Part shown: positions 1 through 64,000 of the stretch, piece after piece | Layout of the letters: every line of letters starts with the position of its first letter | Position numbering within the stretch: position 1 is the first letter of the stretch | The notes under the pieces: model-generated | Seen by the model: only the letters and a program-made list of their open reading frames with translations | Told to the model about the DNA's origin: nothing | Databases searched by the model: none | Position numbers and translations under genes: made by a program | Sequence record: OU343167.1 | DNA length: 64,000 nucleotides | Reading direction: 5' to 3' (one strand)

Positions 1-200
1 TAGTACTCGGTATCGACCCTGTACATGAGAAAGCTAAACTCATTGGCTTCAACGTATACATCCGTCCATTCGGGCCCAATCATGATCGGATGCATGCGAT
101 GATCAAGAACGATATTCCAATGCGACTTGGTGTACGCGGCCTCAAGAATGCGGCTGGTGTATTGAAAGAAATTATCACATTCGACATATTGTCAGATTGA
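1..200 (+). CDS. 3' end of a gene (partial) encoding a prohead-protease-fold paralog lacking the catalytic Ser
   Basis: Frame starting at nt 3 is open to TGA 198-200: VLGIDPVHEKAKLIGFNVYIRPFGPNHDRMHAMIKNDIPMRLGVRGLKNAAGVLKEIITFDILSD. IRPFGP, LGVRG and KEIITFDIL align by eye to VKPYGP, CSVRS and REISTWDFV of the protease at 54878-55711. Not in the supplied ORF track. Confidence 0.7.
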   Translation, partial: VLGIDPVHEKAKLIGFNVYIRPFGPNHDRMHAMIKNDIPMRLGVRGLKNAAGVLKEIITFDILSD

Positions 201-205
201 TAACT

Positions 206-230
206 AGCCCCTCTAATGAGGGGCTATATG
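206..230 (+). terminator. Hairpin AGCCCCTC-TAAT-GAGGGGCT followed by TATG (possible late promoter for the next gene)
   Basis: Perfect 8-bp stem between two co-oriented genes; TATG at 227-230, then AGGAG and ATG at 250. Confidence 0.65.
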
Positions 231-249
231 TCCCTCTAGGAGCAGAGTA

Positions 250-789
250 ATGAAATTCGAAAAACTACCGAATGCTAAATATCGGGTAACCGTTTCCTTC
301 GATGAAATGCGCCAACGTATGGTCGCTGGTATTCGCCGGGATCTTGCCGTACTCGGTGAAGAACGAGTAGAAGCAATCGTTGAAAATGCATTTGGTTTGA
401 GTCAACTTCACCTGTGGGAGAATTCTTCTTTTGTTAAGAAGAATGAACTCCTGTTGACAGGAATCGAATTAGGTCATCCCCAAGTAAAAGTATCTTCACT
501 TGAGAATATTATTCTTCGTTCTCTAGTAGTAGATGCAAATCGTGTATGTGCTACTATTGATAGTTGGTCCATTCAATATAGTAACACCATCAATACACCA
601 CATGTATTGATTTTGGATGTTACCGCAGCAGGTCCCTTGGCCCGTGATCTGAATGCCCTTTATAATCTGCTTCCTCTTACAGTTGGGTTTAGATATCAAC
701 TGAATGACAATGAGCAGGTGGTTGATATTGTAGGTATCGATATCCTCTATGAAGATGATTTCGATAATCCTGTATTTAAAGATAAATAA
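250..789 (+). CDS. Prohead protease paralog, probably catalytically inactive (179 aa)
   Basis: SD AGGAG. Blocks PNAKY, NSS..ELGHP, DANRVCATI, AGP, VGFRY, DIVGIDIL match PNADGY, NSS..EFKHP, DDNRVCAHI, YGP, CSVRS, EISTWDFV of the protease at 54878-55711. Confidence 0.8.
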   Translation: MKFEKLPNAKYRVTVSFDEMRQRMVAGIRRDLAVLGEERVEAIVENAFGLSQLHLWENSSFVKKNELLLTGIELGHPQVKVSSLENIILRSLVVDANRVCATIDSWSIQYSNTINTPHVLILDVTAAGPLARDLNALYNLLPLTVGFRYQLNDNEQVVDIVGIDILYEDDFDNPVFKDK

Positions 790-793
790 CGCC

Positions 794-813
794 TATATCA
801 CAGAGGTGATATA
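794..813 (+). promoter_or_regulatory. Probable early (virion RNAP) promoter variant TATATCAC within a perfect inverted repeat
   Basis: TATATCAC-AGAG-GTGATATA; one mismatch to the phiKZ early motif TATATTAC, 30 nt upstream of ATG 843. Confidence 0.55.
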
Positions 814-842
814 AATACACTCTATCAAAAGGAAATTGCAAA

Positions 843-1547
843 ATGAATCAGGTTTTCAACGCTGTAAAATCCATGTTCATTCCGTCTCATCGTGAAGTGT
901 TCGGTAAGGCAATTCGTGATGTAGAACATGATATGGATTTCTTTGAAACCATAATGGACGCTAGCAGTTATAGTCCAACTGAACTCCCTAAAGGCAAAGG
1001 AGAGAGTATGTCTATTGATGTCCTTACTGTCGATGATCTTCCTTTGCGGGGTGATCCTGAGGCAACTTACAAAGTAACTTCTACTTTGGATTTGTATCGT
1101 TGGGTTAATGGGGAATATGTTGTACATAACCCTTACCTCGATCCAGTCGTGCAAAGTTTTGGTGAAAGAGCAGTGATTGTTGATCCAACCGCAACTCTGC
1201 CACATCTGACCGAGGAACATCTCCGTAAAGGTGGTGACATCAGACTGGCCATGGTTTATAATGTTCGGGCTCTGCGTGAAGATCTCCGTCGCATGGAACT
1301 TCTGAACATTTCCATGGAGTCGCTGCTACCGCGTAATCTCCGTGTTAAAGACCTTGACGTACCAGGTATGTTCCTTTCCACTAACCACACCATCTTGACT
1401 CGTCAACTGAAGTCCATCATGCGTGGTAAAGGTAACTATGATAAATATGTCGTAGAAGGCCTGGCTCGCATGGGTGTTGATGTATGGTACGATGAAGCTA
1501 AACGTAAAGTTGGCTTTAAAGATGGCACTTTCGTGGCGCTGGTGTAA
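843..1547 (+). CDS. Hypothetical protein (234 aa) containing a tail-fibre-like bead motif
   Basis: Long ORF with AAGGA SD; aa 60-93 resemble a repeat of the collagen-like fibre at 24077. Confidence 0.85.
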   Translation: MNQVFNAVKSMFIPSHREVFGKAIRDVEHDMDFFETIMDASSYSPTELPKGKGESMSIDVLTVDDLPLRGDPEATYKVTSTLDLYRWVNGEYVVHNPYLDPVVQSFGERAVIVDPTATLPHLTEEHLRKGGDIRLAMVYNVRALREDLRRMELLNISMESLLPRNLRVKDLDVPGMFLSTNHTILTRQLKSIMRGKGNYDKYVVEGLARMGVDVWYDEAKRKVGFKDGTFVALV

Positions 1548-1820
1548 ATGTCTGTCTTCGGTTATGTATTGACGTGGACTCAGGAATTTCACATGTGGTT
1601 CCTGATAGCTGTTCTCGCTGCTTTCTTTGCTCTTTATCTAAATCATCGGTTTAGGTATCTCATCTACGTGCCATTTGAAAAGATTGGCAAACGTGATTTC
1701 ATTAAGATGTCCCTTACTTCAATTACAATGCTGTTGTGTATTGTCGTTGTATTTGGGGCTACTCTACGAATGATCGAGATGAAAGAGATCGATAGAGTAT
1801 GGTCGATTGAACAGCGATGA
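1548..1820 (+). CDS. Small membrane protein (90 aa, two hydrophobic segments)
   Basis: ATG directly follows the upstream TAA; hydrophobic runs WFLIAVLAAFFALYL and ITMLLCIVVVFGATL. Confidence 0.75.
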   Translation: MSVFGYVLTWTQEFHMWFLIAVLAAFFALYLNHRFRYLIYVPFEKIGKRDFIKMSLTSITMLLCIVVVFGATLRMIEMKEIDRVWSIEQR

Positions 1821-1827
1821 GTAACAA

Positions 1828-1876
1828 CATAAAGCCCTCTCCTTCGGGAGAGGGCGATATGCTTTATTTTTTTTTT
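1828..1876. terminator. Bidirectional terminator, CATA...TATG family
   Basis: CATA-AA-GCCCTCTCC-TTCG-GGAGAGGGC-GA-TATG then a long T run, between convergent genes. Confidence 0.85.
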
Positions 1877-2303
1877 ATTTCTCGAAACTTAATTCAACTT
1901 GTGAAGTTGGAATGTAGGCTAGAGAACGAGTAGTGGGTTTTAAAATAACCGTATTACCAGTTAGAGGACCATCTAGGAATTCATCAGTATCGACGGGTAC
2001 AGTCACTTTATCACGGAGTACTTTAATAACATCATGGATAGTTGAATAATCAATTCTCTTCCCTGGAATAACAACCCCATTGAGAGCTTCTTCAATTCGA
2101 TATCGATTAAAGAATATTTGTTTCTGTCCTTTAAAATACTTGCTTGTCCCAACAGCCTGAATAGTAGCTCTTGAGTTATTACCGTTCTGCAACCATATTT
2201 CAATACCAGTCCAAATAACATCCTCAGGACGAATAGCTGGATCCAACTTGTTCTGAATACTAAACTGTTGGAGTAGTTTAGATTTCATGTTTTTAACGTG
2301 CAT
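1875..2303 (-). CDS. Putative virion structural protein, phiKZ-type short paralog-family domain (142 aa)
   Basis: IFFNRYRI and RSLAYIP motifs shared with ORFs 2313, 20666 and the N-terminus of 37172. Confidence 0.7.
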   Translation of the reverse strand: MHVKNMKSKLLQQFSIQNKLDPAIRPEDVIWTGIEIWLQNGNNSRATIQAVGTSKYFKGQKQIFFNRYRIEEALNGVVIPGKRIDYSTIHDVIKVLRDKVTVPVDTDEFLDGPLTGNTVILKPTTRSLAYIPTSQVELSFEK

Positions 2304-2312
2304 CTCTACTCC

Positions 2313-3191
2313 TTAGTTATAATGAATTCTAATTTCGCCAACGACATCCTGACATAAAGTTTTATGTAACTCGATAACAAGTACATTTTGTATATCAGTA
2401 CGCCCACTAAATCGAGGTAGTACAATGCCATTATAAATGATCCTGTACTTTAGAACCCCTATTTCTTCAGTATAAGCGATGTTGTGAGAAGCTGGTGTCT
2501 TTGATGCTGTCCAAGGTTTATTCGTCACCTCAGCGAGAATAGCGGCCATCTTCTTAGGATCTGGATGGGTACCAGCCTTTGTTAGATGACGAAGATACTC
2601 TCTATGTTCACTAAAGTCATATCCAGTGATGTAATAAGTACCATTGATCAGTGAAAGATCATTAGCTTTAACATTGTCAGGTTTACCTACGTCAGGGAAT
2701 TCAACTTTACTGAAAGTAGATAATTCCTTTCGTAGTGTATTAATCAAACGAACCCGAAGAAAACCTACAAAACGAAGAGACTTTTTATTCGCATGGAGAA
2801 TGAATTCTTGGTTGAATACATTATACTCGGTATGTTCGAAATCATCTACATCAAAAACAATGTTATTTAACTCGGATAATTTTTCGACAACCTTTAAACT
2901 GGAATATGGAGTATCCACATTCGATAAATCAAGCACTTGGGTTTGTCTAAAAAATGTCGTCAAATCTAATCGATCGTACGTATAAGTATCGAGTTCGACT
3001 TCCGGTAGTAAGTTACCGGAAGCTTTACTGCGATTTACACTTATAACAATACGAGTCTTGGTACCACCCAGTGATTCGAACTGTTCAAGCTTAGTACTAC
3101 CCGGAAACAATTGGGTAAAACAAGCATCGTTGATCATGTCGATTATAGATGTCCAAGGAGTAGACTGTAAATAGTCTCTCGTAATGTACAT
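2313..3191 (-). CDS. Putative virion structural protein (292 aa)
   Basis: Long ORF in an operon with 3194-5362; YTYDRLDL and KSLRFVG family motifs. Confidence 0.75.
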   Translation of the reverse strand: MYITRDYLQSTPWTSIIDMINDACFTQLFPGSTKLEQFESLGGTKTRIVISVNRSKASGNLLPEVELDTYTYDRLDLTTFFRQTQVLDLSNVDTPYSSLKVVEKLSELNNIVFDVDDFEHTEYNVFNQEFILHANKKSLRFVGFLRVRLINTLRKELSTFSKVEFPDVGKPDNVKANDLSLINGTYYITGYDFSEHREYLRHLTKAGTHPDPKKMAAILAEVTNKPWTASKTPASHNIAYTEEIGVLKYRIIYNGIVLPRFSGRTDIQNVLVIELHKTLCQDVVGEIRIHYN

Positions 3192-3193
3192 GA

Positions 3194-5362
3194 TTACTCC
3201 TTAAGTTTCGGCCAGTTAGGGTCAGTGGAATTCTGATATTGATCCAAGTCGCCAGTTGTATTCGGCGAATTATTAGTTTCGATAACAACATTACTTACGT
3301 TAACACCGTTTACTGGAATGTAATAATGGGCGTCAGCGTAACTAAGGTCTCTCACTTCTACAAATGGATTAATCCAGAACATATCCTGTTGACTATAAAC
3401 GTAGTCGACGAATGGAGAAGTAGAATCATCAACAACACGATACGTATGCCCTGCCGACGTTCTATATGCTTTGACATTTTGAACAGCGACGTTGCAGATA
3501 TAGTTACCAGCGGCATCTACTGCAATATCCCCCACACGTGGCATTACCATGCCAAGAATATGGAAATCGGTAAAGCTAACGTTACGAAGATATTGAAGAG
3601 GATAACTGGATAGACGACCCATCAACCGTAGCAATTCACGTTGCACTTCACCTAGTGTAATAACACGAACCAAGTTGGAGCCAGTTGCAATATTGATGCA
3701 ATCCATACACATCTGTTCTGCCTCAGTCTTATTTAGATTGAGGATATCGAAAGATGCTCTACGGAAATAATCTTCAAACTTGGTATTTGGTGGAGCCAGT
3801 TTACACATCCGATGCATGTAATGGAACTTTACAAGTTGCTCACAATAAGCACGACCAGCAGGATGCTCCTGGAAAGAATACATTTCCCATTGCAGGAGAT
3901 ATTCTTTGTGTAAACGGACACAGTCCAGATAGAACTGCTCAGTGGAGATATAGTTACCCATTGGAGTAACCATGTCTTGCACAGCAGTAATTAGACGGTC
4001 AGGGATAATACGTTTATCAACAGCTGGTCGAAGTTCACCAAAGGTAGGTAACTTATCTCTTAGTACTTCATATGCTACAAGACTAGGGATGTTATCGGTT
4101 GGAATATCACGAGCCTTGGCATAGGTATACATCATCACAATGAAGGCATCTTTAACCGTCATGGTCATGAATTCGCCAGTCTTAGGATTAGGTATTTGAA
4201 CATAAGCCCTATATTTATCACTTGAGGCCAAATGTAACCATTCGTTCAGCAATACGCTCATTAATGAACGTACAGAACTATTAGACCGGTCAATCACCTC
4301 AGAGTCAAGAACTTTAGTTCTAAGCCAACTGTATTGATCGGAACTCATCTTATCGGTGATATCTTGCTCAGCATCGAAACGAACAAGAGGGTTCTCTCTT
4401 GCAAGGTCATCTTCCCTTTCAAGAACGTCTGCCACAGATGTCGTTTCTTGGCCTTCTTGTACGACAGGGAAGTTAACGTCGTGTTTTATCATATCGACGG
4501 TTGGTCGATGCTGCTCAGGCATTTTAGAACTGTTTTGTTCAATAGTAAAACTGATCAACGGAATGCCACGAGGTGTAAGAATATTCTTAATAAGACGTTG
4601 CCAAATTTCCTTCTTACCCGCATTGCGTTCTAGAAACGCAATGTTACGATATAACCATAAACGTTGCTCAAGAGAAAGATAGGGAATAAACTCATCCAAC
4701 CCTTGGTGAGATGCGAGGTATTCCGTAACGTGATAACTATGCGCTTCGTTAGTCTTTGCATTCCGTAGACGAATAAGCATAATAGCAATAGGTAAACGGG
4801 TATATAAATGACCAAGGAAGTTTGCAAGGTATAGATCGTCAGTTAAATTAAACTGCGGGTTATACCAGCGAGTAATAAATACATTAACCCACGACTGAAG
4901 TTGATGGAAGAAAGAGTATTCATTATCTTCTACATACTTCGGATCAAAGTACAAAATATCCCCATCATTTGAATCTATTGCCGTTTGGATGTCAATTGGA
5001 TATAAGATTCCAGTAATCAAACCTGCTTGTTCTGGGAACTGTCTTACAAGGCTATTGTATAAAACGCTACCCGGAATATACTCTCGCGCAGTAGCGCGGT
5101 GAAGCGCCAGATTTTCTTTTGTGAAATCGATGATTTCAAGAGTATCCGCGGAACGAACTGTCATCATGACATCTGTTTCATGATACTCACCAGCAAGGTT
5201 CTGATAATATTTCCAAGTCTCCGGTCTTGCTGGATCAGCTTCATGTCCGACCTCTTTTAGGCGTTCATTAATCTGATTAGCTATTTCAGAAAACTTGATT
5301 ACTACAGATCTTGCAAGTCTCATGACATCGTCACGGTAAACTCCAAAATACATGCTACTCAT
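3194..5362 (-). CDS. Virion structural protein (phiKZ gp128-like position, 722 aa)
   Basis: Long ORF divergent from the portal; assignment by size and synteny only. Confidence 0.7.
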   Translation of the reverse strand: MSSMYFGVYRDDVMRLARSVVIKFSEIANQINERLKEVGHEADPARPETWKYYQNLAGEYHETDVMMTVRSADTLEIIDFTKENLALHRATAREYIPGSVLYNSLVRQFPEQAGLITGILYPIDIQTAIDSNDGDILYFDPKYVEDNEYSFFHQLQSWVNVFITRWYNPQFNLTDDLYLANFLGHLYTRLPIAIMLIRLRNAKTNEAHSYHVTEYLASHQGLDEFIPYLSLEQRLWLYRNIAFLERNAGKKEIWQRLIKNILTPRGIPLISFTIEQNSSKMPEQHRPTVDMIKHDVNFPVVQEGQETTSVADVLEREDDLARENPLVRFDAEQDITDKMSSDQYSWLRTKVLDSEVIDRSNSSVRSLMSVLLNEWLHLASSDKYRAYVQIPNPKTGEFMTMTVKDAFIVMMYTYAKARDIPTDNIPSLVAYEVLRDKLPTFGELRPAVDKRIIPDRLITAVQDMVTPMGNYISTEQFYLDCVRLHKEYLLQWEMYSFQEHPAGRAYCEQLVKFHYMHRMCKLAPPNTKFEDYFRRASFDILNLNKTEAEQMCMDCINIATGSNLVRVITLGEVQRELLRLMGRLSSYPLQYLRNVSFTDFHILGMVMPRVGDIAVDAAGNYICNVAVQNVKAYRTSAGHTYRVVDDSTSPFVDYVYSQQDMFWINPFVEVRDLSYADAHYYIPVNGVNVSNVVIETNNSPNTTGDLDQYQNSTDPNWPKLKE

Positions 5363-5397
5363 GGTAATTTACTCACTTGTTAAACGAGGAGCTTCAA

Positions 5398-8094
5398 ATG
5401 GCTCGACAAACGAATGAGGTAGCGTACCCAAAGTTGCAGACGCTCCGTTTAGGATCGAAAGCAACTCCGACTAACGCCCTCCTCAACCTGTTGCGTAAGG
5501 ACCCGAACGCAATTGGCAGCGAAGCAGCAAAGCCTCGTGTGAACGTAAACCGTTTCACATTAGATAAGGTTTCGCGTGATACTTCGCAAGAGATCGTTGA
5601 CTCCGACTCTATTATGCAGTTGCTACCAGACCTAGAGTTGGTAGAAACAGTATACGTCGGTAGTATCATCGATCCTAAAGCACTTTCGGATACGGACCTC
5701 ACATTCGCTATTGATCCAGCTATCTTTGATAGCGAGATTGCAAAGCTTTTGCTTGAGCCAGTTGAAACGTACTTTAAACGAGACTATAAGATTGACGAGC
5801 GTCTGGACCTGATCCTTCGGGATTGCTTGTTCCGTAAGGGTGCTTCTATCTTAGCTGTTCTCCCTGAAAACGTTCTAGATAACCTTATTAATGGGCGTCG
5901 CCAGGTATCTATGGAAACTTTCTCCTCTATTAGAGATCGTGTCCAGAATACAACTAATGAAAACTTGGGTTTCCTTGGTCACCCAGATAAGAACAATATC
6001 TCTCTTGAGGGATATCATGATAATGCTACAGCTAACCGTATTCGTGGAGATAAGCTCCTCACTGTAACGGATAACTTTAACATTCTCAAAGTTCCATCGA
6101 TGTCACAACGTGTACGCGAAATGAATATTGCGCGTAAGCTTCGCGGTAATCAGATCTCGATGGAAAACGCTGTTCATAAATTCGGTAACGCTGAAATCGA
6201 ACAGCTTTATCAGAATAGACTAGGCGGCACTGAACATACTCAGGTAATCACAGCTCCTAAGTACATGAATCGGCCTTCGGTTGGACATCCATTGACTCTC
6301 CCTCTTCCAATGGAATCCATTGTACCAGTATTCGTACAGGGGCGCCCACATGAACACATCGGCTATTTCTTGTTGGTCGACCAACATGGTTACCCGCTCT
6401 CCAAAGACTCAACCCGAGATTTTTATGGTGAGCTTCAATCAGGTTGGAAAGGTGGTAAGAATAACGACAACAGTTCTGAAGTTCTACGCCTTACTCGGGA
6501 AGCGATGGGTGCTAATACTTCTAAACAAGATTTCGAAGTGGATGAAATCCAGCAAACATACAACGCGATTATTGTGAATGATCTTAACAACCGTCTTCGT
6601 AACGGCATGTATGATCAGGAAATTGAGATCGGTCTAACTGAAGAAATTCAGAGGATCATGTTGTATCGTTCTTGGAAAGCTAAACATACTCAACTGGTAT
6701 TCATCCCGGCAGAGCTTTTAGTTTATATTGCATTCGACTATAACGAAAATGGCATTGGTGAAACTCTTCTGTCTCGCTCGAAGATTATCGCAACCATGCG
6801 TTCTACTCTTCTTATGGCAGAAGCTATTGGGGGTATGCGTAATGCTGTTGGTCGTAAGCGTGTAAGTATTACTCTTGATCCCGACGATACAGATCCGGAA
6901 CAAACAATCAGTAATATCCAATCGAATATCATGGAATCGGCGCACCGTAGTTTCCCTCTGGCTGCCCCTGACCCTACGCAAGCGATGGACCATCTGATTC
7001 GTTCTGGCTTTGACTTTGAAATCAACACCAATGGTGCTGACTACGCAGAGACAAAGGTGCAATACGACGATTACAATACCAACGTTAATGCTGGGAATCC
7101 TGATCTACAAGATCGCCTTCGCCGTATGCACATCTCGGGTATGGGTGTACCACCTGAGAAAGTAGACCCGATGTCTTCTCCAGACTTCGCTACTTCTGTG
7201 GTACAGAATGACCTTGTAATGTCTCGACGTGTTAAAGAGAAACAGAAAGCGTTCTGTCAACACTTGTCTAAATTCATTCGTGTATTTGTAACGCACAGTT
7301 CTATCCTGCGTAATCAAATGTACAAAATCATTCAAGACAACGTTGACATGTTGACATCGCCTGAACTTAAACAGTTGACAGTTGAAGAAGTAGTTGATGA
7401 GTTTATCACTGCCATTGAGGTTTCTCTACCGGCACCCGATAATACTCAACATGAACGTCAAGCAGAATCGATGGATGCCTATGATCGACTTCTGACTATG
7501 GGCTTGGAAAACTACATCACCAGCGAACTCTTCCCCGATGAGTTTACTTCCATACCTGGTCTGTCTGACCAGATAATGGTTCAGTTGAAAGCTGTATTTA
7601 AACGTCAGTTTATGGCAACACACAACATCCTTCCGGAACTTAATGTTCTTACAGAAATGGATGGTGATAAACCTGCATTCAGCTTGCTGGATTGGCTGAA
7701 CGTACAACAGGAAACTGTTGGCTCTGCTATCCTTAGCTATGCTAAGCATCAACAAGAAGCTAAGAAGCGTCTTGAGGCTAAGTATAAATCTACTATCGAT
7801 GGAGCTGATGATGTAGGTGGTGGTGACAGTTGGAACAATGATAATAATGACGAGTCTGGAGATGACTCCTTCTCTGATTTAGATGGTTCTGATACGGACC
7901 TTGGTGTTGATGGTGGTACAGGTGATACTCCAGCTGGTGATAGTGATATCACTGACATGGATGAATCGTCCAGTGAAAATACCGATGAAACTAATCCCGA
8001 AGATGAGCCGCAAGTTGAGGGTCTTGAAGATCCAATATCGGCCGCTGAACAGGATGAACTGGAAGACGAAGAAGATACATCTGACTTCCGTTAA
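5398..8094 (+). CDS. Probable portal protein (phiKZ gp129-like, 898 aa) with acidic C-terminal tail
   Basis: GAGGA SD favours ATG 5398; size, helical core, D/E-rich last ~100 aa, repeated [IV]S[ML]E protease motifs and synteny agree with gp129. Confidence 0.7.
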   Translation: MARQTNEVAYPKLQTLRLGSKATPTNALLNLLRKDPNAIGSEAAKPRVNVNRFTLDKVSRDTSQEIVDSDSIMQLLPDLELVETVYVGSIIDPKALSDTDLTFAIDPAIFDSEIAKLLLEPVETYFKRDYKIDERLDLILRDCLFRKGASILAVLPENVLDNLINGRRQVSMETFSSIRDRVQNTTNENLGFLGHPDKNNISLEGYHDNATANRIRGDKLLTVTDNFNILKVPSMSQRVREMNIARKLRGNQISMENAVHKFGNAEIEQLYQNRLGGTEHTQVITAPKYMNRPSVGHPLTLPLPMESIVPVFVQGRPHEHIGYFLLVDQHGYPLSKDSTRDFYGELQSGWKGGKNNDNSSEVLRLTREAMGANTSKQDFEVDEIQQTYNAIIVNDLNNRLRNGMYDQEIEIGLTEEIQRIMLYRSWKAKHTQLVFIPAELLVYIAFDYNENGIGETLLSRSKIIATMRSTLLMAEAIGGMRNAVGRKRVSITLDPDDTDPEQTISNIQSNIMESAHRSFPLAAPDPTQAMDHLIRSGFDFEINTNGADYAETKVQYDDYNTNVNAGNPDLQDRLRRMHISGMGVPPEKVDPMSSPDFATSVVQNDLVMSRRVKEKQKAFCQHLSKFIRVFVTHSSILRNQMYKIIQDNVDMLTSPELKQLTVEEVVDEFITAIEVSLPAPDNTQHERQAESMDAYDRLLTMGLENYITSELFPDEFTSIPGLSDQIMVQLKAVFKRQFMATHNILPELNVLTEMDGDKPAFSLLDWLNVQQETVGSAILSYAKHQQEAKKRLEAKYKSTIDGADDVGGGDSWNNDNNDESGDDSFSDLDGSDTDLGVDGGTGDTPAGDSDITDMDESSSENTDETNPEDEPQVEGLEDPISAAEQDELEDEEDTSDFR

Positions 8095-8097
8095 CGA

Positions 8098-8128
8098 CAT
8101 AAAGCCCGGCCTTGAGCCGGGCAATATG
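8098..8128. terminator. Bidirectional terminator, CATA...TATG family
   Basis: CATA-AA-GCCCGGC-CTTGA-GCCGGGC-AA-TATG between convergent genes. Confidence 0.8.
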
Positions 8129-8133
8129 TTGCT

Positions 8134-9420
8134 TTAACCTTCAACCCCTAAAATTCGATAATATGCTGTCTCGTCTCTAAACGGATGAGCTGGATAACGT
8201 CCACCATCAACGATCTCTTGCTCAGGCCATGCTCGCGTATTAGCATCATAGGAATTCCTACGGTTTAATACAGCGCAGTAGACATACATATTTTCATGTT
8301 GAGGGATTATACCTTCATGGTGAGGTTCTTTGATTGTGTGATAATCTAGCATCCTACCATACGCACCAACGAGAGGCGATCTATCGTATTTGTTATCGAA
8401 GTAACGTCCAGGTAGATTGAGATATTCTACAGCTTCGTATTCCTGGAAGAATGATTGGGAATCAACGATTACAAAGAAACTCTGACTAAGAGTTAAATAC
8501 TTTCGGATAACATCATTGTTTTTGAGTTCATCTACATTGAATAGAGTCGGGTTCTCTTTATCGAATGTTAATCCGAGAGAAGAGAGATCCATTGCGTGGT
8601 ATGACTCTAGATAACGATCTAAAAACATCATGTTACCAAACTGAACTCTCCATGTTCTTTCGCCTACACGATTATAAACACTAGATAGAACGTTTAGATA
8701 ACCGCCAGTAACAAGCAATACAGTTTTATTCTCGATGTCAACATTCTCAGGCATGGTTAGATAAGTACCATCCCACAAAGGGGCAGTGGGATTAAGTCCG
8801 CTAATCATACTGTCAACAATAGGAACAAAAGTAAGCTTACCAATAGTTTCGAAACTGTAAACACCAATTTGGTTATCGTTACATTTACGTAACGTCGTAT
8901 TTCCATCAATAATCCTTACACCAGCACTGGTATAGTCACATAAATGGAAATAACCATTAACAGAGATCATGGAATAATCTCTGATCTTTGAAGGCTGATG
9001 TTTTGGATGAGTCATAAGGAGATCTTCCTTATGGAAATCACTCCCTTGATCTAAAGGATGGCCTCCACGAGCAACTGGGGTAAAGTTATAACCACAGTGC
9101 CATGCTTGAGCATACTTTACCAAACGAATTTTTTCGTTAGGTAGTTCTGCATCAAAAGGTAGAGCTTTATTACCTAAAGAGGTTAACCACTCTTGAACAG
9201 TAACAGTTGGTTCAACATCGTTTAGCCAGTTAGTAACATTAACCCAGTGCAGTGCTCTTGTTACAGGCTCACCTTGGCCAGGATATTGGATGTAGAGATA
9301 AATATCCCCATACTTCGCAGCTAGTGTAGTTACTAGCTCATTTGTAAAGTCCGCTTCCTGCCACCGACCACCTCGGCGACTAGGGCGATACCTAGAACGT
9401 ACAAGCACGTACATTGTCAT
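8134..9420 (-). CDS. Virion structural protein (gp130-like position, 428 aa)
   Basis: Long ORF with GGAG SD; synteny. Confidence 0.7.
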   Translation of the reverse strand: MTMYVLVRSRYRPSRRGGRWQEADFTNELVTTLAAKYGDIYLYIQYPGQGEPVTRALHWVNVTNWLNDVEPTVTVQEWLTSLGNKALPFDAELPNEKIRLVKYAQAWHCGYNFTPVARGGHPLDQGSDFHKEDLLMTHPKHQPSKIRDYSMISVNGYFHLCDYTSAGVRIIDGNTTLRKCNDNQIGVYSFETIGKLTFVPIVDSMISGLNPTAPLWDGTYLTMPENVDIENKTVLLVTGGYLNVLSSVYNRVGERTWRVQFGNMMFLDRYLESYHAMDLSSLGLTFDKENPTLFNVDELKNNDVIRKYLTLSQSFFVIVDSQSFFQEYEAVEYLNLPGRYFDNKYDRSPLVGAYGRMLDYHTIKEPHHEGIIPQHENMYVYCAVLNRRNSYDANTRAWPEQEIVDGGRYPAHPFRDETAYYRILGVEG

Positions 9421-9508
9421 GTCTCCGTTAGAAAAGATCGGACAATCTTATGTGAATTTCACATCATTACGCTAACAACCGCGCGCTAGCGCTTTAAAGG
9501 AGGGCGCG

Positions 9509-11791
9509 ATGTCCACCGTTAGTACAACCGGTCTATATGACGAGGATTTGCATGGGACTAACCCAGCTAACCTTATCACAGGGGAAATCCAAACCCTGCA
9601 AGTACCCGGCCCTACCGATTACTATTTCATTATTCCGAAAGCGGCACCTTTCTTTGTCGACTCTCTTAAAGTACGGAACAACCAGACCGGTGCTCTGTTT
9701 GTAGAGGGTGTCGATTACATGATCGGTCACCGTTTCATCGAAGCAATGGATTCTATTGGTCGACCGATCGCTGGTTCTATCCGCTTCATGAAACGCTCTA
9801 TCGCCGGTCAAGCACGTCTTGACTATCGGACCATCGGTGGGCAGTGGGGCTTTAGCGACCAAGCTATTCTGGCGGAACTGTCTCGTCGACAGTATAACCC
9901 GCTGATTCGTACATGGGGTAATATTGATGTACTCCCTGCCTCGTTCCCACCTCTCGATCACGATCAACCGATCGATAGTCTAGTGGGTTCAGAAGAGATT
10001 AATGCTTCTCTTCAACGTCTTGGCGATATCATGGAAGCAACTGCTTCCGGTACAACCGAGTCGCACTTAAGAGATTTCGATAACCCGCACCGTGTTAATA
10101 AGGTACAGGTTCAGCTTGGTAACGTGCCTAACTTCTCTATGGCGACTGACCAGCAACATAAAGACGGTAATCGTAACGATCTGTTTACGAACCCTCGTGG
10201 TGTGCTGCTTTCTATTCAAGAGAATGCCCTTAAGCCTCTTAATGCTCACATTACTGCGACCGGTAACGTTCATGGAATGGTCCCGCGTGACATTGGTCTG
10301 GGTAACGTTCCTAACTATCCTGCTGCAACACCACAACAGGCTGTTGATCCGACTAACAATAGTACCTTGATGACTCCATATACGGTGTCTCTGCTTATTC
10401 AAGCCGTTCAAGGTGATCCTCGTCTTGATCAATTAATCATTGACTTCAATAAACACCTTACCGATACTAACCCGCACGATATCACTCCTGGTCTAATTGG
10501 TACTTATACCAAGCAAGAAATTGATCAGAAGATTTCGGCTGGTGGAAGTGGTGGTGATGCCACTACCTTTGGTGGTGAAACACCTGAGGAATGGGAAGCT
10601 AAATTCCCAGCTAATAGCGATATCAATGGGATCATGTCGGAAGTGACTGAGAAGATCGCTGAAGGTATTGCATCTTCAGCTGACATCAGCTTTAATGATC
10701 CGACTCCTCCAGACGAACAAGATAAACAGCGACTGAGTAAGATTCAAGGCGTACAAGCCGGTGCTGCTGCGTATGCATTGTTCAATGGATCGGGTGATAC
10801 AGTTTATCGTTCCGAGCCAGGTGGAGCAGATGCTTATCCAAAAACTCCAATTCATGGAGCAGCTTGGTCGTGGCTAAGTCTACAAGATGCAGATTATCAC
10901 CTAGTCCCAGCGGTACGTGACTTCCAGTCCGGTACTTGGTCTCAAGGTGATGGTATCCGTGCAGCGGGTTCTGCTAAGCTGGCTATCCCGGCAGGTTGGG
11001 CGGCCGGCGCTGGTTTCAATCAGGCGAATGCAATGGTTGCTATGTGGGGTTCTAAGACAGCTCTATATGTTCAACTGAAGCCCAGTGATGGTGCAGACGA
11101 AGGTAAGATCATGAAGATCGCCGGCGGCACTGTAACTCAACTGTACGCTGAATCTGATAACGTTACTGAGATGTGGGTTGCGACTGAGGATGAAGATTCT
11201 CGTCAAATGGCAATTGTTGAAAAGTCTCCGCCTTCTGGTGGTCCGACTTATACAGCAATAGGTGCCAGTGACTGGGTTTCGGCTGCTACTCCAGTTATCG
11301 CAGCACAATTGACCGGTGGGTGGGAAATCTCTGATATCCGGATTGGTTCTAAGTATCTCGTGTTCCAAGGTGGTAATACCACCAGCGGGAATGCTAGTCG
11401 AATCCGTGTGTATGAGATTACATATACACCTACGTTCAAGTTGACTGAAGTCACTTCTACTCTCGATGTCTGGTCGGCTAAAGATAACCGTCTAGTCAAA
11501 GCAAATACCCTAACCGATGTAAGTTCTATCTCTGGTAACTACGGGCACCATGCTGTTCAAATTAGACGTGATCCGTCCAGCCTTGAGAATATGGATACTG
11601 ATATCGCTATGTTCGGTTCCAATGAGAATGGACAGTTAGAAATTCCTTACGGGTCAGCACCTTTCTATAGTGCGGCTGCTGGTAAAGGTTTCACTGTTAC
11701 TGTCAATAATCTTGGTTACACTGAATTCTGGGGTGACTCTCCGACCAATGCTCTCATCTGGAATGATGGGACGACTATTGTCGCACCCTAA
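9509..11791 (+). CDS. Tail fibre/baseplate protein (gp131-like, 760 aa) with probable C-terminal beta-propeller
   Basis: AAGGAGG SD; N-terminal domain shared with three downstream paralogs; three H-x(4-5)-NPH/NVH fibre repeats; RCC1-like FGSNENGQL...AAGKGFT...FWGD at the C-terminus. Confidence 0.8.
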   Translation: MSTVSTTGLYDEDLHGTNPANLITGEIQTLQVPGPTDYYFIIPKAAPFFVDSLKVRNNQTGALFVEGVDYMIGHRFIEAMDSIGRPIAGSIRFMKRSIAGQARLDYRTIGGQWGFSDQAILAELSRRQYNPLIRTWGNIDVLPASFPPLDHDQPIDSLVGSEEINASLQRLGDIMEATASGTTESHLRDFDNPHRVNKVQVQLGNVPNFSMATDQQHKDGNRNDLFTNPRGVLLSIQENALKPLNAHITATGNVHGMVPRDIGLGNVPNYPAATPQQAVDPTNNSTLMTPYTVSLLIQAVQGDPRLDQLIIDFNKHLTDTNPHDITPGLIGTYTKQEIDQKISAGGSGGDATTFGGETPEEWEAKFPANSDINGIMSEVTEKIAEGIASSADISFNDPTPPDEQDKQRLSKIQGVQAGAAAYALFNGSGDTVYRSEPGGADAYPKTPIHGAAWSWLSLQDADYHLVPAVRDFQSGTWSQGDGIRAAGSAKLAIPAGWAAGAGFNQANAMVAMWGSKTALYVQLKPSDGADEGKIMKIAGGTVTQLYAESDNVTEMWVATEDEDSRQMAIVEKSPPSGGPTYTAIGASDWVSAATPVIAAQLTGGWEISDIRIGSKYLVFQGGNTTSGNASRIRVYEITYTPTFKLTEVTSTLDVWSAKDNRLVKANTLTDVSSISGNYGHHAVQIRRDPSSLENMDTDIAMFGSNENGQLEIPYGSAPFYSAAAGKGFTVTVNNLGYTEFWGDSPTNALIWNDGTTIVAP

Positions 11792-11802
11792 GGAGATTTA
11801 AG

Positions 11803-12126
11803 ATGGCTATGACAGTATTTCGTGTCGAACTCGATAAGCTGAAAGGCAATATCGGTCAGTTTAACAACATCATTCTCAACCTGCTCCGTAGTGCTCGGGA
11901 CCGTATGAACGCACACATCCTTGAAAAAGGTAACGTTCATGGACTTGAGCCTATGGATATCGGTTTGGGTAATGTCCCCGACTGGCTACCGGCACAGCAA
12001 TCACAAGCTAAGGGTGGCACGAACAACTCTTCGTTCATGACACCTAAACGGGTAGACAACTACGCTGAGGAGAATATCTTCAAAGCGATAGAGAAAGTGT
12101 TTAACGACGCTTACGATCGTTTGTAA
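11803..12126 (+). CDS. Small fibre-repeat protein (107 aa)
   Basis: AAGGAG SD; one HILEKGNVHGLEPMDIGLGNVPDW repeat. Confidence 0.8.
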   Translation: MAMTVFRVELDKLKGNIGQFNNIILNLLRSARDRMNAHILEKGNVHGLEPMDIGLGNVPDWLPAQQSQAKGGTNNSSFMTPKRVDNYAEENIFKAIEKVFNDAYDRL

Positions 12127-12141
12127 CCTACCCTGGCAACG

Positions 12142-12183
12142 GATGGAATCACTGTGTGTAAAAGCACGGTGGTTCCGTCTTTT
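12142..12183 (+). terminator. 15-bp RNA hairpin with three G-U pairs followed by TTTT (intra-operon terminator/attenuator)
   Basis: GATGGAATCACTGTG (12142-12156) pairs with CACGGTGGTTCCGTC (12165-12179). Confidence 0.7.
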
Positions 12184-12203
12184 GTTCAATTTGGAGAATT
12201 TAA

Positions 12204-13571
12204 ATGTCCGATGTAATCGTACAACTACCGTTAGATAAGACCGGACGTGATCCGAATAACCTGGTAGGTAGCGAAGAAGCAACTCTTACCCCTATCTCGG
12301 GGTTCCCGTTTAAAATGGTAACCATGTATCACGGCGGCTTCTATGTTAATAGCCTTCGTGTATATGACTCTCGTTACATTCCTTTGGTTCGTGATAAAGA
12401 TTACATTGTCACGTATTACCATAAACAAGCCAGTGAGTTCTATGGACTTGATATTGCTAGCGGTATTGTTTTCTTAGATCGTACTCGCACTGGTAAAGTT
12501 TACATGTCCGCCCAGATGGTCGGTGGAGATGTAGCGTTTAGTTTCACGGTTATCGAAGATTATGTAAACTTCTGGAAGACCAAGCCTTCTGACTATATTC
12601 CTAAATGGCTTGACTATAACGGTACTGAACCGATTTATGGTCCTGGTGAATTAGCCGCATTACGTTGGCGCCTTGATACTTACCAGCCATTTAACAACGA
12701 GATTGAGAATATCTCTCGCGCTATTACTGGTCAGCTTGGTAACACAGAAGCTGAGTTTCGTGTAGATGTAAAAGCGGAATATGATCGTTTCTTACAACGC
12801 TTTAATAATCGACTCGATTTACACATCCAAGATAAAGCGAACCCGCACGTTGATACAAAAGAACATGTAGGTTTAGGACTTGTAGAAAACTACCGCGTGG
12901 CAAGTCTTGCTGAGGCTATCGCCGGTGTATCTAACGAGCTTTATCTTACCCCACAGCTTTCAGCTGCTGAAGTAAATAAACTTGGTGGTGATCCGTTACA
13001 AGCGCATATTGATGCCCGAGGTAATGTGCATGGTGTTACCAATGCGCAATTGAATACCAACAGCAAGCAAGAAGTGAATGCTCTAGCTAATACCAAATAT
13101 CTACGGAATGAAGTTGTTGAAAACTCTAACCTTGGATTCTGGTTAAATCAGGATATGACATACAACCAGATTCTACAGTTGTATCGTAAAGATATCCCGG
13201 CAAATGCTTTCACTAACTACGACCAAGGTAAACTTCCTCTTGGTCGACTCGGTCGTGGTATTCTGAATAACCGTGCTGTTCTCGATAACAATCGGAACTG
13301 GACTAACATTGATGCCCTGCTATCTCTTCTTCCTCAAGGTGGCAGTGGAGATGTTGCATTCGCATCTTTCAGTGTCAATATCACTCAGGCGCAAGCCAAC
13401 GCAATGGTTGCTACAACACCGCCGTTCTCTAACATGCGTTTGAATAGTATTGTTTTCTATTACATTCGCGAGACTAAGGCATGGGGTTCTGGTAACGGTG
13501 CATGGAACGGTGTATATGACATTCTTTACGCTTCTATGAATATCCCAGGTCAAGGTTGGGTACCAATCTAA
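12204..13571 (+). CDS. Tail fibre paralog (gp132-like, 455 aa)
   Basis: LDKTGRDPNN N-terminal motif, two NPH/NVH repeats, C-terminal WGSGNGA. Confidence 0.8.
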   Translation: MSDVIVQLPLDKTGRDPNNLVGSEEATLTPISGFPFKMVTMYHGGFYVNSLRVYDSRYIPLVRDKDYIVTYYHKQASEFYGLDIASGIVFLDRTRTGKVYMSAQMVGGDVAFSFTVIEDYVNFWKTKPSDYIPKWLDYNGTEPIYGPGELAALRWRLDTYQPFNNEIENISRAITGQLGNTEAEFRVDVKAEYDRFLQRFNNRLDLHIQDKANPHVDTKEHVGLGLVENYRVASLAEAIAGVSNELYLTPQLSAAEVNKLGGDPLQAHIDARGNVHGVTNAQLNTNSKQEVNALANTKYLRNEVVENSNLGFWLNQDMTYNQILQLYRKDIPANAFTNYDQGKLPLGRLGRGILNNRAVLDNNRNWTNIDALLSLLPQGGSGDVAFASFSVNITQAQANAMVATTPPFSNMRLNSIVFYYIRETKAWGSGNGAWNGVYDILYASMNIPGQGWVPI

Positions 13572-13581
13572 AGGAATCAAC

Positions 13582-14988
13582 ATGAACCCATTACTTCACG
13601 CTCTTCCCTACGATGGGACGGGCACTTGTTTCAATAACCGCACGCGTGGAGAATACCACAACTTGGCAGATCAAGCTGGTCTGCCATATCGGGTGATTGT
13701 TCTGGATAAAGGTTACTTCTACAATAACAATTTACACATGATCGATGGTCGTGGCTATGTGTTAAAAGAGAAGGACGATTTCCAATGCACTCAGATGCAT
13801 CCAGAGATTACTAAGAAGACTGGCATTCCAGCTTTTGCAGTTATTGTCATTAAGAACCCACGGGTTCACCATGAGATCAGGGTTGATGCCCAGATGGTCG
13901 GTGGTGTTTACTGTAATCTTGGTAAAGCAATCGCTAACCAAGCACTCGGGTTGATCAACAATACTCGGAAGATTCATTGGAACAATATTACTGGTAAACC
14001 GGATGATTACAAACCCAACGGTCACCTACATGCGCTGTGGGAACTTTACGGGTTTACGCCTCAAGTATTACTACTTAAGCGAATTACTGCCGCCGGTGAA
14101 AAGTTCGTAAAGAAAGACATGGATGCTTTGTTTGACCAATATAAAGCCGAGCTTGCTTTAGTTGGAGATGAACTTACTTCCATTGAGCAACGTCTTACTA
14201 CCCACATTAACGATCGTAATAACCCGCACAAACTCACTGCCGCTAAAGTTCAGCTGGATAAAGTGAAGAATGCTGCTATTGCTACGAAAGATCAAGCTGA
14301 AGCAGCTAACGGGGATATTCTGGATCGTTACGCTACGCCATTACGAGCTAAGCAAAGTATCGACAAGAACTTCTTACCGATTCTACAAGCGCACGTTGAT
14401 GACCGTAATAACCCACACAAAGAGACAGCTGCTAAACTTGGTACGTATACCGTTCAAGAACATCAGCAAGTTGCTGGGAACTATTACAACCGTGGTGAAA
14501 CCGTTAACAGTACCGAACGTATTGGTGGCGTTAAAGATGCCAACAACAATACGACTAGCAATGGCATGACTTTCCAAGAGCTTTACGAGTTCACTCGTCA
14601 GAATGAAATCCTTGGACAGCTGAAGACTGGTTTGTTGCCACCGCAAACTTTTGCAAGTGGGGCTATTCCACCTGCTAACAACTACGCGTTCCTTGTTCCT
14701 GCTTCTGCTGATGCAGCAAGCTGGCTTCATTGGATCGATATCCAAACAGCATGGATCGATAAACCAAAGAGCGTTATTTATGCGGCAGGGTCATTTGATC
14801 CTAACGGTGCAAACGCTGAAGCTCAGTTGAACAACGTGCTAGGTAGGAACCACCCTGCTGGTACAACGGCCATCTTCCGTTATCTTGGTGGCTGGGGTAT
14901 CGGTACTGGTAACGGTGCAATCACAACGTATATTAACTCCGTTGGTTTCGCTGTATTTAATACATCGTTAAATTCCTGGAAGGTATAA
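13582..14988 (+). CDS. Tail fibre paralog (gp134-like, 468 aa)
   Basis: YDGTG...N motif, two NPH repeats, C-terminal WGIGTGNGA. Confidence 0.8.
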   Translation: MNPLLHALPYDGTGTCFNNRTRGEYHNLADQAGLPYRVIVLDKGYFYNNNLHMIDGRGYVLKEKDDFQCTQMHPEITKKTGIPAFAVIVIKNPRVHHEIRVDAQMVGGVYCNLGKAIANQALGLINNTRKIHWNNITGKPDDYKPNGHLHALWELYGFTPQVLLLKRITAAGEKFVKKDMDALFDQYKAELALVGDELTSIEQRLTTHINDRNNPHKLTAAKVQLDKVKNAAIATKDQAEAANGDILDRYATPLRAKQSIDKNFLPILQAHVDDRNNPHKETAAKLGTYTVQEHQQVAGNYYNRGETVNSTERIGGVKDANNNTTSNGMTFQELYEFTRQNEILGQLKTGLLPPQTFASGAIPPANNYAFLVPASADAASWLHWIDIQTAWIDKPKSVIYAAGSFDPNGANAEAQLNNVLGRNHPAGTTAIFRYLGGWGIGTGNGAITTYINSVGFAVFNTSLNSWKV

Positions 14989-16353
14989 ATGAACGATATT
15001 ACTTTTCTTGAGCTTGACCTTACCGGTGAAGATCCAGATAACTGGATTAAAGGTGAGGAACACACTCTAATTCAAGTTCCTGGTAAGAAGCATCGCGTAT
15101 TCGTTTGTACCCATGGCGGTTTCTATACGAATGGCTTTGTACTGAGGGACTCTACTGGTAAAGCTCTTGTGCGTGGTAAAGACTATGTTCTAACGTATCA
15201 CTACGAAAAGCTTTCTGAAATGACTGGTCAAAATGTGATGGGTCTCGTTGTTATCGTCAACGCCTCCGTCACACCAGTCGTTCGTGCGGAATATCATGCA
15301 GTAGGTGGATTCTTTAGTGTTTCTGTAAAAGAACTTAAAGCACTAATGGAGAAGATAGATGAGACTAATCTTAAGTTTACTTGGGAAGAAATCATCGGTA
15401 AACCAACTGCATATACTCCATCAGAACACATGCACAAATATTGGCAGTTGTATGGTCTTGAATCCACGGTTGTCAATATTAACCGTTTAGGTGATGCATG
15501 GGCAGTGGGTCGAACTGCAATTCTAGCGGCTGGTACGGATTATTACAAATATTACGTTCAGCTTGCGAAAGACGATGTGCAGAATTATATCAACCGTGTG
15601 AACGCTCACATAACCGATGAAAATAATCCGCACTCTTCGGATAAGGTAAAGATTAAGCTTGGGCAAATTAACAACTGGCCAATGGCTACAAAAGCTCAGA
15701 CAACAGATACTAGCCTAACCAATGTGTATATGCCGATTGGTGGTATTTTCAATCTGATCCAATCCATTTTGATTCCAAAGATTACAGATCACATTCGTAA
15801 TCAAAATAACCCTCATGGGTTAACACTGGCGATCATGAACTTGTACAGTAAAGCTGAAATCGATGCTATTTATGCACAACGGCTTCACCGTACACAACGC
15901 GCATTTACATCTAAACGGTTGGCTGGGGTTGGTTGGGAACAATTGTATTTCCCTGCACGAGTTGACCTAGATGCTAGTAACGTTTGGAATATCACTCGCT
16001 TTGAATTAAAGCAATTCGTTACGACTTTCCCAACTCCATGGCCTCCTACTGGAACTGATCCCCAAGGTCGTCCAAATATCCCGTCTGACTACTGCATTAT
16101 GGGTAATGGACAAATCGTTCACTTCCGTGATCTATTTGCGACTTATAATGCTAATGCACGCGGGCACTATTATGCTGGTGGGCGTTATGCTAGCGCTCAA
16201 GCTGCTATCAGTGCTCTCCAGGCAAATATCTCGCAGATTGCTGATGGTGGTTATGGATTTGCTCAATACTTGCTGGACTTCAACAATGGTCGCAAAATGC
16301 CAACAATGGTTGTAATGCGCCGTAACGGTAGTAGTCTCACTCGAATCGTCTAA
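14989..16353 (+). CDS. Tail fibre paralog (gp135-like, 454 aa)
   Basis: LDLTGEDPDN motif, WEEIIGKP, two NPH repeats; abuts the upstream stop codon. Confidence 0.8.
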   Translation: MNDITFLELDLTGEDPDNWIKGEEHTLIQVPGKKHRVFVCTHGGFYTNGFVLRDSTGKALVRGKDYVLTYHYEKLSEMTGQNVMGLVVIVNASVTPVVRAEYHAVGGFFSVSVKELKALMEKIDETNLKFTWEEIIGKPTAYTPSEHMHKYWQLYGLESTVVNINRLGDAWAVGRTAILAAGTDYYKYYVQLAKDDVQNYINRVNAHITDENNPHSSDKVKIKLGQINNWPMATKAQTTDTSLTNVYMPIGGIFNLIQSILIPKITDHIRNQNNPHGLTLAIMNLYSKAEIDAIYAQRLHRTQRAFTSKRLAGVGWEQLYFPARVDLDASNVWNITRFELKQFVTTFPTPWPPTGTDPQGRPNIPSDYCIMGNGQIVHFRDLFATYNANARGHYYAGGRYASAQAAISALQANISQIADGGYGFAQYLLDFNNGRKMPTMVVMRRNGSSLTRIV

Positions 16354-16365
16354 AGGAAATTACAC

Positions 16366-16962
16366 ATGTTCGATTTTCATAATGTACCAGAACCTGAAAA
16401 GGGTCGTAAACCTGTTGTCCTTTGTTTTAACCGTCTGAATGGTAAGTTCATCGTTGCTACTTCGATGACTATCGATCAATGCGATCCAGATAACCCAAAC
16501 GTGATCTATGTTGAAGACAACATGGATCTGTTTAATGGTGACCGAGTTGTCGGTGACCTCACCATCAATGACGATGGAACCTGGGAAAAGAACTACTCTA
16601 TTCTTGGAGAGAACGAAGGTCCTCGTCTGATCTATGAAGCACAGCTGGACAACCAGATGGCTTACAAGATCACTCAACGTTATCCTGTCGTAGAACAAGT
16701 AAACGTGCTTGGGCGTGCAATCGTGGCTCTTGCAGAGAAGACCGGTCTTGAACTTACTGAACTTAGTGAGATGCTAGACTATATCAAACTCTGTAAAGAT
16801 ACTAGTCGAAATCACAAAGAGTTCTATCAGAATGATCCCAACTACGAATACATTACCAATGAGCAAGAAGCCGAAGATCGAGCTGCTACCTTCGAAGGCG
16901 GTCTCCATGAACTCATTGGCCCAAGAAACATCGAAGGCGGTCGTGTTTTCGCAACCAGTTAG
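16366..16962 (+). CDS. Hypothetical protein, possible fibre assembly chaperone (198 aa)
   Basis: AAGGA SD; directly after the fibre cluster; QRYPVVEQVNVL resembles YPxxxEQLxxL motifs of fibre-adjacent small proteins (weak). Confidence 0.6.
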   Translation: MFDFHNVPEPEKGRKPVVLCFNRLNGKFIVATSMTIDQCDPDNPNVIYVEDNMDLFNGDRVVGDLTINDDGTWEKNYSILGENEGPRLIYEAQLDNQMAYKITQRYPVVEQVNVLGRAIVALAEKTGLELTELSEMLDYIKLCKDTSRNHKEFYQNDPNYEYITNEQEAEDRAATFEGGLHELIGPRNIEGGRVFATS

Positions 16963-17389
16963 TGAAAGACTGGTGGAGTACTTAAAAGCGCTACCTCGTG
17001 CAAGATGGTACAATCGCAAGAAGATAAATAGTATCCCTACCAAGGGTACAGTGGAAGCAAACTACTGGTTCCTTGGTAATGGTCAGATGCCAAAAGAACT
17101 TAGCGATTATCTGTTTGAAATTGCACCAACTATCAATGGGATAAAACCCAAAGAAGCATGTGTCAATATGTACGAGGTTGGTTTTGGTATGCCGGAACAT
17201 ATCGACATTGCAATGTATCGATTTAATATGGTAATTGCATTGTGTGATAATGGAGATGGACTCGACCTAAATGGTGAGTTCATCCCAGATGTTCCTGGAA
17301 GAGCAGTAATCTTTCCAGCTAAAACACCACCGCATTCTGTACCACCCGTAAAACACCTACGCTTCGTTCTCATCTATCTCTACGAGTAG
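16907..17389 (+). CDS. 2OG-Fe(II) oxygenase superfamily protein
   Basis: NxY...MPEHID (HxD), PPHSV (distal His), HLRFVLIY (2OG-binding Arg). Start is ATG 16907 or GTG 16943; both follow a copy of TCGAAGGCGGTC. Confidence 0.75.
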   Translation: MNSLAQETSKAVVFSQPVSERLVEYLKALPRARWYNRKKINSIPTKGTVEANYWFLGNGQMPKELSDYLFEIAPTINGIKPKEACVNMYEVGFGMPEHIDIAMYRFNMVIALCDNGDGLDLNGEFIPDVPGRAVIFPAKTPPHSVPPVKHLRFVLIYLYE

Positions 17390-17396
17390 GACAGAT

Positions 17397-17885
17397 ATGT
17401 ATAAACATTACGACCCCCTTACCGAAGAGGAAGTAACTACTTTAGTAGACCTCTCTCGTAAGGTTAAATATAAAGACTCGTATGGCTCTCGTTGCCGTAT
17501 CGGTAAGAACAAAACCAAAGCACTGAGTATTTACAACTATTCTAAGTGGTTTGATTGGACATCTAAACAACGAGATATCTTCAAGGTTGGTTTTAGTGAA
17601 GATATCCAAAATAAAGCTGTTCAAGGTTGGTTCCTAGATATTCCAGCTGGTCGTGGTTTCCTCGATCAGATGACAACGTGGGTCAATAAAACTGGTGCAG
17701 GTACCATCGTCGCAACTGCATTAAAAGATAGACAAGCCATTCAACTTAATGGACGTTTGATCGAACTTCGTAAAGGTGAACAGATCGCCTTTAACCTTAG
17801 TACAGTTCACGCGATTCCTAAATCCGACCATGGTCAGTTGTGGGCATGTGTAATGATACGTGGTGACTTCCAACAGTACACCTAA
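17397..17885 (+). CDS. Degenerate 2OG-Fe(II)/DSBH-fold paralog (162 aa)
   Basis: Aligns by eye to the upstream oxygenase (GFLDQM vs GFGMPEHID; LNGRLI vs LNGEFI; VHAIP vs PHSVP) but lacks HxD and the Arg. Confidence 0.6.
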   Translation: MYKHYDPLTEEEVTTLVDLSRKVKYKDSYGSRCRIGKNKTKALSIYNYSKWFDWTSKQRDIFKVGFSEDIQNKAVQGWFLDIPAGRGFLDQMTTWVNKTGAGTIVATALKDRQAIQLNGRLIELRKGEQIAFNLSTVHAIPKSDHGQLWACVMIRGDFQQYT

Positions 17886-17886
17886 C

Positions 17887-17916
17887 GGCATAAACCTCCC
17901 TAACGGGAGGCAAGCC
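17887..17916 (+). terminator. Hairpin terminator
   Basis: GGCATAAA-CCTCCC-TAAC-GGGAGG-CAAGCC after TAA 17885. Confidence 0.6.
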
Positions 17917-17968
17917 AAAAATTCATACACAATGGTACAATGAACTTTCTAAGTCAAGGATTAAAAGA

Positions 17969-18865
17969 ATGGCTAGTAACCCTATCGATCAGCAGATTAT
18001 CAACGTAGTACGTACGTGCTATGCATCTTATCTGCAAACTACAAAATATCTCGGTCTATCTCCGTTCCGTGTGATTGCACATACAACTCTGAATGAGAAG
18101 TTCGGTGTACAAAATGGCGTAACTCCAGCAGCGGGTGAAATTCCGAACGTGCGTTATATGGTAATTGGTAACATGGGTCACTACACAATCAAAGCCGCTG
18201 ATGGCTCCGATGAAGTAGAAAACCGTATTCACCGTTCTAACCATGCTGCACTTTATAACCATATTCCGTTTGCACTGCGTGAAGTAACTGATGATCTTCC
18301 AGCCGCACAACGGGATCGGTTCTGCTTACGTGTTCCGGAAAAACATAATGGTAAAAACTACGTTGCCTATTATGGAATGCGCATTAACGTTACAGGTGTA
18401 CAACCACAGCTTCTGGAAATCGAAGTAATTAATGGTATTCCAACACCGAAACCGTACACACCAACTGTTGATGATCTTAACCCAGTACCGCCAGCTATTT
18501 CGAACAACGGTACAGTTATCGGTTCTAACGTAAATATCTCGGCTAGTGCAATTGTTAAGGTAAGTTTGTCTGCTGAAGATATTATCGAGATCACCAATGC
18601 GCATCGAATTCGTACTACATCGACTCGTTCTCCGATTATCTCTGAGATCGGCTTGTGTTCTGGTGTTGACCGTAAGGTCGATGCACCCGCCGGTACGGGT
18701 GGTTCGTTCCAATATCTCGAAGTAATCGCTTGTCAAGTTAACGTACATATTGCCACTAACCATCCAATCGGTTATAACTCGAATGGTCTTAATCTGACCT
18801 TCGATATTGGTGGCGTTGAGCCTACTCTTGGCGACAAGGCAGTAAACGTAGCTAAGTTCGTATAA
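17969..18865 (+). CDS. Virion structural protein (gp139-like position, 298 aa)
   Basis: AAGGA SD; long ORF; [10 protein letters not shown] resembles EIGL motifs of baseplate/fibre-attachment proteins. Confidence 0.7.
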
Positions 18866-18875
18866 GGACTTGGTT

Positions 18876-19442
18876 ATGTTGCAGATGCCTGAAAGCGATG
18901 AACCATTCCGTGTTGCTTCGTTCGACCCAGGTTCGTCTAACTTGGGTCAAGCGTTGTTGGAACATGGCTTTAAGAATGAAGGTGTGGCGGTGAAAACCGC
19001 CTATACCTCTGTTCTTAGAGATACTCATCCGGACTATTCAATGTTCGGGGAATTGCATGGTAGTCGGGTAGTCCGATTAATGATCATGCGAGATTTGATA
19101 CTAGACTTCTTAAGGACACATAGACCACATGCTGTTATTGTTGAATCTAACTATCTAGGTAGATTTGCCACAAGCTTTGCCGCATTGGTTGAATGTGTTG
19201 CCGTTATACGAAGTGCTCTTTTTGAGTATGACCCTTTTATACCGCTTTACATGGTTGACCCTACAACAGTTAAAACCAACGTGGGTATGAAGAAAATTAA
19301 GGGTACAGACAAAGAAGATGTGCGACGTGTATTGGTAAGTAGACCCGATGTTGTTTGGGGTGATGTTGACCATAATCAACTAGATGAACACTCCATCGAT
19401 GCTGTAGCAATCGGTTACTATTTCCTTACGCAGTTGTTCTAG
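18876..19442 (+). CDS. ruvC: RuvC-like Holliday junction resolvase
   Basis: ASFDPGSSNLG (Asp), VIVESNY (Glu), PTTVK, HSIDAVAIG (Asp): the RuvC catalytic pattern. Confidence 0.85.
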   Translation: MLQMPESDEPFRVASFDPGSSNLGQALLEHGFKNEGVAVKTAYTSVLRDTHPDYSMFGELHGSRVVRLMIMRDLILDFLRTHRPHAVIVESNYLGRFATSFAALVECVAVIRSALFEYDPFIPLYMVDPTTVKTNVGMKKIKGTDKEDVRRVLVSRPDVVWGDVDHNQLDEHSIDAVAIGYYFLTQLF

Positions 19443-19949
19443 ATGCGAGGTAGTATGTTCAACTGGTTAAAAAACATCAAGTGGTTTAATTGGGTGTTTA
19501 TCGGTATAGTTATTACCGGTGGGCTTGGACTGTTGTTCTTCTATAACCAGTATACTGATCAGCTTGTACACAATGGCAGTTTAGTTGAGAAAAATGGTCA
19601 ACTAGAAGTCAAAGTCGAAATGCAGGGTAAGTCAGCTGCCATCACTGATGAAACCGTTACTCAGTATACCACTCAAAAAGTCGATGAGCTGAGAGAGCTG
19701 GAACAATCACGAGCAGGAGTGATTGATGAGTACATTAACTTATCCGGGAATTCTGGGGTCAAGTGGCCTACTACAGAAAATATCCCTGTGGAAAAAATTC
19801 GGGATGAATCTATTCGGAAGAATCCCACCGCCGCCATTAAAGATAATGGTAGTGTTACTGACGATGTTGCTCTTATCACCCTTGCTAATAGGATGTACGA
19901 GCACTACTGCAAAGCCAAGCGGCTGGACCCGCAGTGCGGTACCAAGTAG
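19443..19949 (+). CDS. Probable inner-membrane spanin (i-spanin, Rz-like)
   Basis: N-terminal TM (WVFIGIVITGGLGLLFFY), coiled-coil periplasmic part, two C-terminal Cys; overlaps a lipoprotein gene. ATG 19455 has the better SD (GAGGT). Confidence 0.75.
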   Translation: MRGSMFNWLKNIKWFNWVFIGIVITGGLGLLFFYNQYTDQLVHNGSLVEKNGQLEVKVEMQGKSAAITDETVTQYTTQKVDELRELEQSRAGVIDEYINLSGNSGVKWPTTENIPVEKIRDESIRKNPTAAIKDNGSVTDDVALITLANRMYEHYCKAKRLDPQCGTK

Positions 19950-20196
19950 CTTTACTCAACTTTGCTATGTAGCTCCTCCACCGTCAGCTGACGATCTCAT
20001 CAATGCACCTAGTCGGTATAAAGTAGCTGGGATCACTGATCCATGGGAAGCTCGTTTCCTATTGATGACAGATCACTGGTTATTACAGACTGACTATCTC
20101 GGTTCGTGTAATTTGCAAATCGAGAAGCTCCGTGACTGGGATAAAAAACAGTCAGAGATGGAGAGAAGCTATGACTCTGGAAAAAATATTAAGTGA
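19804..20196 (+). CDS. Probable outer-membrane spanin lipoprotein (o-spanin, Rz1-like)
   Basis: +1 frame overlap with the i-spanin 3' end; signal peptide ending LLIGC lipobox; Pro-rich APPPS; start ATG 19804 or 19846. Confidence 0.75.
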   Translation: MNLFGRIPPPPLKIMVVLLTMLLLSPLLIGCTSTTAKPSGWTRSAVPSSFTQLCYVAPPPSADDLINAPSRYKVAGITDPWEARFLLMTDHWLLQTDYLGSCNLQIEKLRDWDKKQSEMERSYDSGKNIK

Positions 20197-20575
20197 CCTT
20201 GGCGATAAGCCTTTGTCGAAAGCTCCTAACTATCGTCAAATCGTAGCATACTTGAACGGTATGTTACATGCAGATGGTAGTGCACGTGTTAATGGGAATA
20301 CAACTGCCGATGAAGTATTAACTGAGATCTATTCTCTTTCTGATCTTGAAAAGCAGTCGAAGCTTCTCGAAAAAGAATACACTGGTGTTAGAGCTAGTGA
20401 TACTTACCGCAGTTCTATTTTAACTGCAAGTGCCTTGTTAGCTATACTGTCCACTGGTGTAGTGATGAGTGTTATTAACACTGATGGTCCAATGACTTCA
20501 GAAGTAGCCGATATCTTTAAAACTTTAGGTATGGGTCTTATTGAAATCATTAAGATGGTAATTTCTACTCAGTAA
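20171..20575 (+). CDS. Membrane protein with C-terminal hydrophobic helices (holin candidate, 134 aa)
   Basis: GGAG SD at ATG 20171; ILTASALLAILSTGVVMSVI plus an amphipathic terminal helix; co-transcribed with the spanins. Confidence 0.55.
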   Translation: MTLEKILSDLGDKPLSKAPNYRQIVAYLNGMLHADGSARVNGNTTADEVLTEIYSLSDLEKQSKLLEKEYTGVRASDTYRSSILTASALLAILSTGVVMSVINTDGPMTSEVADIFKTLGMGLIEIIKMVISTQ

Positions 20576-20585
20576 CAATAATATT

Positions 20586-20614
20586 AGCCCCTCCTTAAGT
20601 GGAGGGGCTTTTAT
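20586..20614 (+). terminator. Intrinsic terminator
   Basis: AGCCCCTCC-TTAAGT-GGAGGGGCT-TTTAT; a TATG follows at 20620. Confidence 0.8.
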
Positions 20615-20665
20615 AATGCTATGTGGGTTAAGTAAATTTTGTAAACCACAATTGAGGGTTTAACA

Positions 20666-21199
20666 ATGAGCGATCGTTTTCCTTATAACCTCCCGTCTCG
20701 TGCGGCACTTTGCCGTTTGATTCGGGAAACGTCTAAACACAAGAATATTCAGGACGAGTTTATAAACTTCGAAGATATGTTCTTCAGTCCTACTTCTGGT
20801 GTTCCGGGGCGTACTTATATCGAGATGATCGATAACAAAGCTAGTCTAAAAGACTGGTTCGTTTATCGTCGTCTGGAATTGTCTCACCCTGATTGTCTTG
20901 GACCTAATCCGTCTATTAAACTATCTGGTGTAGCTACACCTGCGGCCATCGCAGAAGAGATCAACCGTTCCCGTAAGATGACATTCGGTCCGGACGATCT
21001 ATCCTTCTCTACCACTGTCATTAATACCAAAGACGACGTATTCGAATATGAACTCGTTGCAATGACTGGTAGTTACGCCTACTTCGGTTCGACTATCGTT
21101 ACGATCGAAATGGTTGAAGGTAACCAATATGCACGTCTACTTGAGGATGGTGGTTATCGTCTAATGGAAGACGGCTTGATTCGTGAGCTGGAACATTAA
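20666..21199 (+). CDS. Putative virion structural protein of the dispersed paralog family (177 aa)
   Basis: WFVYRRLEL and GSYAYFGS motifs; C-terminal RLLEDGGYRLMEDG. Confidence 0.7.
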   Translation: MSDRFPYNLPSRAALCRLIRETSKHKNIQDEFINFEDMFFSPTSGVPGRTYIEMIDNKASLKDWFVYRRLELSHPDCLGPNPSIKLSGVATPAAIAEEINRSRKMTFGPDDLSFSTTVINTKDDVFEYELVAMTGSYAYFGSTIVTIEMVEGNQYARLLEDGGYRLMEDGLIRELEH

Positions 21200-21216
21200 T
21201 TACTGGAGACAGACAA

Positions 21217-21996
21217 ATGGGTACTGTACTCAAACGTGGCGACCGCGGCTCTGCTGTGGAAGATCTACAAATGAAACTTCGAGTCGCAGGATACGCAGTT
21301 AGCGCTGACGGAATCTTCGGTGGAGATACAGAGAAAGCTGTTCGTGATTTCCAAGCTTCTAAAGCTTTGGTGGTTGACGGAAAAGTTGGACCTGCTACTC
21401 TAGCTGAACTAGCCAAATCCGCTACTGTTCCTGCTAAATGGGAAGCTATCCCTTTCCCAACAGCTAATAAATCTCGGTCGGCTGCAATGCCCACTCTGAA
21501 TGCGGTTGGAGCAATGACTGGTACCGATCCTCGGTTACTCGCTACATTCGCTTCCATTGAGTCTGCTTTTGATTACACTGTCAAAGCATCCACATCTTCG
21601 GCTACTGGTTGGTTCCAGTTCCTTGATGCTACATGGGATGACATAATCAAAGCACATGGTTCCAAATACGGGCTACCTAAAGATCCCACTAGGGCACTCC
21701 GTAAAGACCCACGTGCAAATGCATTAATGGGTGCAGAATTCCTTAAAGGAAATGCAGCTGTATTACGTCCAGTAGTCAATCGCGAACCGAGTGATACAGA
21801 CTTGTATTTGGCACATTTCCTTGGTGCTGGCGGCGCTAAGAAATTCCTATCCGCAGATCAGAAAACTCTCGGTGAAGTTCTATTCCCGAAACCTGCTAAA
21901 GCAAACCCGTCGATCTTTAGCAATAAAGGTGTACCACGTACCCTTGCAGAGATCTACAAGCTGTTCGAAGATAAAGTTTCGAAACATCGGGCATAG
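21217..21996 (+). CDS. Modular endolysin, N-terminal peptidoglycan-binding domain plus lytic transglycosylase (KZ144-like)
   Basis: LKRGDRG...DGIFG..TE.AV..FQ....L.VDG.VGP.T PG-binding motif; ASIESAF (catalytic Glu), ATGWFQF, LYLAHFLG SLT motifs. Confidence 0.95.
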   Translation: MGTVLKRGDRGSAVEDLQMKLRVAGYAVSADGIFGGDTEKAVRDFQASKALVVDGKVGPATLAELAKSATVPAKWEAIPFPTANKSRSAAMPTLNAVGAMTGTDPRLLATFASIESAFDYTVKASTSSATGWFQFLDATWDDIIKAHGSKYGLPKDPTRALRKDPRANALMGAEFLKGNAAVLRPVVNREPSDTDLYLAHFLGAGGAKKFLSADQKTLGEVLFPKPAKANPSIFSNKGVPRTLAEIYKLFEDKVSKHRA

Positions 21997-22127
21997 CGTC
22001 CACCTGTTCTTTTAACGGTGGTAACACTTAGAAAAGGATTTTGTTAACCTGATACTTCCCCAGGTTTGAAGGTGGTATTATCAGGTTAAAAGAATATGTG
22101 CAACGCAGCCAATCCTGAAGGACATCT

Positions 22128-24077
22128 ATGATGGCTGAAGAAAAGAAAAAGGTTTCTGAACTCGATTTTCTGTCTGGTCTAACCGGACAGGAATTCGTAG
22201 AGGTTGTTGCTCGCGATACAGAAGGTTCTTATAAGAACTATCGTGTACTCGCAGATAAATTACGTGTAGGCGCTTCTGCTTTTGATGGCGCTGTCAAAGC
22301 TGGTTTTGTCGGTACTGAAGAAGAATGGTTAGAAAGCCTACACGGAGCTGATGGTAAGTCTGCTTATCAGATCGCTCGTGATAATGGTTTCGTTGGTACT
22401 GAAGAACAATGGCTGGAAAGCCTAGAAGGCGCTAATGGTAAGTCCGCATACGAATCCGCTGTTGATGGTGGATACGTTGGTACTGAAGAAGAATTTAACC
22501 TGTCGCTTGCCGAACCGAAAGGTGTAAATGGTGGCGTATTCATCACTGATATCACTCCGGTTAATGCCGCTGATAACGTCGGTGAGAAGGTTAAGTCCGC
22601 GGATAGTTTCTCTCTGGTGCAATGTTCTTCGTCTACTCGTGACGTTAAAGTTAAAGTGGCTGCTATTACCGGTCATACTAACTATCGTCCTGTCGTTAAA
22701 GTTAACGGCGTAGATGTATCTCTCGTCGCTGGTGCAAATGCCCCGATGTGGACCGGTGAAGTAACTATTAATCTGCCTGAGCCGGTTGGTAGTGATCCCA
22801 TTAAGGTCGAAGCTGTTCACGAAGATGGTGCTAAGGCATCTACTGATGTAATCATGGATACCGCGCCGGTTGTAACTGCGGCTACATTTACAGGTGAATA
22901 TCCTGGTTCTCAAACCGAGCTGAAAGCAGGCGACACAATGTCGATCACTTTCACCACTGACCAAGATGTGGTAGGTTATGAGATTCGTGATGAAGGTGCA
23001 TTCGTAGCACGCAATGGTACACTGACTGCTGGTAAGACTCACAGTCTGATTGGTCTGGTTATTGCTGACCGTGGTAACACTGCTACTAACCAACCGTTCA
23101 GTATCCGCGTTAAGAAAGCCTCCGGTAGTTTCTCCGCGTGGTATAAGTCCGACGTAGCTGGTACTACTGAGAAAGTCAACGTTGTCAAGCTGAACAACCT
23201 GAAACCGACGATTACATTCGGTGCTGTAACTTATCCGGCTGGTCAAACTGCCATTAAAGCTGGTGAAGATGCAACCGTTGCTAACACTGTAACTAACGCT
23301 ACTAGCGCTACTTACACCTCGGCTAATGGTCAGCTGACTGTAACTAACCCGACTCAGATTGAAGCAAACAAAACTGTTTCTTACCTGACTGGTAATTACA
23401 ACGACCTGACTAATAACCTGACAATCACTGCGCAACGTGCTGCTAACGGTAGTTCGTCTACTGCATCGACAATCGTTAAGATTGCTAACGGTGCCCCTGA
23501 ACTGACTGTTACCACTCCTGCCACTCGTCTGCGCTCTGGTGGTAATGCAGGTACTGTTGTACAGCGTCACACCATCACTATCACTTCGACTCAATCGCTG
23601 GCTGAAGCCCCTGTGATGACTGCTCCTGGCGGTAACTGGGATTCTGCTGGTTGGGTGGGTGATGCAGCTAAGAAAGTATGGACACGCACACTGCTCGTTC
23701 ATGATGATGATGCTAAAGGTATCTTCAACTTTACCGATGTTGTAGCCAAAGGTCTGGCTGGCGTTACAGTCAATACCCTTAAAGCTGGTGGCGAGTATAC
23801 CCTTGGTGGCTTCGTTCTTCGTACCATGTCTATCGCTGCTTTCCCGAATCGTGAAGGTGCTATTGGTACAGATGTAGTTATGACTGGTAAACTTCGCTGC
23901 ACTAACCTGTCTAAGGGTGCTAGCGGTTCTCTTAACTTCACCTATAAAGCTGACGATGCTGATGCTGTAAATACTTACACCATCAAGAATAGCAATAGTT
24001 GGTATAACTGCGACGCAGCTAACGCTGTATCTAACACATCCGGTCTGATGCGCGTCGAACTTGAGGAAGTTGTATAA
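22128..24077 (+). CDS. Tail fibre/decoration protein with GKSAY repeats and Thr-rich Ig-like domains (649 aa)
   Basis: Three G[KA]SA[YF]...G[FY]VGTEE repeats; beta-rich T/V/A composition; GAAGGA SD. Confidence 0.8.
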   Translation: MMAEEKKKVSELDFLSGLTGQEFVEVVARDTEGSYKNYRVLADKLRVGASAFDGAVKAGFVGTEEEWLESLHGADGKSAYQIARDNGFVGTEEQWLESLEGANGKSAYESAVDGGYVGTEEEFNLSLAEPKGVNGGVFITDITPVNAADNVGEKVKSADSFSLVQCSSSTRDVKVKVAAITGHTNYRPVVKVNGVDVSLVAGANAPMWTGEVTINLPEPVGSDPIKVEAVHEDGAKASTDVIMDTAPVVTAATFTGEYPGSQTELKAGDTMSITFTTDQDVVGYEIRDEGAFVARNGTLTAGKTHSLIGLVIADRGNTATNQPFSIRVKKASGSFSAWYKSDVAGTTEKVNVVKLNNLKPTITFGAVTYPAGQTAIKAGEDATVANTVTNATSATYTSANGQLTVTNPTQIEANKTVSYLTGNYNDLTNNLTITAQRAANGSSSTASTIVKIANGAPELTVTTPATRLRSGGNAGTVVQRHTITITSTQSLAEAPVMTAPGGNWDSAGWVGDAAKKVWTRTLLVHDDDAKGIFNFTDVVAKGLAGVTVNTLKAGGEYTLGGFVLRTMSIAAFPNREGAIGTDVVMTGKLRCTNLSKGASGSLNFTYKADDADAVNTYTIKNSNSWYNCDAANAVSNTSGLMRVELEEVV

Positions 24078-27000
24078 TGGCTGGTGAATCCGCATTTGAA
24101 GTTTTCGTTAACGGTGAGTTACCAAAACGTATCTCCACCGAAGACAATCCTCTTGAGGTAGTTGCAGGCAAGATCCCGGTTTCGACCGGGGCTGGCCTGG
24201 CTACAACTTTCAAAGACCCGACCGAAATCGAGGGAATGAAAGGTGAGGATGGCGCGGATGGTAAATCCGCTTATCAGCTGGCACTCGATGCTGGCTTTAT
24301 TGGTACCGAAGCCGAGTGGCTCGAATCGCTGAAAGGCGAAGACGGCGCTAAAGGTGATACTGGTCTGCAAGGTAATCCTGGTGAACCGGGTCCCGTTACC
24401 AATATCAAAGGTACCGTAACTCTTGACGATTTCGAAACCAACATTGCTCCCATCGATAGTTGGGAATTTGGTGATGCTTGGTTCGTTCGTTCTTCCACTG
24501 CTACTGTACTGAAAGTATGGTCTGCCCCAGAAACCGGTTCGCCGGATGCTGGCCAGTGGATCGACTCCGGTGACATGCGTGGTCCGGAAGGTACTGGTCT
24601 TGTTATTCGTGGTCAATGGCCTGATAACCAAGAACTTCCGCCCTTGGCTGCCAAAGGTGATACCTACGGTTGGAAAAATGCTCTTTACACTTTCATGCTT
24701 GTAGCTGGTGAAGAAGATATCTTCCCTGACAACTATGCATACATCCAGATCGTGCCGATGGGTCCTGAGGGTCCTAAAGGTGATACTGGTGCCAAAGGTG
24801 ATAAAGGCGACCGTGGTCTGAAAGGTGACACTGGTGCACCTGGTAAGGACGCTACTCCGTTCACTATTAAAGCCGACTTAGCTTCCGAAGATGATCTGCC
24901 TCTGGCTGGCGATGCCAAGCCTGAAGAAGCATATTCGGTTATGGTTGACGATGTACGCCATCTATTCGTCTTCTCCGTCGATGAAAACCGCTGGATGGAT
25001 CTCGGTACTTGGCAGGGCCCGAAAGGTGAACCTGGTCAAGACGGTATCATCGGTGGCGACGGCCCGAAAGGGGACAAAGGCGATAAGGGTGATAAAGGCG
25101 ATCCTGGCCAAGATGGTATCGATGGTCAAGACGGTGCTCCTGGTGAAAACCTGGAAATCCTTGGTACGTATCCGACCATGGCAGATCTTCTGGCCGCAGG
25201 TGCTACTCTTGTCATCAAGAAAGCTTACGCTGTTCGCGATGTTAACACCCTCTTCTACGTAGCTACTACTCCTGTTACCTCTGAAGGCGACCTGATTAAC
25301 CTAGGTCAATTCAAAGGTGAGAAGGGCGACAAAGGAGATAAAGGTGACAAAGGGGATACCGGTGCAAAAGGCGATAAGGGTGACACCGGTGACGGTGGTA
25401 AGAACCTGGTTGTCTCCGGTGTTCTTCCTGACCTTGCTGCCATTCAAGCCGTACCTGATCCGCAAGAACAGGAAGCTTGGGTAGCTGCCGATAACCGCCA
25501 CCTCTACATGTTCATTGATGGAGCATGGGTTGACCTTGGTACTCATACTGGCGCCAAAGGCGATAAAGGGGACAAGGGCGATAAGGGTGATACTGGCGCC
25601 AAGGGTGACACTGGTGATAAAGGCGACAAAGGTGATCAGGGTGAAAACTTTGAAATCATCGCTGTTGTTGACACTGTAGGTGAAGTTCCTCCGGCCACTG
25701 CCGACAACAAAGGTAAAGCCGTTGTTGTTAAAGGCGGCGATGTTTATGTAAACATTAGTGGTACTCAGTTCGTATCTGTTGGTCCCATTGGCCAGAAAGG
25801 TGAACAGGGTGATCGTGGCGCCTCGATGCGCATCGTTGGTGAAGTAGGTTCTGTTGAAGCTCTACCTGAACTGGTAGCCGGTGAAACTGATCCCGCTGAT
25901 GGCGAGGCGTACATTGTTACCGTTATCCAGGGTGATGACACCATTAAGGTAATCTACGTAGCTAACCGCTCTACGAATACCTACGATGGTCCGTTCAATA
26001 TCCAGGGTCCGCAAGGTAACGATGGTCCGCAGGGTGAAGTAGGTCCTCGCGGTGAAATCGGCCAAGGTATCAAAATTGTTGGCGACTATCCGTCTGAAGC
26101 TGCTCTTACAGCTGCTCATCCGACTAGTGCTATTGGTGATGCATATTCGGTTGGTCCTGAAAACAGTAAAGAACTGTTTGTTTGGGCTGTCGATGGTGCT
26201 GATGATACTGAGAAGTATCTGAACCTGGGTAGCTTCACCGTTGGCGCCAAAGGCGAGAAAGGTGATAAGGGTGACCAAGGTATCGTTGGTCCTCGCGGTA
26301 TTCAAGGTGCAAAAGGTGATAAAGGTTCTCGTTGGGTAATTCTACCGAACGGTGTCGATATCCCGAATAACACTATTGGTACTCAAGATGACTGGTGCCT
26401 TGATAAGTCTGGTAAAGTTTGGTATCGTGACGCAACTGGCTGGAAAGAATTCATCCAACTTCTGGATGTTCCTGTAGCCGAAGTAGAAACTGCCGATCAG
26501 AACAAGAAGATGGTTCGCTATCAACTTGGCTGGGCACCTCTACTGGTCGATGAAGTGGAAACCCCTGAAGAAGGTGAACAGTATATCCGTAAGGGTAAAG
26601 CTGATGGCACCACCGAATGGGCTCCGCTTGAAGTAGATGCTGTACCAGACGTTCCTACTCCCAACATTGCTCTTGCAATGGTTCGTAAGGACGGTGAGTG
26701 GAAACAAGGTGCACCTATTGTCATTGCCAACGATGTTGATAAGCATTACGTTCTGAAGGGTAAGGCTAGCTGGGTCGAAACCGATGTCTTTAAAGACGCG
26801 GCTAGCGATGGTAAGTCTTACGCTCGTAAGGATGGTGCTTGGGCTGCGGTAGTACCTGAAACTACCAATGATGATAAACTGTACGCTCGTAAAACTACTG
26901 TTGCTGGCGTGTCCAGCTGGGTAGAGGTACCGGCTGCAATTATCGCATCGGATGCTCCGGATGCCAAGAACTACACTCGTTCTAACGGCGAGTGGAAAGA

Positions 27001-27400
27001 ACTGGTAACCATTCCGGAACCAGGTATCGATGCTACTAAAGTTTGGGGTCGTCAGACAACTGCTGCTGGTACATCGGCGTGGGTAGAGATCAAGAAAGAA
27101 TTTGATACCTACTCCCTGCTATCTGGTGCTGCTCCTGCTGGTAACTTCACCATCACTCCGGCTAACCAACAGTGCTATACTGTTCCATCTACTGCTGCTC
27201 GTACTATCACTCTAGGTGATGGTCCGTCTGGCCGAATGATTACAGCTGTACTGGTTCTAACTGGTACGGTCATTCCGACCTTCAGCGGTAACTTCAAATG
27301 GAATGATAACACGGCTCCTGAAGCTGCTGCAACCAAGACTGTCATCACCCTTCTGTGGGATGGTAGTGAATGGCTCGGCGCTAAAGGTGCTGGCTACTAA
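24077..27400 (+). CDS. Collagen-like long tail fibre (1107 aa)
   Basis: Many Gly-X-Y runs (GDKGDKGDT) separated by ~9 homologous globular beads, ~8 short YxRKxGxW repeats and a beta-rich tip; TAATG coupling with the upstream gene. Confidence 0.9.
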   Translation: MAGESAFEVFVNGELPKRISTEDNPLEVVAGKIPVSTGAGLATTFKDPTEIEGMKGEDGADGKSAYQLALDAGFIGTEAEWLESLKGEDGAKGDTGLQGNPGEPGPVTNIKGTVTLDDFETNIAPIDSWEFGDAWFVRSSTATVLKVWSAPETGSPDAGQWIDSGDMRGPEGTGLVIRGQWPDNQELPPLAAKGDTYGWKNALYTFMLVAGEEDIFPDNYAYIQIVPMGPEGPKGDTGAKGDKGDRGLKGDTGAPGKDATPFTIKADLASEDDLPLAGDAKPEEAYSVMVDDVRHLFVFSVDENRWMDLGTWQGPKGEPGQDGIIGGDGPKGDKGDKGDKGDPGQDGIDGQDGAPGENLEILGTYPTMADLLAAGATLVIKKAYAVRDVNTLFYVATTPVTSEGDLINLGQFKGEKGDKGDKGDKGDTGAKGDKGDTGDGGKNLVVSGVLPDLAAIQAVPDPQEQEAWVAADNRHLYMFIDGAWVDLGTHTGAKGDKGDKGDKGDTGAKGDTGDKGDKGDQGENFEIIAVVDTVGEVPPATADNKGKAVVVKGGDVYVNISGTQFVSVGPIGQKGEQGDRGASMRIVGEVGSVEALPELVAGETDPADGEAYIVTVIQGDDTIKVIYVANRSTNTYDGPFNIQGPQGNDGPQGEVGPRGEIGQGIKIVGDYPSEAALTAAHPTSAIGDAYSVGPENSKELFVWAVDGADDTEKYLNLGSFTVGAKGEKGDKGDQGIVGPRGIQGAKGDKGSRWVILPNGVDIPNNTIGTQDDWCLDKSGKVWYRDATGWKEFIQLLDVPVAEVETADQNKKMVRYQLGWAPLLVDEVETPEEGEQYIRKGKADGTTEWAPLEVDAVPDVPTPNIALAMVRKDGEWKQGAPIVIANDVDKHYVLKGKASWVETDVFKDAASDGKSYARKDGAWAAVVPETTNDDKLYARKTTVAGVSSWVEVPAAIIASDAPDAKNYTRSNGEWKELVTIPEPGIDATKVWGRQTTAAGTSAWVEIKKEFDTYSLLSGAAPAGNFTITPANQQCYTVPSTAARTITLGDGPSGRMITAVLVLTGTVIPTFSGNFKWNDNTAPEAAATKTVITLLWDGSEWLGAKGAGY

Positions 27401-27409
27401 TAATAGCGG

Positions 27410-27442
27410 CATAAAGCCCAGGGTTAACCCTGGGCTTTTATG
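27410..27442. terminator. Bidirectional terminator, CATA...TATG family
   Basis: CATA-AA-GCCCAGGG-TTAA-CCCTGGGC-TTT-TATG between convergent genes; the minus-strand stop codon lies in the loop. Confidence 0.85.
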
Positions 27443-28185
27443 TCGTCTTTATCAACTTCGATACCGTTATCTCCGGGACGAATCATGGAGAAATATTTAG
27501 CATCTATAAATTCAAAGTCCATGTGAATCAGCCGCTCGACCCTGAACTTAAATAGTTCAAACTTCTTCTCCTCGATAGTGAGTTTACTAACGTCACGTTC
27601 GAAGAGTTTAGGTCCAATAAAATTGAAGCATGGCATTTGAACTTTAGACAAAGCAAGATAATGAGTGTGCATCCATTCATGGAAATCGTAAGTGATATAC
27701 ATCGCATAGAGAGCATCCAAGAATTTAGGTGTGAGCTCTTCTAATGGATGACTAACTACTTCCACGGGCATTTCTTCGCCGTATATTTCTTGGATGATAT
27801 TTTCAAGATCATCGATAACTTCACCAGGTAACGTGTAAGGCCAGATGTTGATCGTAAGACCAATCTCGTCTTCAGGATTACCCATGTTATCCATTCTGTT
27901 TACATGATCTTCCGCGAGAATTCGCATCAAGAACGGACTGATACCTGTTAGGATAGAAGCGTTGATAGTATCAGCGGAATTATCTCCGCCTCTATTAGCA
28001 TACGCTTCTTTGAATTGCTCCGTTGTAACAAGACCACCTGTTAGAGTGGTCCAGTCATCATTTTCACGAAGCCAATATTCCTTAGTGGAAACCAACCGTT
28101 CTGCTGCCTCCTTGTTAATTGTAGACATGACTCCAAGACGGGTGTCAAGTAATACATCAAGAGGTATCAGAATACGTTTGATCAT
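27424..28185 (-). CDS. Hypothetical protein (253 aa), weak HAD-like N-terminal motif
   Basis: Long ORF; ILIPLDVLLDT resembles HAD motif I; ATGA overlap with the upstream gene. Confidence 0.7.
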   Translation of the reverse strand: MIKRILIPLDVLLDTRLGVMSTINKEAAERLVSTKEYWLRENDDWTTLTGGLVTTEQFKEAYANRGGDNSADTINASILTGISPFLMRILAEDHVNRMDNMGNPEDEIGLTINIWPYTLPGEVIDDLENIIQEIYGEEMPVEVVSHPLEELTPKFLDALYAMYITYDFHEWMHTHYLALSKVQMPCFNFIGPKLFERDVSKLTIEEKKFELFKFRVERLIHMDFEFIDAKYFSMIRPGDNGIEVDKDDIKAQG

Positions 28186-28658
28186 TTCATTTTCGCCTGT
28201 GCAATAATGTTATTTACATGGCGAAGTTGCGTAGATGCATATACAAGGAAGAACAACCAGTGATTTTGCTGTAGCGTACCATAGAGTTCATCTACATTAG
28301 CTGCTTTACCCAGTAACTCCCTATCGACCATTGCCGAATCAGGTGTGAATGGAACCAAGCGTCTAGTGAGATACTCAATTGCTACATCAATGTTTTCAAT
28401 TTCTAAAGTGAATGTAGTGGTGGTAGACAGAAGAGCACCCAATACATCCTGCTTAGAACGGATACCTGACCAAATCTGATTAATGATAACTCTATCATTA
28501 AAACTAGAAATCATCATATTGTTTCTAAGTTCGTTAATATGCTCTAGAATTTGAGCAATAACGAGATCATCATCAACAGATACCAATTCACTAATTGCAA
28601 CACCTAATGCATTCTGCAATACTTCGCTAATACCTTCTTCCGCATTCTTAATAGCCAT
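28182..28658 (-). CDS. Hypothetical protein (158 aa)
   Basis: ORF between the RNAP subunit and 27424 with tight spacing. Confidence 0.75.
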   Translation of the reverse strand: MAIKNAEEGISEVLQNALGVAISELVSVDDDLVIAQILEHINELRNNMMISSFNDRVIINQIWSGIRSKQDVLGALLSTTTTFTLEIENIDVAIEYLTRRLVPFTPDSAMVDRELLGKAANVDELYGTLQQNHWLFFLVYASTQLRHVNNIIAQAKMK

Positions 28659-28660
28659 GA

Positions 28661-29335
28661 TTACCCCACTAGGTTATTCTGTAAATGCATGGCCTTCAAA
28701 TAGACGGACATGGTTTTGTTAGATTTAACTTGAGAAGGCGTCTCGGCCATAATGGAATCGAGAGAAGCTTCACCTGTTTCAATGATGGATCGATTCATAG
28801 CGTTATATGCCTTTTCATCACCACCACGAAACTTAATCAGTTCGAGAACCATGTTGTTAAGACCTTTAGAGGCGTTAACCTGAATCTCAGGGGCAGATAG
28901 ACGTGCACCTTTACTATCACCAGTTGCCTGTCCAGAACGCTCGTCAACAACAGTATTAGAACCTGGGATAGAAGCTTTCTTAGCTAGCATCTGAACCTGC
29001 CGACGAAGCGGAACCATACCAACTAGGTGTTTATTCTGAGTCTTATAAACTTGACCAGTGCCCGGATCAGTTAAGATAAGGTGTTGGAATAGTTCAAAAC
29101 CAAGAGCATCAGCTACTTTATAATTCTGAGCGATACTTAGAGTCGGTTCTTCTAAGTTAGGAGCGTAGAGAGCCAGCACTTCACCTGCCTCTAGACGTTC
29201 CATCCATTCAAAAAACTCTTCGTCAGAATAACGGTCAAAAAGTTCTTGATAGATTTTAACGTTCTCGCTTCCTGGTCGGAACATGTCGATGAAGTATAGA
29301 ATTTCTTTTTCAAGGACTTTACGATCGGGTTTCAT
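28661..29335 (-). CDS. Virion RNA polymerase beta-like subunit, C-terminal split fragment (gp149-like)
   Basis: GQATGDSKGARLSAPE...LELIKFRGGD resembles the RpoB C-terminal GQRFGEME...ELLTxKSDD region; synteny. Confidence 0.8.
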   Translation of the reverse strand: MKPDRKVLEKEILYFIDMFRPGSENVKIYQELFDRYSDEEFFEWMERLEAGEVLALYAPNLEEPTLSIAQNYKVADALGFELFQHLILTDPGTGQVYKTQNKHLVGMVPLRRQVQMLAKKASIPGSNTVVDERSGQATGDSKGARLSAPEIQVNASKGLNNMVLELIKFRGGDEKAYNAMNRSIIETGEASLDSIMAETPSQVKSNKTMSVYLKAMHLQNNLVG

Positions 29336-29370
29336 AGTTACCTCTACAAATCAAATGAGCATACGATTAC

Positions 29371-29691
29371 TCAGATTGATTTAGACTCGCAGTGATACAT
29401 TGGCTGTGCAGCAGCGTCTGTACATGGAGGTAACCGCTTTTTACGGAACAGCGGAATGAAATTAGCAGCGAAGTTACGCCACCATGCTTCAAAATCATTC
29501 ACTTCATTTAGGGTACAACGTAATTCCAGGGTGTTGATTTTGTATTGAGCCAACAACAGATGGAAGAATTGATTAAGAGTTGCAAGATCCTTGATTTCGG
29601 GCATGCGTCTATACAGATCTTCAGCAACCTCTACATCAAGAGCACGGGTACGCTGAAAAATAACAGCGCGATAATCGATGGTATTAGACAT
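29371..29691 (-). CDS. Hypothetical protein (106 aa)
   Basis: ORF in the minus-strand operon. Confidence 0.65.
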   Translation of the reverse strand: MSNTIDYRAVIFQRTRALDVEVAEDLYRRMPEIKDLATLNQFFHLLLAQYKINTLELRCTLNEVNDFEAWWRNFAANFIPLFRKKRLPPCTDAAAQPMYHCESKSI

Positions 29692-29713
29692 AATTTGTTT
29701 CCTGATCGGGTAA

Positions 29714-30061
29714 CTACTCTATTTCGCCTAGGTAGTTTACCTCAGTTATTTCTTTTAAAAATTTAACGAGAATGTGTCGATGGCAAAACTTACCAGCTGG
29801 ACAGTAACATCCTAGTGCAACCTTGTCCAACTCAGTCAGCCATTCGAAGTAATCTGGGAATGCAGCGTATCGTTCAGAGAGGATGTCCATATACGCATCC
29901 TCATATTGCTCATCTGTAATGGCGCCGGCTTTATGTCCCATTACCATATTCCAGGTAGGGGCAAGTAATTCCTCACCACTTTTTATAGTTGTATCCAAAG
30001 GAAAGATATGTTTCTGTCTAACCTTTCGCCATTTAGCGATTTGATAAGTATAGACGTTCAT
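29714..30061 (-). CDS. DUF488-like protein (115 aa)
   Basis: LAPT...Y...Y..L and VALGCYC....CHRHIL match the DUF488 pattern; AGGT SD. Confidence 0.65.
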   Translation of the reverse strand: MNVYTYQIAKWRKVRQKHIFPLDTTIKSGEELLAPTWNMVMGHKAGAITDEQYEDAYMDILSERYAAFPDYFEWLTELDKVALGCYCPAGKFCHRHILVKFLKEITEVNYLGEIE

Positions 30062-30077
30062 TGGAATACCTACTTGA

Positions 30078-30106
30078 CATAGAGGGAGCTAATGCTCCCG
30101 TCTATG
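30078..30106 (-). terminator. Hairpin with CATA...TATG flanks
   Basis: CATAGA-GGGAGC-TAAT-GCTCCC-G-TCTATG between co-oriented minus-strand genes. Confidence 0.7.
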
Positions 30107-30109
30107 ATA

Positions 30110-30502
30110 TTAATCACAACAACTGCTATCGCTACTTGAACCACTATCGGTAGTATCGCTAGAAAGGGCCACAGCAGCTCCTACAGCGAAGATTGTGTTG
30201 GACAGGTCCATATCCTCGGCTCCTCTACCAGAAGCGTAACCACGGCCTTCTGGGATCCTTAAAGGTTGAACCTGTTTTGATTCGTTTGCTCTATAGCGCT
30301 CGTACCATTCTTTTGCTGGGTCAGATAAAGTGGATCTATATTTTTCACTGCCCATTTCAATGGCTTCGCGTGCCAAAGAGATCTGTTCGCATTTACCCAA
30401 ATCCCCGCGCTCGGCAGGGATAGGTTCAACGATCACAACTCCTTCTTTAGGCAGCTTTCGCTTTGGCCAGATCCAACGGAATAATCTTAGCACGTTCATC
30501 AT
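30110..30502 (-). CDS. Hypothetical protein (130 aa) with Ser-rich tail
   Basis: Fills the gap between uvsX and the hairpin; overlaps the uvsX 3' end by 56 nt. Confidence 0.6.
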   Translation of the reverse strand: MMNVLRLFRWIWPKRKLPKEGVVIVEPIPAERGDLGKCEQISLAREAIEMGSEKYRSTLSDPAKEWYERYRANESKQVQPLRIPEGRGYASGRGAEDMDLSNTIFAVGAAVALSSDTTDSGSSSDSSCCD

Positions 30503-31886
30503 CAGTCATCCAGTAAGGTTTATAGTCACCGGTACGCATACGAAGAAGATCGTAGGTCGAAAGGAATTTCTTATCGGTGAGAGCTTCGTCTTCTTCACAC
30601 ATCCAATAGCCACGAGTCGTATTCAGGATCATATCCCAATCATAACCCATCGCTTTCAGATCTTCGTACAGTGTCTTTGGATCACATACATCTTCAGCCG
30701 TCCAACGCTGGAACTGGATCAACTGAAGCATCTCAGATTGAATTTCAACAGCCCGACGAAGGGATTCGTTTTCCATAAGCTTCTTACGTACAGTGGTACG
30801 ACTAAGCTTGATATCTGGGCAAAGTTCAATGTAGTAGTTCAGAAGGTTACCACCAATACCCCAACCATTTTCTTTGCAGTAATGGAACTCAGTGAGCGAA
30901 GGAAGTACACCTTCAGTCTGAGAAACTACGATATGGAAAGGAAGGCCAGTAATACCACCTTTACCACGAAGGTTCATTACCTCCAGAATCTTAAGATCGG
31001 TATCCCCTTCCATTGCGGTCGAGTTATCGATCGGATACAGAGGCATCTTCTCTTTGTTAACAAGGGGTTTGTTAGACTCGATAGAGAATACGTTGTTAGG
31101 CAGCGAATAGAAGCCAGAACTAACGCCTTTAAGAACCGTATCTTTCTTCATGTGGGAAAGATTACGTTTATCAGTCGGGTACATCTCCATTTGGATGATG
31201 TCACCAGTGTGCGCAGTCAGTACGATATAAGTACCGGTCTTAGCACATACCTGAGGCAATTGGTTGAACAGCTGGTTCTTAGCCTTACCATTAGTCATGG
31301 CATCGGTGTTGTTACCAGATGCACCGATAGCATTCTTCTCGTACATATCCGATACGGCAGTAACGATAAACTTCGAGAAACTATCGATCAGGCCAGTTGT
31401 CGGGTACATGCATTTCTTGTTGTTACCTTCAACATCAAGGAACGGAGTAGTGCGCTGATATTCTTTTTCTGCTTTCTCTTTCTCACCAAGTGCTGTACGG
31501 AAGAGTTTAAAGAACTCATCGCCGGTATATCGAGAAAGGTCAGTGAACATGAATTGCTCGTCATGTTCCCAATCGATCTTTTGCAGATCACTGAATTGAG
31601 CTGCAAGACTACTGAAACGTGCAACCGGGTTCAAGGTACCCTCGGTATCATAGATCATGCCATGGGAACCCGGCATAGCTCGACGAACCATCGCTAGCAT
31701 ATACACAGCGAGTGCAGTTTTAAAGTTGTTAGGTCGAGATGCGATACCGGTCATCGGACCGAGACCACCGTTACAGATCATCTCGCCGTGTTTACCTTGT
31801 TCATATTTACCAGTGGATACATCCATCAGGCAGCCGATATTAACCGCCGGGCGGAAGGCCGGACGTTGGAAGTGTTTAGCGAACAT
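30447..31886 (-). CDS. uvsX: UvsX/RecA-like recombinase (gp152-like)
   Basis: Atypical P-loop GIASRPNNFKTAL, YDTEGT, Walker-B GLIDSFS; size and synteny. Confidence 0.75.
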   Translation of the reverse strand: MFAKHFQRPAFRPAVNIGCLMDVSTGKYEQGKHGEMICNGGLGPMTGIASRPNNFKTALAVYMLAMVRRAMPGSHGMIYDTEGTLNPVARFSSLAAQFSDLQKIDWEHDEQFMFTDLSRYTGDEFFKLFRTALGEKEKAEKEYQRTTPFLDVEGNNKKCMYPTTGLIDSFSKFIVTAVSDMYEKNAIGASGNNTDAMTNGKAKNQLFNQLPQVCAKTGTYIVLTAHTGDIIQMEMYPTDKRNLSHMKKDTVLKGVSSGFYSLPNNVFSIESNKPLVNKEKMPLYPIDNSTAMEGDTDLKILEVMNLRGKGGITGLPFHIVVSQTEGVLPSLTEFHYCKENGWGIGGNLLNYYIELCPDIKLSRTTVRKKLMENESLRRAVEIQSEMLQLIQFQRWTAEDVCDPKTLYEDLKAMGYDWDMILNTTRGYWMCEEDEALTDKKFLSTYDLLRMRTGDYKPYWMTDDERAKIIPLDLAKAKAA

Positions 31887-31933
31887 TGATATTACCTTTT
31901 AGTGATTAGCCAATCACTTTATTGATATTGAGA

Positions 31934-31944
31934 GTAATTTTATG
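31934..31944. promoter_or_regulatory. Back-to-back candidate middle promoter (AAAATTAC, minus) and late promoter (TATG, plus)
   Basis: GTAATTTT 31934-31941 overlaps TATG 31941-31944 in the divergent uvsX / head-gene intergenic; matches the phiKZ middle (AAanntTAC) and late (TATG) motifs. Confidence 0.45.
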
Positions 31945-31984
31945 TTTAGAGAATTCGCAACTCTTGTGCCATAGGAAAACAACC

Positions 31985-32953
31985 ATGATTAAAAATGTTC
32001 TTAATAAATACACTGAGAAGGTCTCCAATGAAAACGTCCAGACTGATGACGTTATCTTTGATAGTTCTCAGAATAAGTTCTTCACTGAGGGTGATCCTCA
32101 AGCAGCAGAGCAAACCCCTGAAACAGAAGTTCTTCCTGTAGATCAAACTCCTACAGACAAACTATTCGATGCTCTGGGTACAATTTCCACTGAAGCTGGT
32201 TTCATTGGTAATGTTTCTAATTGGTTTGCCCGTAAAGTATCCAATATGGGAGTTCATATTAAAGACGGTTTCCGTTATCTGACTACGTGGAACTATGATC
32301 CGCTTCTACCTCTTAATCCTCTATCCATGAAAGGCTTTGTGGCTACTCTGGATTATTTCGAAGTTGAGAAAGAGATTGTTCCGCAACCAGCTGGCTTTAA
32401 AGGCGAAATGCTTCCATATACCGCTGGTCTGGTATCGCGTGCACAGGTAATGGCGCAAGTAGTAGAGAAGGTTATTCGACCCGCGACATCTCGTTTTGGT
32501 CATTATCTGACTACTCCAGAAGATCGTGCAGAACGTCGAGACTTCCAATACGGTATCGATATTGATAAATCGATTGACCAGCTTATTAAAGAAGACGCTC
32601 AGTTCTTTGCTAATAACCGCCAGTCAACTGTTGCATTTGGTAAGATTTACAGTTCGATGAATGACTTCTATGAATCTGAACAACATATGTTCGAGATTAA
32701 TACCATTCTTAAAGGTGGTGAAACCTCTACCGTTAAGAGTGCAGTAGAAGCATTAAGTCAAACTGTAACTGCTTTGATGGAACGGATCGGTAAAGAAGGC
32801 GATATCAAAACATCCAGCGAGTTCGCTAAGATGATGTCTGAGGAACTAACCCAAGTAGCTAAGTGGGTAGAGTGGTTCTCCATTCAAATGACACGAATTA
32901 TTGAAACCAATAATGTCTTAGCTGAAACAGAGAAACATCTTCGTTCTCTGTAA
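31985..32953 (+). CDS. Virion (probably head) protein, gp153-like position (322 aa)
   Basis: AGGA SD at ATG 31985; acidic N-terminus ending ISTE-AG (protease motif). Confidence 0.7.
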   Translation: MIKNVLNKYTEKVSNENVQTDDVIFDSSQNKFFTEGDPQAAEQTPETEVLPVDQTPTDKLFDALGTISTEAGFIGNVSNWFARKVSNMGVHIKDGFRYLTTWNYDPLLPLNPLSMKGFVATLDYFEVEKEIVPQPAGFKGEMLPYTAGLVSRAQVMAQVVEKVIRPATSRFGHYLTTPEDRAERRDFQYGIDIDKSIDQLIKEDAQFFANNRQSTVAFGKIYSSMNDFYESEQHMFEINTILKGGETSTVKSAVEALSQTVTALMERIGKEGDIKTSSEFAKMMSEELTQVAKWVEWFSIQMTRIIETNNVLAETEKHLRSL

Positions 32954-32958
32954 GACAA

Positions 32959-32990
32959 CATATTGCCCCACCTAATGGTGGGGCTTTATG
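32959..32990. terminator. Bidirectional terminator, CATA...TATG family
   Basis: CATA-TT-GCCCCACC-TAAT-GGTGGGGC-TT-TATG between convergent genes. Confidence 0.85.
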
Positions 32991-32993
32991 CCG

Positions 32994-33404
32994 TTAAGCT
33001 GTCGCCTGACGTTCCTTCATGCAATGGTGTACTAATTGCTTAAGTTCTTTAACGAAAGTTTCCTTGTCTGTATATAGAAGCCAGCAGGGAGTCTTTCGAG
33101 CGATCCTTTCGAAGTACTTGTCAGATTCAAGATCAACCTTCTCGATAGGGAGGATACCTTTCCAAACGTAAGGTCCAAATAACGTTGGTAAGCGTAAGGC
33201 GCTTTCATCCCTCACGAGACGCATCACTGAATTAAGCGAAGATATCCGCTCGCATTCGTGATCGCGACACTGCACCAGTGCGGCATGCAATGACGCCATT
33301 ACGCACATCCGTTTGAAGCCGTTATCCAGGTGATTCCAGATGAAAACCCAGAATGTCCTGAATGGATTTTCATCCAGCCTCAAGAATCTGCTAATAAGGC
33401 TCAT
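32994..33404 (-). CDS. Hypothetical protein (136 aa)
   Basis: ORF downstream of RNase H in the same operon. Confidence 0.7.
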   Translation of the reverse strand: MSLISRFLRLDENPFRTFWVFIWNHLDNGFKRMCVMASLHAALVQCRDHECERISSLNSVMRLVRDESALRLPTLFGPYVWKGILPIEKVDLESDKYFERIARKTPCWLLYTDKETFVKELKQLVHHCMKERQATA

Positions 33405-33414
33405 GAGTTACCCA

Positions 33415-34860
33415 CTATTTTTTCAAAATGAACTGTGTGTACGGTGCTTCATAGATGGCAGAACCATCATCAGTTACAAACACAGTCGAGTATGAATAGG
33501 CTAACGGACCCGTAGCTACAATCAGTACTTCCACTTTAACACCCTCGCAGCTGATTCGAGCGAGTTGGTTACGAGAAGGAATATCGATTGTCAATGCCAA
33601 TCGGAGTGATACCTTCTGTCCTTTATAATCGATAGGAATATCGAGATATGGTGTATTTTGAGTGATAGACTTCTTAAGTTGGGTTACCGTCTTCTTACCG
33701 CTCTGTACAGTTTCATACAGGTGATCGGTAATGTCGATTTTATAAACCGACTCTCCTATCGTTCCCGCCGTGTATTCCGCCAAACGACGTTCCAGCACGT
33801 TAAACATGCTTACCGCATCGTTAGCCATACGTGGTGGGTTGAGAGTCCTACTAATGAGACCCATATCTGGAGTTGCAAGAACAAAGATGTCATCAAAACG
33901 TACAAGAGCATCAAGCCCAAGTGATTCGATTTGCTGGCGTTGCTTTGCTCCACAAGCATTACCCAGATTGAGAATACCGAGTTCTGGGAGGTCAGTCCCA
34001 AATGCTTTCGTATGTAGTTCAATTAGATTCTCTAAATACTCGTCAGGTTCCCGAGATTTATAGACTCCAAAGGTTGCTTCGGAAATCCTTCTCCCAAGTA
34101 GCAAATCTGCTTTGGCCAATTTATCTTTGGCAGTATCCCTAGGACGATGGCCCGCATTATGCATACTTCCGAGGTTGTACATGTAGTAGGTCCCATCCGA
34201 GGGTTTCCCACTATTAATTCCAAAGAGCAGACGGGACTCCAGGATCAGTGGATTCATCTGAACTTTTTTCAGCTTGTTGATGGCATCGCCTTCAACCTTA
34301 ACTGTTTTAGGTGTAACCGAAGCACCGCCTCCGCGTAGCGCATTGACGTCAGCCTTCTCGTTGCCTATATCTCCCGAATGGCCTTTAACCCATTTGAGTT
34401 CCAGTTTGCGGTCGTTCTTAAGCCAATCCATCTTTTGCTGGTTCAGAGCAATCCATAGATCTTTGTTGGCTACAGGATTACCATCTACCTTAACCCAATT
34501 ATTTTTTATCCATTTTGGGAGATAAGATTCGAGACCTTTTCTGACATACTCACTATCCATAAGCATGGTTAGTTTAGTAGCCTTAGAGGCATCTGCAATC
34601 TTAAAGCCGTTAATCGCAGCACTAAGCTCAGCGGTGTTGTTCGTCGGATTATCGACTACCTTACCGAAGGAGTCGATATATTCAATAACCGTACAAGTAT
34701 CCTCGGCACCGACATCCTGATAACCCGATGCAGTTGGCTGCTGTTTTGTAGCAGCTTTAGACTTCATCGGTGTATTGGTGTAAGTGTAACCATGGACTCC
34801 CCAACCAGCTAGACCTTGACGGAATGATCCATCTGTGTATAGCACTATACCGTCGCACAT
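33415..34860 (-). CDS. rnhA: RNase HI domain with long C-terminal extension (gp155-like, 481 aa)
   Basis: YTDGS, TNNTAEL, DSEYV, WVKGHSG..GNE.AD: complete RNase HI motifs. Confidence 0.92.
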   Translation of the reverse strand: MCDGIVLYTDGSFRQGLAGWGVHGYTYTNTPMKSKAATKQQPTASGYQDVGAEDTCTVIEYIDSFGKVVDNPTNNTAELSAAINGFKIADASKATKLTMLMDSEYVRKGLESYLPKWIKNNWVKVDGNPVANKDLWIALNQQKMDWLKNDRKLELKWVKGHSGDIGNEKADVNALRGGGASVTPKTVKVEGDAINKLKKVQMNPLILESRLLFGINSGKPSDGTYYMYNLGSMHNAGHRPRDTAKDKLAKADLLLGRRISEATFGVYKSREPDEYLENLIELHTKAFGTDLPELGILNLGNACGAKQRQQIESLGLDALVRFDDIFVLATPDMGLISRTLNPPRMANDAVSMFNVLERRLAEYTAGTIGESVYKIDITDHLYETVQSGKKTVTQLKKSITQNTPYLDIPIDYKGQKVSLRLALTIDIPSRNQLARISCEGVKVEVLIVATGPLAYSYSTVFVTDDGSAIYEAPYTQFILKK

Positions 34861-34902
34861 TGTTTTTTACCTCTGTCAACAGACTCTTAACTAAAGTATA
34901 AA

Positions 34903-35322
34903 TCAGTCGAGTTTTCTTTGACAGTGATCCAACCACTTTTGGTGGGCTTGCTCTATCTTGGATCGTTCGGCAACATTGTACGCACGAAGTTCGGCTACAT
35001 ACTCCGAGAGTTTCCGATCGATTTCTTCTGAAGACTGCGCACTCGCTAATTCTTCTTCGTTCGGTTTCTCGGGGAGTAAAGCAGCACGTGGGAGTACAAA
35101 CGGTTCACAGCTTGCTAACGGACGCTTTTGTTCTGTGACAGGTGTTTGTATAACTCGTTCTTTCACTTCCGTTATTGTTTTAATTTGCGGCTGGCTAAAT
35201 TCCCAGCTGGAAGTTGTCTTTTGCTGAACCACAGTCTGTGTGGTGTACCTCGGTGCATAAATAACGCAACCAGAAAGAGTCAAACAAAGTACTAGTAAAT
35301 ATTTTTTAGACATGTGGTTCAC
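34903..35322 (-). CDS. Lipoprotein (139 aa)
   Basis: MSKKYLLVLCLTLSG-C lipobox; Pro-rich segment then coiled coil. Confidence 0.75.
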   Translation of the reverse strand: MNHMSKKYLLVLCLTLSGCVIYAPRYTTQTVVQQKTTSSWEFSQPQIKTITEVKERVIQTPVTEQKRPLASCEPFVLPRAALLPEKPNEEELASAQSSEEIDRKLSEYVAELRAYNVAERSKIEQAHQKWLDHCQRKLD

Positions 35323-35339
35323 CTACAGCCCATTAAAGG

Positions 35340-35627
35340 TTATTTCAGAATTTCACCCAGAAGCTTTCGCCTGGCTTGAAGCGATTCGACAGAGTCTACA
35401 TCGCATACACATTCCGGACGTTGTTTCAACTTCCAGTTCTCTGACTTAACATCATTCAACTCGCCGATAGTTAACATGAGCGACATGGCCAAGACCAGTA
35501 CCATCGCAAACATAAACGTAACGTGCTTGTTTTCCAGCATCACTTCACGGACAGTACGATCACCGAAGATCGCCCGTTTCAGGAAGGGCCACAACAGGAG
35601 CAAGGCTTTTGCAGTTAAACTGAGCAT
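35340..35627 (-). CDS. Small inner-membrane protein (95 aa)
   Basis: TM VTFMFAMVLVLAMSLMLTI then a short coiled coil with CVC; GAGGA SD. Confidence 0.7.
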   Translation of the reverse strand: MLSLTAKALLLLWPFLKRAIFGDRTVREVMLENKHVTFMFAMVLVLAMSLMLTIGELNDVKSENWKLKQRPECVCDVDSVESLQARRKLLGEILK

Positions 35628-35816
35628 GATTTCCTCTGTTCAGTTAGACATTGCGCCTACCCATAAAAGCCGTGGATGGCTGAGATCAATAGACATTAAA
35701 GACAATATACTAACCGTTTAAAAGCATTAGTATACCCGACGTTTTAAATAAGCACAAGCGGAGTGACTGATTTTATAGATGGAAGACCATCGATCTCTCG
35801 CTCATGAGGATAGCAC

Positions 35817-37124
35817 ATGTACAATTTGAAAGGCTTTTACAGCTTCCCTGCACTCATTTCGAATGCACCTGAAACTGTAGCGAAGCTCGGCGAACTTTCG
35901 TCGAACAGCGCAACCTATGCAAAGGACAAGACTTTCCACACCGGTACGTCCGCACCAAACGTTGTTTTTATTTCTTTTCATAGCGTAAAGGATGGAAACG
36001 TTGTTGATGTTGCTGGTAACAACAAAGATCAAGTTCTTAAGCTAGGTGAATATATTTATCAACAGTCGATTTCTGGTACGATCGGTTCCGATCCTAACGT
36101 ACTTCGTCAACTGGTGATGGCAGAGTTTAATGGGGTTATCCAAAGTTTCCGTAGTGGTCAAATGATTTCTAACGGTAGCATTTGGATGCCAGAATGGGTT
36201 GAATTCGTATTAGTTGGTTCTGAAGCTAACCAGATGAATATCTGGCTTGCAGATGAATCCTTTGCAGCTCAGTACGATGAATACATCATCGAGATCGTAC
36301 ATCCGATAATTCCGTATGACGATTTCTTTAAAGATCCGCTTATTGTTAAGCAGCTACTGGACGATTATGATCTCGTTGAGAAGATCGAAGAAGTTCAGGC
36401 TAAGCGGGCACAATATCCATATACACATCAACGGGCATTCATGTTTGAATACCATAATCCCCGTGATGATTCTATGCGTTTCCCCGCCTATTGGATTGCA
36501 ATCGTCTATGGCGAGGCTGGCAACAACCCTGACCTCATCAAAGACAAGATTGTAGAAGAACTACTGGCTGACTCTGCACATCCACGGACAGATTGGGAAG
36601 TTATTCTTCCAGACCTGTTCATGACAACTGAGTTCATCTTTACTCCATTCTGGAACCAGTATTCTATCGAACAAGCCGATTATCGAGCTGGTACCTACAG
36701 TCCTACTGTAGACCATCGTAAACGACTTCCTTTGATTCGTCGAACAGCACGTGGGCCAGGTTATACTCAAACCTACGTAGACAATAAATTCGAGCTGTCT
36801 TCGAACACATACAAATCCATTGCCTTCTCCGTATTGGGTAACCCTCAAAACAGGAATGGTATTACACAGTTCTCGCAGAAATTTAAAGATTATCAGTTAG
36901 TAACTAACGATACTGGAGATATCAATAAATCGTCGCCTGAAACAATTGAATGGATGATGTTGTTCTCGAAGCTACTGAAAGCAGCCGAAGGGATGACTCG
37001 CTATAGCTCTGTTCCACAAGGGGTGTCTCGCATGATTCGTGATAATGTGATTTATGCAAGCGCATACTTTAAGAACGTTAACTACATGGTTGTAGCTAAA
37101 GCTAGCGTAGAAGAATTATCCTAA
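35817..37124 (+). CDS. Virion structural protein (gp157-like position, 435 aa)
   Basis: GAGGA SD; long ORF; synteny. Confidence 0.7.
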   Translation: MYNLKGFYSFPALISNAPETVAKLGELSSNSATYAKDKTFHTGTSAPNVVFISFHSVKDGNVVDVAGNNKDQVLKLGEYIYQQSISGTIGSDPNVLRQLVMAEFNGVIQSFRSGQMISNGSIWMPEWVEFVLVGSEANQMNIWLADESFAAQYDEYIIEIVHPIIPYDDFFKDPLIVKQLLDDYDLVEKIEEVQAKRAQYPYTHQRAFMFEYHNPRDDSMRFPAYWIAIVYGEAGNNPDLIKDKIVEELLADSAHPRTDWEVILPDLFMTTEFIFTPFWNQYSIEQADYRAGTYSPTVDHRKRLPLIRRTARGPGYTQTYVDNKFELSSNTYKSIAFSVLGNPQNRNGITQFSQKFKDYQLVTNDTGDINKSSPETIEWMMLFSKLLKAAEGMTRYSSVPQGVSRMIRDNVIYASAYFKNVNYMVVAKASVEELS

Positions 37125-37127
37125 AAA

Positions 37128-37160
37128 CATAAGGGAGAGGGGAAACCCTCTCCTTTTATT
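37128..37160 (+). terminator. Intrinsic terminator
   Basis: GGAGAGGG-GAAA-CCCTCTCC-TTTT. Confidence 0.8.
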
Positions 37161-37171
37161 AGGGGATACAC

Positions 37172-38746
37172 ATGCGTCAAATTTCTATTTCACTTACCGA
37201 TAACCCTATCGGTGCTAGTCCATTAGTTGGACTTTATAAAGCGATTAACGCTAAATATTCCAGCCTAGGTCTGACCCAAGCAAACTCTCGGGTTATTAGA
37301 GTACAACCAGCAGCAACTAAAGAAAGACCCAACCAGACAGTAGTGTTTATTCAGAAGGGAACTTCTTATGACACTATTTACGATTTTTATTACGATCGTT
37401 TTAACCTAAACGATTTTATTGAAAATCCATACTGGACGGCTTCTGAAGTTGAAGAACTCCAACAGATGGAGAACTCTACTGAAGTCCTTGGTGAAGTGGC
37501 TCGTAAATCGACTTTAAATTTAACAAAATCAGATATTTGGGTTAACGATACTTCTATCGATTATACCGGTGGACAAGTCGGACCTAACTGGTTATTAAAG
37601 TCTATTTACAACTCACTGTATTTTACCGGCGAACTAGTTCTTTGGTTACATTCAGGTGGAGATGGTCCTGGTCCAGAGCCTGAACCTATAGATGGGTTCT
37701 ATGAACATATCTTCGAAGGTTCGATCTCTAATTACATTACTGGTACATTTGGTAACCCAGGTTACTATGTATCTCTTAGTGTACAACAGAATGGTAACCG
37801 TGTTTATGTACTCGAACCAATTCCTGAGGGTGAGAAGGTACCTACACTGAACTGGCCTACCTACCATGAAAATGATCCAGCTACACTTGTACCTGGACAT
37901 GAATGGATTATTATCAATAACTCCGGACATGAGATCACATTTGATCCAGAGGGACTTAGTCATAATAAATTCCTCTTACCTGCATGGAATGTAATCGCAG
38001 TTAAACAGGGTGGGACTATTCGTGGTACTGCCATCGGTTGGGATAATAATACCAATCAATGGATTTGGGCAATTTCTGGGGATATTGTTCAAGGTAAAAC
38101 TGTAGGTAGTTCTATCATGGATGACTTGATTAGTTGGTATGCCATGGAAGGGATTGCTACAGACTCACACGGCGGTCATAACTTCGGATTTAACTCTGAA
38201 AGTACGATACCTGGTAAAGTTGGTCAAGCACTAAGTGGTATAAAAGCTTCCGGTGCTGAAGGTAACTTCGGTAGCTATAATAGCGGTACGGCAATGTTTG
38301 GTTGGTTTAAAGTAAATAACCCAACCGTAAGTCAGGAATATGTATTGACTCTTGGTAAGTTTGGCGAGTACTATGGCTGTAAGTACGGCTTATCGTACAG
38401 AGGTTCCAACGGCTGGAGAGGATTCTCTCGCAATGCTGCTAACACAGAGACTACTGTATCTACTGGCGGTCAACACATGGGTAAAGGAGAATGGCAATTC
38501 ATCGTTCTTCAAGTAAAAGATCGATTCCTTGAGATCTATGTTGACAATGGTAATCCGATACGTAAAGAAATTCCATTACCAAGTAGTGGTTCTTATGATG
38601 GTCTACAGTTCGGAGAAATCTTTAGTGATTCCAAGTTTGATGGCGCTGTAGATGAAGTTGGATTATGCTGGCGACCGCTAGAGAAAGAAGAGATCGCGTG
38701 GCTATACAACAATGGTCAAGGTCGTACTTATGAAACTCTTGTTTAA
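37172..38746 (+). CDS. Multidomain virion accessory protein: paralog-family N-domain, beta domain, LamG/concanavalin-like C-domain (524 aa)
   Basis: FYYDRFNL and NSLYFTG N-domain; GPGPEPEP linker; FGWFK...WQFIVL...IYVDNG...FDGAVDEVGL..RPL..EEI..LYN is the LamG-like pattern. Confidence 0.75.
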   Translation: MRQISISLTDNPIGASPLVGLYKAINAKYSSLGLTQANSRVIRVQPAATKERPNQTVVFIQKGTSYDTIYDFYYDRFNLNDFIENPYWTASEVEELQQMENSTEVLGEVARKSTLNLTKSDIWVNDTSIDYTGGQVGPNWLLKSIYNSLYFTGELVLWLHSGGDGPGPEPEPIDGFYEHIFEGSISNYITGTFGNPGYYVSLSVQQNGNRVYVLEPIPEGEKVPTLNWPTYHENDPATLVPGHEWIIINNSGHEITFDPEGLSHNKFLLPAWNVIAVKQGGTIRGTAIGWDNNTNQWIWAISGDIVQGKTVGSSIMDDLISWYAMEGIATDSHGGHNFGFNSESTIPGKVGQALSGIKASGAEGNFGSYNSGTAMFGWFKVNNPTVSQEYVLTLGKFGEYYGCKYGLSYRGSNGWRGFSRNAANTETTVSTGGQHMGKGEWQFIVLQVKDRFLEIYVDNGNPIRKEIPLPSSGSYDGLQFGEIFSDSKFDGAVDEVGLCWRPLEKEEIAWLYNNGQGRTYETLV

Positions 38747-38752
38747 GGAGGA

Positions 38753-39175
38753 ATGATGGCTACGATGTGTGTTAGTTGGCCAGAGATCATCACCATGGAT
38801 CTTTCTGGTGCCGGCGCAGGTGGAGAGACTGTAAGCAATAGAAAGGATATTTTGAGTAGTACACTGATTTTAACCGGTGGTACTTTCGATGGTAAAGATA
38901 AAGCTAATGGAAATTATAATGACGCGTTTATCTTCTACCTGGATACTCCAGATATGCCTGCTGACCAGCGTGTCCGATTTAAAGTTTTCAACCATAGCGA
39001 ACGTTCGATCATATTCAACGTCCCAGAGAGATGGCTTGGTAAACGGAATGGTATTCAACTAGTTATCCAACCTGGTAACGGAGTTGAGATTCTACGTGTA
39101 GTCTGGATTGATGAAGATACACCGATTATTCGATGGATCATGCGTGGACCACATTACGAATTCAACAACATGTAG
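38753..39175 (+). CDS. Hypothetical beta-domain protein (~140 aa)
   Basis: AAGGAGG SD; resembles the middle domain of 37172. Confidence 0.7.
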   Translation: MMATMCVSWPEIITMDLSGAGAGGETVSNRKDILSSTLILTGGTFDGKDKANGNYNDAFIFYLDTPDMPADQRVRFKVFNHSERSIIFNVPERWLGKRNGIQLVIQPGNGVEILRVVWIDEDTPIIRWIMRGPHYEFNNM

Positions 39176-39182
39176 GTGTTAT

Positions 39183-39638
39183 ATGGACATTAATCCAATT
39201 AATTGCTGGAACTTTGTTGATTCACCAAACCAGCTTCTGATCACTGATTACCCTGAGCAGTTTAGTTATGACGGTTACACAATGGCCGTTAACAAGATCG
39301 ATGTTTCTAAATACGTCGATACTATTCTTATACTTGGTAATCCCTCAGATGAAGGTAGGGAATATGACATCGGTATTGTTTTAAAATACAATAGCGATTA
39401 TGTTTCTGGTACTGCATGTGATATCGTCTTTCCGACAGGTATCATAAGTGGAGGTTGTGTACTCTACGAAGACAGTAATGGTGATTATCATCGTCTACGT
39501 TCTAATTATCCAAGTCTCACTCCAGATGGCACCTATTATTTTGAATCAGGTGAAGCCATCAGAGTGACATTGTTTATTGATAAGTGGACTAACAAATATT
39601 ACTGGCAATTATCAGAACTGATAGAGCGTCAATACTAA
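39183..39638 (+). CDS. Hypothetical beta-domain protein (151 aa)
   Basis: AGGT SD favours ATG 39183 over the track start 39108. Confidence 0.7.
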   Translation: MDINPINCWNFVDSPNQLLITDYPEQFSYDGYTMAVNKIDVSKYVDTILILGNPSDEGREYDIGIVLKYNSDYVSGTACDIVFPTGIISGGCVLYEDSNGDYHRLRSNYPSLTPDGTYYFESGEAIRVTLFIDKWTNKYYWQLSELIERQY

Positions 39639-39642
39639 GAAT

Positions 39643-39670
39643 GTGGCTCGGTTAACCGAGCCACTCTTTA
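39643..39670 (+). terminator. Intrinsic terminator
   Basis: GTGGCTCGG-TTAA-CCGAGCCAC-TCTTT. Confidence 0.8.
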
Positions 39671-39714
39671 CTTTCATTACCAATTACATGACAATTCAAT
39701 AGTGAGTATGATAC

Positions 39715-40344
39715 ATGGCCACTAACAATTTAATGGTCCCTCCAATTGGTACAAAGGGACTATATGTTCTTCTACCTCCGTTTGATAAAGTATTGGAAGC
39801 AGCTGAACTTTACGAATGCGGTGCTATCCGCTACTTCGAGGATGTAGAAAATAATGGTCGTTCAGTTTATGACCTTTATTACAAGCCTTGGAAAATCGAC
39901 GAGGCACGCGTCGCGACAGATCGACAGCAAGGTCATGTAATCGTAACGTTGCTGTCACCTAAATTCCCACCTGTTTATGTACCATCGAGCTACATCAAAT
40001 CTTATCCTGATCTTAGCTCTAAGCCATACAACCAAGTCATCATGACTCTGTCGCTTGGTGCATTGCCAGATGACGTAATTCTAGATACAGCCGCTAATGC
40101 TGCTGCGAATGCAGTTAGTGATACGATTGGTGTTAATCCAGAAGTCCACTTTGGCATTATGCCGTTGTCAGATGCTGTAACACCAGCCGTCCACGAAACA
40201 CGTGAGGCAGCACGACAAGGTAAGATCAAGAATCGTACGACGGATTATGCTCGTCTACTTGAACTGGAAAATGCCAACTCTATTTTAAAGCAACAGAACC
40301 TTATTCTTGAGAAAATCATCAAGGATAACAACCTGCTGCCTTAA
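39715..40344 (+). CDS. Conserved hypothetical/virion protein (209 aa)
   Basis: ORF with C-terminal coiled coil, upstream of the head protein genes. Confidence 0.75.
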   Translation: MATNNLMVPPIGTKGLYVLLPPFDKVLEAAELYECGAIRYFEDVENNGRSVYDLYYKPWKIDEARVATDRQQGHVIVTLLSPKFPPVYVPSSYIKSYPDLSSKPYNQVIMTLSLGALPDDVILDTAANAAANAVSDTIGVNPEVHFGIMPLSDAVTPAVHETREAARQGKIKNRTTDYARLLELENANSILKQQNLILEKIIKDNNLLP

Positions 40345-40397
40345 CAACCTTATGTAGTTTAAACTCACGAAATCCCCCGCAATTGTGGAGTATATAA

Positions 40398-42158
40398 ATG
40401 GCCCGCGCTAACCTTTTCGATCTGTGCCGTAGCATCTCTAACGAATCCATTACTGAAGAAGTAGAGAACAAAGCTGCTGGTACTGTCACTGAAGCCTCCG
40501 ATCAGAACGTGGATCTGGAAGGCAAGAAAGATCTCGAACCTCAACTGAAGAGTGATGAGGGCGAAAAGCCTGATGCTGATGATGTTGATGCTTCGGTCAC
40601 TAACACACAGACTAGTGAACCAGGTCCCACTGAAGGTGGTGGCGATGGTACTGCCGAAACTGTAGATGTGACCAATGTTCATACTTCGGACACCGTTGAG
40701 AATCACGTAACCGCCGTTGACCAAACTGGTCTTGGGGATGTTGGTTCTGCACATGACGAAGTATCGGCTGACGATGATAACGTCGCTACCACTACTTCTG
40801 TAGAAGAACACACTGATGGTCTCGATACCATCGAATCTGGTGAAACTGAATCCGTTGGCGAAGCTGACGACATGGTACAGGACATCGATGAAGCTGTTGA
40901 AGCTCTTACTGCCGATGGCCTTACATCCGCTACTGATGCCAAAGGTGCCGTTGTAAACGAGATTGCTTCGGATATGGGCGACATTGAAAACGCCAAAGCT
41001 TCCGTTGAGCGTTATCTTGGTATCCTGCGTGGCATGCGTGAAAACGGCTATGAAGTTACTAACGAGCTGGCTGAGTCGATGCGTGTCGGTCTGGAAATGA
41101 TTGATCCTGATTTCTTCTCTGATACCGTGGTATCCGTTGAAGAACTTGACGACAGCGATAAGCATACTTCTGCTCGTGATGCTACTGAAAGCAAACTCAC
41201 TGCTAAGATGAAGTCTTTGCTGGAAGCAGCCCGTAATGTTCTGATGCGTATCTTCAACGCATTGATGGACTTCTGGCGCTCCTTTACTCAAGATGCTACC
41301 AAACTGAAAGAACGCCTGCGTACTCTCCGTAGTAAAGTAGGTACTCTTGATGGTGGTAAGCAGATTAAGATTGGTGGTCTGCAACGTCTGTCCATTGGTA
41401 AAGAATTCGTTGGCGATAGTCCTGAAGCTATTAAGCGTGTTGAGAATACCGCTGATATCGTTCTCATCAACTGGCCGAGCAAACTTGCTGAAATTCTGAA
41501 GAAGTTTGATGATAAATCTACTTACTACTTCGGCGTTCAAAGCGGTCTCGCTCCTGAAATGCTCGATGCGATCGATGACATTCTGTCTAACTCCTTCCGT
41601 GGATTCAAGAATGTTAATTCCAACGAGAAAGATAAAGTTCCGAGTGGTATGTTGAATAGCACCTCGGTTCATATGTCCGAAGTTCTTCCGGGTAACCGTG
41701 CAATGTTCGTTGGTGTGAACACCGATTACGCAGCCGATAAGACTTTCAACTTCAACAACGCTATTAATATCAACTTCTCGGTTATTCCGGGCGGCGATAG
41801 CTATGGTGGTGCCGATATCATCAAAACGATGTCTGCTGGTGAAGCAGTTTCTGTTATTCGCGCTACCGAGCAACTGATCAATAAAGTTGAAGCAGCTGTT
41901 GAAGGTCGTAGCAAGCTGAATGAACTCGCCCAACGGGTTAACCAGAAAGGATCTAGTTTCCTGTTTGGTGCACTGATGACCGGTGATGAGAACTCGGCTA
42001 TTTCCAGTCTGCTTGCCATTACTCTGGCTCGTCAAACTGCTAATGCTAACCATCTGTTTACAGGTTATTGCCTGAACCTGGTTAAAGCTGAAATCGCTGT
42101 TATTGAAGCCATGCTGAAAGCTGAACATGGTGATGTTATCGAAGGCGAGAAAGCCTAA
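40398..42158 (+). CDS. Internal head protein with acidic propeptide (gp162-like, 586 aa)
   Basis: ~250-aa D/E/T-rich N-terminus, several S/A-x-E motifs (ISNE, TSVE, VSVE, ATE); LQRLSIG motif shared with the next gene. Confidence 0.75.
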   Translation: MARANLFDLCRSISNESITEEVENKAAGTVTEASDQNVDLEGKKDLEPQLKSDEGEKPDADDVDASVTNTQTSEPGPTEGGGDGTAETVDVTNVHTSDTVENHVTAVDQTGLGDVGSAHDEVSADDDNVATTTSVEEHTDGLDTIESGETESVGEADDMVQDIDEAVEALTADGLTSATDAKGAVVNEIASDMGDIENAKASVERYLGILRGMRENGYEVTNELAESMRVGLEMIDPDFFSDTVVSVEELDDSDKHTSARDATESKLTAKMKSLLEAARNVLMRIFNALMDFWRSFTQDATKLKERLRTLRSKVGTLDGGKQIKIGGLQRLSIGKEFVGDSPEAIKRVENTADIVLINWPSKLAEILKKFDDKSTYYFGVQSGLAPEMLDAIDDILSNSFRGFKNVNSNEKDKVPSGMLNSTSVHMSEVLPGNRAMFVGVNTDYAADKTFNFNNAININFSVIPGGDSYGGADIIKTMSAGEAVSVIRATEQLINKVEAAVEGRSKLNELAQRVNQKGSSFLFGALMTGDENSAISSLLAITLARQTANANHLFTGYCLNLVKAEIAVIEAMLKAEHGDVIEGEKA

Positions 42159-42168
42159 GGGTGAAAGC

Positions 42169-43353
42169 ATGTCCTATCTGGCACAATGGAATGAAGTATC
42201 TGAAGACCTGAGTAAGATTCAGCGTCTTGGTTCTTCTCTAGAGCGCTACCGCGATCTGCTAGCTGGACGTGACGTTGTAACAGGGGCTACTGCTGATGTT
42301 ATCTCGGTAGCCCTTGAGAGTATTGACCCTGACTTTGATATCAAAGAAGGTTCTAAAATTACTCTGAGAGCAATCAAAGAAGGCATTATCGCGGCGGCGA
42401 AAGCCACCCGCGATATTGTCCGCTACATCTGGGAATTGCTTAACTCTTTCTACGTCAAATTCACCGGTAGCATTCGTCGTGTTCGTCGCACACAAGAAAG
42501 CATTAGTCGACGCTTAGGTAAACTAGGCTCGGCAACTACTTACCAGAAAATGTCTGTAGCTGGTGTACAACGTCTATCTATTGATGGTAACTTCGTGGGG
42601 TTAGACCTTAACCACTTGAACGACATCAAAGATCTAACCAACTACATTCTCAACCATTATCCTAAATCGGTTGCAAAGATTGCACGGAACAGTTCTCGAC
42701 AGTTCCTGAATATCTTGGATAAATCTAAGGATGCTAGCTCTAATGAAGTAGCTGGTGAGGTTGTAGAAGCATTTGCAAATATCCTCCAACGTGATTTTAC
42801 CCCTCCGCATGGTCATGCCCCTCTCCAACAGAGAGAACTGACTACTGCGGAAAAAGGTGTCCATCGTTCGGTTGTCCTACCTGGCAACGTAGCGTTCATC
42901 TATACACCACCTGACGTTATCAGTCAGATGTTGAATAATAGTAAAGTCGCTAATGAGGATGTTGTAAGACGTTCGTTTACAATGCAGTTCGCTGAGCTAC
43001 AGCTAAATGTAGCTGACCGTTCTGAACGTGAGATTGATGTACCTTCTGTCCGTACTCTTAGTGAGATCACTCAGTTGATCTCCAGCATCCTTTCTCTAGC
43101 AGAGAAAGCTGAAACGGGTCAGCGGGACTTCTCCACGGTCAAAGTAGTTGTAGACGACGCTATTCGACAGATCGCTGAAGCGGGTGAAGAGGCAGGTAAA
43201 TCCTATAATTCTGTTCTCTCTATTATCGGCGAGATTTCGAAGAAGTTAGCTGAACCAATGGGTTTCTATACTCACTGGCTGGCTGTATCGCTTAATGTGT
43301 ATTTGACTTTCATTAGTCATTGCATCAAGCATTACGAAGCTGAAGGCGTATAA
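42169..43353 (+). CDS. Internal head protein paralog (gp163-like, 394 aa)
   Basis: ISVALE-S cleavage motif; VQRLSIDG and VLPGN motifs shared with 40398. Confidence 0.75.
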   Translation: MSYLAQWNEVSEDLSKIQRLGSSLERYRDLLAGRDVVTGATADVISVALESIDPDFDIKEGSKITLRAIKEGIIAAAKATRDIVRYIWELLNSFYVKFTGSIRRVRRTQESISRRLGKLGSATTYQKMSVAGVQRLSIDGNFVGLDLNHLNDIKDLTNYILNHYPKSVAKIARNSSRQFLNILDKSKDASSNEVAGEVVEAFANILQRDFTPPHGHAPLQQRELTTAEKGVHRSVVLPGNVAFIYTPPDVISQMLNNSKVANEDVVRRSFTMQFAELQLNVADRSEREIDVPSVRTLSEITQLISSILSLAEKAETGQRDFSTVKVVVDDAIRQIAEAGEEAGKSYNSVLSIIGEISKKLAEPMGFYTHWLAVSLNVYLTFISHCIKHYEAEGV

Positions 43354-43356
43354 CGG

Positions 43357-43390
43357 CATATCGCCCCTACCATTCGGTAGGGGCTTTATG
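43357..43390. terminator. Bidirectional terminator, CATA...TATG family
   Basis: CATA-TC-GCCCCTACC-ATTC-GGTAGGGGC-TT-TATG between convergent genes. Confidence 0.85.
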
Positions 43391-43393
43391 TTG

Positions 43394-43660
43394 TCAACCG
43401 CTACTAGTCGCATCGGGTCTACCGGTTGCAGTATGACCACAGCTAGCGGACATTCCTTGCAGAACAATTGGCACACCTTTAATAAAAGCTTTCGTTGAAG
43501 CTTGTACCATGTTTGCGCTGTTATGTGGGGATCGCCCATGACCATCTACGGGATCACCTAATACAGCAATTGGATTACCTTTATAGAAGCCAGTTGAATT
43601 ACCACTTGGTCTTATTGTTCCACCAGCAGAATCTATATTACAAACAGCTATACCAGGCAT
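43394..43660 (-). CDS. PAAR-like spike tip protein (88 aa)
   Basis: [12 protein letters not shown]...H...[15 protein letters not shown] resembles T4 gp5.4/PAAR; ATG 43660 overlaps the spike gene stop (TAATG). Confidence 0.85.
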
Positions 43661-44469
43661 TAGACAATATCCCATCTTCCAGTTTGTTCGATAATGTGAC
43701 CCGCCACAGTTGTATGTGTCCCACTACTCGTTAGTGTAGTATTAGACGTATTACTGTTAATCGAATCTGGTCGCAGCTCAAGAGTTGTTCCGCCCACGGT
43801 CATTTTGATATGATCATCCGCAGACATTTCGATCCATTGCCGTTCTACCTTAACAAAAGAGTTGTCCGAGTTTATTAATTGTACACGTCGTTCAGTTGAA
43901 TCAAGTTCTATAAGCTGACCAACATCGTCTTTAATATAGACTGCGCCATAATCAGTATTGATTTGGAATGTGTATGCGAAAGGTTCTCCATTTGCTTTAG
44001 ATGTACCGATTGTCCAGTGTTTGTCATGTGCTGATATAGCCATGAAATAACACGTGCTAAAATCGATACCACCACCACCAGGTTTGGGCGAAGCATTCCA
44101 TGCAAATACAACGGATTCTAATGTACGGAGATTGTTACGAAGACCCATACACCGCCAATAGTACTGATCGGTGTCTCCCATTCGCCAAATCTCTACGATC
44201 TCGTTACGACGTACATCTGGTGGAGTAACACGGTTGTCTTCGTTCGGTAGCCATTCACAGTTAGTCGTTCTAGTTGTAGTAGCTTTAACATTATACTGAT
44301 TACCCTCGGCATCGAAACCTTGTAGTGTTTCCTGCAATGGGTCAAACGTTACTTCACCATCAGTACCAGTGGCAAGCTCTACAGGTAAAACGTCCACATG
44401 CCTTGAAGAACGTTCTTTGTTTGCAGCTACTCTACCAATACTTACTAATTTGAAAATTGAAGCTTCCAT
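43660..44469 (-). CDS. Central tail spike protein (gp5/VgrG-like, phiKZ gp164-like, 269 aa)
   Basis: OB-fold-like N-terminus, C-terminal short beta-helix repeats, coupled to the PAAR gene. Confidence 0.75.
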
Positions 44470-44537
44470 ATGTTCCTCTGAATAATTACTGGTAACCTTA
44501 GTTCTATAGGGTAACGTACGATTTTAAGGGCTTACCA

Positions 44538-47030
44538 ATGCAAATCACTCTACTGCGTTTGAAAAAATTCAAACGACTTATGACGGCAAATATCCAATTC
44601 TTCGAATGGACTCCCACTAAGAACATGATGATTATACTCGGTTCTAATGGTTCGGGTAAATCGTCAGTTATGGATGAACTAACTCCATTGCCATCTCGAC
44701 ATACAAACTTTGATAAAGATGGTTTTAAAGAATTCCATTGCTACCATAATGGAAGCCTTTATGTACTTCATTCGGTATATGGTCATGGTACTGGTCGTCA
44801 CTCTTTCAAACGGGATAATGAAGAGTTGAATAGCGGCGGTACATATAAAATCCAAGAAGAACTCTGTCTACAAGAGTTTGGACTTACACGTGAAATCCAT
44901 GAGATTGCAACTGGTCGAGTTAAATTTACCGCTATGTCTACAGCAAAGCGCCGCGAGATTCTTACGCGGATGTCAACTGTTGATTTGACTTATGCGTTAG
45001 ATGTATACAGAGACATTAAACAGGAACATCGCAGTCAGAAAGGTGTCATCGATCTAATCACAAAACGCCTAGTCACTGAAAATCACGATATCTTTAGTGA
45101 TAGTGAAATGACACTGATGCGCGAAGAGACCTCTCGTCTTACTAAGCGTTTGAATAAACTCTTCCAAGAAAAGCAAAATGATGTTCGACCTGCTTTCCAG
45201 AATGTGCAACAAGCTGAAAACGAACTCGAATCTATTCTGAATGATGCACGCGCTTGCCTACGTGATTATCCAATGTTACCGGCCGCTATTCGTGTAGCTA
45301 ACCATGGAGAATTCCAGGCAGAATTCAATCGGGTATCGGAGCAATACTCTTCGATCAATGCAGTGATTAATCGTCTTGCAGAAGAACTAGAAAAGCTTCG
45401 TACTAACTCTCCATCGGCGATTGAAATATCGGAAGATGATGTTAATGCATTGAAACAACAGCATGCTGCGAATCTGGCGAATGTTGAATCGTGTATTAAC
45501 TCGATGAAAACTTATACTGGTCAATTTCCAATTATTAAGTTTAATACAGCCGGTGCTGATCCTATTTGTAAGTTGGATGGAATGTTCGACCGATGGTTTG
45601 ATCTGTTAACTAGTTTCCCTGATAACGGTGACGGTTGGATGAATCGGGAAGAAGCAACCAAACGACAGAACCGTCAGAAAGAGCTTAGGAATATTTACGC
45701 ACAAGTCTCAGATAAAATCGAGCAGGCTAATTCCAGGTTGTCGCGTTTGAAAGGTTGTGAATCTGTGGTATGTCCATCTTGTACCCATGAATTTAAACCT
45801 GGCGTAGATCCATCTGAAACGGATATGCTTGAAGCTTCTAAAGTTAAACTCCACGAAGCTATTGATCGTATCGAAGCAGAACAAAAAGAGAACGAAGAAT
45901 ATCTTGAGAAATTCCAGGACTATTCAAGTTATGTTTTCCAGTACATGTCTTTGACAAAAGACTACCCAGAGTTTAATGAACTGTGGGATTACTGTGCAAC
46001 TAACATGACAATGTATCGGACTCCTGCATTGCATAAGACTGATGCTTTGCAATGGCATACAGCCATGCGGAGTTATGTCAAATCCCGTACTGAACTAGAG
46101 CTTGCTACTAATATCGAGAAACGTCTTAAAGTTATCGCTGAGATAGACCAAGATGCAATCGGTTATATGAAACGCCGCGCCGAAGAATTGGAAACTGAAA
46201 TTAACATCATGTATGTTAAAGCTTCAGATATCAATCAGTACATGCAAGATCTACGGTCTGGTGAACAATCTATTCTACGTAACAATAAACGTATCCATGA
46301 TGTCCTGGACCGTTATGAAATGTGGAAAGATAAAGTAGAGCGTCATTCGGAGTATTTGCTTGATAGAGCCTATACTGAAGAGATAGGAACCATCCAGGTA
46401 AAACTCGCTGAAACAACGCGACAGCTCACACAGATGGAACAACGTGAAACGACCATACGTACGCTTGAAAACGAAGTAACAAATGCTACTGAAGTACATA
46501 GCGATCTTGGTATTCTAATTAAGTCGTTATCTCCAAACGGTGGATTGTTGGGTCGATATATGCTTGGCTTCTTGCAGGGTGTTACTTACATTGTCAATGC
46601 ATTCATTGACGAGGTGTGGACATACCCAATGGAAGTACTACCTTCTAAAGTTGAAAAGGAGGAGTTAGACTACAACTTCCCTCTCAAAGTAGCAGGTGGT
46701 CAAGTAATGGCACCTGACATTTCGTATGGTTCCGATAGTCAATTGGAAATCGTTAACTTTGCATTCAAGATGGCTATTCTGAAGTTCCTCGGTCTTGAAG
46801 ACATGCCATTGTATCTTGATGAATTTGGTCGTACGTTTGATGAACAACACCGCGCAAACTTAATCCCGTTTATCTCTCGTCTTATCGAGAACGGTCAATT
46901 TAAACAAGTGTTCTTTATCAGCCACTTCCAGTCTACTCATGGTGCTTTCAATAATGCAGAAGTAGTTGTTATTAACCCAACTAATATCACCGTACCTGAA
47001 GCTTATAACAAGAACGTAGTTATCAAGTGA
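44538..47030 (+). CDS. sbcC: SbcC/Rad50-like ATPase
   Basis: Walker A GSNGSGKSS, long coiled coil, CPSC zinc hook, Walker B LYLDE, SH motif. Confidence 0.92.
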   Translation: MQITLLRLKKFKRLMTANIQFFEWTPTKNMMIILGSNGSGKSSVMDELTPLPSRHTNFDKDGFKEFHCYHNGSLYVLHSVYGHGTGRHSFKRDNEELNSGGTYKIQEELCLQEFGLTREIHEIATGRVKFTAMSTAKRREILTRMSTVDLTYALDVYRDIKQEHRSQKGVIDLITKRLVTENHDIFSDSEMTLMREETSRLTKRLNKLFQEKQNDVRPAFQNVQQAENELESILNDARACLRDYPMLPAAIRVANHGEFQAEFNRVSEQYSSINAVINRLAEELEKLRTNSPSAIEISEDDVNALKQQHAANLANVESCINSMKTYTGQFPIIKFNTAGADPICKLDGMFDRWFDLLTSFPDNGDGWMNREEATKRQNRQKELRNIYAQVSDKIEQANSRLSRLKGCESVVCPSCTHEFKPGVDPSETDMLEASKVKLHEAIDRIEAEQKENEEYLEKFQDYSSYVFQYMSLTKDYPEFNELWDYCATNMTMYRTPALHKTDALQWHTAMRSYVKSRTELELATNIEKRLKVIAEIDQDAIGYMKRRAEELETEINIMYVKASDINQYMQDLRSGEQSILRNNKRIHDVLDRYEMWKDKVERHSEYLLDRAYTEEIGTIQVKLAETTRQLTQMEQRETTIRTLENEVTNATEVHSDLGILIKSLSPNGGLLGRYMLGFLQGVTYIVNAFIDEVWTYPMEVLPSKVEKEELDYNFPLKVAGGQVMAPDISYGSDSQLEIVNFAFKMAILKFLGLEDMPLYLDEFGRTFDEQHRANLIPFISRLIENGQFKQVFFISHFQSTHGAFNNAEVVVINPTNITVPEAYNKNVVIK

Positions 47031-47060
47031 GTACAAGGTAATCTGTTTGGAGTCTATCAA

Positions 47061-47405
47061 ATGACCGAAAAAGAGAGAGTAGAGTTGCTGGAGATTATCT
47101 TCGATAACTTCTATTACCTACTTATACCACATTACCGACATGATCTTTCAGCCATCACTGGTCGGTTTGAATATGTGTTTAAAGAGCAAGCGAGATTATT
47201 GTTGGGGGATCTACGTATAGAAGTACCTCATATTAGGTCTAAAACGCTCTTTACGGTGGCGATCAATGAAACACGTGTCCTTGTAGTAGAATGGGAAGAA
47301 GGTGTTAAGGTGGAGCTCCTAGAAGGTTTAAATGGACAACTCTGGCGCTCCCTGTTGAAGGCTATAGTTGGTAGTTCATCGTACGTCCTAAGAGCATCAT
47401 GCTAA
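47061..47405 (+). CDS. Hypothetical protein (114 aa)
   Basis: GGAG SD, downstream of sbcC. Confidence 0.7.
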   Translation: MTEKERVELLEIIFDNFYYLLIPHYRHDLSAITGRFEYVFKEQARLLLGDLRIEVPHIRSKTLFTVAINETRVLVVEWEEGVKVELLEGLNGQLWRSLLKAIVGSSSYVLRASC

Positions 47406-47436
47406 TATAAAAGCCTCCCTTCGGGGAGGCTTTATG
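47406..47436 (+). terminator. Terminator, CATA...TATG family variant
   Basis: TATAAAA-GCCTCCC-TTCG-GGGAGGC-TT-TATG. Confidence 0.8.
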
Positions 47437-47465
47437 TTATCTTACATTTAAAGCATTTTAAACCC

Positions 47466-47473
47466 TATATTAC
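47466..47473 (+). promoter_or_regulatory. Early (virion RNAP) promoter
   Basis: Exact TATATTAC with AT-rich upstream sequence, 37 nt before ATG 47511. Confidence 0.75.
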
Positions 47474-47510
47474 AAATGTGATAAAACTACCTATGTAAAA
47501 GGAAATTACC

Positions 47511-47822
47511 ATGAATATTCAAACCAATGTACTCCTTGAGTGTGGTTACCGTGATGGTGACAAAAACAAATCGATAGCAATCTATCGCTTCGAGCAGACT
47601 CTTCCAGGACGAGACCTTTCTTATTTTGCAGTAAGTAGTATCGATCCTAAAGAAGACCTCGATAAGTTCTTGGTATATGCCAAGTTCTTTAACACTCGCT
47701 CCGTTTCAACTGCATACTTGCACGCGTTCATGAAATATGATTCTGGTCAGGATTTCACTGAACAAGATTATCATGACATGAATGTAGGTAAGTGCTACGA
47801 AGAGCTTCTCGCTGACGTTTAA
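47511..47822 (+). CDS. Hypothetical early protein (103 aa)
   Basis: AAGGA SD after the early promoter. Confidence 0.75.
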   Translation: MNIQTNVLLECGYRDGDKNKSIAIYRFEQTLPGRDLSYFAVSSIDPKEDLDKFLVYAKFFNTRSVSTAYLHAFMKYDSGQDFTEQDYHDMNVGKCYEELLADV

Positions 47823-47837
47823 CGTCAAGGACTAGTC

Positions 47838-48194
47838 ATGTTTAACGTAGACAGTATCAATCGGTTAGCTAAGCGTATACGCCTTATTAAAGGGTGTCCC
47901 GCTCGGATGTTTGTTACACTGAGATCAGAGCATGGGCATTACTATGATCTTGATATCAGTGGTGACGCTTTCATCTTTGTAATGCGTAATGGCCGACCAG
48001 ATGCTACTGTTTACGGTCATTATAAAGAGGATGTTGGTGGGTACATCCAATTGACTCAATGGACATGTACGCTGACTGACGACGAAGTTGGAGACCTTCT
48101 CCACACAATAGATCGTACTATCGCACTGCATACAGAATGCAATTACATTGTACTTGCTAACAAACATCTTTTTAAGGATACATTTCATGTTTAA
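47838..48194 (+). CDS. Hypothetical early protein (118 aa)
   Basis: AAGGA SD. Confidence 0.75.
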   Translation: MFNVDSINRLAKRIRLIKGCPARMFVTLRSEHGHYYDLDISGDAFIFVMRNGRPDATVYGHYKEDVGGYIQLTQWTCTLTDDEVGDLLHTIDRTIALHTECNYIVLANKHLFKDTFHV

Positions 48195-48882
48195 CAAAGA
48201 TCTCTCGCGTGACGTAGCAATTGGTGTAACGTACTCCATCGATTTCCTTTGCCAGGTTTATGGCGTCAAGAATTCGCTGGATATGATTTCTTCTGAAGGT
48301 TCAAACCAGTCTCTTATCGATATCGCGCACGTACCTATGTTCCACCGTAGGGTTCCGATGAACCTGGTTCGATCGGCTTCCAACTCCACTGGTTGGAAAT
48401 ATCATGAACGTGATACCAATGAAGAGACCTGGAAAATGATGGACCTTACGGATGAAAAATTCCGTGAGTTCGTAATTCCTCTGGATGCTTATAATAAGAT
48501 CCTGAAGTCCACTCAACCGACTGGCGTATGGGCAGCTGTATCGGGCCTATTCAATTCCATGTCGGCTTCCGAAGCATGCGATATTCTTTTCGGTAAATCT
48601 ACTTACGGTGAAGCCTTTGCTGTCTCAGAGGAACGTCGTCGTAAAGAGGCCGAGGAAGCCGCCAAAAAGGCTGTATATCGCACGATAGTGAAAGAGCTGC
48701 ATCGTCAGGTCTCTGAGACCCAAAACGTCATAGACGCCATGGAGCGCTCCTCTTTCATTGAACGCTTGCTTCGCACTGGTGAATACGGTGACGTCTACCG
48801 TATTGTTTTCATCGATCTGTACACTCAACACTTCGGTACTCCCCCGCGGGATAACGAGTGGAAAGGTACGGCACTTTTCTAA
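48187..48882 (+). CDS. Hypothetical early protein (231 aa)
   Basis: AAGGA SD favours ATG 48187. Confidence 0.75.
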   Translation: MFNKDLSRDVAIGVTYSIDFLCQVYGVKNSLDMISSEGSNQSLIDIAHVPMFHRRVPMNLVRSASNSTGWKYHERDTNEETWKMMDLTDEKFREFVIPLDAYNKILKSTQPTGVWAAVSGLFNSMSASEACDILFGKSTYGEAFAVSEERRRKEAEEAAKKAVYRTIVKELHRQVSETQNVIDAMERSSFIERLLRTGEYGDVYRIVFIDLYTQHFGTPPRDNEWKGTALF

Positions 48883-48918
48883 TCAACATAAATTCAACCC
48901 CAACGAAAGGAATATACA

Positions 48919-49311
48919 ATGACTACTCTTGCTCAGAAATACGCTGGCCACCTCGTTAACCTGACCGCGACGGCTGGTAATCTGGCTACCCTCACTCGCG
49001 ATATCCTGAACAACGCCGACAACCGTTCGTTCATGGATGATGTTCGTGAAGCGTCCGACATGTCTCTGTCTCACCTGCAACAGCTCGTGGAGATGGACAT
49101 GAAGACGATTGAACGTAACATGGCTCTTCTCAAGGCTGCTCTGTACGTCCAAGACGTAGAGCTGGCCAACGGTAAGGGCGACTGGCGTGAGGTTGCTGAT
49201 ACCGAACACACCATCAAAGCGGTGGTGGCGCTTCGTCGCAATATCACCGAACTGTCCGTATCGGAAGCGAAGGCGGTCGTTGAAGGTTACAAAGCTGGTA
49301 TCTTCAAGTAA
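48919..49311 (+). CDS. Early protein with C-terminal ribosomal L7/L12-like motif (130 aa)
   Basis: TIKAVVALRRNITELSVSEAKAVVE resembles [24 protein letters not shown] of bL12; AAGGA SD. Confidence 0.6.
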   Translation: MTTLAQKYAGHLVNLTATAGNLATLTRDILNNADNRSFMDDVREASDMSLSHLQQLVEMDMKTIERNMALLKAALYVQDVELANGKGDWREVADTEHTIKAVVALRRNITELSVSEAKAVVEGYKAGIFK

Positions 49312-49323
49312 GTTGTAAATAGG

Positions 49324-49356
49324 CATATGCCCTCTCCTTCGGGAGAGGGCTTTATG
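49324..49356 (+). terminator. Terminator, CATA...TATG family
   Basis: CATA-T-GCCCTCTCC-TTCG-GGAGAGGGC-TT-TATG; core identical to 1834-1855 and 54838-54859. Confidence 0.85.
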
Positions 49357-49378
49357 TCAATAAAATTTTTTTCAGATC

Positions 49379-49386
49379 TATATTAC
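49379..49386 (+). promoter_or_regulatory. Early (virion RNAP) promoter
   Basis: Exact TATATTAC preceded by an A/T tract. Confidence 0.75.
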
Positions 49387-49435
49387 CTAATTGAGCCGTA
49401 TCTAAGGATACCGTTCGTTTAAAGAGGTGACTAAC

Positions 49436-49579
49436 ATGAACTGGAAAACTTTGACCGCTATTAGCATCGGCGTATTCATTGGTGCTACCATCGTATTCGG
49501 AGGAGATCTATTCGCGACTAATCAGAATGATGAAACTACTGTCGATGAGGCAGATGCAACTCCAATCAACGTAGAATGA
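49436..49579 (+). CDS. Small membrane peptide (47 aa), missing from the ORF track
   Basis: GAGGTG SD; MNWKTLTAISIGVFIGATIVFGGDLFATNQNDETTVDEADATPINVE; ATGA overlap with the next gene. Confidence 0.75.
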   Translation: MNWKTLTAISIGVFIGATIVFGGDLFATNQNDETTVDEADATPINVE

Positions 49580-50016
49580 CTTACCGCAGCATAGAGGTCC
49601 TTAGGAGCCACTTTGCTGTCGATCATTTAACGGATCTGTTGTACATAGATTCGGTAAGAGAACAGATTGAACATTTCCGTTTCTATTACCGTGGTACTGA
49701 AAGACATATCTGTAAAGAGAAAGGCGAGTATTGGTGTCTTCATAGAGGACGTAATGGGGAGTGGGTTAAAGAGCAACTCACTGAAACAATCCTTTCTGAA
49801 TTTAAGGTACTCGATCACGAATGGCGTATACTTGCTGGCATTGAGTTAGATGATACTACTGAAGTAAAAGAAGAACAAAAGGAGTATTATGATTACTTGA
49901 AACAAAATGAAAAGAAAGTAGAAGAGGAGAGTGCTAGTGAATTGATGGCAGCATTGTTCATGGGAACAATGTTTACTGTAACAAGTTGCCACATCTATCG
50001 GATGTGGAATAAGTAG
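49576..50016 (+). CDS. Hypothetical protein (146 aa) with C-terminal hydrophobic segment
   Basis: Coupled to the 47-aa ORF. Confidence 0.7.
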   Translation: MTYRSIEVLRSHFAVDHLTDLLYIDSVREQIEHFRFYYRGTERHICKEKGEYWCLHRGRNGEWVKEQLTETILSEFKVLDHEWRILAGIELDDTTEVKEEQKEYYDYLKQNEKKVEEESASELMAALFMGTMFTVTSCHIYRMWNK

Positions 50017-50143
50017 TTTGAGTGATGTTTGTTCATGGGAATATTTACCTGATAGGTAAGGATATGTAGGACTAAGAATAAGGAGGGGACTCTTTATATT
50101 CTTTTATCCTACAGTTCTTTTAAATAGACCTAGGTAAATACTC

Positions 50144-50779
50144 ATGAGCAACATCCCTTTCTACTGGACTGTAAAAACAACCGGTTTAACCGAATCCGAA
50201 TTAATCAACACCGTACTTCGTCTTCATGAAGAAGTTGACAGTGTAAACGATACTATCATCGATGGTACTCTAGTAGACCTCGATGTATTGTTAGAAGTTA
50301 AAGGACAAGATGATCTAGTTGATGATGCTATCATTGATTGGATCCGTGATAACTATAAAGCAGGCGATAACATCGTTCTGAAAGTAAAAACTAATCGATT
50401 TGTATTTGGTTGGTTTGCACAAGGTATTGTTGATATTGGAGCAATTCTCCAGAAATATGAACAAGTCCCTGACATGCCAATGGTATTCGATACCTTTAAG
50501 CTGAAAGATTACAATAAAGAGAAACCCCGTAAGAAAGGTTTCTTTGAACAGTTTAAAGAAAGTATAAATCCGTTGGTTGAACTAGCATATCAGAATAAAG
50601 GCTCTATTGCTGGAATTGCACTCGTTGCAGGTAGTGTACTCTTTGCAAAAAAGTTACAAGACGATCTGGTCAAAACCACAGAAGAAACCGTCCGTAAGAC
50701 AATGCAAGAATTTGAACCACCGACCGTCGAAATCCATATCGATGAGTATGGTACATTTGAAGACGTTATTGTTGATTAA
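50144..50779 (+). CDS. Hypothetical membrane-anchored protein (211 aa)
   Basis: AGGT SD; TM SIAGIALVAGSVLFA. Confidence 0.75.
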   Translation: MSNIPFYWTVKTTGLTESELINTVLRLHEEVDSVNDTIIDGTLVDLDVLLEVKGQDDLVDDAIIDWIRDNYKAGDNIVLKVKTNRFVFGWFAQGIVDIGAILQKYEQVPDMPMVFDTFKLKDYNKEKPRKKGFFEQFKESINPLVELAYQNKGSIAGIALVAGSVLFAKKLQDDLVKTTEETVRKTMQEFEPPTVEIHIDEYGTFEDVIVD

Positions 50780-50784
50780 GACAA

Positions 50785-50819
50785 CATAGAGCCCAGCCTT
50801 CCATAGGCTGGGCAATATG
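50785..50819. terminator. Bidirectional terminator, CATA...TATG family
   Basis: CATA-GA-GCCCAGCCT-TCCAT-AGGCTGGGC-AA-TATG between convergent genes. Confidence 0.85.
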
Positions 50820-50822
50820 TCG

Positions 50823-51335
50823 TTAAGAGAGACCAAGTGCGGCTTCTTCCTCACGTGCTTTCTTTTCAGCAACCGCGCGCATGCGTTCGTTGAACTCTTC
50901 AGATGTCTCGTTAATGACACCAATTTCACCTTCACCGGCGGCGTGTTCAAACTCACCAAGATCTTCATTATCGATATCTGGTTCTGAACCGCGGTTATCT
51001 TCACCAGGTACGGCAACGAACGGGTTCTTGTTCTTAGCTTGCCTAATGAACTCTGCCATCGATTCAACCAGATCACGTGCAGACTTATTACCTTCTGCTT
51101 CAATCTGTGTACGACGATTCTGGATAGTCGTGCGATCCATCGAGTCCATAACTTTCAACATCGAATCAATAGATTCTTTGTCGGTTGGAATAGTACCATC
51201 CACACGGGAGGTCATTACACCATGAAGAATCCGATGCTTAACGTTTTGTGTAAGTTTTAGCTGGTCTTCATAAGAAAGCTCAGAGTACAAAACCTCTGGT
51301 TCTGTCGGAATAAATTCCGGGATCGGAGTTTCCAT
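50823..51335 (-). CDS. Hypothetical acidic helical protein (170 aa)
   Basis: GAGGT SD; ORF ends at the bidirectional terminator. Confidence 0.8.
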   Translation of the reverse strand: METPIPEFIPTEPEVLYSELSYEDQLKLTQNVKHRILHGVMTSRVDGTIPTDKESIDSMLKVMDSMDRTTIQNRRTQIEAEGNKSARDLVESMAEFIRQAKNKNPFVAVPGEDNRGSEPDIDNEDLGEFEHAAGEGEIGVINETSEEFNERMRAVAEKKAREEEAALGLS

Positions 51336-51410
51336 TTTACTACCTCACTGTTGAGAAATACTCAACGGAATAACAATATGCCATAAAATGCGGATTAGGG
51401 AGTTTTCTAT

Positions 51411-51953
51411 ATGATTAATACGCTACGCCGCTGGTTACGGGTGTTCCAGCCAGTATCCAAAAAACAACTGTATTCAGCACTGCTTGATCAGTTTGAAGAC
51501 GAGGGCGTGCGTCGTGATAATTATCCCATCATGCTTGCAGAATTATGGAATAGAATCGATGTCAAAGACTTCGGTGAAATTTCACCTAGAGACATGATGG
51601 CAGTAAACATGGAGCTGCGACATACTAACGTAACTTATCTGATTGAACAGATGAATGTCATTAACACAATGGTATCCACCGGCGATCAAGCAGCTTTAGA
51701 ACAAATTAGTAAGAATGAATTCACTCAATTCAGTAGAGTTAACTTAGATGAATACTTTGCTGATGCAAGAGGTTATTCTGTAGATATAGTCGACTCTTTA
51801 GAAAAGCTTAAGACGTATCTTGATAAACATGCAATGATTCTTGAAACACAAACCGCGAGCTTCTATAGAAGAGTTTTAGGAAGAGTGTATCATGATATCC
51901 TTGTACTTACCCAAACGCTTGTTGATACCATGAAGGAAGAAACTATGAAATAA
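51411..51953 (+). CDS. Hypothetical protein (180 aa)
   Basis: GGGAG SD; divergent from 50823. Confidence 0.75.
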   Translation: MINTLRRWLRVFQPVSKKQLYSALLDQFEDEGVRRDNYPIMLAELWNRIDVKDFGEISPRDMMAVNMELRHTNVTYLIEQMNVINTMVSTGDQAALEQISKNEFTQFSRVNLDEYFADARGYSVDIVDSLEKLKTYLDKHAMILETQTASFYRRVLGRVYHDILVLTQTLVDTMKEETMK

Positions 51954-52006
51954 ATAGAGTTGCGAAACGAAACCTTCTCTTTAATCACCGTAGGTGTAAA
52001 TGAAAA

Positions 52007-52762
52007 ATGGATTCTGTACAAGACCTTCTTTCCGATCCCCTTAAGGGAACGTTGCGAGCATCCGATATCCCGTGTTATCTGTTTCGTGAAGTTCTATTGT
52101 GGCGTAAGATTAACCAACGTACATGGAACCGGCGGCAAGAAGCTTTCTTTGAGAAACCTTGGAATAAAAATAATCAAGACAAGGGTAACCTGAATAAAGC
52201 TCTTAAGTCAGACACGATGCAGTGGTCCGCTTTCAGAAAAGCAATTGACTTCCTGAACCCAGTCCACGCAACACTGGAGATTAAACTGACATGGCGTGAC
52301 GATCGTGTTAGTTCGTATGTCATCACGATGGATCCCGAAGAACGGGAAGATGTTCTGACGACCAACAGTTTCCCTTGGCAGGATTGTAAGATATTCGAGA
52401 ATGCTAAACCCGCAGGTACATTGATGGCGCATCTTTTCAGGCACGTTGTTGCAATGGAAGGGAAAGATAAACCAGATATTAAACTCTGGTGGGAGAAGCT
52501 TTTTGATGATTACACGAAGAATCCCGTTAATGTAGTTGGATTGACTCAGAAAGAAGTGAACCAAAATGTAAACACGTTACGACGTGCTCTGCTTGATCCG
52601 AGGGTATCTTTGAATAACTTCCGTCGTGGCATCCATTTGCTACGCGCAGTTAAGGAAGAATATATTCTGACCCTCCGTTGGTCCGATGATCCAATTGTCC
52701 GTGAATCACTTCCGGACTCTGTTCACAAGATCACTATAACTGACCCTGTAGTTGTGGAGTAA
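52007..52762 (+). CDS. Hypothetical protein with two-fold internal repeat (251 aa)
   Basis: AGGTG SD; LFR.V...AL...FR..I..L...L.W.DD occurs twice. Confidence 0.8.
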   Translation: MDSVQDLLSDPLKGTLRASDIPCYLFREVLLWRKINQRTWNRRQEAFFEKPWNKNNQDKGNLNKALKSDTMQWSAFRKAIDFLNPVHATLEIKLTWRDDRVSSYVITMDPEEREDVLTTNSFPWQDCKIFENAKPAGTLMAHLFRHVVAMEGKDKPDIKLWWEKLFDDYTKNPVNVVGLTQKEVNQNVNTLRRALLDPRVSLNNFRRGIHLLRAVKEEYILTLRWSDDPIVRESLPDSVHKITITDPVVVE

Positions 52763-52766
52763 GAGA

Positions 52767-53144
52767 ATGGATAACTGTATTGACCTGAGCTCTCCCCTTT
52801 GCCCTGATGTCCTTCAGTTCCATTCATCCGTGTTGAAACATACGGTTACCGGAACAGCTTTTTACAGCTGGAACGGTTTCCGTTTGTATCTTATTACAGG
52901 AAAGGTTCATCCCAAATATCTAGATGGTATCAACCTTGAAGAAGCTGGGGTGGAAAGTAGATACAAGTTCGTTCCAGATCTGTACGAAAAGATGGAGGAA
53001 ACTCTTCGTGTGTGCATTGCCAAGTACCCCCTCCTAAAACTTAAACTTAATAAAAACACACAGATTGTGTGGCGTGCTCACGGTATTACCCCAGCTGAAG
53101 AAGAATGGGTCAATATCGTTAAACGTGTTGCTTCAAGTATGTAA
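52767..53144 (+). CDS. Hypothetical protein (125 aa)
   Basis: GGAG SD favours ATG 52767. Confidence 0.7.
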   Translation: MDNCIDLSSPLCPDVLQFHSSVLKHTVTGTAFYSWNGFRLYLITGKVHPKYLDGINLEEAGVESRYKFVPDLYEKMEETLRVCIAKYPLLKLKLNKNTQIVWRAHGITPAEEEWVNIVKRVASSM

Positions 53145-53150
53145 AGTGAC

Positions 53151-53188
53151 TGCCTTGGGTTCTCCCTTCGGGGAGAGCCTAATGGCAA
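53151..53188 (+). terminator. Extended hairpin terminator
   Basis: TGCC-TTGGG-T-TCTCCC-TTCG-GGGAGA-G-CCTAA-T-GGCA. Confidence 0.7.
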
Positions 53189-53224
53189 TCATTGTATGAC
53201 TCTTATTTTTTTTGGTGAAATTCA

Positions 53225-54349
53225 ATGGTACAATTAGCGATCCCTTCATTTACTGGTTTACCAGATGCGGCTGTCAAAGAGGTTGATGCCTATACAGAAC
53301 AAAGCGCTGAATTAAAAAATCAGCTAGCCTCTAAGGTAACAGCATTTGGTGTAGGTGCAGACGAACTCATTCAAAAATCACTTGGTGTTGTTAAAGGTAT
53401 CGGTAACAAGATCCTTAACAACGGTATTGATCTCAACATGGCTAGAACACGAATTGCGGATGCCCTAAAAGGGTCACGTAGTTCCATTGTAAGTCTAGCT
53501 ACGGATGTTGAACGATCGATTATGGAAGAATTAACCGGAGAAGATACCGGTACAGGTTATGTTCGTAAAGCAACGGATATGATCGATGGCGTTAAAATGG
53601 TTCTCAACCAAAAGGATTATTATTTTAAAGATGGGAACTTTAGCGGAGTTAATAGTATTATTGGGTTCATGGGTGACCTGACTAATAACTCATTGCTCCG
53701 TGTATTCGATCTTGGTGCTGAAGCAGCACTGATGAAAGGGATTATCGAAGAGGTTACAGCTTGGGGTATACCCGATCTAGTTGATGAAACCTTTGGAGCC
53801 AAGTGGACGGATAACAAGTATGAATACGACTATGATGATGATTTCAGATTCTCTGTTGTTAAGCGAGCTTCTGCTAGTATTAGCCCTAGTACTGATCTTG
53901 CCACAATCGAAAGGTTAATGCTACATGGCGGTGTTTCAGCACTGATCGCTGAGAACCCAAATTTTCCTGCGCAGTTACTACAGAATTACGTGTTCCCTGA
54001 AGAATGTGTACCTGGTGGTCCTTTCCCTAAAATGATTCCTGACCCGAATAATCCAACTGGACCTGAGATCCCAGATCCAACTGGTGCACAGGAACGTCCT
54101 AACTACGCCGACCAAATGGCTACTTTAGTACGCATCCTTAATCAACTCAAACCAGACTGGTTCACTACTCGGCGCCAGGGTCAACCCGTGTGGAATCTTT
54201 ACTTCCTAAGTCACGCTTCTGAAGATGCGACCACATTGATTCTTAGTAGTGAAACTCATCGTGAAGCAATGTTGACAGCTCCGTTCTACAAGATGGAAAA
54301 CCCAATAGAGCTGATCAAGTCGTTCTATCCTGATGCTGCTATTCAATAG
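53225..54349 (+). CDS. Virion structural protein (gp174-like position, 374 aa)
   Basis: TATG upstream; long ORF; Pro-rich insert; synteny. Confidence 0.7.
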   Translation: MVQLAIPSFTGLPDAAVKEVDAYTEQSAELKNQLASKVTAFGVGADELIQKSLGVVKGIGNKILNNGIDLNMARTRIADALKGSRSSIVSLATDVERSIMEELTGEDTGTGYVRKATDMIDGVKMVLNQKDYYFKDGNFSGVNSIIGFMGDLTNNSLLRVFDLGAEAALMKGIIEEVTAWGIPDLVDETFGAKWTDNKYEYDYDDDFRFSVVKRASASISPSTDLATIERLMLHGGVSALIAENPNFPAQLLQNYVFPEECVPGGPFPKMIPDPNNPTGPEIPDPTGAQERPNYADQMATLVRILNQLKPDWFTTRRQGQPVWNLYFLSHASEDATTLILSSETHREAMLTAPFYKMENPIELIKSFYPDAAIQ

Positions 54350-54352
54350 CGA

Positions 54353-54385
54353 CATAAAGCCCTCCCTTTTGGGGAGGGCAATATG
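54353..54385 (+). terminator. Terminator, CATA...TATG family
   Basis: CATA-AA-GCCCTCCC-TTTTG-GGGAGGGC-AA-TATG. Confidence 0.8.
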
Positions 54386-54412
54386 CCGTCTTAATCTAAC
54401 TTAATTGAGAAC

Positions 54413-54420
54413 TATATTAC
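54413..54420 (+). promoter_or_regulatory. Early (virion RNAP) promoter
   Basis: Exact TATATTAC followed by AAACGTGA. Confidence 0.75.
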
Positions 54421-54516
54421 AAACGTGAATTGGGTGAGATGTTCGAGCATCCCACCCAGTTTGCGATACGTCTGATTCGGTTAAACTCAGACTTTCTTCA
54501 CATGGGATAGAAACCT

Positions 54517-54828
54517 ATGAAAAAATGGCCTTTCATTAACGAGAACTTCCGAAGATTAGTAAGAATCTTCTCGGTAGATGAAGGGCGGGAATATTACCTT
54601 ACACCTGAAGGTTTAGCACTGGATGATGTGAGTAATACTCTCGCATATAATTCGGTAGATAAGTATAAACTTGCTTTAAATAAAGCTCGTAAACTTATAA
54701 CCCAAGGTGTGTTCGGGAGATCAGTCTACCTGGACGGTCAAGATGTAACAGAAGAACAGATCAATGGTAAACCACAGTTAGTCCGTTGGCCACCTGTTAA
54801 TGAAGAAGCTTATGGCTTCGTAGCATAA
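54517..54828 (+). CDS. Hypothetical early protein (103 aa)
   Basis: Single ORF between the early promoter and a terminator. Confidence 0.7.
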   Translation: MKKWPFINENFRRLVRIFSVDEGREYYLTPEGLALDDVSNTLAYNSVDKYKLALNKARKLITQGVFGRSVYLDGQDVTEEQINGKPQLVRWPPVNEEAYGFVA

Positions 54829-54831
54829 AGG

Positions 54832-54865
54832 CATATCGCCCTCTCCTTCGGGAGAGGGCTTTATG
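54832..54865. terminator. Bidirectional terminator, CATA...TATG family
   Basis: CATA-TC-GCCCTCTCC-TTCG-GGAGAGGGC-TT-TATG followed by a T run. Confidence 0.85.
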
Positions 54866-54877
54866 TTCCATTTTTTT

Positions 54878-55711
54878 TTATCGCATGTAAGCAGGTACAC
54901 GAATCGGCTTCTTACGCGACCAACCTAGTTGTTGAATTAGATCAGTAACGTCTAGATTAGGATCAGATTCCATACCGATATTAGCACGCTTCTGTGCTTC
55001 ATCCTGCATCTTCCAAAGGGTAGCAGGTGTGATGATAACTTCGGTATCGGAGAAACTTTCCAAAGCAGGGGAGGTATATTTGTTAGCAATATAGATACCA
55101 CCCTCACCGACGAAGTCCCAGGTGGAGATTTCCCGTGTATACTTAATACCACGCATTACGTCGTCCTGTGTGATAGAACGAACGGAACAATAGGTATTGA
55201 TGCTTGGGTTATCCAAAGACTCTTTAAAAATGTGACCAAACGGACCGTAAGGTTTAACCTCACCGACGACCATTTTAACAGTCTTACCATTTTCATTCTT
55301 ACCGGGAACAATAGTCAATGCACGGATATGTGCACAAACCCGGTTATCGTCGATCATACGAATACGTTGCAGGTATTGACGATCATCCATCGGTTGACGA
55401 ACAACACGACCATCAATCATCAGGTCTGTAAACGGTTCAGGGTGTTTGAACTCCATGAAGAGAACACCTTTCTTAAGGCGACGCATCAGGGAAGAGTTCG
55501 GATCAAACATCGCAACGCCACTGGCTTCGTCATAGAACATACCAGCAGAGTTATGTGTACCATAGGCACCCAGAACTACAGTATAATAACCGTCCGCATT
55601 CGGCGCAAGAATTCCTTTTTTGTCCGTACCAGCTAACATAGTGCAGCCAATACGTACCTGATTCTGCGGAGAATTTTGGACACCAAAAGAAGATTGTGCC
55701 AAAGGATGCAT
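54878..55711 (-). CDS. Prohead (head maturation) protease, phiKZ gp175/T4 gp21 family
   Basis: EFKHP (His90), CSVRS (Ser176), TWDFV (Asp199); C-terminal ALE-S and GME-S self-cleavage-type motifs; synteny upstream of vRNAP genes. Confidence 0.85.
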   Translation of the reverse strand: MHPLAQSSFGVQNSPQNQVRIGCTMLAGTDKKGILAPNADGYYTVVLGAYGTHNSAGMFYDEASGVAMFDPNSSLMRRLKKGVLFMEFKHPEPFTDLMIDGRVVRQPMDDRQYLQRIRMIDDNRVCAHIRALTIVPGKNENGKTVKMVVGEVKPYGPFGHIFKESLDNPSINTYCSVRSITQDDVMRGIKYTREISTWDFVGEGGIYIANKYTSPALESFSDTEVIITPATLWKMQDEAQKRANIGMESDPNLDVTDLIQQLGWSRKKPIRVPAYMR

Positions 55712-55726
55712 TTCTGCAACTCCGTG

Positions 55727-56449
55727 TTATGTCCTCAATAGCTCTTCAATCACTTCTACTTTCTCACTAGGGTTCACTAGTGCAGAGTTGATAGCGTCGC
55801 TGAAGTAAGCACCATTAAGTTTTGAGGTGGTATCTGAGGTGTTCCAAATAACCGATCGGAAAGGTACGGTTACTGGAGGTTTATTTTTAACATCATCATG
55901 CCGCGACAGAATGTGGCGGTATAGTCTTGTCATATCATCCGGATCACGAGCGATGGTTGAAATGATAAGCTCGATAATCGAACGACCACCAATAAATGTA
56001 TCTGCATGTTCTTTTGCAGTTTCGAACATTTTCGCCATGTCATAATAGTTCATATACCAAGGGATGTTCCCTTTGGATACGAACTCGTCGTACATGTAAT
56101 ATGTTAGTGTGTCGTTGACCACAAGATGTGTCGAATAGAAAACTTTATCACCTTTCTCGAAACTAAATTCGTAATAAGGTTCACTCTCTACAACAACACG
56201 CTCAGTAGAGTTTGGAAGAATGCGCATCATCGCGATTGTATTATTAACCGCGTAAAACTCTTCATTCATGATGATAGGAAAGAATCCAAATATGAATACT
56301 TCACTACCTAATACAGCCAAGTTCTTAGCAGCAAAACGTTCTGGAATTTGAATCTTACAGGGAAGGTTTGTAGCAATACCACCATCTTCCAATTCAATCA
56401 GATTTGCATTTACGCGTGCAGCATCACGTGTTAATTGCCTAACGTTCAT
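55727..56449 (-). CDS. gp176-like protein, possible small virion RNAP subunit (240 aa)
   Basis: Position between the protease and the gp177/gp178-like genes; function recalled from related phages, not evident from motifs. Confidence 0.55.
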   Translation of the reverse strand: MNVRQLTRDAARVNANLIELEDGGIATNLPCKIQIPERFAAKNLAVLGSEVFIFGFFPIIMNEEFYAVNNTIAMMRILPNSTERVVVESEPYYEFSFEKGDKVFYSTHLVVNDTLTYYMYDEFVSKGNIPWYMNYYDMAKMFETAKEHADTFIGGRSIIELIISTIARDPDDMTRLYRHILSRHDDVKNKPPVTVPFRSVIWNTSDTTSKLNGAYFSDAINSALVNPSEKVEVIEELLRT

Positions 56450-56484
56450 ATAAGTCTCTTCTTAGAAAAAGGAAAGTTGACACA

Positions 56485-56510
56485 CTCCGGTACCCCGAAG
56501 GATACCGGAG
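56485..56510 (-). terminator. Hairpin between co-oriented genes
   Basis: CTCCGGTA-CCCCGAAGGA-TACCGGAG. Confidence 0.6.
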
Positions 56511-56518
56511 GTTATCAA

Positions 56519-58225
56519 TTATGCTTGTTCTTCTTCTTCAGTTTCGGACTCAGTTTCTTCTTCACTGGCTTCTTCCTGCTCTTCTTCGACTTCTTCAGTC
56601 TCAGATTCAGTAGGAGTTTCATCAGCGTAAGGATCTTCTTCGTCTTCTACTTCCGGAGTTTCAGCCAGGGGACCTTCACCTTCTACTGCATCACCGACAG
56701 CATCGGCAACTTCTTCACTAGTTGGTTCAGTGATTTCCTCTGGCACTTCTTCTGGTTCAGGAAGAGTTGCATTCGGATCAACATCAGGATTGAATGTTTC
56801 TACTTTGATCTGCTGTGCTTGGAAAATAGCAATCAGCGAAATCAGAGCTTGAGTATTCAATTCACGTAGTTCTGCACCGGGGAAGTTTTGGCCATATTCA
56901 TCGATAGTATCGAGATACAGCTTATACATCGGTTCGGTGTAGTAAGTACGGCAGATAAGATTACTGAATACGCAGTATGGATTATCCAGATCTTCGCGCC
57001 GAACGAAACGCATGGCGGTAGCCAGTAGTTCACGTACGTTACCGATATTCATTTCACGTAAAGGACCTTCACCACAGTGTGCGAGGAAGGTATCAATAAC
57101 GTCCTGCCGACGACGGCTCTCAGCGTAGTCGAGTGCTGCTTGTTTGATTAGCGGATATGTAGCGGTCCAGCGTTTGATGTAATGATCAGCACGTGCGTCA
57201 ATGCCTTGTGCATGTACGACATTACCGCCATCAATAGCTGCACCAAGCAGAGCTTCAACAGAACCACCTTTAACGAGCCAGCTCTCAGCAACGTCACCGT
57301 TAAGAGTAACAAGTACACGACGGTTTTCAACTGGGCGATGAGCTTCATAACGAAGTACAAGAGTGTTAGACTCTCGCATTTCAAGACGATTCTCATACGC
57401 ACGGATGATGTAGAAACCAAGCATCTCGTGGAGTAGACGAACCGTTTGTTCCCATTCTTCTGATGTTACGGATTCACCAGGTACTTCTTGTGGGTTCTCG
57501 ATGTAATGACCACAGATGAAATAAGCTAGAGTCAGTTCATCAAGATTAAACGGGAAAGCATTAGGATTGATAAAGCTCAGGTTAGAAACAGTCAAACCAC
57601 GTGCAGTACCAAATAGTTCACTCCAAACGTTTTCTACCCGTTGTGCCGGAATCTTAAGAGCCCATTCAGTAACTTGCTCTTGATCCAGGTGCGGGTTATT
57701 GATGGATACCATCTCGATGATGGTAGCAGCATCAACCGGGCGAAGCATAAAGGTACGATATTCCGGTAGAGGACGCACTTTAGCATAGCGAGTTTGGATG
57801 TGGTTAACTAGACGAGGATCGTTATGAATCGGGTCGTAGTTGAAAGTGCTGACATCGCAATCCGCTTGAGAACTTACGTTCTGACGGGAGGCATAGTCAG
57901 TGGCCATTGCTTTAATAGCCGGAATGATAACGTTTTGAGTATTGAATTGAATCTTGGCAATAGCGGTATGCATATTGCTGATGATCGCTTCACGTTCTTC
58001 ATTAACGTTCTCGGGTGCTTCAACGTTACTTTCGACGAAATGAGCTTCAACGGAAGCAGCCAGTTCATCGGACATTTCAACTTTATTACCTTCGGTTTCA
58101 CAGTTGAAACCATCAGCATATACAGCTAGAGGGAACTCGGGGTTCGGAATTGTCAGAACACGTTCCTGTTCAGTGAATGCTTGAGCTGCATCGCGAACAG
58201 CGTCCAGAGTTTCGGGATTAAACAT
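56519..58225 (-). CDS. Virion protein with acidic C-terminal tail (gp177-like position, 568 aa)
   Basis: Long ORF; E/T-rich last ~65 aa; AGGAG SD. Confidence 0.75.
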   Translation of the reverse strand: MFNPETLDAVRDAAQAFTEQERVLTIPNPEFPLAVYADGFNCETEGNKVEMSDELAASVEAHFVESNVEAPENVNEEREAIISNMHTAIAKIQFNTQNVIIPAIKAMATDYASRQNVSSQADCDVSTFNYDPIHNDPRLVNHIQTRYAKVRPLPEYRTFMLRPVDAATIIEMVSINNPHLDQEQVTEWALKIPAQRVENVWSELFGTARGLTVSNLSFINPNAFPFNLDELTLAYFICGHYIENPQEVPGESVTSEEWEQTVRLLHEMLGFYIIRAYENRLEMRESNTLVLRYEAHRPVENRRVLVTLNGDVAESWLVKGGSVEALLGAAIDGGNVVHAQGIDARADHYIKRWTATYPLIKQAALDYAESRRRQDVIDTFLAHCGEGPLREMNIGNVRELLATAMRFVRREDLDNPYCVFSNLICRTYYTEPMYKLYLDTIDEYGQNFPGAELRELNTQALISLIAIFQAQQIKVETFNPDVDPNATLPEPEEVPEEITEPTSEEVADAVGDAVEGEGPLAETPEVEDEEDPYADETPTESETEEVEEEQEEASEEETESETEEEEQA

Positions 58226-58237
58226 GTTGACTCCTAA

Positions 58238-58432
58238 TTAACCGAGGAATTTGCACATACGGGCAACGATAGCTGCCTGAATATCTTCTTTGGTCAGATA
58301 CTCACCTTCTAGAGTAGCTGCCGAGGTGTCACCGCCGATGGAGCGAAGCAAAGCTTCGGCTCCAAGTTCGGCAGCAGCAGTCAGAACAGCGATGTTCTGA
58401 CTGAGTACTACGTTGTTACTTTGATTTTGCAT
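58238..58432 (-). CDS. Small hypothetical protein (64 aa)
   Basis: GAGGA SD; overlaps the RNAP gene end by 17 nt. Confidence 0.65.
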   Translation of the reverse strand: MQNQSNNVVLSQNIAVLTAAAELGAEALLRSIGGDTSAATLEGEYLTKEDIQAAIVARMCKFLG

Positions 58433-61400
58433 TTGTGGTTCCTCGATAGAGAGCAGCTACGTGCTTGGAAAGAGCTTGCTGCAAGATTGTAGTGGTCGCA
58501 ATCAGTTTAGGGGACATGACCATCCGTTCTTCAACCGAAGTGTTGCCGAAGATCAGACCAATCGGAGTACCGTCTTCACATTCGTTACGGCCATCCATTA
58601 CCCGAGAGAATACAGTTTTCATCTGGTTCGCTACTACACCTTTGTCACCAGTACCACAAGGGATATCATGGTCGATGTAGATTCGGATAACCATGTTGTC
58701 AGGTTCAAGCATTTGACCTTTAACACGGAAGGATGCGTCGACTTCACCTGTGAATTCTGGTTCGTTCAACGACTTGGCCCTATCGGCTCTCTCTTTATCA
58801 GATGCTCTGGCTATCTTCTGAAGATTACTGGACATGTCTTCAATGTCACCATGATAGTAACATTCGATTTTAGAGATAGTCCCTACGACTTTAGCACGGG
58901 GTGCATTAGCCGAAAGTTTCTTCAGTGTTTCAATAGCAGCGGCACCAAACAGAGAGTTCTCGGCCATTTCGGGGTCTTGAATAGTACATAGAATTGAATC
59001 CAAGTCTACGTGTTCTCCAACTTTGACCAAATTCTCAATCGACTGATCAAATCGAACAGTAATGTTCTTGATGTCAGTTGTCTGAGTATTAAGCTTAATA
59101 GCCACGTCTTTACTAATAACAGATCCGTCTTCAAGTGTATCAAGGTTATCGCAGAATGCAACACGAACCATGACACCAGCTTTCCAAAGAACTTGTCCAG
59201 GGGTATAACGATCTTCGGTAAAATACTTACTATTGAAAGTAAGCGTATCACCGCGTTTGAACTTATCACCCTTCTTAAGTGTGGTAACGAGAGTATGCGG
59301 ATAGTTTACACCCGCAGCAGTACCATGGACGGTTCCAAGCTGAGAACTAAAGATCTCACCGTCAGCATATTTAACTGTAATGCCATGACCGTCTACTGCA
59401 ATCACCTCTCCATCTTGTTCGGCGGCAGACGCAAAGATCGAACTGGTACGTTGAGCGATAATCTGCTCATAACCAGTGCGAAGAGGAGTTACCTCATAGC
59501 CATCTGCATAGATACCTTGCTGTTGCTGAATACTAACGAAGTTAATCCGTTTCGGGTCATCGTTTGTTGTAGCAACCCCGGTGAGAGCACCGGTAGATAG
59601 CATCTTAGCGGCGCCATCCTTACCTTTCTCAAACAACCGAGTTGTACCACGCATGCTGTTGAAGTTAGCATCAGGAGATAGATAAGCGATTACACCCACA
59701 TCACCAGAGTCTACAGTGGATTCAGAAACTACACCCACGTCAGATTCATGGTAGATACGTGTACGGGCAACCATTGAAGTCGACCCACGACCACCATCAC
59801 CACGATAAGTCATGGCTTCTTGCTCACGCAAGTTAGCGATTGGGTTAGAATCTTCAATAGTAGCTACAGTTGGGTCAGATGCAATCTTACGCCAAACTTC
59901 GTGTTGGTCCATCACGATCTGTTGATCCGCAGAACCTTCACGGTTGTTGTAGATACGAACAGCGCGGTTCAGACTACCGTAGATAGTTCCTGCCATGCGT
60001 TCATAACCACGATAGCGCATATATGCACCATCTACTTCTGCTGGTGACCAGTCATTAGTTAGCAGCTCTACGGAACGATACAGTAGCCCTTGGAAATCAG
60101 TAGGCTCTTTCATTTCTTCCAGAAGACCTTTTGTGATCGGGTCAACGAAAGAAGTAAACAAGCCATCGATTTCACGAGTGTATCGGGCAGACATACCAGC
60201 TTCTTCTAATAGACGGAAGTAAACATCACGCCGGTCAAAGTCCCATCGAGAGAACTTCTTCAAAGATTGATGGTAACGTTTCAGCCCGGACAACACCAAT
60301 GTCGCACGATAATCTTGACGACTGAATACAAGGATCTCATCAGAGAATGCCAGTGTATAATCATCAGGACTAACACTAATGCGAGTGCCACGCGGATGGC
60401 TCTGGTATTGAACTCCAAGTGTATCAAGTAGAGTGGACAGGCCTTGGCGATAACCAAGAATGAAACCAAGTGGAAGCTCTTTGTTAGCAACTGAAACTAG
60501 AATAGCTTCAAGAGGAGCTTTAACCTGATTAAGACCTAGGATATCTACCATGGTGCCCATGGGTTCAAGTTCATTACCTTCTTTAACATAGAACTGAGAC
60601 GAGCTGTCAACTAGAATAGGTAACCGATTATGGGCGCCTACTACAACCATCCCATCTTTCTCTAATGCTTCTACCGAAATACCGTAAGTCTTTTGGAAAT
60701 ATTCGGCATGGTCATCGAACTTAAAATAGAACTCATTTGCTCCGTTCTTGAAAGAACGATAAGCTCTACCCAATGCAGAGTACACTCGCGGTAGAACGAA
60801 CATAGACTGGTCTAGTTCTGCATAACGCACCTCAGTTACAGAGACATCGTTATTATCTCTTGCCCTAACACCAATCTGTCGAATCAACCAAGTATCGTAG
60901 TTGTTTTCTGCTCGTTCAGAACGTGTAACGAATGTCTTATTGTAATAACTTGTCAGAGCAACTTTAAGTGGGTTTACTTTACGGATTGGAATATCCGCAC
61001 GTTGCAGACGCTGACGATAAGTTACACCATTAGAACGGAAACGTCCATCGCGATCGATAACTGGAATACGGAAGCGCAGTTGAGAAGGTCGGCCACGAAT
61101 AGGCTTGACTGTTACAGTGAACGACTGATAATGGTTCATCGCGTCACGTACTTCTTCCATACGAACATCAGTTACTGCGACACCTTGTGCTTGAACAGAC
61201 AAGATAGATTGCATGATGTCTTTAGGTAGCAGAGTCTTCGTGTACTTACGCATCATCGATTTGTGAATAGAACCCAACATCGATTTATCAGTAATCGTGG
61301 ATTTATCAGCAAACTGTTCGACTGGTACTTTAAAGTCTTCTTCTTCATAAACCATCGCCTCAGCGATAGTTTTACCAGATCCAAATGGATCAGGAATAGA

Positions 61401-62777
61401 CTTGTACATAGAAGCATCATCAACGGCTTGTTCAAACGAACGACCAGAGATCATGCCAACTTGATACAGTTCAAATGCTTTTTGTCCAACAGGGTCTACT
61501 AAAGCGTCACCGCTACTAAAAGCAGGTACGACCGATTTAGTTACCGGGGCTGTCTCTACTTTGAGAGTTGGTGTTTTATTGATCGGCGCCGTTTCGAGCG
61601 GATCTTTCTCGATGACGAGAGTAGTTTTCTCAAGCTCGGATTCAGGCGGTGGATCATAAACAACTTCGAGCATCCCGAGATCGAGTAATGTGCTAACATT
61701 AGATCCAGTTGCATTGGAATCATCGATCGCATCAATGTCGTTAGCTTCTTCAGTTTCTTCAGCACGTTCTGTAACTTCTTCGACTTCTTCGTCGTCTGTG
61801 TCAACCTTATCTTCGGGTTCGATCAGGTCAGTGATCTTTGGAGTTTCAGGTTCGACTTCCATTAGAGTGTCGTTACCATTATTGAACTCAACCAAAGTAG
61901 TCAACAGGCTGATAACTCGACGTTGCATTACATCCGGTTTATAGAAAACTTCAAGACCGAGTTCATCCACAAAACTTTCAGTAGCTACTGTCTCTTGTTC
62001 CGCTATTACTTCTGGAGCATCACGCCATGCTTCAAGTTGTCCAAGGTTAATAACAAAGAAGTTATTCTGGACACGAATCAGGAAGTTAATCTTTTCGTAA
62101 GCTTCTTTAGGTACGATCGACATATAAGACGAAGATCGATTATCACCAAGGAAACGATAAAGATCGAAAACGTTTAATACAGCGTTAGTACGGAATTTCT
62201 CAAGTAGTGCCTGAGTGGTACCGCGCTCTAACATCTTAAATTCATTAAACGTTGGCATGGATTCTGGAATATGGAGTTCGATGAACTGATTCCAACCAAA
62301 GCGTTTATGTACATCGACAACACCTTTCCAGAAGGTAGCGGTGTTGTTACTCCAGCGATACCAGTTAGATTTGAAATTAGCTTGGTACTTCCAGAGTGGG
62401 TTTAGCATGCTGTAGTTAAACACAGCAACGTTTTGAATATTGAGTTTTACAGCCGCATCTTTACGCAGTGGTTTGAAGAAACGGTGTTGGCGACGGAAAT
62501 CAGCTTCAAGGGTAGTCGGAATAAGAGAAGTACGCCGAGCGTTACCATCGAGTGTTTCTAGCTGTGTAATGTGTTCAATGAACACCTTTCCCTGCAACTT
62601 AGCAAAGAGGGGGTCCGATTGACTCGGACCCTTTACAGCAGCGTTGTCATCAAGGAACTGATACACCACCTCTTGGGGTAGCTCTAGCTTCGTCAACGGG
62701 AACAGACGAGGACGCAGTAGTTCGCCTGAGTTTCGAAGACTGTAATTCTTCAGAAACTGATGAATTTTCAAACGCAT
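58416..62777 (-). CDS. rpoB: Virion RNA polymerase beta-like large subunit (gp178-like, 1453 aa)
   Basis: LEDGSVIS, GDKGVVANQMK (GDK region), GVVSESTVDSG; uninterrupted ORF. Confidence 0.9.
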   Translation of the reverse strand: MRLKIHQFLKNYSLRNSGELLRPRLFPLTKLELPQEVVYQFLDDNAAVKGPSQSDPLFAKLQGKVFIEHITQLETLDGNARRTSLIPTTLEADFRRQHRFFKPLRKDAAVKLNIQNVAVFNYSMLNPLWKYQANFKSNWYRWSNNTATFWKGVVDVHKRFGWNQFIELHIPESMPTFNEFKMLERGTTQALLEKFRTNAVLNVFDLYRFLGDNRSSSYMSIVPKEAYEKINFLIRVQNNFFVINLGQLEAWRDAPEVIAEQETVATESFVDELGLEVFYKPDVMQRRVISLLTTLVEFNNGNDTLMEVEPETPKITDLIEPEDKVDTDDEEVEEVTERAEETEEANDIDAIDDSNATGSNVSTLLDLGMLEVVYDPPPESELEKTTLVIEKDPLETAPINKTPTLKVETAPVTKSVVPAFSSGDALVDPVGQKAFELYQVGMISGRSFEQAVDDASMYKSIPDPFGSGKTIAEAMVYEEEDFKVPVEQFADKSTITDKSMLGSIHKSMMRKYTKTLLPKDIMQSILSVQAQGVAVTDVRMEEVRDAMNHYQSFTVTVKPIRGRPSQLRFRIPVIDRDGRFRSNGVTYRQRLQRADIPIRKVNPLKVALTSYYNKTFVTRSERAENNYDTWLIRQIGVRARDNNDVSVTEVRYAELDQSMFVLPRVYSALGRAYRSFKNGANEFYFKFDDHAEYFQKTYGISVEALEKDGMVVVGAHNRLPILVDSSSQFYVKEGNELEPMGTMVDILGLNQVKAPLEAILVSVANKELPLGFILGYRQGLSTLLDTLGVQYQSHPRGTRISVSPDDYTLAFSDEILVFSRQDYRATLVLSGLKRYHQSLKKFSRWDFDRRDVYFRLLEEAGMSARYTREIDGLFTSFVDPITKGLLEEMKEPTDFQGLLYRSVELLTNDWSPAEVDGAYMRYRGYERMAGTIYGSLNRAVRIYNNREGSADQQIVMDQHEVWRKIASDPTVATIEDSNPIANLREQEAMTYRGDGGRGSTSMVARTRIYHESDVGVVSESTVDSGDVGVIAYLSPDANFNSMRGTTRLFEKGKDGAAKMLSTGALTGVATTNDDPKRINFVSIQQQQGIYADGYEVTPLRTGYEQIIAQRTSSIFASAAEQDGEVIAVDGHGITVKYADGEIFSSQLGTVHGTAAGVNYPHTLVTTLKKGDKFKRGDTLTFNSKYFTEDRYTPGQVLWKAGVMVRVAFCDNLDTLEDGSVISKDVAIKLNTQTTDIKNITVRFDQSIENLVKVGEHVDLDSILCTIQDPEMAENSLFGAAAIETLKKLSANAPRAKVVGTISKIECYYHGDIEDMSSNLQKIARASDKERADRAKSLNEPEFTGEVDASFRVKGQMLEPDNMVIRIYIDHDIPCGTGDKGVVANQMKTVFSRVMDGRNECEDGTPIGLIFGNTSVEERMVMSPKLIATTTILQQALSKHVAALYRGTTNAKSK

Positions 62778-62779
62778 GG

Positions 62780-64000
62780 TTAAATCCTACTTTTCGGTTC
62801 CCCAGTCATATACCGGAGAGTTAGATTAAGCGTGTGGATGTTGACACTGAATGCAAGACCACCACCAGCCTTGATATAAGCTAAACGAGATTTAAAGAAT
62901 CGATCGGATTCTTCAATAGCCTCTTTAGAATACACGGCATTGAATGACACAGTGTCACCGTCGAAGTCCGCACCAAGAGGAGCAAGTATAGACGGGGAAA
63001 TAGACGTGGAGTCATGCCATTGCGCCGGTTCGTTAATAGTGATGATTGGATATTCTAATGCGATCTCAGCATTAGTATCTCGTTCCCAGTCCCAACCAAG
63101 TGGGTAGCGCATCTCACCTTTAACAGTTGTCTTCACGTACATCTTTACAGGAATAGAACTGTTATAGTTCTCAACAGGGTAACGAGTAACGAATGCGGAG
63201 TTTCTTTTCCACATAGGTAATCCGCTTAGGTAAATCAATTCAGCATAGGAAATAGGACGCACGAACTTCTTGTCGAGCTTCTTCGGCATTTCTTCAATAT
63301 CCCTAAAGATCTTGAAGTTTTGCTTGTCATCAAGATAGACCAATGCCAAATAATGTCCAGCGATCTCAATTGCACGAGAACGCTTTTCGATGACCTTTAG
63401 TTCACCAATAACACGTTCAAGACCTTCGGGAGTTCCCCATAGGTCCATCTCTTCGTTACTAATATTAACCCATTCCAGTTTCAATGTCTTCTTATTTATA
63501 AGCTCAACACGAGTAGAGAGACTATCGAAGACTTGACCGACAACACCATTGCGTAAATGGTAAATAGTCTTTGGTTTAACGGATACAGCTGCTTGATAAA
63601 TACCAATTACAGCATCTTTGAACTTAGGACGGTTTGGCTGATCAAGATCAGCAGCATTGGTATCAAGCGAACTAATAACGTTACGAGTACCATTAAATAC
63701 TCGACGAGATGCCCATTTCTGTTGAATATAACCACCCTTGCCAGATAATAGGTTTTCGTAATGGTTATAAATCGCAAGAGCAGTCAACTGCATCGAAGTA
63801 CGCTTACGATCATAAATACTCAGATCGTCATTAGGTCCGAAATATTCAGGAACACCATAAGACTGGTTAAGCAGATATCGATAGTGTTCGTTAACTTCGT
63901 CCATCGATACACGGCCATCAACATCAATCTCGGCCTCACGATATGCAGCTGGAATAACGAGCATGTTTTTGAATGTACAGTTTTTCATGTACTTCTTCAT
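62780..64000 (-). CDS. rpoC: Virion RNA polymerase beta'-like subunit (gp180-like), 5' part outside the window
   Basis: LAPLGADFDGDT catalytic motif; TRYP; RNVI. Confidence 0.92.
   Translation of the reverse strand: MKKYMKNCTFKNMLVIPAAYREAEIDVDGRVSMDEVNEHYRYLLNQSYGVPEYFGPNDDLSIYDRKRTSMQLTALAIYNHYENLLSGKGGYIQQKWASRRVFNGTRNVISSLDTNAADLDQPNRPKFKDAVIGIYQAAVSVKPKTIYHLRNGVVGQVFDSLSTRVELINKKTLKLEWVNISNEEMDLWGTPEGLERVIGELKVIEKRSRAIEIAGHYLALVYLDDKQNFKIFRDIEEMPKKLDKKFVRPISYAELIYLSGLPMWKRNSAFVTRYPVENYNSSIPVKMYVKTTVKGEMRYPLGWDWERDTNAEIALEYPIITINEPAQWHDSTSISPSILAPLGADFDGDTVSFNAVYSKEAIEESDRFFKSRLAYIKAGGGLAFSVNIHTLNLTLRYMTGEPKSRI

Follow-up and report, generated by a model that had tools for sequence, protein, structure and literature searches.

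Two adjacent, probably non-catalytic paralogues of the S80 prohead protease in a PhiPA3-related jumbo phage

Prohead proteases of phiKZ-like phages and their cryptic paralogues

The S80 prohead proteases, among them phiKZ gp175 and SPN3US gp245 (MEROPS S80, PF20034), are remote relatives of T4 gp21 (Peptidase S77) and of the herpesvirus assemblin fold, with a His-Ser-Asp triad (PMC5694885). In SPN3US gp245, the catalytic residues are H77, S153 and D178 (Ali et al. 2017, PMC5694885). Auto-cleavage of this enzyme is abolished by a Ser-to-Ala exchange, and its C-terminal tail is both auto-cleaved and required for prohead entry, with truncated gp245 not being incorporated (PMC7411985). Ali et al. 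2017 additionally described truncated, presumably inactive 'cryptic' paralogues of the protease, namely SPN3US gp117, 201phi2-1 gp206 (145 aa) and PhiPA3 gp143 (136 aa), reported that some Erwinia phages have two copies, and remarked that the length of SPN3US gp118 would be suited to completing gp117 (PMC5694885). A literature search for later functional work on the cryptic paralogues returned none after that 2017 report. In RefSeq and GenBank, 201phi2-1 gp206 and gp210, Phabio gp193 and both tandem genes of HPP-Temi are labelled 'head maturation protease', an automated label that is misleading for proteins that have no nucleophile.

We analysed a stretch of 64,000 nucleotides (hereafter, the window) that is 100% identical to positions 124001-188000 of OU343167.1, the ~302-kb genome of the PhiPA3-related jumbo phage Pseudomonas phage vB_PaeM_phiLBG22, to which vB_PaeM_PS119XW and HPP-Temi, both classified in the genus Pawinskivirus, are closely related. 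Two short genes at its start, ORF136 and ORF179, belong to a widespread jumbo-phage family, PHROG 7478, for which Ali et al. 2017 used the term 'cryptic protease'. The first-pass annotation of this DNA had supposed that such proteins were undescribed in phiKZ-like phages, which proved mistaken, as the 2017 report (PMC5694885), PHROG 7478 and the GenBank labels of HPP-Temi already cover the class; what is new is descriptive detail, i.e., the residue pattern, the selection data, the recurrence of tandem pairs, the metabolic neighbours and fusions, and a recombination patch. The orthologue of ORF136 in PhiPA3 is gp143, of equal length and in the same slot, and like the other cryptic paralogues, both phiLBG22 proteins are short (~125-180 aa for the group), C-terminally truncated and remote from the true protease. 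They differ from SPN3US gp117, which was reported with Ser and Asp and no aligned His, whereas ORF136 and ORF179 have Gly in place of the Ser and keep the His. Furthermore, the ORF179 type, to which PhiPA3 gp142 belongs and which carries a helical insertion, was not named by Ali et al.

Position, homology and active-site residues of the pair

The window start cuts ORF136, of which the 3' end remains at 1-200 on the plus strand (65 codons at 3-197, stop at 198-200); by alignment to the protease, the codons of Gly114, Arg116 and Asp132 lie at 129-131, 135-137 and 183-185. In the source genome the gene is complete, encoding 136 aa at genome positions 123790-124200 (L002:7790-8200). ORF179, assigned by profile-profile homology, occupies 250-789 on the plus strand and encodes 179 aa with a helical insertion of ~25 residues close to the N-terminus; its codons for His76, Gly146 (the Ser176 position), Arg148 and Asp164 lie at 475-477, 685-687, 691-693 and 739-741. 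The active S80 prohead protease, with H90, S176, R178, D199 and a C-terminal tail, is encoded at 54878-55711 on the minus strand (Pfam Peptidase_S80, E 4.8e-97; phrog_3014, E 1e-91), such that one genome contains short paralogues of 136 and 179 aa and a full-length enzyme of 277 aa.

On the plus strand, the major capsid protein gene is followed by two small ORFs, a non-virion RNA polymerase subunit gene (gp123-like), a gp124-like gene (687 aa), ORF136, a hairpin, ORF179, a gp125-like gene, a 90-aa membrane ORF and a bidirectional terminator-like hairpin, beyond which lie the convergent virion genes gp126-128-like. The hairpin between the two short genes (206-225, plus strand) has a perfect 8-bp GC-rich stem and a 4-nt loop without a T-run; it is the sole such hairpin in the window, where the chance expectation is 0, and it is possibly a partial terminator or an RNA-stability element. 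The gp125-like gene (843-1547, plus strand; 234 aa) has homologues in phiKZ, 201phi2-1, PhiPA3, Psa21 and Phabio. The predicted membrane ORF (1548-1820, plus strand), which HPP-Temi does not have, is the final gene of the co-directional cluster, and the terminator-like hairpin at 1834-1855 (nine pairs, seven of them G-C; not assigned to either strand) separates this cluster from the convergent virion genes. A sigma-70 scan proved irrelevant to this phage type, and the 201phi2-1 transcript-boundary paper makes no mention of gp204-210.

Pairwise BLAST linked the two small ORFs to the protease weakly (E 0.003 and 0.025), and neither reached the PF20034 gathering threshold of 23.4 bits, with ORF136 scoring 21.0 bits (E 2e-4) and ORF179 16.5 bits (E 0.005) against Pfam S80. 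Profile-profile comparison was decisive despite these weak pairwise scores. Against an alignment of 39 S80 proteases, hhalign returned a probability of 99.1% (E 5.3e-19) for the ORF136 subfamily, 92.2% (E 6e-7) for the ORF179 subfamily and 98.9% (E 2.6e-17) for the combined small family, and the two subfamilies matched each other at 97.7% (E 2.5e-12). The phrog_7478 profile ('head maturation protease') matched ORF179 at E 1.8e-10 and ORF136 at E 5.8e-5. On the strength of the profile-profile comparisons, we consider it close to certain that ORF136 and ORF179 are remote homologues, and paralogues, of the phage's own S80 (phiKZ gp175-type) prohead protease. This bears out the kinship that the first-pass annotation had read from aligned blocks, with coordinates and reading frames that were right; the N-terminal block aligns as well.

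The region of the protease matched by the short paralogues is the core of the catalytic domain (residues ~35-203), and in the combined-family alignment ORF179 residues 57-166 correspond to protease residues 71-201. This core shares with phiKZ gp175 and SPN3US gp245 the Glu-x-x-His-Pro, Gly-Pro, x-Arg and Asp motifs. Unlike those enzymes, the short proteins have no nucleophile Ser and do not have the N-terminal ~32 residues, the loop after the His, or the C-terminal ~75 residues with the auto-cleaved tail; both stop a few residues from the Asp-bearing strand, in line with the earlier remark that ORF179 had no cleavable tail.

The structural evidence was divided. A first model, built from 7 sequences (pLDDT 63), matched other short paralogues as well as S80 and T4-type proteases in a Foldseek search of BFVD, and an AlphaFold2 model of ORF179 from a 117-sequence alignment was confident (pLDDT 88.9, pTM 0.81), comprising seven strands and several helices. 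Neither model had a significant match in a Foldseek search of the PDB; for the pLDDT 88.9 model, nothing reached E <= 0.001 and the best match, at E 0.16, was an unrelated protein. A truncated and diverged core may lie beyond the sensitivity of Foldseek. Hence, of a fold check that had been set beforehand, the search for a protease fold in the PDB came back empty, and the sequence profiles and BFVD matches came out in support of protease kinship. Weak and non-significant Hcp-type matches also appeared in the Foldseek search of the PDB. Profile (HMM) searches of PDB sequences returned nothing, whether started from the short family or from S80, and NCBIfam holds no family for the short paralogues.

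Against the single T4 gp21 sequence, hhalign gave low probabilities for the S80 and the short-family profiles (E 0.028 and 0.0018, respectively), and as the S80-T4 gp21 link was not reproduced with this single sequence, we take it from the literature. T4 gp68, which was considered as an analogue (genes 68 and 21 were fetched by the accession given in PMC2993671), was rejected. It resembles neither gp21 nor the short family, with a blastp E of 3.2 and an hhalign probability of 0.06%, and its own PHROG is 1049, 'head scaffolding protein'. The likeness of T4 gp68 to the short proteins, i.e., a similar size, a gene beside that of the prohead protease and absence from mature heads, amounts to a weak analogy only.

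Based on the alignment with H77, S153 and D178 of SPN3US gp245, we assign H90, S176 and D199 as the catalytic triad of the window enzyme; in its numbering, H90, S176, V177, R178 and D199 are invariant in the 39 S80 proteases. H90, S176, R178 and D199 align with H76, G146, R148 and D164 in ORF179 and with H46, G114, R116 and D132 in ORF136. The Gly that had been noted at the Ser position of both proteins, as well as the His and Asp noted in ORF179, are thus confirmed, and ORF136 keeps its His and Asp likewise. The nucleophile position is Gly in ORF136, in ORF179 and in every orthologue of each, and no substitute Ser, Thr or Cys near the nucleophile strand is conserved among the orthologues: position 144 of ORF179 varies between T, A and S across orthologues, and ORF136 has no such residue. 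As the Ser is replaced by Gly, with no conserved Ser, Thr or Cys close by, and the Ser-to-Ala form of the SPN3US enzyme is dead, both proteins are in all likelihood inactive as Ser proteases. Since the C-terminal region needed by the SPN3US protease is missing, prohead entry via the tail route would be unlikely for the short proteins.

The gp125-like neighbour shows a weak, putative likeness to the protease. Its residues 56-130 match protease residues 175-243 by blastp at E 7e-5 in a reproducible register, with 0 of 997 shuffles matching the real score, and hhalign assigned a probability of only 2.4%. The notion of a split protease whose missing C-terminal half would be the gp125-like protein is thus suggestive by BLAST and shuffling and unsupported at the profile level. 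The likeness echoes the remark of Ali et al. on SPN3US gp118 and gp117.

Conservation of the pair and a family across jumbo phages

Both genes evolve under strong constraint. Relative to PS119XW and HPP-Temi, dN/dS was 0.05-0.07 for ORF136 and 0.07-0.09 for ORF179, at dS of 0.2-2.2 and as low as in the adjacent virion genes, and the orthologues are intact in 9/9 related records and in PhiPA3. We therefore hold with high confidence that ORF136 and ORF179 are functional genes kept by strong purifying selection, so that they would be inactive as enzymes and yet functional. ORF136 is 43% identical to PhiPA3 gp143 (E 8e-25) and ORF179 30% identical to PhiPA3 gp142 (E 7e-12). Taking homology, residues and selection together, the two genes probably encode adjacent, non-catalytic paralogues of the S80 prohead protease that diverged from it long ago.

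In phiLBG22 and PhiPA3 alike, both short genes lie between the gp124-like and gp125-like genes, with the order of the two copies swapped between the phages. The number of copies in the gp124-gp126 slot varies, with two in PhiPA3 and in 201phi2-1, one in Phabio and in Psa21, and none in phiKZ; since the syntenic slot of phiKZ is empty, basic head maturation does not require the short genes. An HMM scan of the whole phiLBG22 genome found exactly two copies. The first-pass annotation had spoken of an array of paralogues and had pointed upstream of the window for more, and at HMM sensitivity no additional copy was found upstream or elsewhere in the 302-kb genome. Two weak HMM matches, at 58450-58677 (plus strand) of the window and at genome positions 236786-237196 (minus strand), are antisense to real genes and were set aside as chance. 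Compared with PS119XW, a ~2.2-kb patch centred on the pair is 69-89% identical, with flanks at ~100%, and within this patch PS119XW resembles HPP-Temi. Judging from these identities, the patch is evidently a recombination cassette. The two short genes are accessory.

A word-index protein search recovered close relatives only, and a full HMMER scan was needed for the distant ones. Scanning 1.84 billion representative proteins yielded 105 relatives at E <= 1e-3, from which, with phage copies added from fetched loci, we assembled 81 distinct proteins of <= 200 aa. An HMM from 84 short-family sequences, a set that includes ORF136 and ORF179 themselves, matched the two at E 1e-27 and 4e-32. Four residues are near-invariant among the 81 short proteins, namely Glu (81/81), Pro (79/81), Arg (80/81) and Asp (80/81). 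By contrast, the His is retained in 30 and lost in 51, the Ser position holds Gly in 42, Ser in 18, Ala in 13 and other residues in 8, and the full His-Ser-Asp triad occurs in only 5/81. The Ser-to-Gly replacement is complete among the orthologues of the pair and the commonest state in the short family. Among longer relatives, the 240-272-aa matches with a His-Ser-Asp triad all carry a Ser-x-Arg motif, and four matches of 245-263 aa (P0172, P0203, P0211 and P0213) have Gly at the Ser position.

Tandem pairs recur in PhiPA3 and 201phi2-1 and in unrelated metagenomic jumbo-phage contigs (151 + 177 aa and 201 + 199 aa). We considered two ancient subtypes behind these pairs and rejected the idea, as all pairwise identities fell within 12-35% and did not separate clearly into two groups. 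The genes next to short family members in three unrelated jumbo-phage contigs encode thymidylate kinase, DHFR, thioredoxin, dUTPase, thymidylate synthase, an AAA ATPase and a SNF2 helicase. Moreover, family members occur fused to a DHH-phosphoesterase-like domain, a fragment of RNA polymerase beta and a dNMP-kinase-like domain. Some fusions might be gene-calling artefacts; the DHH fusion is found as an identical 462-aa protein on independent contigs and is the sole one confirmed in this way.

Possible roles of a protease that does not cut

Pseudo-enzymes are catalytically dead paralogues that retain a binding cleft, and like pseudo-enzymes generally, the short proteins have lost the nucleophile, kept nearby residues and remained under purifying selection. 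As the Glu, the Pro, the Arg two residues past the lost Ser and the Asp are kept, the residue at the nucleophile position is small and the His is dispensable, ORF136 and ORF179 may act by binding rather than by cutting. Such proteins would work in the cytoplasm, unpackaged and possibly as a heterodimer, where, until the prohead assembles, they would hold on to the protease or to the short motifs at which its substrates are cleaved. The residue pattern fits a preserved cleft or a preserved fold core, and the invariant Glu, Arg and Asp may instead be a purely structural salt-bridge core; from sequence considerations, we favour the binding mechanism, and with it a regulation of head maturation, as a tentative possibility.

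About as likely, and held just as tentatively, is that a protease-derived domain has been re-used outside head assembly, e.g., as a protein-binding module that serves nucleotide metabolism, replication or transcription, or that takes part in conflict with the host, for instance as a decoy. The nucleotide-metabolism and helicase neighbours in three unrelated contigs and the fusions to DHH-phosphoesterase-like, RNA polymerase beta and dNMP-kinase-like regions point away from head assembly, and in phiLBG22 itself the pair comes after the non-virion RNA polymerase subunit and gp124-like genes, with the variable copy number (0-2 in the slot) and the recombination patch both being typical of accessory genes. 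As these usual neighbours and fusions are nucleotide-metabolism genes, a role in head assembly gains no particular support from our survey. The roles proposed in the first-pass annotation, in which the paralogues would be poisoning subunits, substrate adaptors, shields or anti-defence decoys, are thus candidates at most. However, the gene order of jumbo phages is scattered, which makes neighbourhood weak evidence, the major capsid and virion genes likewise flank the cluster in phiLBG22, no similarity to known defence or anti-defence proteins was seen, and, the confirmed DHH case apart, the fusions are open to the doubt about gene calling raised above.

An involvement in head assembly could also take the form of transient prohead core or scaffold components that the protease degrades at maturation, as happens to T4 gp67 and gp68, and that would hence be missing from virions. 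Descent from a prohead core protein would suit such a role, as would the RefSeq notes for 201phi2-1, in which virion mass-spectrometry detection is marked for gp211-213 and not for gp205-210, and T4 offers the precedent of non-essential core proteins degraded by gp21 (PMC9958956); S/A/G-x-E sites are present in both ORFs, though chance would give them. We nevertheless consider this role improbable, given that the short proteins have no equivalent of the C-terminal region that the SPN3US protease requires for incorporation, that T4 gp68 is not homologous, that the phiKZ slot is empty and that the usual neighbours are metabolic genes. A residual peptidase activity, through another nucleophile or in complex only, is still harder to credit: the His and Asp kept in both ORFs and the five family members with a full triad, some of which could be active, are set against the Gly that replaces the Ser in both ORFs and all orthologues, the absence of a conserved Ser, Thr or Cys nearby, the loss of the His in 51/81 proteins and the inactivity of the Ser-to-Ala SPN3US enzyme. 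Finally, truncation at both ends, the lost nucleophile and the label 'cryptic' given by Ali et al. might suggest functionless, decaying remnants of a duplicated protease gene. This we regard as scarcely credible, as dN/dS of 0.05-0.09 over the dS range given above is already refuting, the ORFs are intact in every relative, four residues are near-invariant among distant homologues, and the predicted fold is confident.

Returning to the two more plausible readings, the cytoplasmic binder and the re-used domain, they might be joined in a broader and more speculative picture. A pseudo-protease family widespread in jumbo phages, with members that are often heterodimeric two-gene pairs, would have been re-used as a binding module, either reading cleavage motifs or the protease in the cytoplasm or serving complexes of nucleotide metabolism or transcription, the latter being hinted at by the fusions to DHH-phosphoesterase and RNA polymerase domains, and the gp125-like protein may be a further fragment of the ancestral protease gene.

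For the family as a whole, we offer a definition in which the Glu, Pro, Arg and Asp are kept, the nucleophile and the His are dispensable, tandem pairs recur, and neighbours and fusion partners are metabolic. The prohead protease of a phiKZ-like phage cleaves a three-residue motif thousands of times, and this activity is held off before the enzyme enters the prohead; dead paralogues that are conserved as a family are evident candidates for its regulator.

A divergent patch around the pseudo-protease pair

Comparing phiLBG22 with its close relative PS119XW, we found ~100% sequence identity flanking the pseudo-protease pair on both sides, while identity dropped to only 69-89% through the 3' end of the gp124-like gene, ORF136 and ORF179 (the two short S80 protease paralogues of 136 and 179 aa) and the gp125-like gene. 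Inside this divergent patch, which spans window positions of about -750 to 1500 (L002:7250-9500 in the source-genome locus), PS119XW resembles another close relative, HPP-Temi. The patch is a ~2.2-kb recombination cassette with the pseudo-protease pair at its centre.

Directly 3' of the ORF136 stop lies a perfect GC-rich hairpin of 8 bp with a 4-nt loop (window 206-225), which is unique within the window and lacks a T-run. Another inverted repeat, richer in AT, lies just past the stop codon of ORF179, at about 793-813. The cluster ends with a predicted 90-aa membrane ORF (1548-1820), at whose position the annotated ORF of PS119XW is shorter and HPP-Temi has no gene and essentially no DNA identity. 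At 1834-1855, a bidirectional terminator-like hairpin of 9 pairs, 7 of them G-C, separates the plus-strand cluster from the virion genes that converge on it.

Short S80-like genes elsewhere

PhiPA3 also carries a pair, gp142 and gp143 (L003:9092-10026), in which the order of the paralogue types is inverted compared to phiLBG22, the 179-like gene coming first and the 136-like gene second; gp142 has Thr in place of the His and Asp in place of the Ser. Tandem pairs of short S80-like genes recur in unrelated metagenomic jumbo-phage contigs, surrounded by nucleotide-metabolism and replication genes (loci at L017:6001-7389, L020:6530-7534, L019:6406-7600 and L021:7001-7441). One metagenomic gene fuses a DHH-phosphoesterase-like domain to a pseudo-protease domain, and the identical protein occurs on independent contigs.

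Within phiLBG22, the short-family HMM gave weak matches (E about 0.01-0.05) at window 58450-58677(+) and genome 236786-237196(-). As the former is antisense to an evident 1453-aa RNA polymerase-like gene and the latter to an evident plus-strand operon adjoining thymidylate synthase, we took both candidate copies as chance matches.

The gp125-like neighbour

Residues 56-130 of the gp125-like protein (window 843-1547) align with residues 175-243 of the S80 prohead protease (blastp E 7e-5), in a register reproducible in several phages and with a score that none of 997 shuffles reached; profile comparison of the two gave a probability of just 2.4%. What survives in this segment may be the C-terminal portion of an ancestral copy of the protease.

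Follow-up and report, generated by a model that had tools for sequence, protein, structure and literature searches.

Dispersed TATG-flanked hairpins of a Pawinskivirus jumbo phage as probable phiKZ-type terminators with flanks that avoid pairing

What is the role of a family of similar palindromes scattered between the genes of a jumbo phage? The window analysed in this study (a stretch of 64,000 nucleotides from record OU343167.1) comes from the Pseudomonas phage phiLBG22, a PS119XW-like Pawinskivirus jumbo phage. The original prediction for this DNA described at least 11 intergenic hairpins with common outer arms (CATA on one side and TATG on the other), and considered them to be more than generic terminators: possibly fused terminator/late-promoter units, processing sites or sites recognised by a phage protein. 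In our opinion, the elements very probably (roughly 85%) serve the multisubunit RNA polymerases of the phage itself as factor-independent terminators of the phiKZ type. They do constitute a sequence-specific, oriented family, but the class to which they belong is one of already published terminators (phiKZ, PMC10914365; 201phi2-1, PMC11512511). What is new is the finding that the sequences on either side of a signal avoid pairing with each other.

All 11 hairpins were found at the predicted positions and ten of them are two-sided; the description had to be amended for the copy at 47406, whose 5' arm is ATA and not CATA. The three copies that had been called partial (206, 17887 and 37128) are all one-sided. 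The word CATANNGCCC occurs 18 times in the window (1.0 expected; maximum of 4 in 100 shuffles), and 49 times in the whole genomes of both PS119XW (3 for controls) and HPP-Temi (5 for controls). The 22-nt core GCCCTCTCC-TTCG-GGAGAGGGC is indeed present in three identical copies in the window, against 0 expected. In PS119XW, 78 tails have TATG 2 nt behind a GC-clamped stem and 20 tails have it 3 nt behind, and the control word CATA appears at those offsets only 0-1 times. A further match to the family, at 16180, is intragenic and lacks a hairpin, and was rejected as a chance occurrence. Rfam gave 0 matches within the window at the gathering score.

The full element has the consensus ACRR-CATA-nn-[GC hairpin]-nn-TATG-YYGT, and its conserved arms (ACRR...YYGT) therefore extend 4 nt beyond those first described, on each side. 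The stems (6-11 bp) are GC-rich, with C prevailing in the 5' arm and G in the 3' arm, and enclose loops of 3-8 nt, often UUCG; the folds in the window have energies of -22.7 to -28.3 kcal/mol (z-scores -4.9 to -7.2). The palindromic appearance is due to the presence of two tails in most copies, one per strand: what is seen as the CATA arm is the reverse complement of the TATG tail of the opposite strand. One tail is usually U-type (TT-TATG) and the other purine-type (AA/GA/AG/AC-TATG), and both types share the consensus nn-TATG-Y-Y-G-T in PS119XW, Temi, Psa21 and phiKZ. In PS119XW tails, the positions +1 and +2 after TATG are occupied by a pyrimidine in approximately 97% of cases, +3 is mostly G and +4 mostly T. 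The U-tracts are as short as predicted, with only 2-3 U before AUG, and the canonical bacterial run of about 6-8 U right behind the stem is absent from the window tails (UUUAUG or RAUAUG); an extra T-run was observed only at 1828 and 54832, 6-9 nt past the stem tail. Since there is no canonical U-tract, and purine-type tails have none beside the stem, release does not follow the textbook mechanism, which is a point against the terminator reading.

The window is syntenic with phiKZ (gp128 is 59% identical), and adjoining it is a homologue of GP123 of the phiKZ nvRNAP (70% identity, E 7.7e-271; PS119XW 119219-120835). The phiKZ terminator motif, BCCYCCCCHWWDGGGRRGGBYTTATKYYGT, is derived from 61 mapped terminators (RNA 3' ends; PMC10914365), and the 3' half of the window element matches it (hairpin plus YTTATKYYGT). 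The genome-wide covariance search proposed with the original prediction bore out this relationship: a model trained on 8 window copies only produced 162 strand-hits across PS119XW, Psa21 and phiKZ, and in the 70-168 kb region of phiKZ 12 of the 14 model sites coincide with a mapped 3' end (about 0.5 expected by chance), bearing in mind that ONT-cappable-seq 3' ends do not separate termination from 3' processing. The clearest of the mapped phiKZ 3' ends lie about 8 nt past the stem, at the YY step, and purine-type tails also have mapped ends (T035, T043, T059, T071 and T076). Eleven window elements (1828, 8098, 17887, 20586, 27410, 30078, 32959, 37128, 43357, 50785 and 54832) are placed in gaps orthologous to phiKZ gaps with mapped 3' ends. 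In the Temi orthologues (about 81% identical) the arms and stems are kept and the loops vary, and compensatory stem changes are present. The individual elements are as follows.

197..234, + strand: one-sided element; hairpin 205-226, TATG 227-230, with an ATG about 20 nt further on, at 250; Temi orthologue keeps the hairpin and TTATG with another loop; covariance model match weak.
1824..1865, both strands: putative two-way terminator (hairpin element 1828-1861) at convergent junction 1820|1875; TT-TATG tail on the - strand, GA-TATG tail followed by a T-run on the + strand; orthologous phiKZ gap has T058 and a model match (126765-126805).
8094..8132, both strands: putative two-way terminator (8098-8128) at convergent junction 8094|8134; AA/AA spacer mismatch; U-type tail on the - strand; identical in Temi; orthologous phiKZ gap (132775-133104) has mapped 3' ends T059(-) and T060(+).
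17883..17920, between two + genes: one-sided element; CATA 17887-17890, hairpin 17895-17910; TTTATGCCGT on the - strand only; orthologous phiKZ gap has mapped 3' end T063(+) at a hairpin of the same shape.
20578..20625, + strand: putative terminator followed by a probable late promoter; hairpin 20586-20609 plus TTTTATAATG, then CTATG; orthologous phiKZ gap has T064(+) and late start P075 in the same ...TTTATAATGCTATG arrangement.
27406..27446, both strands: putative two-way terminator (27410-27442) at convergent junction 27400|27424; U-type tails on both strands and a single bulged T; TTAA loop contains the stop codon of the - gene; covariance model match E 1.4e-4 for this element from outside the training set; orthologous phiKZ gap has T067(+) and T068(-).
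30074..30110, between two - genes: two-sided element (30078-30106); sense (-) tail TC-TATG, 17 nt ahead of the start codon at 30061; the phiKZ homologue of window gene 29714-30061 has T069(-) 12 nt upstream.
32955..32994, both strands: putative two-way terminator (32959-32990) at convergent junction 32953|32994; TT/TT spacer mismatch, retained in Temi with a changed loop; U-type tail on the + strand; orthologous phiKZ gap has T070(-) and T071(+).
37124..37165, + strand: putative co-directional terminator, one-sided; CATAAG, hairpin 37134-37153, tail TTTTATTA without G; orthologous phiKZ gap has T074(+).
43353..43394, both strands: putative two-way terminator (43357-43390) at convergent junction 43353|43394; TC/TT spacer mismatch; U-type tail on the + strand; compensatory stem changes in Temi; orthologous phiKZ gap has T076(+).
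47402..47440, + strand: putative co-directional terminator; 5' arm ATATAAAAG (ATA, no C), tail TTTATGTTAT.
47466: early-promoter motif, downstream of the 47402..47440 element.
49320..49360: two-sided element (49324-49356) with a 1-nt 5' spacer; + strand tail TTTATG; identical in Temi.
49379: early-promoter motif, downstream of the 49320..49360 element.
50781..50823, both strands: putative two-way terminator (50785-50819) at convergent junction 50779|50823; GA/AA mismatch in this strain, orthologues perfectly paired (GA/TC in PS119XW, AA/TT in Temi); orthologous phiKZ gap has T081(-).
54349..54389, between two + genes: two-sided element (54353-54385); AA/AA mismatch; sense (+) tail AATATGCCGT, purine-type; the U-type tail is antisense and faces no gene, which speaks against a terminator; Temi retains orientation and mismatch.
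54828..54869, both strands: putative two-way terminator (54832-54865) at convergent junction 54828|54878; TC/TT mismatch; U-type tail, then a T-run, on the + strand; phiKZ model match 178300-178339 with T083(-) adjoining.

A two-sided element is present at all seven convergent junctions of the window, 4-14 nt from stop codons or overlapping one, and at none of the divergent junctions. In PS119XW, 23 of 28 tails in convergent contexts contain TATG, and the conservation of this word is highest in tails that point at a convergent gene's 3' end. Sense strands in co-directional contexts have T-T-T-A-T, with G in only about 40% of sense tails. The sense-strand tail is much better conserved than the 5' flank.

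The small internal mismatch noticed at the outset proved to be non-random. Seven elements of the window have exact 2/2 spacing, and in all of them neither spacer position forms a Watson-Crick pair (AA/AA, AA/GA, GA/AA, TT/TT or TC/TT). Nor is it confined to the window: in six jumbo-phage genomes, all free positions of the flanks show an avoidance of Watson-Crick complementarity. For instance, in PhiPA3 an identical base follows TATG on both tails in 1 of 38 elements (17 expected). Combinations A.C plus G.T at flank positions number 97, versus 47 Watson-Crick pairs (Fisher p = 5e-5), and the bias holds in each of the six genomes; no compensatory covariation was found in the outer helix. We infer that the recurrent mismatch reflects selection against pairing between the two flanks.

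The TATG at the foot of the hairpin is at the same time the phiKZ late-promoter motif, with +1 at its G, and is necessary for nvRNAP transcription (PMC4666361). As GP123 binds TATG on the non-template strand (PMC12809450), a homologue is present in this phage and many hairpins lie only 14-30 nt ahead of the next start codon, nvRNAP might start at this G and express the next gene or antisense RNA, which is the fused unit envisaged in the original prediction. The phiKZ late starts P049 and P075 are located just behind terminators, and the P075 arrangement is kept at 20578-20625 of the window. However, each of them uses another TATG, which follows the TAT(G) of the tail after 5 nt (P049) or 8 nt (P075), and among the 119 phiKZ start sites P008-P126 there is none with its +1 at a stem-nn-TATG. 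Moreover, TATG is most conserved at convergent junctions, where starts would yield only antisense RNA, and loses its G in most co-directional sense tails. Terminator TATG words are followed by C or T in about 97% of cases, those of the phiKZ late promoters among P008-P126 mostly by A, T or G, and TATG alone is insufficient for a promoter (PMC4666361). Genes behind a terminator can also be expressed by read-through, since the phiKZ terminator criterion was a read drop of only 20% or more. Such fused promoters are therefore improbable.

Alternatively, the elements might act in RNA processing or stability, with a stem and internal loop cut by RNase III or another nuclease, or blocking 3' exonucleases, and with mapped ends that are products of processing. 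RNAfold does predict for read-through RNA an outer helix of 4-8 bp, a 2x2 internal loop and the GC stem; 3'-end sequencing is blind to the distinction, and a stable 3' hairpin would protect the upstream mRNA in any case. We nevertheless judge this idea to be quite unlikely: the flanks are biased against pairing rather than towards it, with no compensatory covariation in the outer helix, and the sense-strand tail is conserved far above the 5' flank. The stem and outer helix are also shorter than typical RNase III substrates, which span roughly two helical turns. The palindromic arms, the core repeated three times and the dispersed, intergenic position of the copies could further suggest binding sites of a dimeric phage protein or mobile REP/MITE-like repeats. 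This last hypothesis is highly improbable, because stems and loops vary among copies (base pairing is kept, and not sequence), the copies are positional orthologues across genera and not insertions, their orientation tracks transcription and the arms are non-symmetric at free positions.

The analysis shows which motif the elements carry, where they lie, their orthology to mapped 3' ends and the conservation of their structure, and the 3' ends in this phage are presumably created by termination and not by 3' processing. According to the terminator reading, the transcribed strand would provide a GC-rich stem of 6-10 bp, a loop of 3-8 nt and nn-UAUG-YY-GU at fixed spacing, and a single hairpin would halt polymerases that arrive from either gene of a convergent pair, or block antisense read-in. 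Recognition by a phage protein, also raised in the original prediction, is possible, the candidate being the RNA polymerase with the GP123 subunit. A bolder and rather doubtful proposal links two features: the TATG(YYGT) box as a sequence-specific pause and release signal, and two-way flanks strongly selected not to pair. The GP123 beta-lobe pocket of the elongating polymerase would read TATG(YYGT) on the non-template strand, as at late promoters, while the non-pairing flanks would isolate the unavoidable CATA/TATG block, which might keep the tail available for this mechanism or prevent long RNA duplexes or DNA palindromes. If so, a hairpin with TATG would terminate transcription in either direction without a U-tract.

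The elements resemble bacterial bidirectional intrinsic terminators (hairpin with A-tract and U-tract) in that a single hairpin serves convergent transcription and the 5' flank mirrors the 3' tail. In contrast to these, they have a fixed UAUG-YY-GU box instead of a long U-tract, and flanks that are kept non-complementary, whereas the bacterial ones form an A:U extension. With the phiKZ late promoter (PMC4666361, PMC12809450) they share TATG, but differ in the following letters (YYGT) and in the lack of starts at a hairpin-adjacent TATG among sites P008-P126. The closest likeness is to the phiKZ terminators (Putzeys et al. 2024, Microlife, PMC10914365; tables in bioRxiv 10.1101/2023.10.13.562163): both have a C-rich/G-rich stem-loop followed by YTTATKYYGT, and both are intergenic, directly behind stop codons, with convergent genes separated by two-way copies. 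In the genus of the window phage, stem and TATG are mostly 2 nt apart (TT, or AA/GA), and in phiKZ this spacer is often T against AT. Neither the mirrored ACRR-CATA arm nor the purine-type tail nor the anti-complementarity of the flanks turned up in term searches of the main text of the phiKZ paper or in its supplement parts 7, 8, 13 and 14. In 201phi2-1, terminator motif A strongly resembles the phiKZ motif and 15 sites are two-way; its authors suggested that the elongation of the A/B hairpin may point to antitermination resistance (PMC11512511). Our scan of the 201phi2-1 genome revealed both the stem-nn-TATG tails and the flank rule of the window family, in a phage of another genus (Serwervirus) and with another host.

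The dispersed family of oriented palindromes put forward in the original prediction is real. In the window, 18 copies of CATANNGCCC (1.0 expected) and three of a 22-nt core (0 expected) were counted; a strong hairpin was present at each site first listed, and RNA folding of the elements gave -22.7 to -28.3 kcal/mol (z-scores -4.9 to -7.2). It matches vB_PaeM_phiLBG22 at 100% identity and both PS119XW and PA1C at 99.6%; these three are Pseudomonas phages of about 302 kb in the genus Pawinskivirus. HPP-Temi (Temi) shares about 81% identity with it and Psa21 is distant. In an unbiased search for GC-clamped hairpins, with CATA as the control word at the tail position, TATG was found 2 nt past the stem in 78 tails of PS119XW and 3 nt past it in 20, against 0-1 for the control. 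The same search revealed enrichment of stem-nn-TATG in Temi, Psa21, phiKZ, 201phi2-1 and PhiPA3. The family consensus, ACRR-CATA-nn-[stem-loop]-nn-TATG-YY-G-T, has conserved arms reaching beyond those originally proposed, with a pyrimidine at TATG+1 and +2 in about 97% of tails. In the Temi orthologues, arms and stems are retained and the loops vary; one has compensatory stem changes. The genome-wide covariance model suggested earlier, built from 8 window copies, yielded 162 strand-hits in PS119XW, Psa21 and phiKZ. An Rfam search of the window gave 0 matches, and GGGCTTTATG is absent from the SPN3US genome.

In phiKZ, the segment at about 126-180 kb is syntenic with the window; a 722-aa protein, for instance, shares 59% identity with PHIKZ128. 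Flanking window genes were placed in phiKZ by tblastn, and the gaps between them were checked for mapped RNA 3' ends (T numbers).

Window elements (named by start coordinate) and the 3' ends mapped in the orthologous phiKZ gap
1828: T058
8098: T059/T060
17887: T063
20586: T064
27410: T067/T068
30078: T069
32959: T070/T071
37128: T074
43357: T076
50785: T081
54832: T083

When the covariance model was run on phiKZ 70-168 kb, 12 of the 14 sites coincided with one of the listed 3' ends, where chance would give about 0.5; the phiKZ table rows used were terminators T034-T118 and start sites P008-P126. Some of the listed phiKZ 3' ends (T037, T058 and T083) fall in A-runs located about 30 nt ahead of a terminator hairpin on the strand read, and resemble artefacts of internal oligo-dT priming more than true ends. 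These A-runs are the complements of T-runs past the opposite-strand tail, which in the window lie at about 1866-1875 and 54871-54879.

A two-sided element (tails on both strands) is present at all seven convergent gene junctions of the window and at none of the divergent ones, and genome-wide in PS119XW TATG is present in 23 of the 28 tails found at junctions of the convergent type. In co-directional contexts the sense strand reads T-T-T-A-T, with an information content well above that of the 5' flank. Within hairpin 27410-27442, the stop codon (27424-27426) of the minus-strand gene 27424-28185 falls in the TTAA loop, so that gene end and two-way terminator overlap. Another gene of the window also deserves mention:
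33415-34860, minus strand: 481-aa protein with an RNase H domain at its N-terminus (Pfam E 7e-23) and a long extension at its C-terminus.
This protein may be the counterpart of the Chimalliviridae RNase H-clamp protein that the abstract of PMC13648698 describes.

The conserved internal mismatch was tested at anchored positions, and it held. Where the spacing between stem and TATG is exactly 2/2, both spacer positions are unpaired in 7/7 copies in the window, 17/20 in PS119XW, 19/21 in Temi and 5/5 in Psa21, and fully complementary spacers are depleted (p = 0.003, five genomes combined, Temi left out). Most two-sided hairpins carry one U-type tail (TT-TATG) and one purine-type tail (AA, GA, AG or AC before TATG). 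The main exception to the mismatch, a polymorphic one, is the site at 50785-50819, whose spacer is mismatched in the window (GA/AA) and paired in PS119XW (175389-423, GA/TC) and Temi (128743-776, AA/TT), giving stems of 15 bp and 14 bp, respectively. Outside the spacer, the two tails share the TATG+1 base far more rarely than chance would give, with hardly any identical YY pairs.

Two-sided hairpins: tail classes, same base at TATG+1 on both tails, and identical YY pairs (expected values in brackets)
PS119XW: mixed U-type/purine-type 23, U/U 3; same base 10/38 (18.0); identical YY 1 (9.2)
Temi: mixed 23, U/U 6; same base 7/38 (17.1); identical YY 1 (9.4)
Psa21: mixed 14, U/U 0; same base 2/24 (9.4); identical YY 1 (5.8)
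phiKZ: mixed 14, U/U 0; same base 1/19 (7.9); identical YY 0 (3.7)
201phi2-1: same base 2/21 (8.1); identical YY 0 (4.3)
PhiPA3: same base 1/38 (17.2; p = 4e-9); identical YY 0 (9.1)

The idea that unlike tails arise from compensation of U-content within each tail was rejected: in one-sided elements, spacer type is not linked to TATG+1 or +2 (p = 0.57 and 0.46), and the effect is therefore one between flanks. Nor is there positive selection for an outer RNA helix, since the flank positions anti-covary instead. The transcript with the purine-type tail tends to have G.U in place of A.C (24:11 and 21:5 in the two genomes analysed after the idea was formed). Thus, Watson-Crick pairing between the two flanks of a two-way terminator is avoided at every position left free by the tail consensus, leaving the CATA/TATG block isolated, and the internal loop noticed originally is one face of this wider rule. 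The rule does not appear in the consulted parts of the phiKZ and 201phi2-1 terminator papers. Selection against long perfect palindromes, fully symmetric two-way terminators among them, may come from two proteins that the phage encodes (PS119XW annotation):
44538-47030, plus strand: SbcC-like palindrome-nuclease subunit
18870-19442, plus strand: RuvC-like resolvase

The elements had also been read as possible fusions of terminator and late promoter. The phiKZ late-promoter motif is TATG, with +1 at the G (PMC4666361), and is bound on the non-template strand by GP123 (PMC12809450). GP123 is the beta-like subunit of the phiKZ non-virion RNA polymerase (nvRNAP); a homologue 70% identical to it is encoded in PS119XW just upstream of the window stretch. 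A search for sequencing runs turned up no RNA run of this phage, the single match being a low-share run of uncertain kind. Of the 119 start sites P008-P126 of phiKZ, none has its +1 at stem-nn-TATG, which by analogy argues against such a fusion in the window; P049 and P075 initiate at a second TATG, 5 nt and 8 nt, respectively, past the TAT(G) of the tail. The P075 arrangement is retained in the window:
20578-20625, plus strand: hairpin and TTTTATAATG, then CTATG; conserved in Temi.
Judged by its phiKZ orthologue, in which terminator T064 and late start P075 lie 10 nt apart, this segment appears to be a genuine terminator-then-late-promoter tandem. The short distance from some hairpins to a start codon, used as a further promoter argument, loses its force because the phiKZ terminator criterion is a read drop of only 20% or greater, so that downstream expression needs no promoter. 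As PS119XW has no TATG peak at a fixed distance upstream of start codons, promoters are not inferable from sequence.

Early promoters of phiKZ (motif TATATTAC) lie about 35 nt past terminators, and the window has a similar layout at 47466, 49379 and 54413.

Early-promoter motif (c)TATATTAC in the window
47466-47473, plus strand: shortly past a terminator
49379-49386, plus strand: shortly past a terminator
54413-54420, plus strand: shortly past a terminator
43634-43641: inside a minus-strand gene

These copies have AT-rich surroundings, lie about 40-100 nt upstream of start codons and match the motif at the mapped phiKZ starts P012, P017, P028 and P034; PS119XW has about 23 plus-strand copies, mostly 34-57 nt ahead of a start codon. 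TATG tails do not simply mark late (nvRNAP) units, as the early-promoter motif gives no clean split: such tails occur on 11/27 hairpins downstream of it in PS119XW and 15/42 in phiKZ. TATG tails of PS119XW cluster in structural-gene regions, a division likewise not cleanly aligned with early-promoter motifs, and among the small plus-strand genes at 237-285 kb, outside the window, tails are mostly TTTATT or TTCTAT, with no G.

The stop signal and the late promoter have four core letters in common, the latter read by the polymerase core itself; together with the flank rule, this could make termination by sigma-less polymerases testable. The analysis also yields a map of transcription units for a genus, so far unstudied, of P. 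aeruginosa jumbo phages that are candidates for therapy.

Transcript ends of phiKZ were mapped by ONT-cappable-seq, and Putzeys et al. (PMC10914365) report 61 intrinsic terminators sharing a conserved motif, a hairpin followed by YTTATKYYGT; PMC11512511 gives the same motif for 201phi2-1. This motif is the 3' half of the window family, and in the bioRxiv supplement (10.1101/2023.10.13.562163) the mapped phiKZ terminators share the full shape of the window elements, including the mirrored ACATAA arm. According to the supplement, both strands of two-way copies carry mapped 3' ends (T059/T060, T070/T071, T051/T052, T092/T093), the end lies about 8 nt past the stem in the clearest cases (T057: ...GGGC-TTTATGTT/G, the stroke marking the 3' end), and tails without a stem-adjacent U still have mapped ends (T035, T043, T059, T071, T076). 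The view that the palindromes are more than generic terminators stands in so far as they form a distinct, sequence-specific family; that family is already represented by the phiKZ motif. By analogy with phiKZ, the window elements are very probably terminators of this known kind, in a genus with no earlier description of them, and the terminator code of phiKZ also applies in Pawinskivirus, Tepukevirus, Serwervirus and Miltoncavirus.

Follow-up and report, generated by a model that had tools for sequence, protein, structure and literature searches.

We propose, with middling confidence and on the basis of gene neighbourhood and residue conservation, that three adjacent genes in a phiKZ-like Pseudomonas jumbo phage form a non-virion fibre-maturation cassette in which a small oxygenase would hydroxylate a protein. 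The genes lie on one strand of the 64,000-nucleotide stretch of record OU343167.1 analysed here (the window), which shows 100% identity to phiLBG22, in the order gp136-like gene, oxygenase gene (ORF1) and inactive oxygenase paralogue (ORF2). As judged from sequence and predicted structure, ORF1 is a minimal, genuine-looking Fe(II)/2-oxoglutarate (2OG) oxygenase with all canonical iron and 2OG residues, and ORF2 is a catalytically degenerate double-stranded beta-helix (DSBH) paralogue of it. An earlier note on this DNA had proposed a downstream collagen-like fibre, the gp146 homologue, as the substrate of the pair; sequence comparisons contradict this, and we judge that protein not to be the conserved target.

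Both ORFs of the earlier note and the motifs it quoted (E97-H98-I99-D100, P142-H143-S144-V145 and L151-R152-F153-V154) were found on the plus strand, and ORF1 does overlap the gene at the side of the fibre cluster, as had been claimed, sharing 56 nt at its 5' end with this co-oriented upstream ORF (Table 1). The conserved C-terminal tail of the gp136-like protein is coded within the stretch that overlaps the start of ORF1, for which an alternative in-frame start codon is present at 16832 (ORF1 start, 16907). ORF1 and ORF2 are separated by a 7-nt spacer with a Shine-Dalgarno-like AGGA that overlaps the ORF1 stop codon, and 12 nt separate the end of the gp135-like gene from the start of the cassette. 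The twelve fibres of phiKZ are built from gp131x3, gp133, gp134 and gp135 (PMC13250141), and a phiKZ transcription start has been reported 5' of gp139 (TnSeq preprint). The neighbourhood is not purely structural, since a RuvC-like resolvase gene (PHROG) lies 1 kb downstream of the cassette and a spanin gene is also present. Reverse-strand ORFs in the region are 60 to 89 aa long and antisense to conserved genes. Scans for sigma-70 promoters and terminators were uninformative, with fewer promoter-like sites than in shuffled sequences, the hairpin 3' of ORF2 was not significant (z -1.3), and an Rfam scan of positions 16000-19000 gave no matches.

Table 1. Genes of the fibre and cassette region of the window, with the evidence for each assignment.
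Feature	Position	Strand	Evidence
gp131-like fibre subunit, 760 aa, candidate client	9509..11791	+	ORF; synteny with HHBS36_1 and phiKZ
gp132-like small paralogue, 107 aa	11803..12126	+	ORF; synteny with HHBS36_1 and phiKZ
gp133-like fibre subunit, 455 aa, candidate client	12204..13571	+	ORF; synteny; PMC13250141
gp134-like fibre subunit, 468 aa, candidate client	13582..14988	+	phrog_2163; synteny; PMC13250141
gp135-like fibre subunit, 454 aa, candidate client	14989..16353	+	phrog_2163; synteny; PMC13250141
gp136-like, first cassette gene, 198 aa	16366..16962	+	phrog_13209, PHROG match 4e-62
ORF1, predicted Fe(II)/2-oxoglutarate oxygenase, 160 aa, phiKZ gp137 homologue	16907..17389	+	PF13640, model, Foldseek, residues
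ORF2, predicted paralogous DSBH protein, 162 aa, phiKZ gp138 homologue	17397..17885	+	model, Foldseek, hhalign, residue counts
DUF7208, phiKZ gp139 homologue (baseplate inner-peripheral spoke)	17969..18865	+	Pfam 4.8e-112; Goslar preprint
Collagen-like gp146 homologue, 1107 aa	24077..27400	+	eight Gly-X-Y runs, 5-11 triplets each

The AlphaFold model of ORF1 (pLDDT 91.3) contains eight core strands and consists of a DSBH core plus one N-terminal helix only. Compared with the PDB using Foldseek, it gave 260 matches with E <= 0.001, and the best 50 listed were all 2OG oxygenases; protein hydroxylases (P4H/EF-Tu, LH3, PHD, vCPH) ranked level with AlkB enzymes. Six active-site residues (N87, Y89, H98, D100, H143 and R152) were present in 154/154 distinct ORF1 relatives. 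H98, D100 and H143 make up the H-x-D...H iron triad, and R152, nine residues past H143, is in the position of the last-core-strand Arg for the 2OG C5 carboxylate. In HMMER alignments, H98 and D100 fell on the H-x-D of ALKBH8, and the H143...R152 stretch fell on the H...R region of 6n1f, a 2OG oxygenase of unknown function, with R152 aligned to its Arg; 6n1f was also the sole sequence match that extended over nearly the full core. The best curated family was PF13640 (E 1.5e-4), for which the score of 23.1 bits is under the gathering score of 27; no Pfam model was matched above its gathering score and NCBIfam gave no match. The earlier reading of ORF1 as an Fe(II)/2OG oxygenase is borne out by fold, structural matches and invariant residues. 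Its placement holds at the level of the superfamily, and no subfamily can be assigned because the 16 family members tested split between a P4H-type Pfam model (six members) and the AlkB-type PF13532 (four members). No peptide-substrate-binding or glycosyltransferase module was seen in the 160-aa model. Single-sequence PDB searches returned only noise (a Sel1 repeat protein, IMPDH and Rab6), and no ORF1 relatives were found in the representative bacterial genomes scanned. Our literature search on gp137, gp138 and phiKZ oxygenases found no earlier description and no biochemistry of a gp137 homologue.

The DSBH fold that had been supposed for ORF2 is recovered in its AlphaFold model (pLDDT 87), which matches vCPH (8.6e-6), PKHD and PHD2 in Foldseek and superposes with a 150-aa Fe2OG dioxygenase of Psa21 at TM 0.70/0.75; by length and annotation, the latter is most likely the ORF1 orthologue gp190. 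The statement that ORF2 aligns to ORF1 fails for the two sequences themselves (BLASTP E = 20) and for narrow profiles (hhalign probability 1.8%, 42 columns), and holds over the full length once the profiles include distant relatives (probability 98.1%, E 9.3e-14, 155 columns). Distant ORF2-like proteins also match the ORF1 profile directly, with E values of 7.5e-7 and 1.2e-5. The hhalign columns pair H143 with H138, R152 with Q147, N87 with L80 and Y89 with I82. Histidine occurs in the window ORF2 at positions 4, 138 and 145 only, and H138 alone is conserved (142/152 relatives). The earlier note had ORF2 keeping only this distal His; H138 is indeed kept, but so is D90 on strand II (136/152). 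Phe occupies position 88 in 106 of the 152 relatives, Leu in 18 and His in 6, the last giving H-x-D together with D90; at position 147, the R152 counterpart, 87 have Gln, 16 Asn and 10 Arg, and H88 combined with R147 was absent from every family member examined. The counterpart of H98 is W95 by hhalign, F88 by the G-[F/H]-x-D pattern and D90 by hairpin geometry, and strand parity makes F88, D90 and M92 pocket-facing in every register. With neither the proximal His nor the 2OG-binding Arg, and with the Asn/Tyr pair also lost, ORF2 cannot act as a 2OG oxygenase. A basic loop is conserved among its relatives (R34, 131/152).

We recorded the ORF1/ORF2 pair in 72 phage records. With the gp136-like gene, it was adjacent and in the same order in all 37 IMG/VR loci that have upstream sequence and in a further set of loci (L007 to L012), the first two genes usually overlapping. 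The gp136-like gene also precedes the pair in a T4-like phage, a 115-kb myovirus and a bacterial contig. Its product has no Pfam, NCBIfam or PDB match, and it was ruled out as a third DSBH paralogue (hhalign probability 0.2%). In every locus examined, the trio was co-oriented with and downstream of fibre or baseplate genes: directly after a tail fibre gene in QdP_Psa3, one 181-aa gene away from the baseplate wedge genes in the T4-like phage Astolliot, after a wedge gene and then a fibre-like protein gene in L011, after a phrog_2163 fibre paralogue in L012 and after a gene for a protein resembling a fibre N-terminus in L007. At least five different genomic backgrounds share this placement. The tie to fibre genes is thus stronger than the earlier note, which knew it from this locus, could state: fibre or baseplate genes precede the cassette in several phage backbones that are not related to one another. 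The cultured carriers of the trio (phiKZ-like phages, Noxifer, Astolliot and QdP_Psa3) all infect Pseudomonas.

Records of related phages hint at a non-virion role for the trio. The homologues in 201phi2-1, gp221-223, have no virion mass-spectrometry note in the sequence record, and 9 of the 11 flanking products (gp216-220 and gp224-229) are marked as virion-identified, gp225 being unmarked and gp229 resting on a single peptide. The text of the phiKZ atlas, in which 40 virion proteins were identified, does not mention gp136 or gp137 (PMC13250141). In phiKZ TnSeq, gp137 received 577 reads at 2 sites, so that its dispensability rests on two insertion sites only, and gp136 and gp138 had zero insertions, as had the neighbouring fibre genes, an absence that could partly reflect the polar effects of which the authors warn (TnSeq preprint). 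For gp138, with 37 TA sites in the central 80% of the gene, we calculated a P(0) of 4e-3 to 4e-6. In an antisense study, three oligomers against phiKZ gp137 carry no effect score, and gp137 is absent from the portion of the hit table examined. By the insertion data, gp136 and gp138 seem to be necessary even where the laboratory host is permissive. Because gp137 tolerates insertions and gp138 has none, the phiKZ results speak against a role of ORF2 as a simple accessory to ORF1.

Under the model that we prefer, the three products would be made together late in infection and would work as a complex during fibre assembly. An indispensable non-catalytic part, for example binding, holding or folding the client, would fall to ORF2 and the gp136-like protein, and ORF1 would add an oxygen-dependent modification, most likely a hydroxyl group, to a protein. 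The upstream gp131, gp133, gp134 and gp135 homologues are candidate targets, as is the C-terminal tail, itself conserved, of the gp136-like protein, and the modification would be dispensable for plaque formation in the laboratory. We found no motif common to all upstream fibre proteins, which counts against this model, as do the resolvase and spanin genes nearby. The motif N-P-H, which occurs twice in each of the gp134- and gp135-like proteins of the window, was rejected as a shared target because it is missing from most other cassette-linked fibre proteins. A more pointed version, which we regard as quite unlikely, is that the trio is a fibre-maturation system of a kind not described before in phages, in which the dead paralogue and its small partner would be the indispensable assembly factor and the live oxygenase would mark progeny fibres or the partner's C-terminal tail. 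If so, a mark dependent on O2, iron and 2OG would link the adsorption machinery of progeny phage to the metabolic condition of the infected Pseudomonas cell.

One alternative casts ORF1 as an oxidative demethylase or repair enzyme of AlkB type that acts on DNA or RNA of the phage or its host, with ORF2 as its non-catalytic, nucleic-acid-binding partner and the fibre neighbourhood incidental. AlkB-type enzymes usually act on nucleic acids. By profile, the H-x-D region of ORF1 is closest to this type, an observation against our preferred model: the best matches among solved structures were ALKBH8 (E 1.1e-4), followed by ALKBH5, AlkB and ALKBH2, with identical N-x-Y...H-x-D spacing. The four family members that match PF13532, the resolvase gene 1 kb away and the conserved basic loop of ORF2 are also in keeping with it. 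However, these profile matches span only about 37 residues, ORF1 itself scores 12.5 bits against PF13532 (E 0.17), for which the cut-off is 31.2, and the only match over nearly the full core is to 6n1f, whose function is unknown. Foldseek places protein hydroxylases as high as AlkB enzymes, and the target-normalised TM to the ALKBH5, AlkB and ALKBH2 entries is about 0.44-0.57, so that much of these structures is unmatched by ORF1, whose 160 aa leave little room for a nucleotide-recognition lid. Moreover, we found no support for the label 'DNA endonuclease' of phrog_2297, and an incidental neighbourhood is at odds with the fibre/baseplate gene order kept in at least five backgrounds. Overall, we consider this alternative unlikely.

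We find it improbable, too, that ORF1 modifies a host protein or small molecule, such as a translation factor, the kind of target that the Pseudomonas prolyl hydroxylase has, a metabolite or an envelope component, and that the cassette is a Pseudomonas-specific host-interaction module riding in tail gene clusters. The common host genus of all cultured carriers fits such a role, as do the Foldseek matches of ORF1 to the P. putida P4H/EF-Tu complex and the iron-uptake factor PiuC, the weak resemblance of ORF2-like profiles to small-molecule-binding cupins and the dispensability of gp137 on PAO1 in the laboratory. Yet one would not expect a host-takeover gene to lie strictly behind fibre or baseplate genes in every locus, and the apparent requirement for gp136 and gp138 on a permissive host also speaks against such a role.

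Very unlikely, in our view, is a purely structural account in which the gp136-like protein and ORF2 are low-copy parts of the flexible outer baseplate or fibre, with ORF1 as a dispensable paralogue that merely hitch-hikes. In its favour, the structures of phiKZ and Goslar leave much of the peripheral baseplate and of the fibres without a model (Goslar preprint; PMC13250141), and gp136 and gp138 are insertion-free like the structural genes around them. Against this stand the 201phi2-1 records, where gp221-223 lack the virion note that most neighbours have, and the catalytic residues conserved in 154/154 ORF1 relatives, an invariance that a hitch-hiker would not maintain.

The collagen-like fibre that the earlier note had placed about 6 kb downstream exists, and the pair and a collagen-like gp146 homologue occur together in all four phiKZ-like relatives examined (phiKZ, Psa21, 201phi2-1 and PhiPA3) as well as in the 99%-identical HHBS36_1. 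The repeats of the window hold many X-Lys-Gly and some X-Pro-Gly triplets, and the models of ORF1 and ORF2 match structures of viral collagen prolyl hydroxylase, LH3 and P4H. Repeat composition diverges among these phages, however: the repeats are rich in GDK in the window and PhiPA3, in GPE/GPQ in phiKZ and, with Pro and Lys nearly absent, in GTD/GTN in 201phi2-1 and Psa21, whereas the ORF1 active site is invariant. The complete genome of QdP_Psa3, which has the trio, contains no Gly-X-Y run of at least five triplets in any annotated frame, its lone run being antisense to a Pro/Thr-rich gene, and the 6-9 kb around 27 non-phiKZ-like cassette loci hold no collagen-like ORF except for one 5-triplet run. 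Conversely, collagen-like fibres are found in 368 phage records, mostly without the pair, which is in 72; the expected co-occurrence thus breaks down. Prolyl or lysyl hydroxylation of Gly-X-Y repeats in the gp146 homologue by ORF1, with ORF2 as a pseudo-enzyme subunit, which would stabilise the triple helix or prime glycosylation, is largely refuted by this distribution and sits poorly with an ORF1 that has no peptide-substrate-binding domain, and we regard it as extremely improbable.

A fibre-maturation cassette, the reading that we retain, would matter beyond this locus. PhiKZ, which carries the cassette, serves as the principal model of nucleus-forming jumbo phages and is related to candidates for phage therapy. 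No fibre assembly factor is known for phiKZ-like phages, and the trio is a candidate. It would also bear on a puzzle from phiKZ TnSeq, namely insertions in the active enzyme gene and none in its twin or gp136. Should virion hydroxylation occur in tailed phages, host recognition would gain a chemical level. Even an ordinary reading is useful: the three genes are still labelled 'hypothetical' or, wrongly, 'DNA endonuclease', and the present analysis corrects an annotation, bounds a three-gene unit and removes the link to collagen.

Among known systems, ORF1 shares its fold, triad and last-strand Arg with the Fe(II)/2OG oxygenase superfamily (the clan with PF13640, 2OG-FeII_Oxy_3, and PF13532, 2OG-FeII_Oxy_2), but it differs in having only 160 aa, in lacking substrate-binding additions and in scoring under all Pfam gathering scores. 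With the AlkB family it is similar over strands I and II (N-x-Y, H-x-D), and in the alignment with ALKBH8 the Asn/Tyr spacing before the triad is identical, but its genomic context is one of fibre genes and not of replication or repair. Post-translational hydroxylation of virion proteins is known in giant viruses of eukaryotes, where Mimivirus L230 is a viral collagen hydroxylase. For tailed phages we know of no description of it, and our literature search for fibre-linked hydroxylases or hydroxylation found no report. The viral collagen hydroxylases (PBCV-1 prolyl 4-hydroxylase 5c5t; LH3 6fxr and related structures) have the core fold of ORF1 and ORF2, and they too pair a virus-encoded oxygenase with a collagen-like structural protein, whereas the cassette shows no co-variation with the repeats, no glycosyltransferase and no peptide-binding domain.

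As in other enzyme/pseudo-enzyme pairs, one of two adjacent paralogues is complete and the other is depleted yet strongly conserved; the phiKZ insertions in active gp137 and their absence from inactive gp138 are the reverse of what a simple regulatory subunit would give. To our knowledge, no DSBH enzyme-plus-pseudoenzyme pair has been described as a fibre chaperone or assembly factor, and our literature search for one found none. Tail-fibre assembly proteins and chaperones of the Tfa/Caudo_TAP type are encoded just 3' of phage fibre genes. None of the three proteins matched a described chaperone family in Pfam, PHROG, NCBIfam or the PDB, but the trio likewise lies directly downstream of fibre genes, its 201phi2-1 homologues have no virion mass-spectrometry note, and phiKZ gp136 and gp138 are insertion-free like the neighbouring fibre genes.

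Region 16300-18900 of the window was identical (100%) to Pseudomonas phage vB_PaeM_phiLBG22 (phiLBG22) and shared 99-99.8% identity with PA1C, PS119XW, BRkr, and HHBS36_1, all five being jumbo phages of ~300 kb each. The gene order of phiKZ gp131 to gp146 was reproduced one for one, and none of the genes discussed is disrupted. The oxygenase gene (ORF1) overlaps the gp136-like ORF by 56 nt, and only 7 nt separate its stop from the start of its degenerate paralogue (ORF2), the AGGA ahead of ORF2 overlapping the ORF1 stop. Directly 3' of the ORF2 stop is a GC-rich hairpin (6-bp stem, 4-nt loop) without a U-tract, the fold of which was not significant compared with shuffled sequences (z = -1.3). 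The gp139-like gene follows after a spacer of 84 nt, which corresponds in position to a transcription start reported in phiKZ. As in phiKZ, a RuvC-like resolvase and the counterpart of the annotated Rz-like spanin (together 18870-20000) lie within the baseplate/fibre block, between the gp139-like and the gp142-146-like structural genes.

Coordinates of the features in the window
Feature	Coordinates	Remark
gp131-135 homologues	9509-16353	upstream of trio
gp136 homologue	16366-16962	overlaps ORF1 start
ORF1, phiKZ gp137 homologue	16907-17389	
ORF2, phiKZ gp138 homologue	17397-17885	
Hairpin	17895-17910	
gp139 homologue, DUF7208	17969-18865	downstream of trio
RuvC-like resolvase gene, phrog_159	18870-19442	
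649-aa ORF	22128-24077	
Collagen-like gp146 homologue	24077-27400	eight Gly-X-Y runs

Our chief new result is that the pair is part of a trio (gp136-like, ORF1-like, and ORF2-like genes, in that order) that moves with fibre genes. Using tblastn, each of the three was found in 72 phage records, all Pseudomonas phages, the gp136-like query additionally finding two non-jumbo phages. The ORF2 profile retrieved 38 IMG/VR loci, and in all 37 that include upstream sequence the three genes were contiguous, co-oriented, and in this order. In most lineages, the gp136-like gene overlaps the ORF1-like gene, and the order was retained on contigs with distant ORF2-like proteins. QdP_Psa3 (115 kb) encodes a baseplate wedge protein, two fibres, and then the trio, while in the T4-like phage Astolliot (174 kb) one 181-aa gene lies between the baseplate wedge genes and the trio. 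Among the other fetched loci, the trio follows a wedge protein and a fibre-like 456-aa protein (L011) or fibre paralogues of phrog_2163, the PHROG common to the window's fibres (L012), or is flanked by two related large proteins (L009, L010). A 1.66-Mb bacterial contig (L007) carries fibre-N-terminus-like, gp136-like, inserted nuclease-like, ORF1-like, and ORF2-like genes. This locus (4776-8648; ENA ERZ25074192 contig_4) adjoins a YoeB/antitoxin pair and ABC-F genes, its inserted gene has weak NERD/DUF3782 matches, and the locus is possibly what remains of a prophage or tailocin. No ORF1 relatives were found in two scans of representative bacterial genomes.

The twelve tail fibres of phiKZ are hetero-hexamers of three gp131 with gp133, gp134, and gp135 (cryo-EM atlas, PMC13250141), and the genes of these subunits are those directly upstream of the trio. 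The product of the gene directly downstream, gp139, forms the inner-peripheral baseplate spokes. The fibre operon proposed in an earlier note is therefore real, the relevant fibres being the upstream ones. Since the resolvase and spanin genes occupy the same block, position alone is no proof. Each gp134- and gp135-like fibre protein (13582-16353) contains two copies of the motif H-x-x-[DN]-x-N-N-P-H, ~60 residues apart. This motif was not common to the cassette-linked fibre proteins of other phage lineages, and a search for any sequence motif common to the upstream fibre proteins found none.

By every test available, from sequence to modelled fold, ORF1 is a predicted oxygenase. The motifs recognized previously were confirmed (E97-H98-I99-D100, P142-H143-S144-V145, L151-R152-F153-V154), and N87, Y89, H98, D100, H143, and R152 were kept in 154/154 distinct relatives drawn from protein searches and the fetched loci. 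Its AlphaFold model, built on a 29-sequence alignment, reached a pLDDT of 91.3 with the expected eight-strand core. Foldseek gave at least 260 PDB matches at E ≤ 0.001; the 50 listed were all 2OG oxygenases, among them PolD, a PKHD-type hydroxylase, Pseudomonas P4H with EF-Tu, LH3, ALKBH5, viral collagen P4H, AspH, and AlkB. The Pfam match to PF13640 was sub-threshold (E 1.5e-4, 23.1 bits vs. 27). No single subfamily emerged, the assignment being split between ALKBH8/AlkB-type and P4H-type enzymes. In sequence profiles, the strand I/II region was nearest ALKBH8 (E 1.1e-4), then ALKBH5, AlkB, and ALKBH2; the sole whole-core match was 6n1f, an uncharacterised Burkholderia oxygenase. Of 16 diverse members, six were touched by the P4H-type Pfam model and four by the AlkB-type. 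The local resemblance to ALKBH8/AlkB-type enzymes speaks for an AlkB-like role on nucleic acids, the strongest rival to the protein modification that we favor. The GenBank record of phage Churi names its ORF1 homologue 2OG-Fe II oxygenase. The label 'DNA endonuclease' attached to this family (RefSeq; PHROG phrog_2297, also phrog_274 'DNA endonuclease V') found no support in fold, motifs, or profiles.

Family profiles and a structural model indicate that ORF2 is a true, probably catalytically degenerate paralogue of ORF1. Pairwise BLASTP detected no similarity between the two, and their likeness was barely visible with narrow family profiles. After the ORF2 family was widened to 93 clusters by searching 1.84 billion representatives with HMMER, profile-profile comparison with distant members included aligned 155 columns of both families (probability 98.1%, E 9.3e-14), and some distant ORF2-like proteins matched the ORF1 profile directly. 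In the ORF2 model (pLDDT 87), the secondary structures follow the order seen in ORF1, and Foldseek matched the model to viral collagen P4H, PKHD hydroxylase, and PHD2, among others; together with the full-length alignment, this bears out a DSBH fold. In a viral structure library it matched a 150-aa Psa21 Fe2OG dioxygenase (TM 0.70/0.75), most likely the ORF1 orthologue gp190, judging by length and annotation. The family alignment pairs ORF1 R152, N87, Y89, and H143 with ORF2 Q147, L80, I82, and H138. Among 152 distinct ORF2-like sequences, H138 is present in 142 and D90 in 136, position 88 is F in 106, L in 18, and H in 6, and position 147 is Q in 87, N in 16, and R in 10. From these counts and the alignment, canonical 2OG binding should be impossible and the first iron ligand is predicted to be absent. 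The previous reading that ORF2 keeps only the distal His was slightly too strong: H138 is kept, but so is the strand II Asp (D90). Some ORF2-like proteins regain H-x-D...H through H88 (L008 8001-8486, P0160; L006, L007, L011), one of them on a phiKZ-like contig of otherwise identical synteny. None of the H88 proteins examined also had Arg147.

The record of phage 201phi2-1 marks gp216-220, gp224, and gp226-228 as virion proteins by mass spectrometry and gp229 from a single peptide; its trio, gp221-223, has no such mark. The phiKZ atlas identified 40 virion proteins, and gp136 and gp137 are absent from its text (PMC13250141). A phiKZ transposon screen recovered 577 reads at 2 sites in gp137 and no insertions in gp131-136, gp138, gp139, and gp140 (bioRxiv 10.1101/2025.11.23.690004, Table S2). 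At the density with which plainly dispensable genes are hit in that table, 5-12 hit sites would be expected among the 37 TA sites in the central 80% of gp138 (P(0) 4e-3 to 4e-6). A transcription start upstream of orf139 has been reported, and the TnSeq authors cautioned about polar effects (10.1101/2025.11.23.690004). In an antisense screen, three oligomers against PHIKZ137 appear without an effect score, and PHIKZ137 is not in the part of the hit table that was covered (PMC12571901). Hence, phiKZ can do without the predicted active enzyme gp137 on PAO1 under laboratory conditions, while its inactive twin gp138 and the gp136-like protein look required, a poor fit with ORF2 as a mere helper of ORF1.

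The downstream Gly-X-Y fibre proposed earlier as the substrate does exist, with runs of 5-11 G-D-K-rich triplets, and a collagen-like gp146 homologue is found in all four phiKZ-like relatives examined and in the 99%-identical HHBS36_1. Its repeat chemistry drifts: the triplets are G-D-K in the window and PhiPA3 and G-P-E/G-P-Q in phiKZ, whereas those of 201phi2-1 and Psa21 are G-T-D/G-T-N and nearly devoid of Pro and Lys. Proteins related to the collagen-like one turn up in 368 phage records from many genera, the majority lacking the pair. Both features co-occur in the phiKZ-like phages examined, but QdP_Psa3, a complete genome, has the trio alone, with no Gly-X-Y run of ≥5 triplets in annotated frames. 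The remaining non-phiKZ-like cassette loci had no nearby Gly-X-Y, save one 5-triplet run. We conclude that the collagen-like fibre is not the enzyme's conserved partner. The single run recovered from QdP_Psa3 (12 triplets, L055 18468-18575) was an artefact, lying antisense to an annotated gene of 392 aa whose product has a linker rich in Pro, Thr, and Asp, which calls for caution in Gly-X-Y scans of raw sequence. The 649-aa ORF has three copies of a ~30-aa motif, G-K-S-A-Y ... G-T-E-E-x-W-L-x-S-L, and the collagen-like ORF has one at its N-terminus (24077-24400); this stretch (query residues 52-105) matches tail fibre/tail assembly genes of Cellulophaga, Xylella, Acinetobacter, Xanthomonas, and Staphylococcus phages at ~58-67% identity. 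The annotation divides the HHBS36_1 counterpart of the 649-aa ORF (gp145-like region, L001 17829-21484) into two 'tail sheath' genes, a label that looks wrong. This counterpart contains two additional Gly-X-Y runs absent from the window's ORF, so this fibre region varies between near-identical phages.

Taken together, these data support a model in which the trio encodes a unit of three co-translated, non-virion proteins that serves the assembly of fibres and peripheral baseplate. The analysis shows the fold, the residues, the paralogy, the gene order, and the distribution. In this model, ORF1 would carry out an oxygen-dependent protein modification, with ORF2 and the gp136-like protein supplying a non-catalytic, apparently indispensable function; timing, complex formation, substrate, and chemistry are our inferences. 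In the gp136-like family, the C-terminal tail is conserved and includes a His and a Pro, and one may speculate that this tail is an alternative candidate substrate of ORF1. The fact that all cultured carriers are Pseudomonas phages, and the weak cupin-like matches of ORF2, hint at a role directed at the host or at a small molecule. We found no paper on gp137/gp138, the degenerate paralogue, the three-gene unit, or the fibre linkage. The 2OG-oxygenase look of gp137 homologues was already in databases, with one record so named and some having a precomputed Pfam match. The trio is of interest mainly because it can be tested directly with the phiKZ resources already available.
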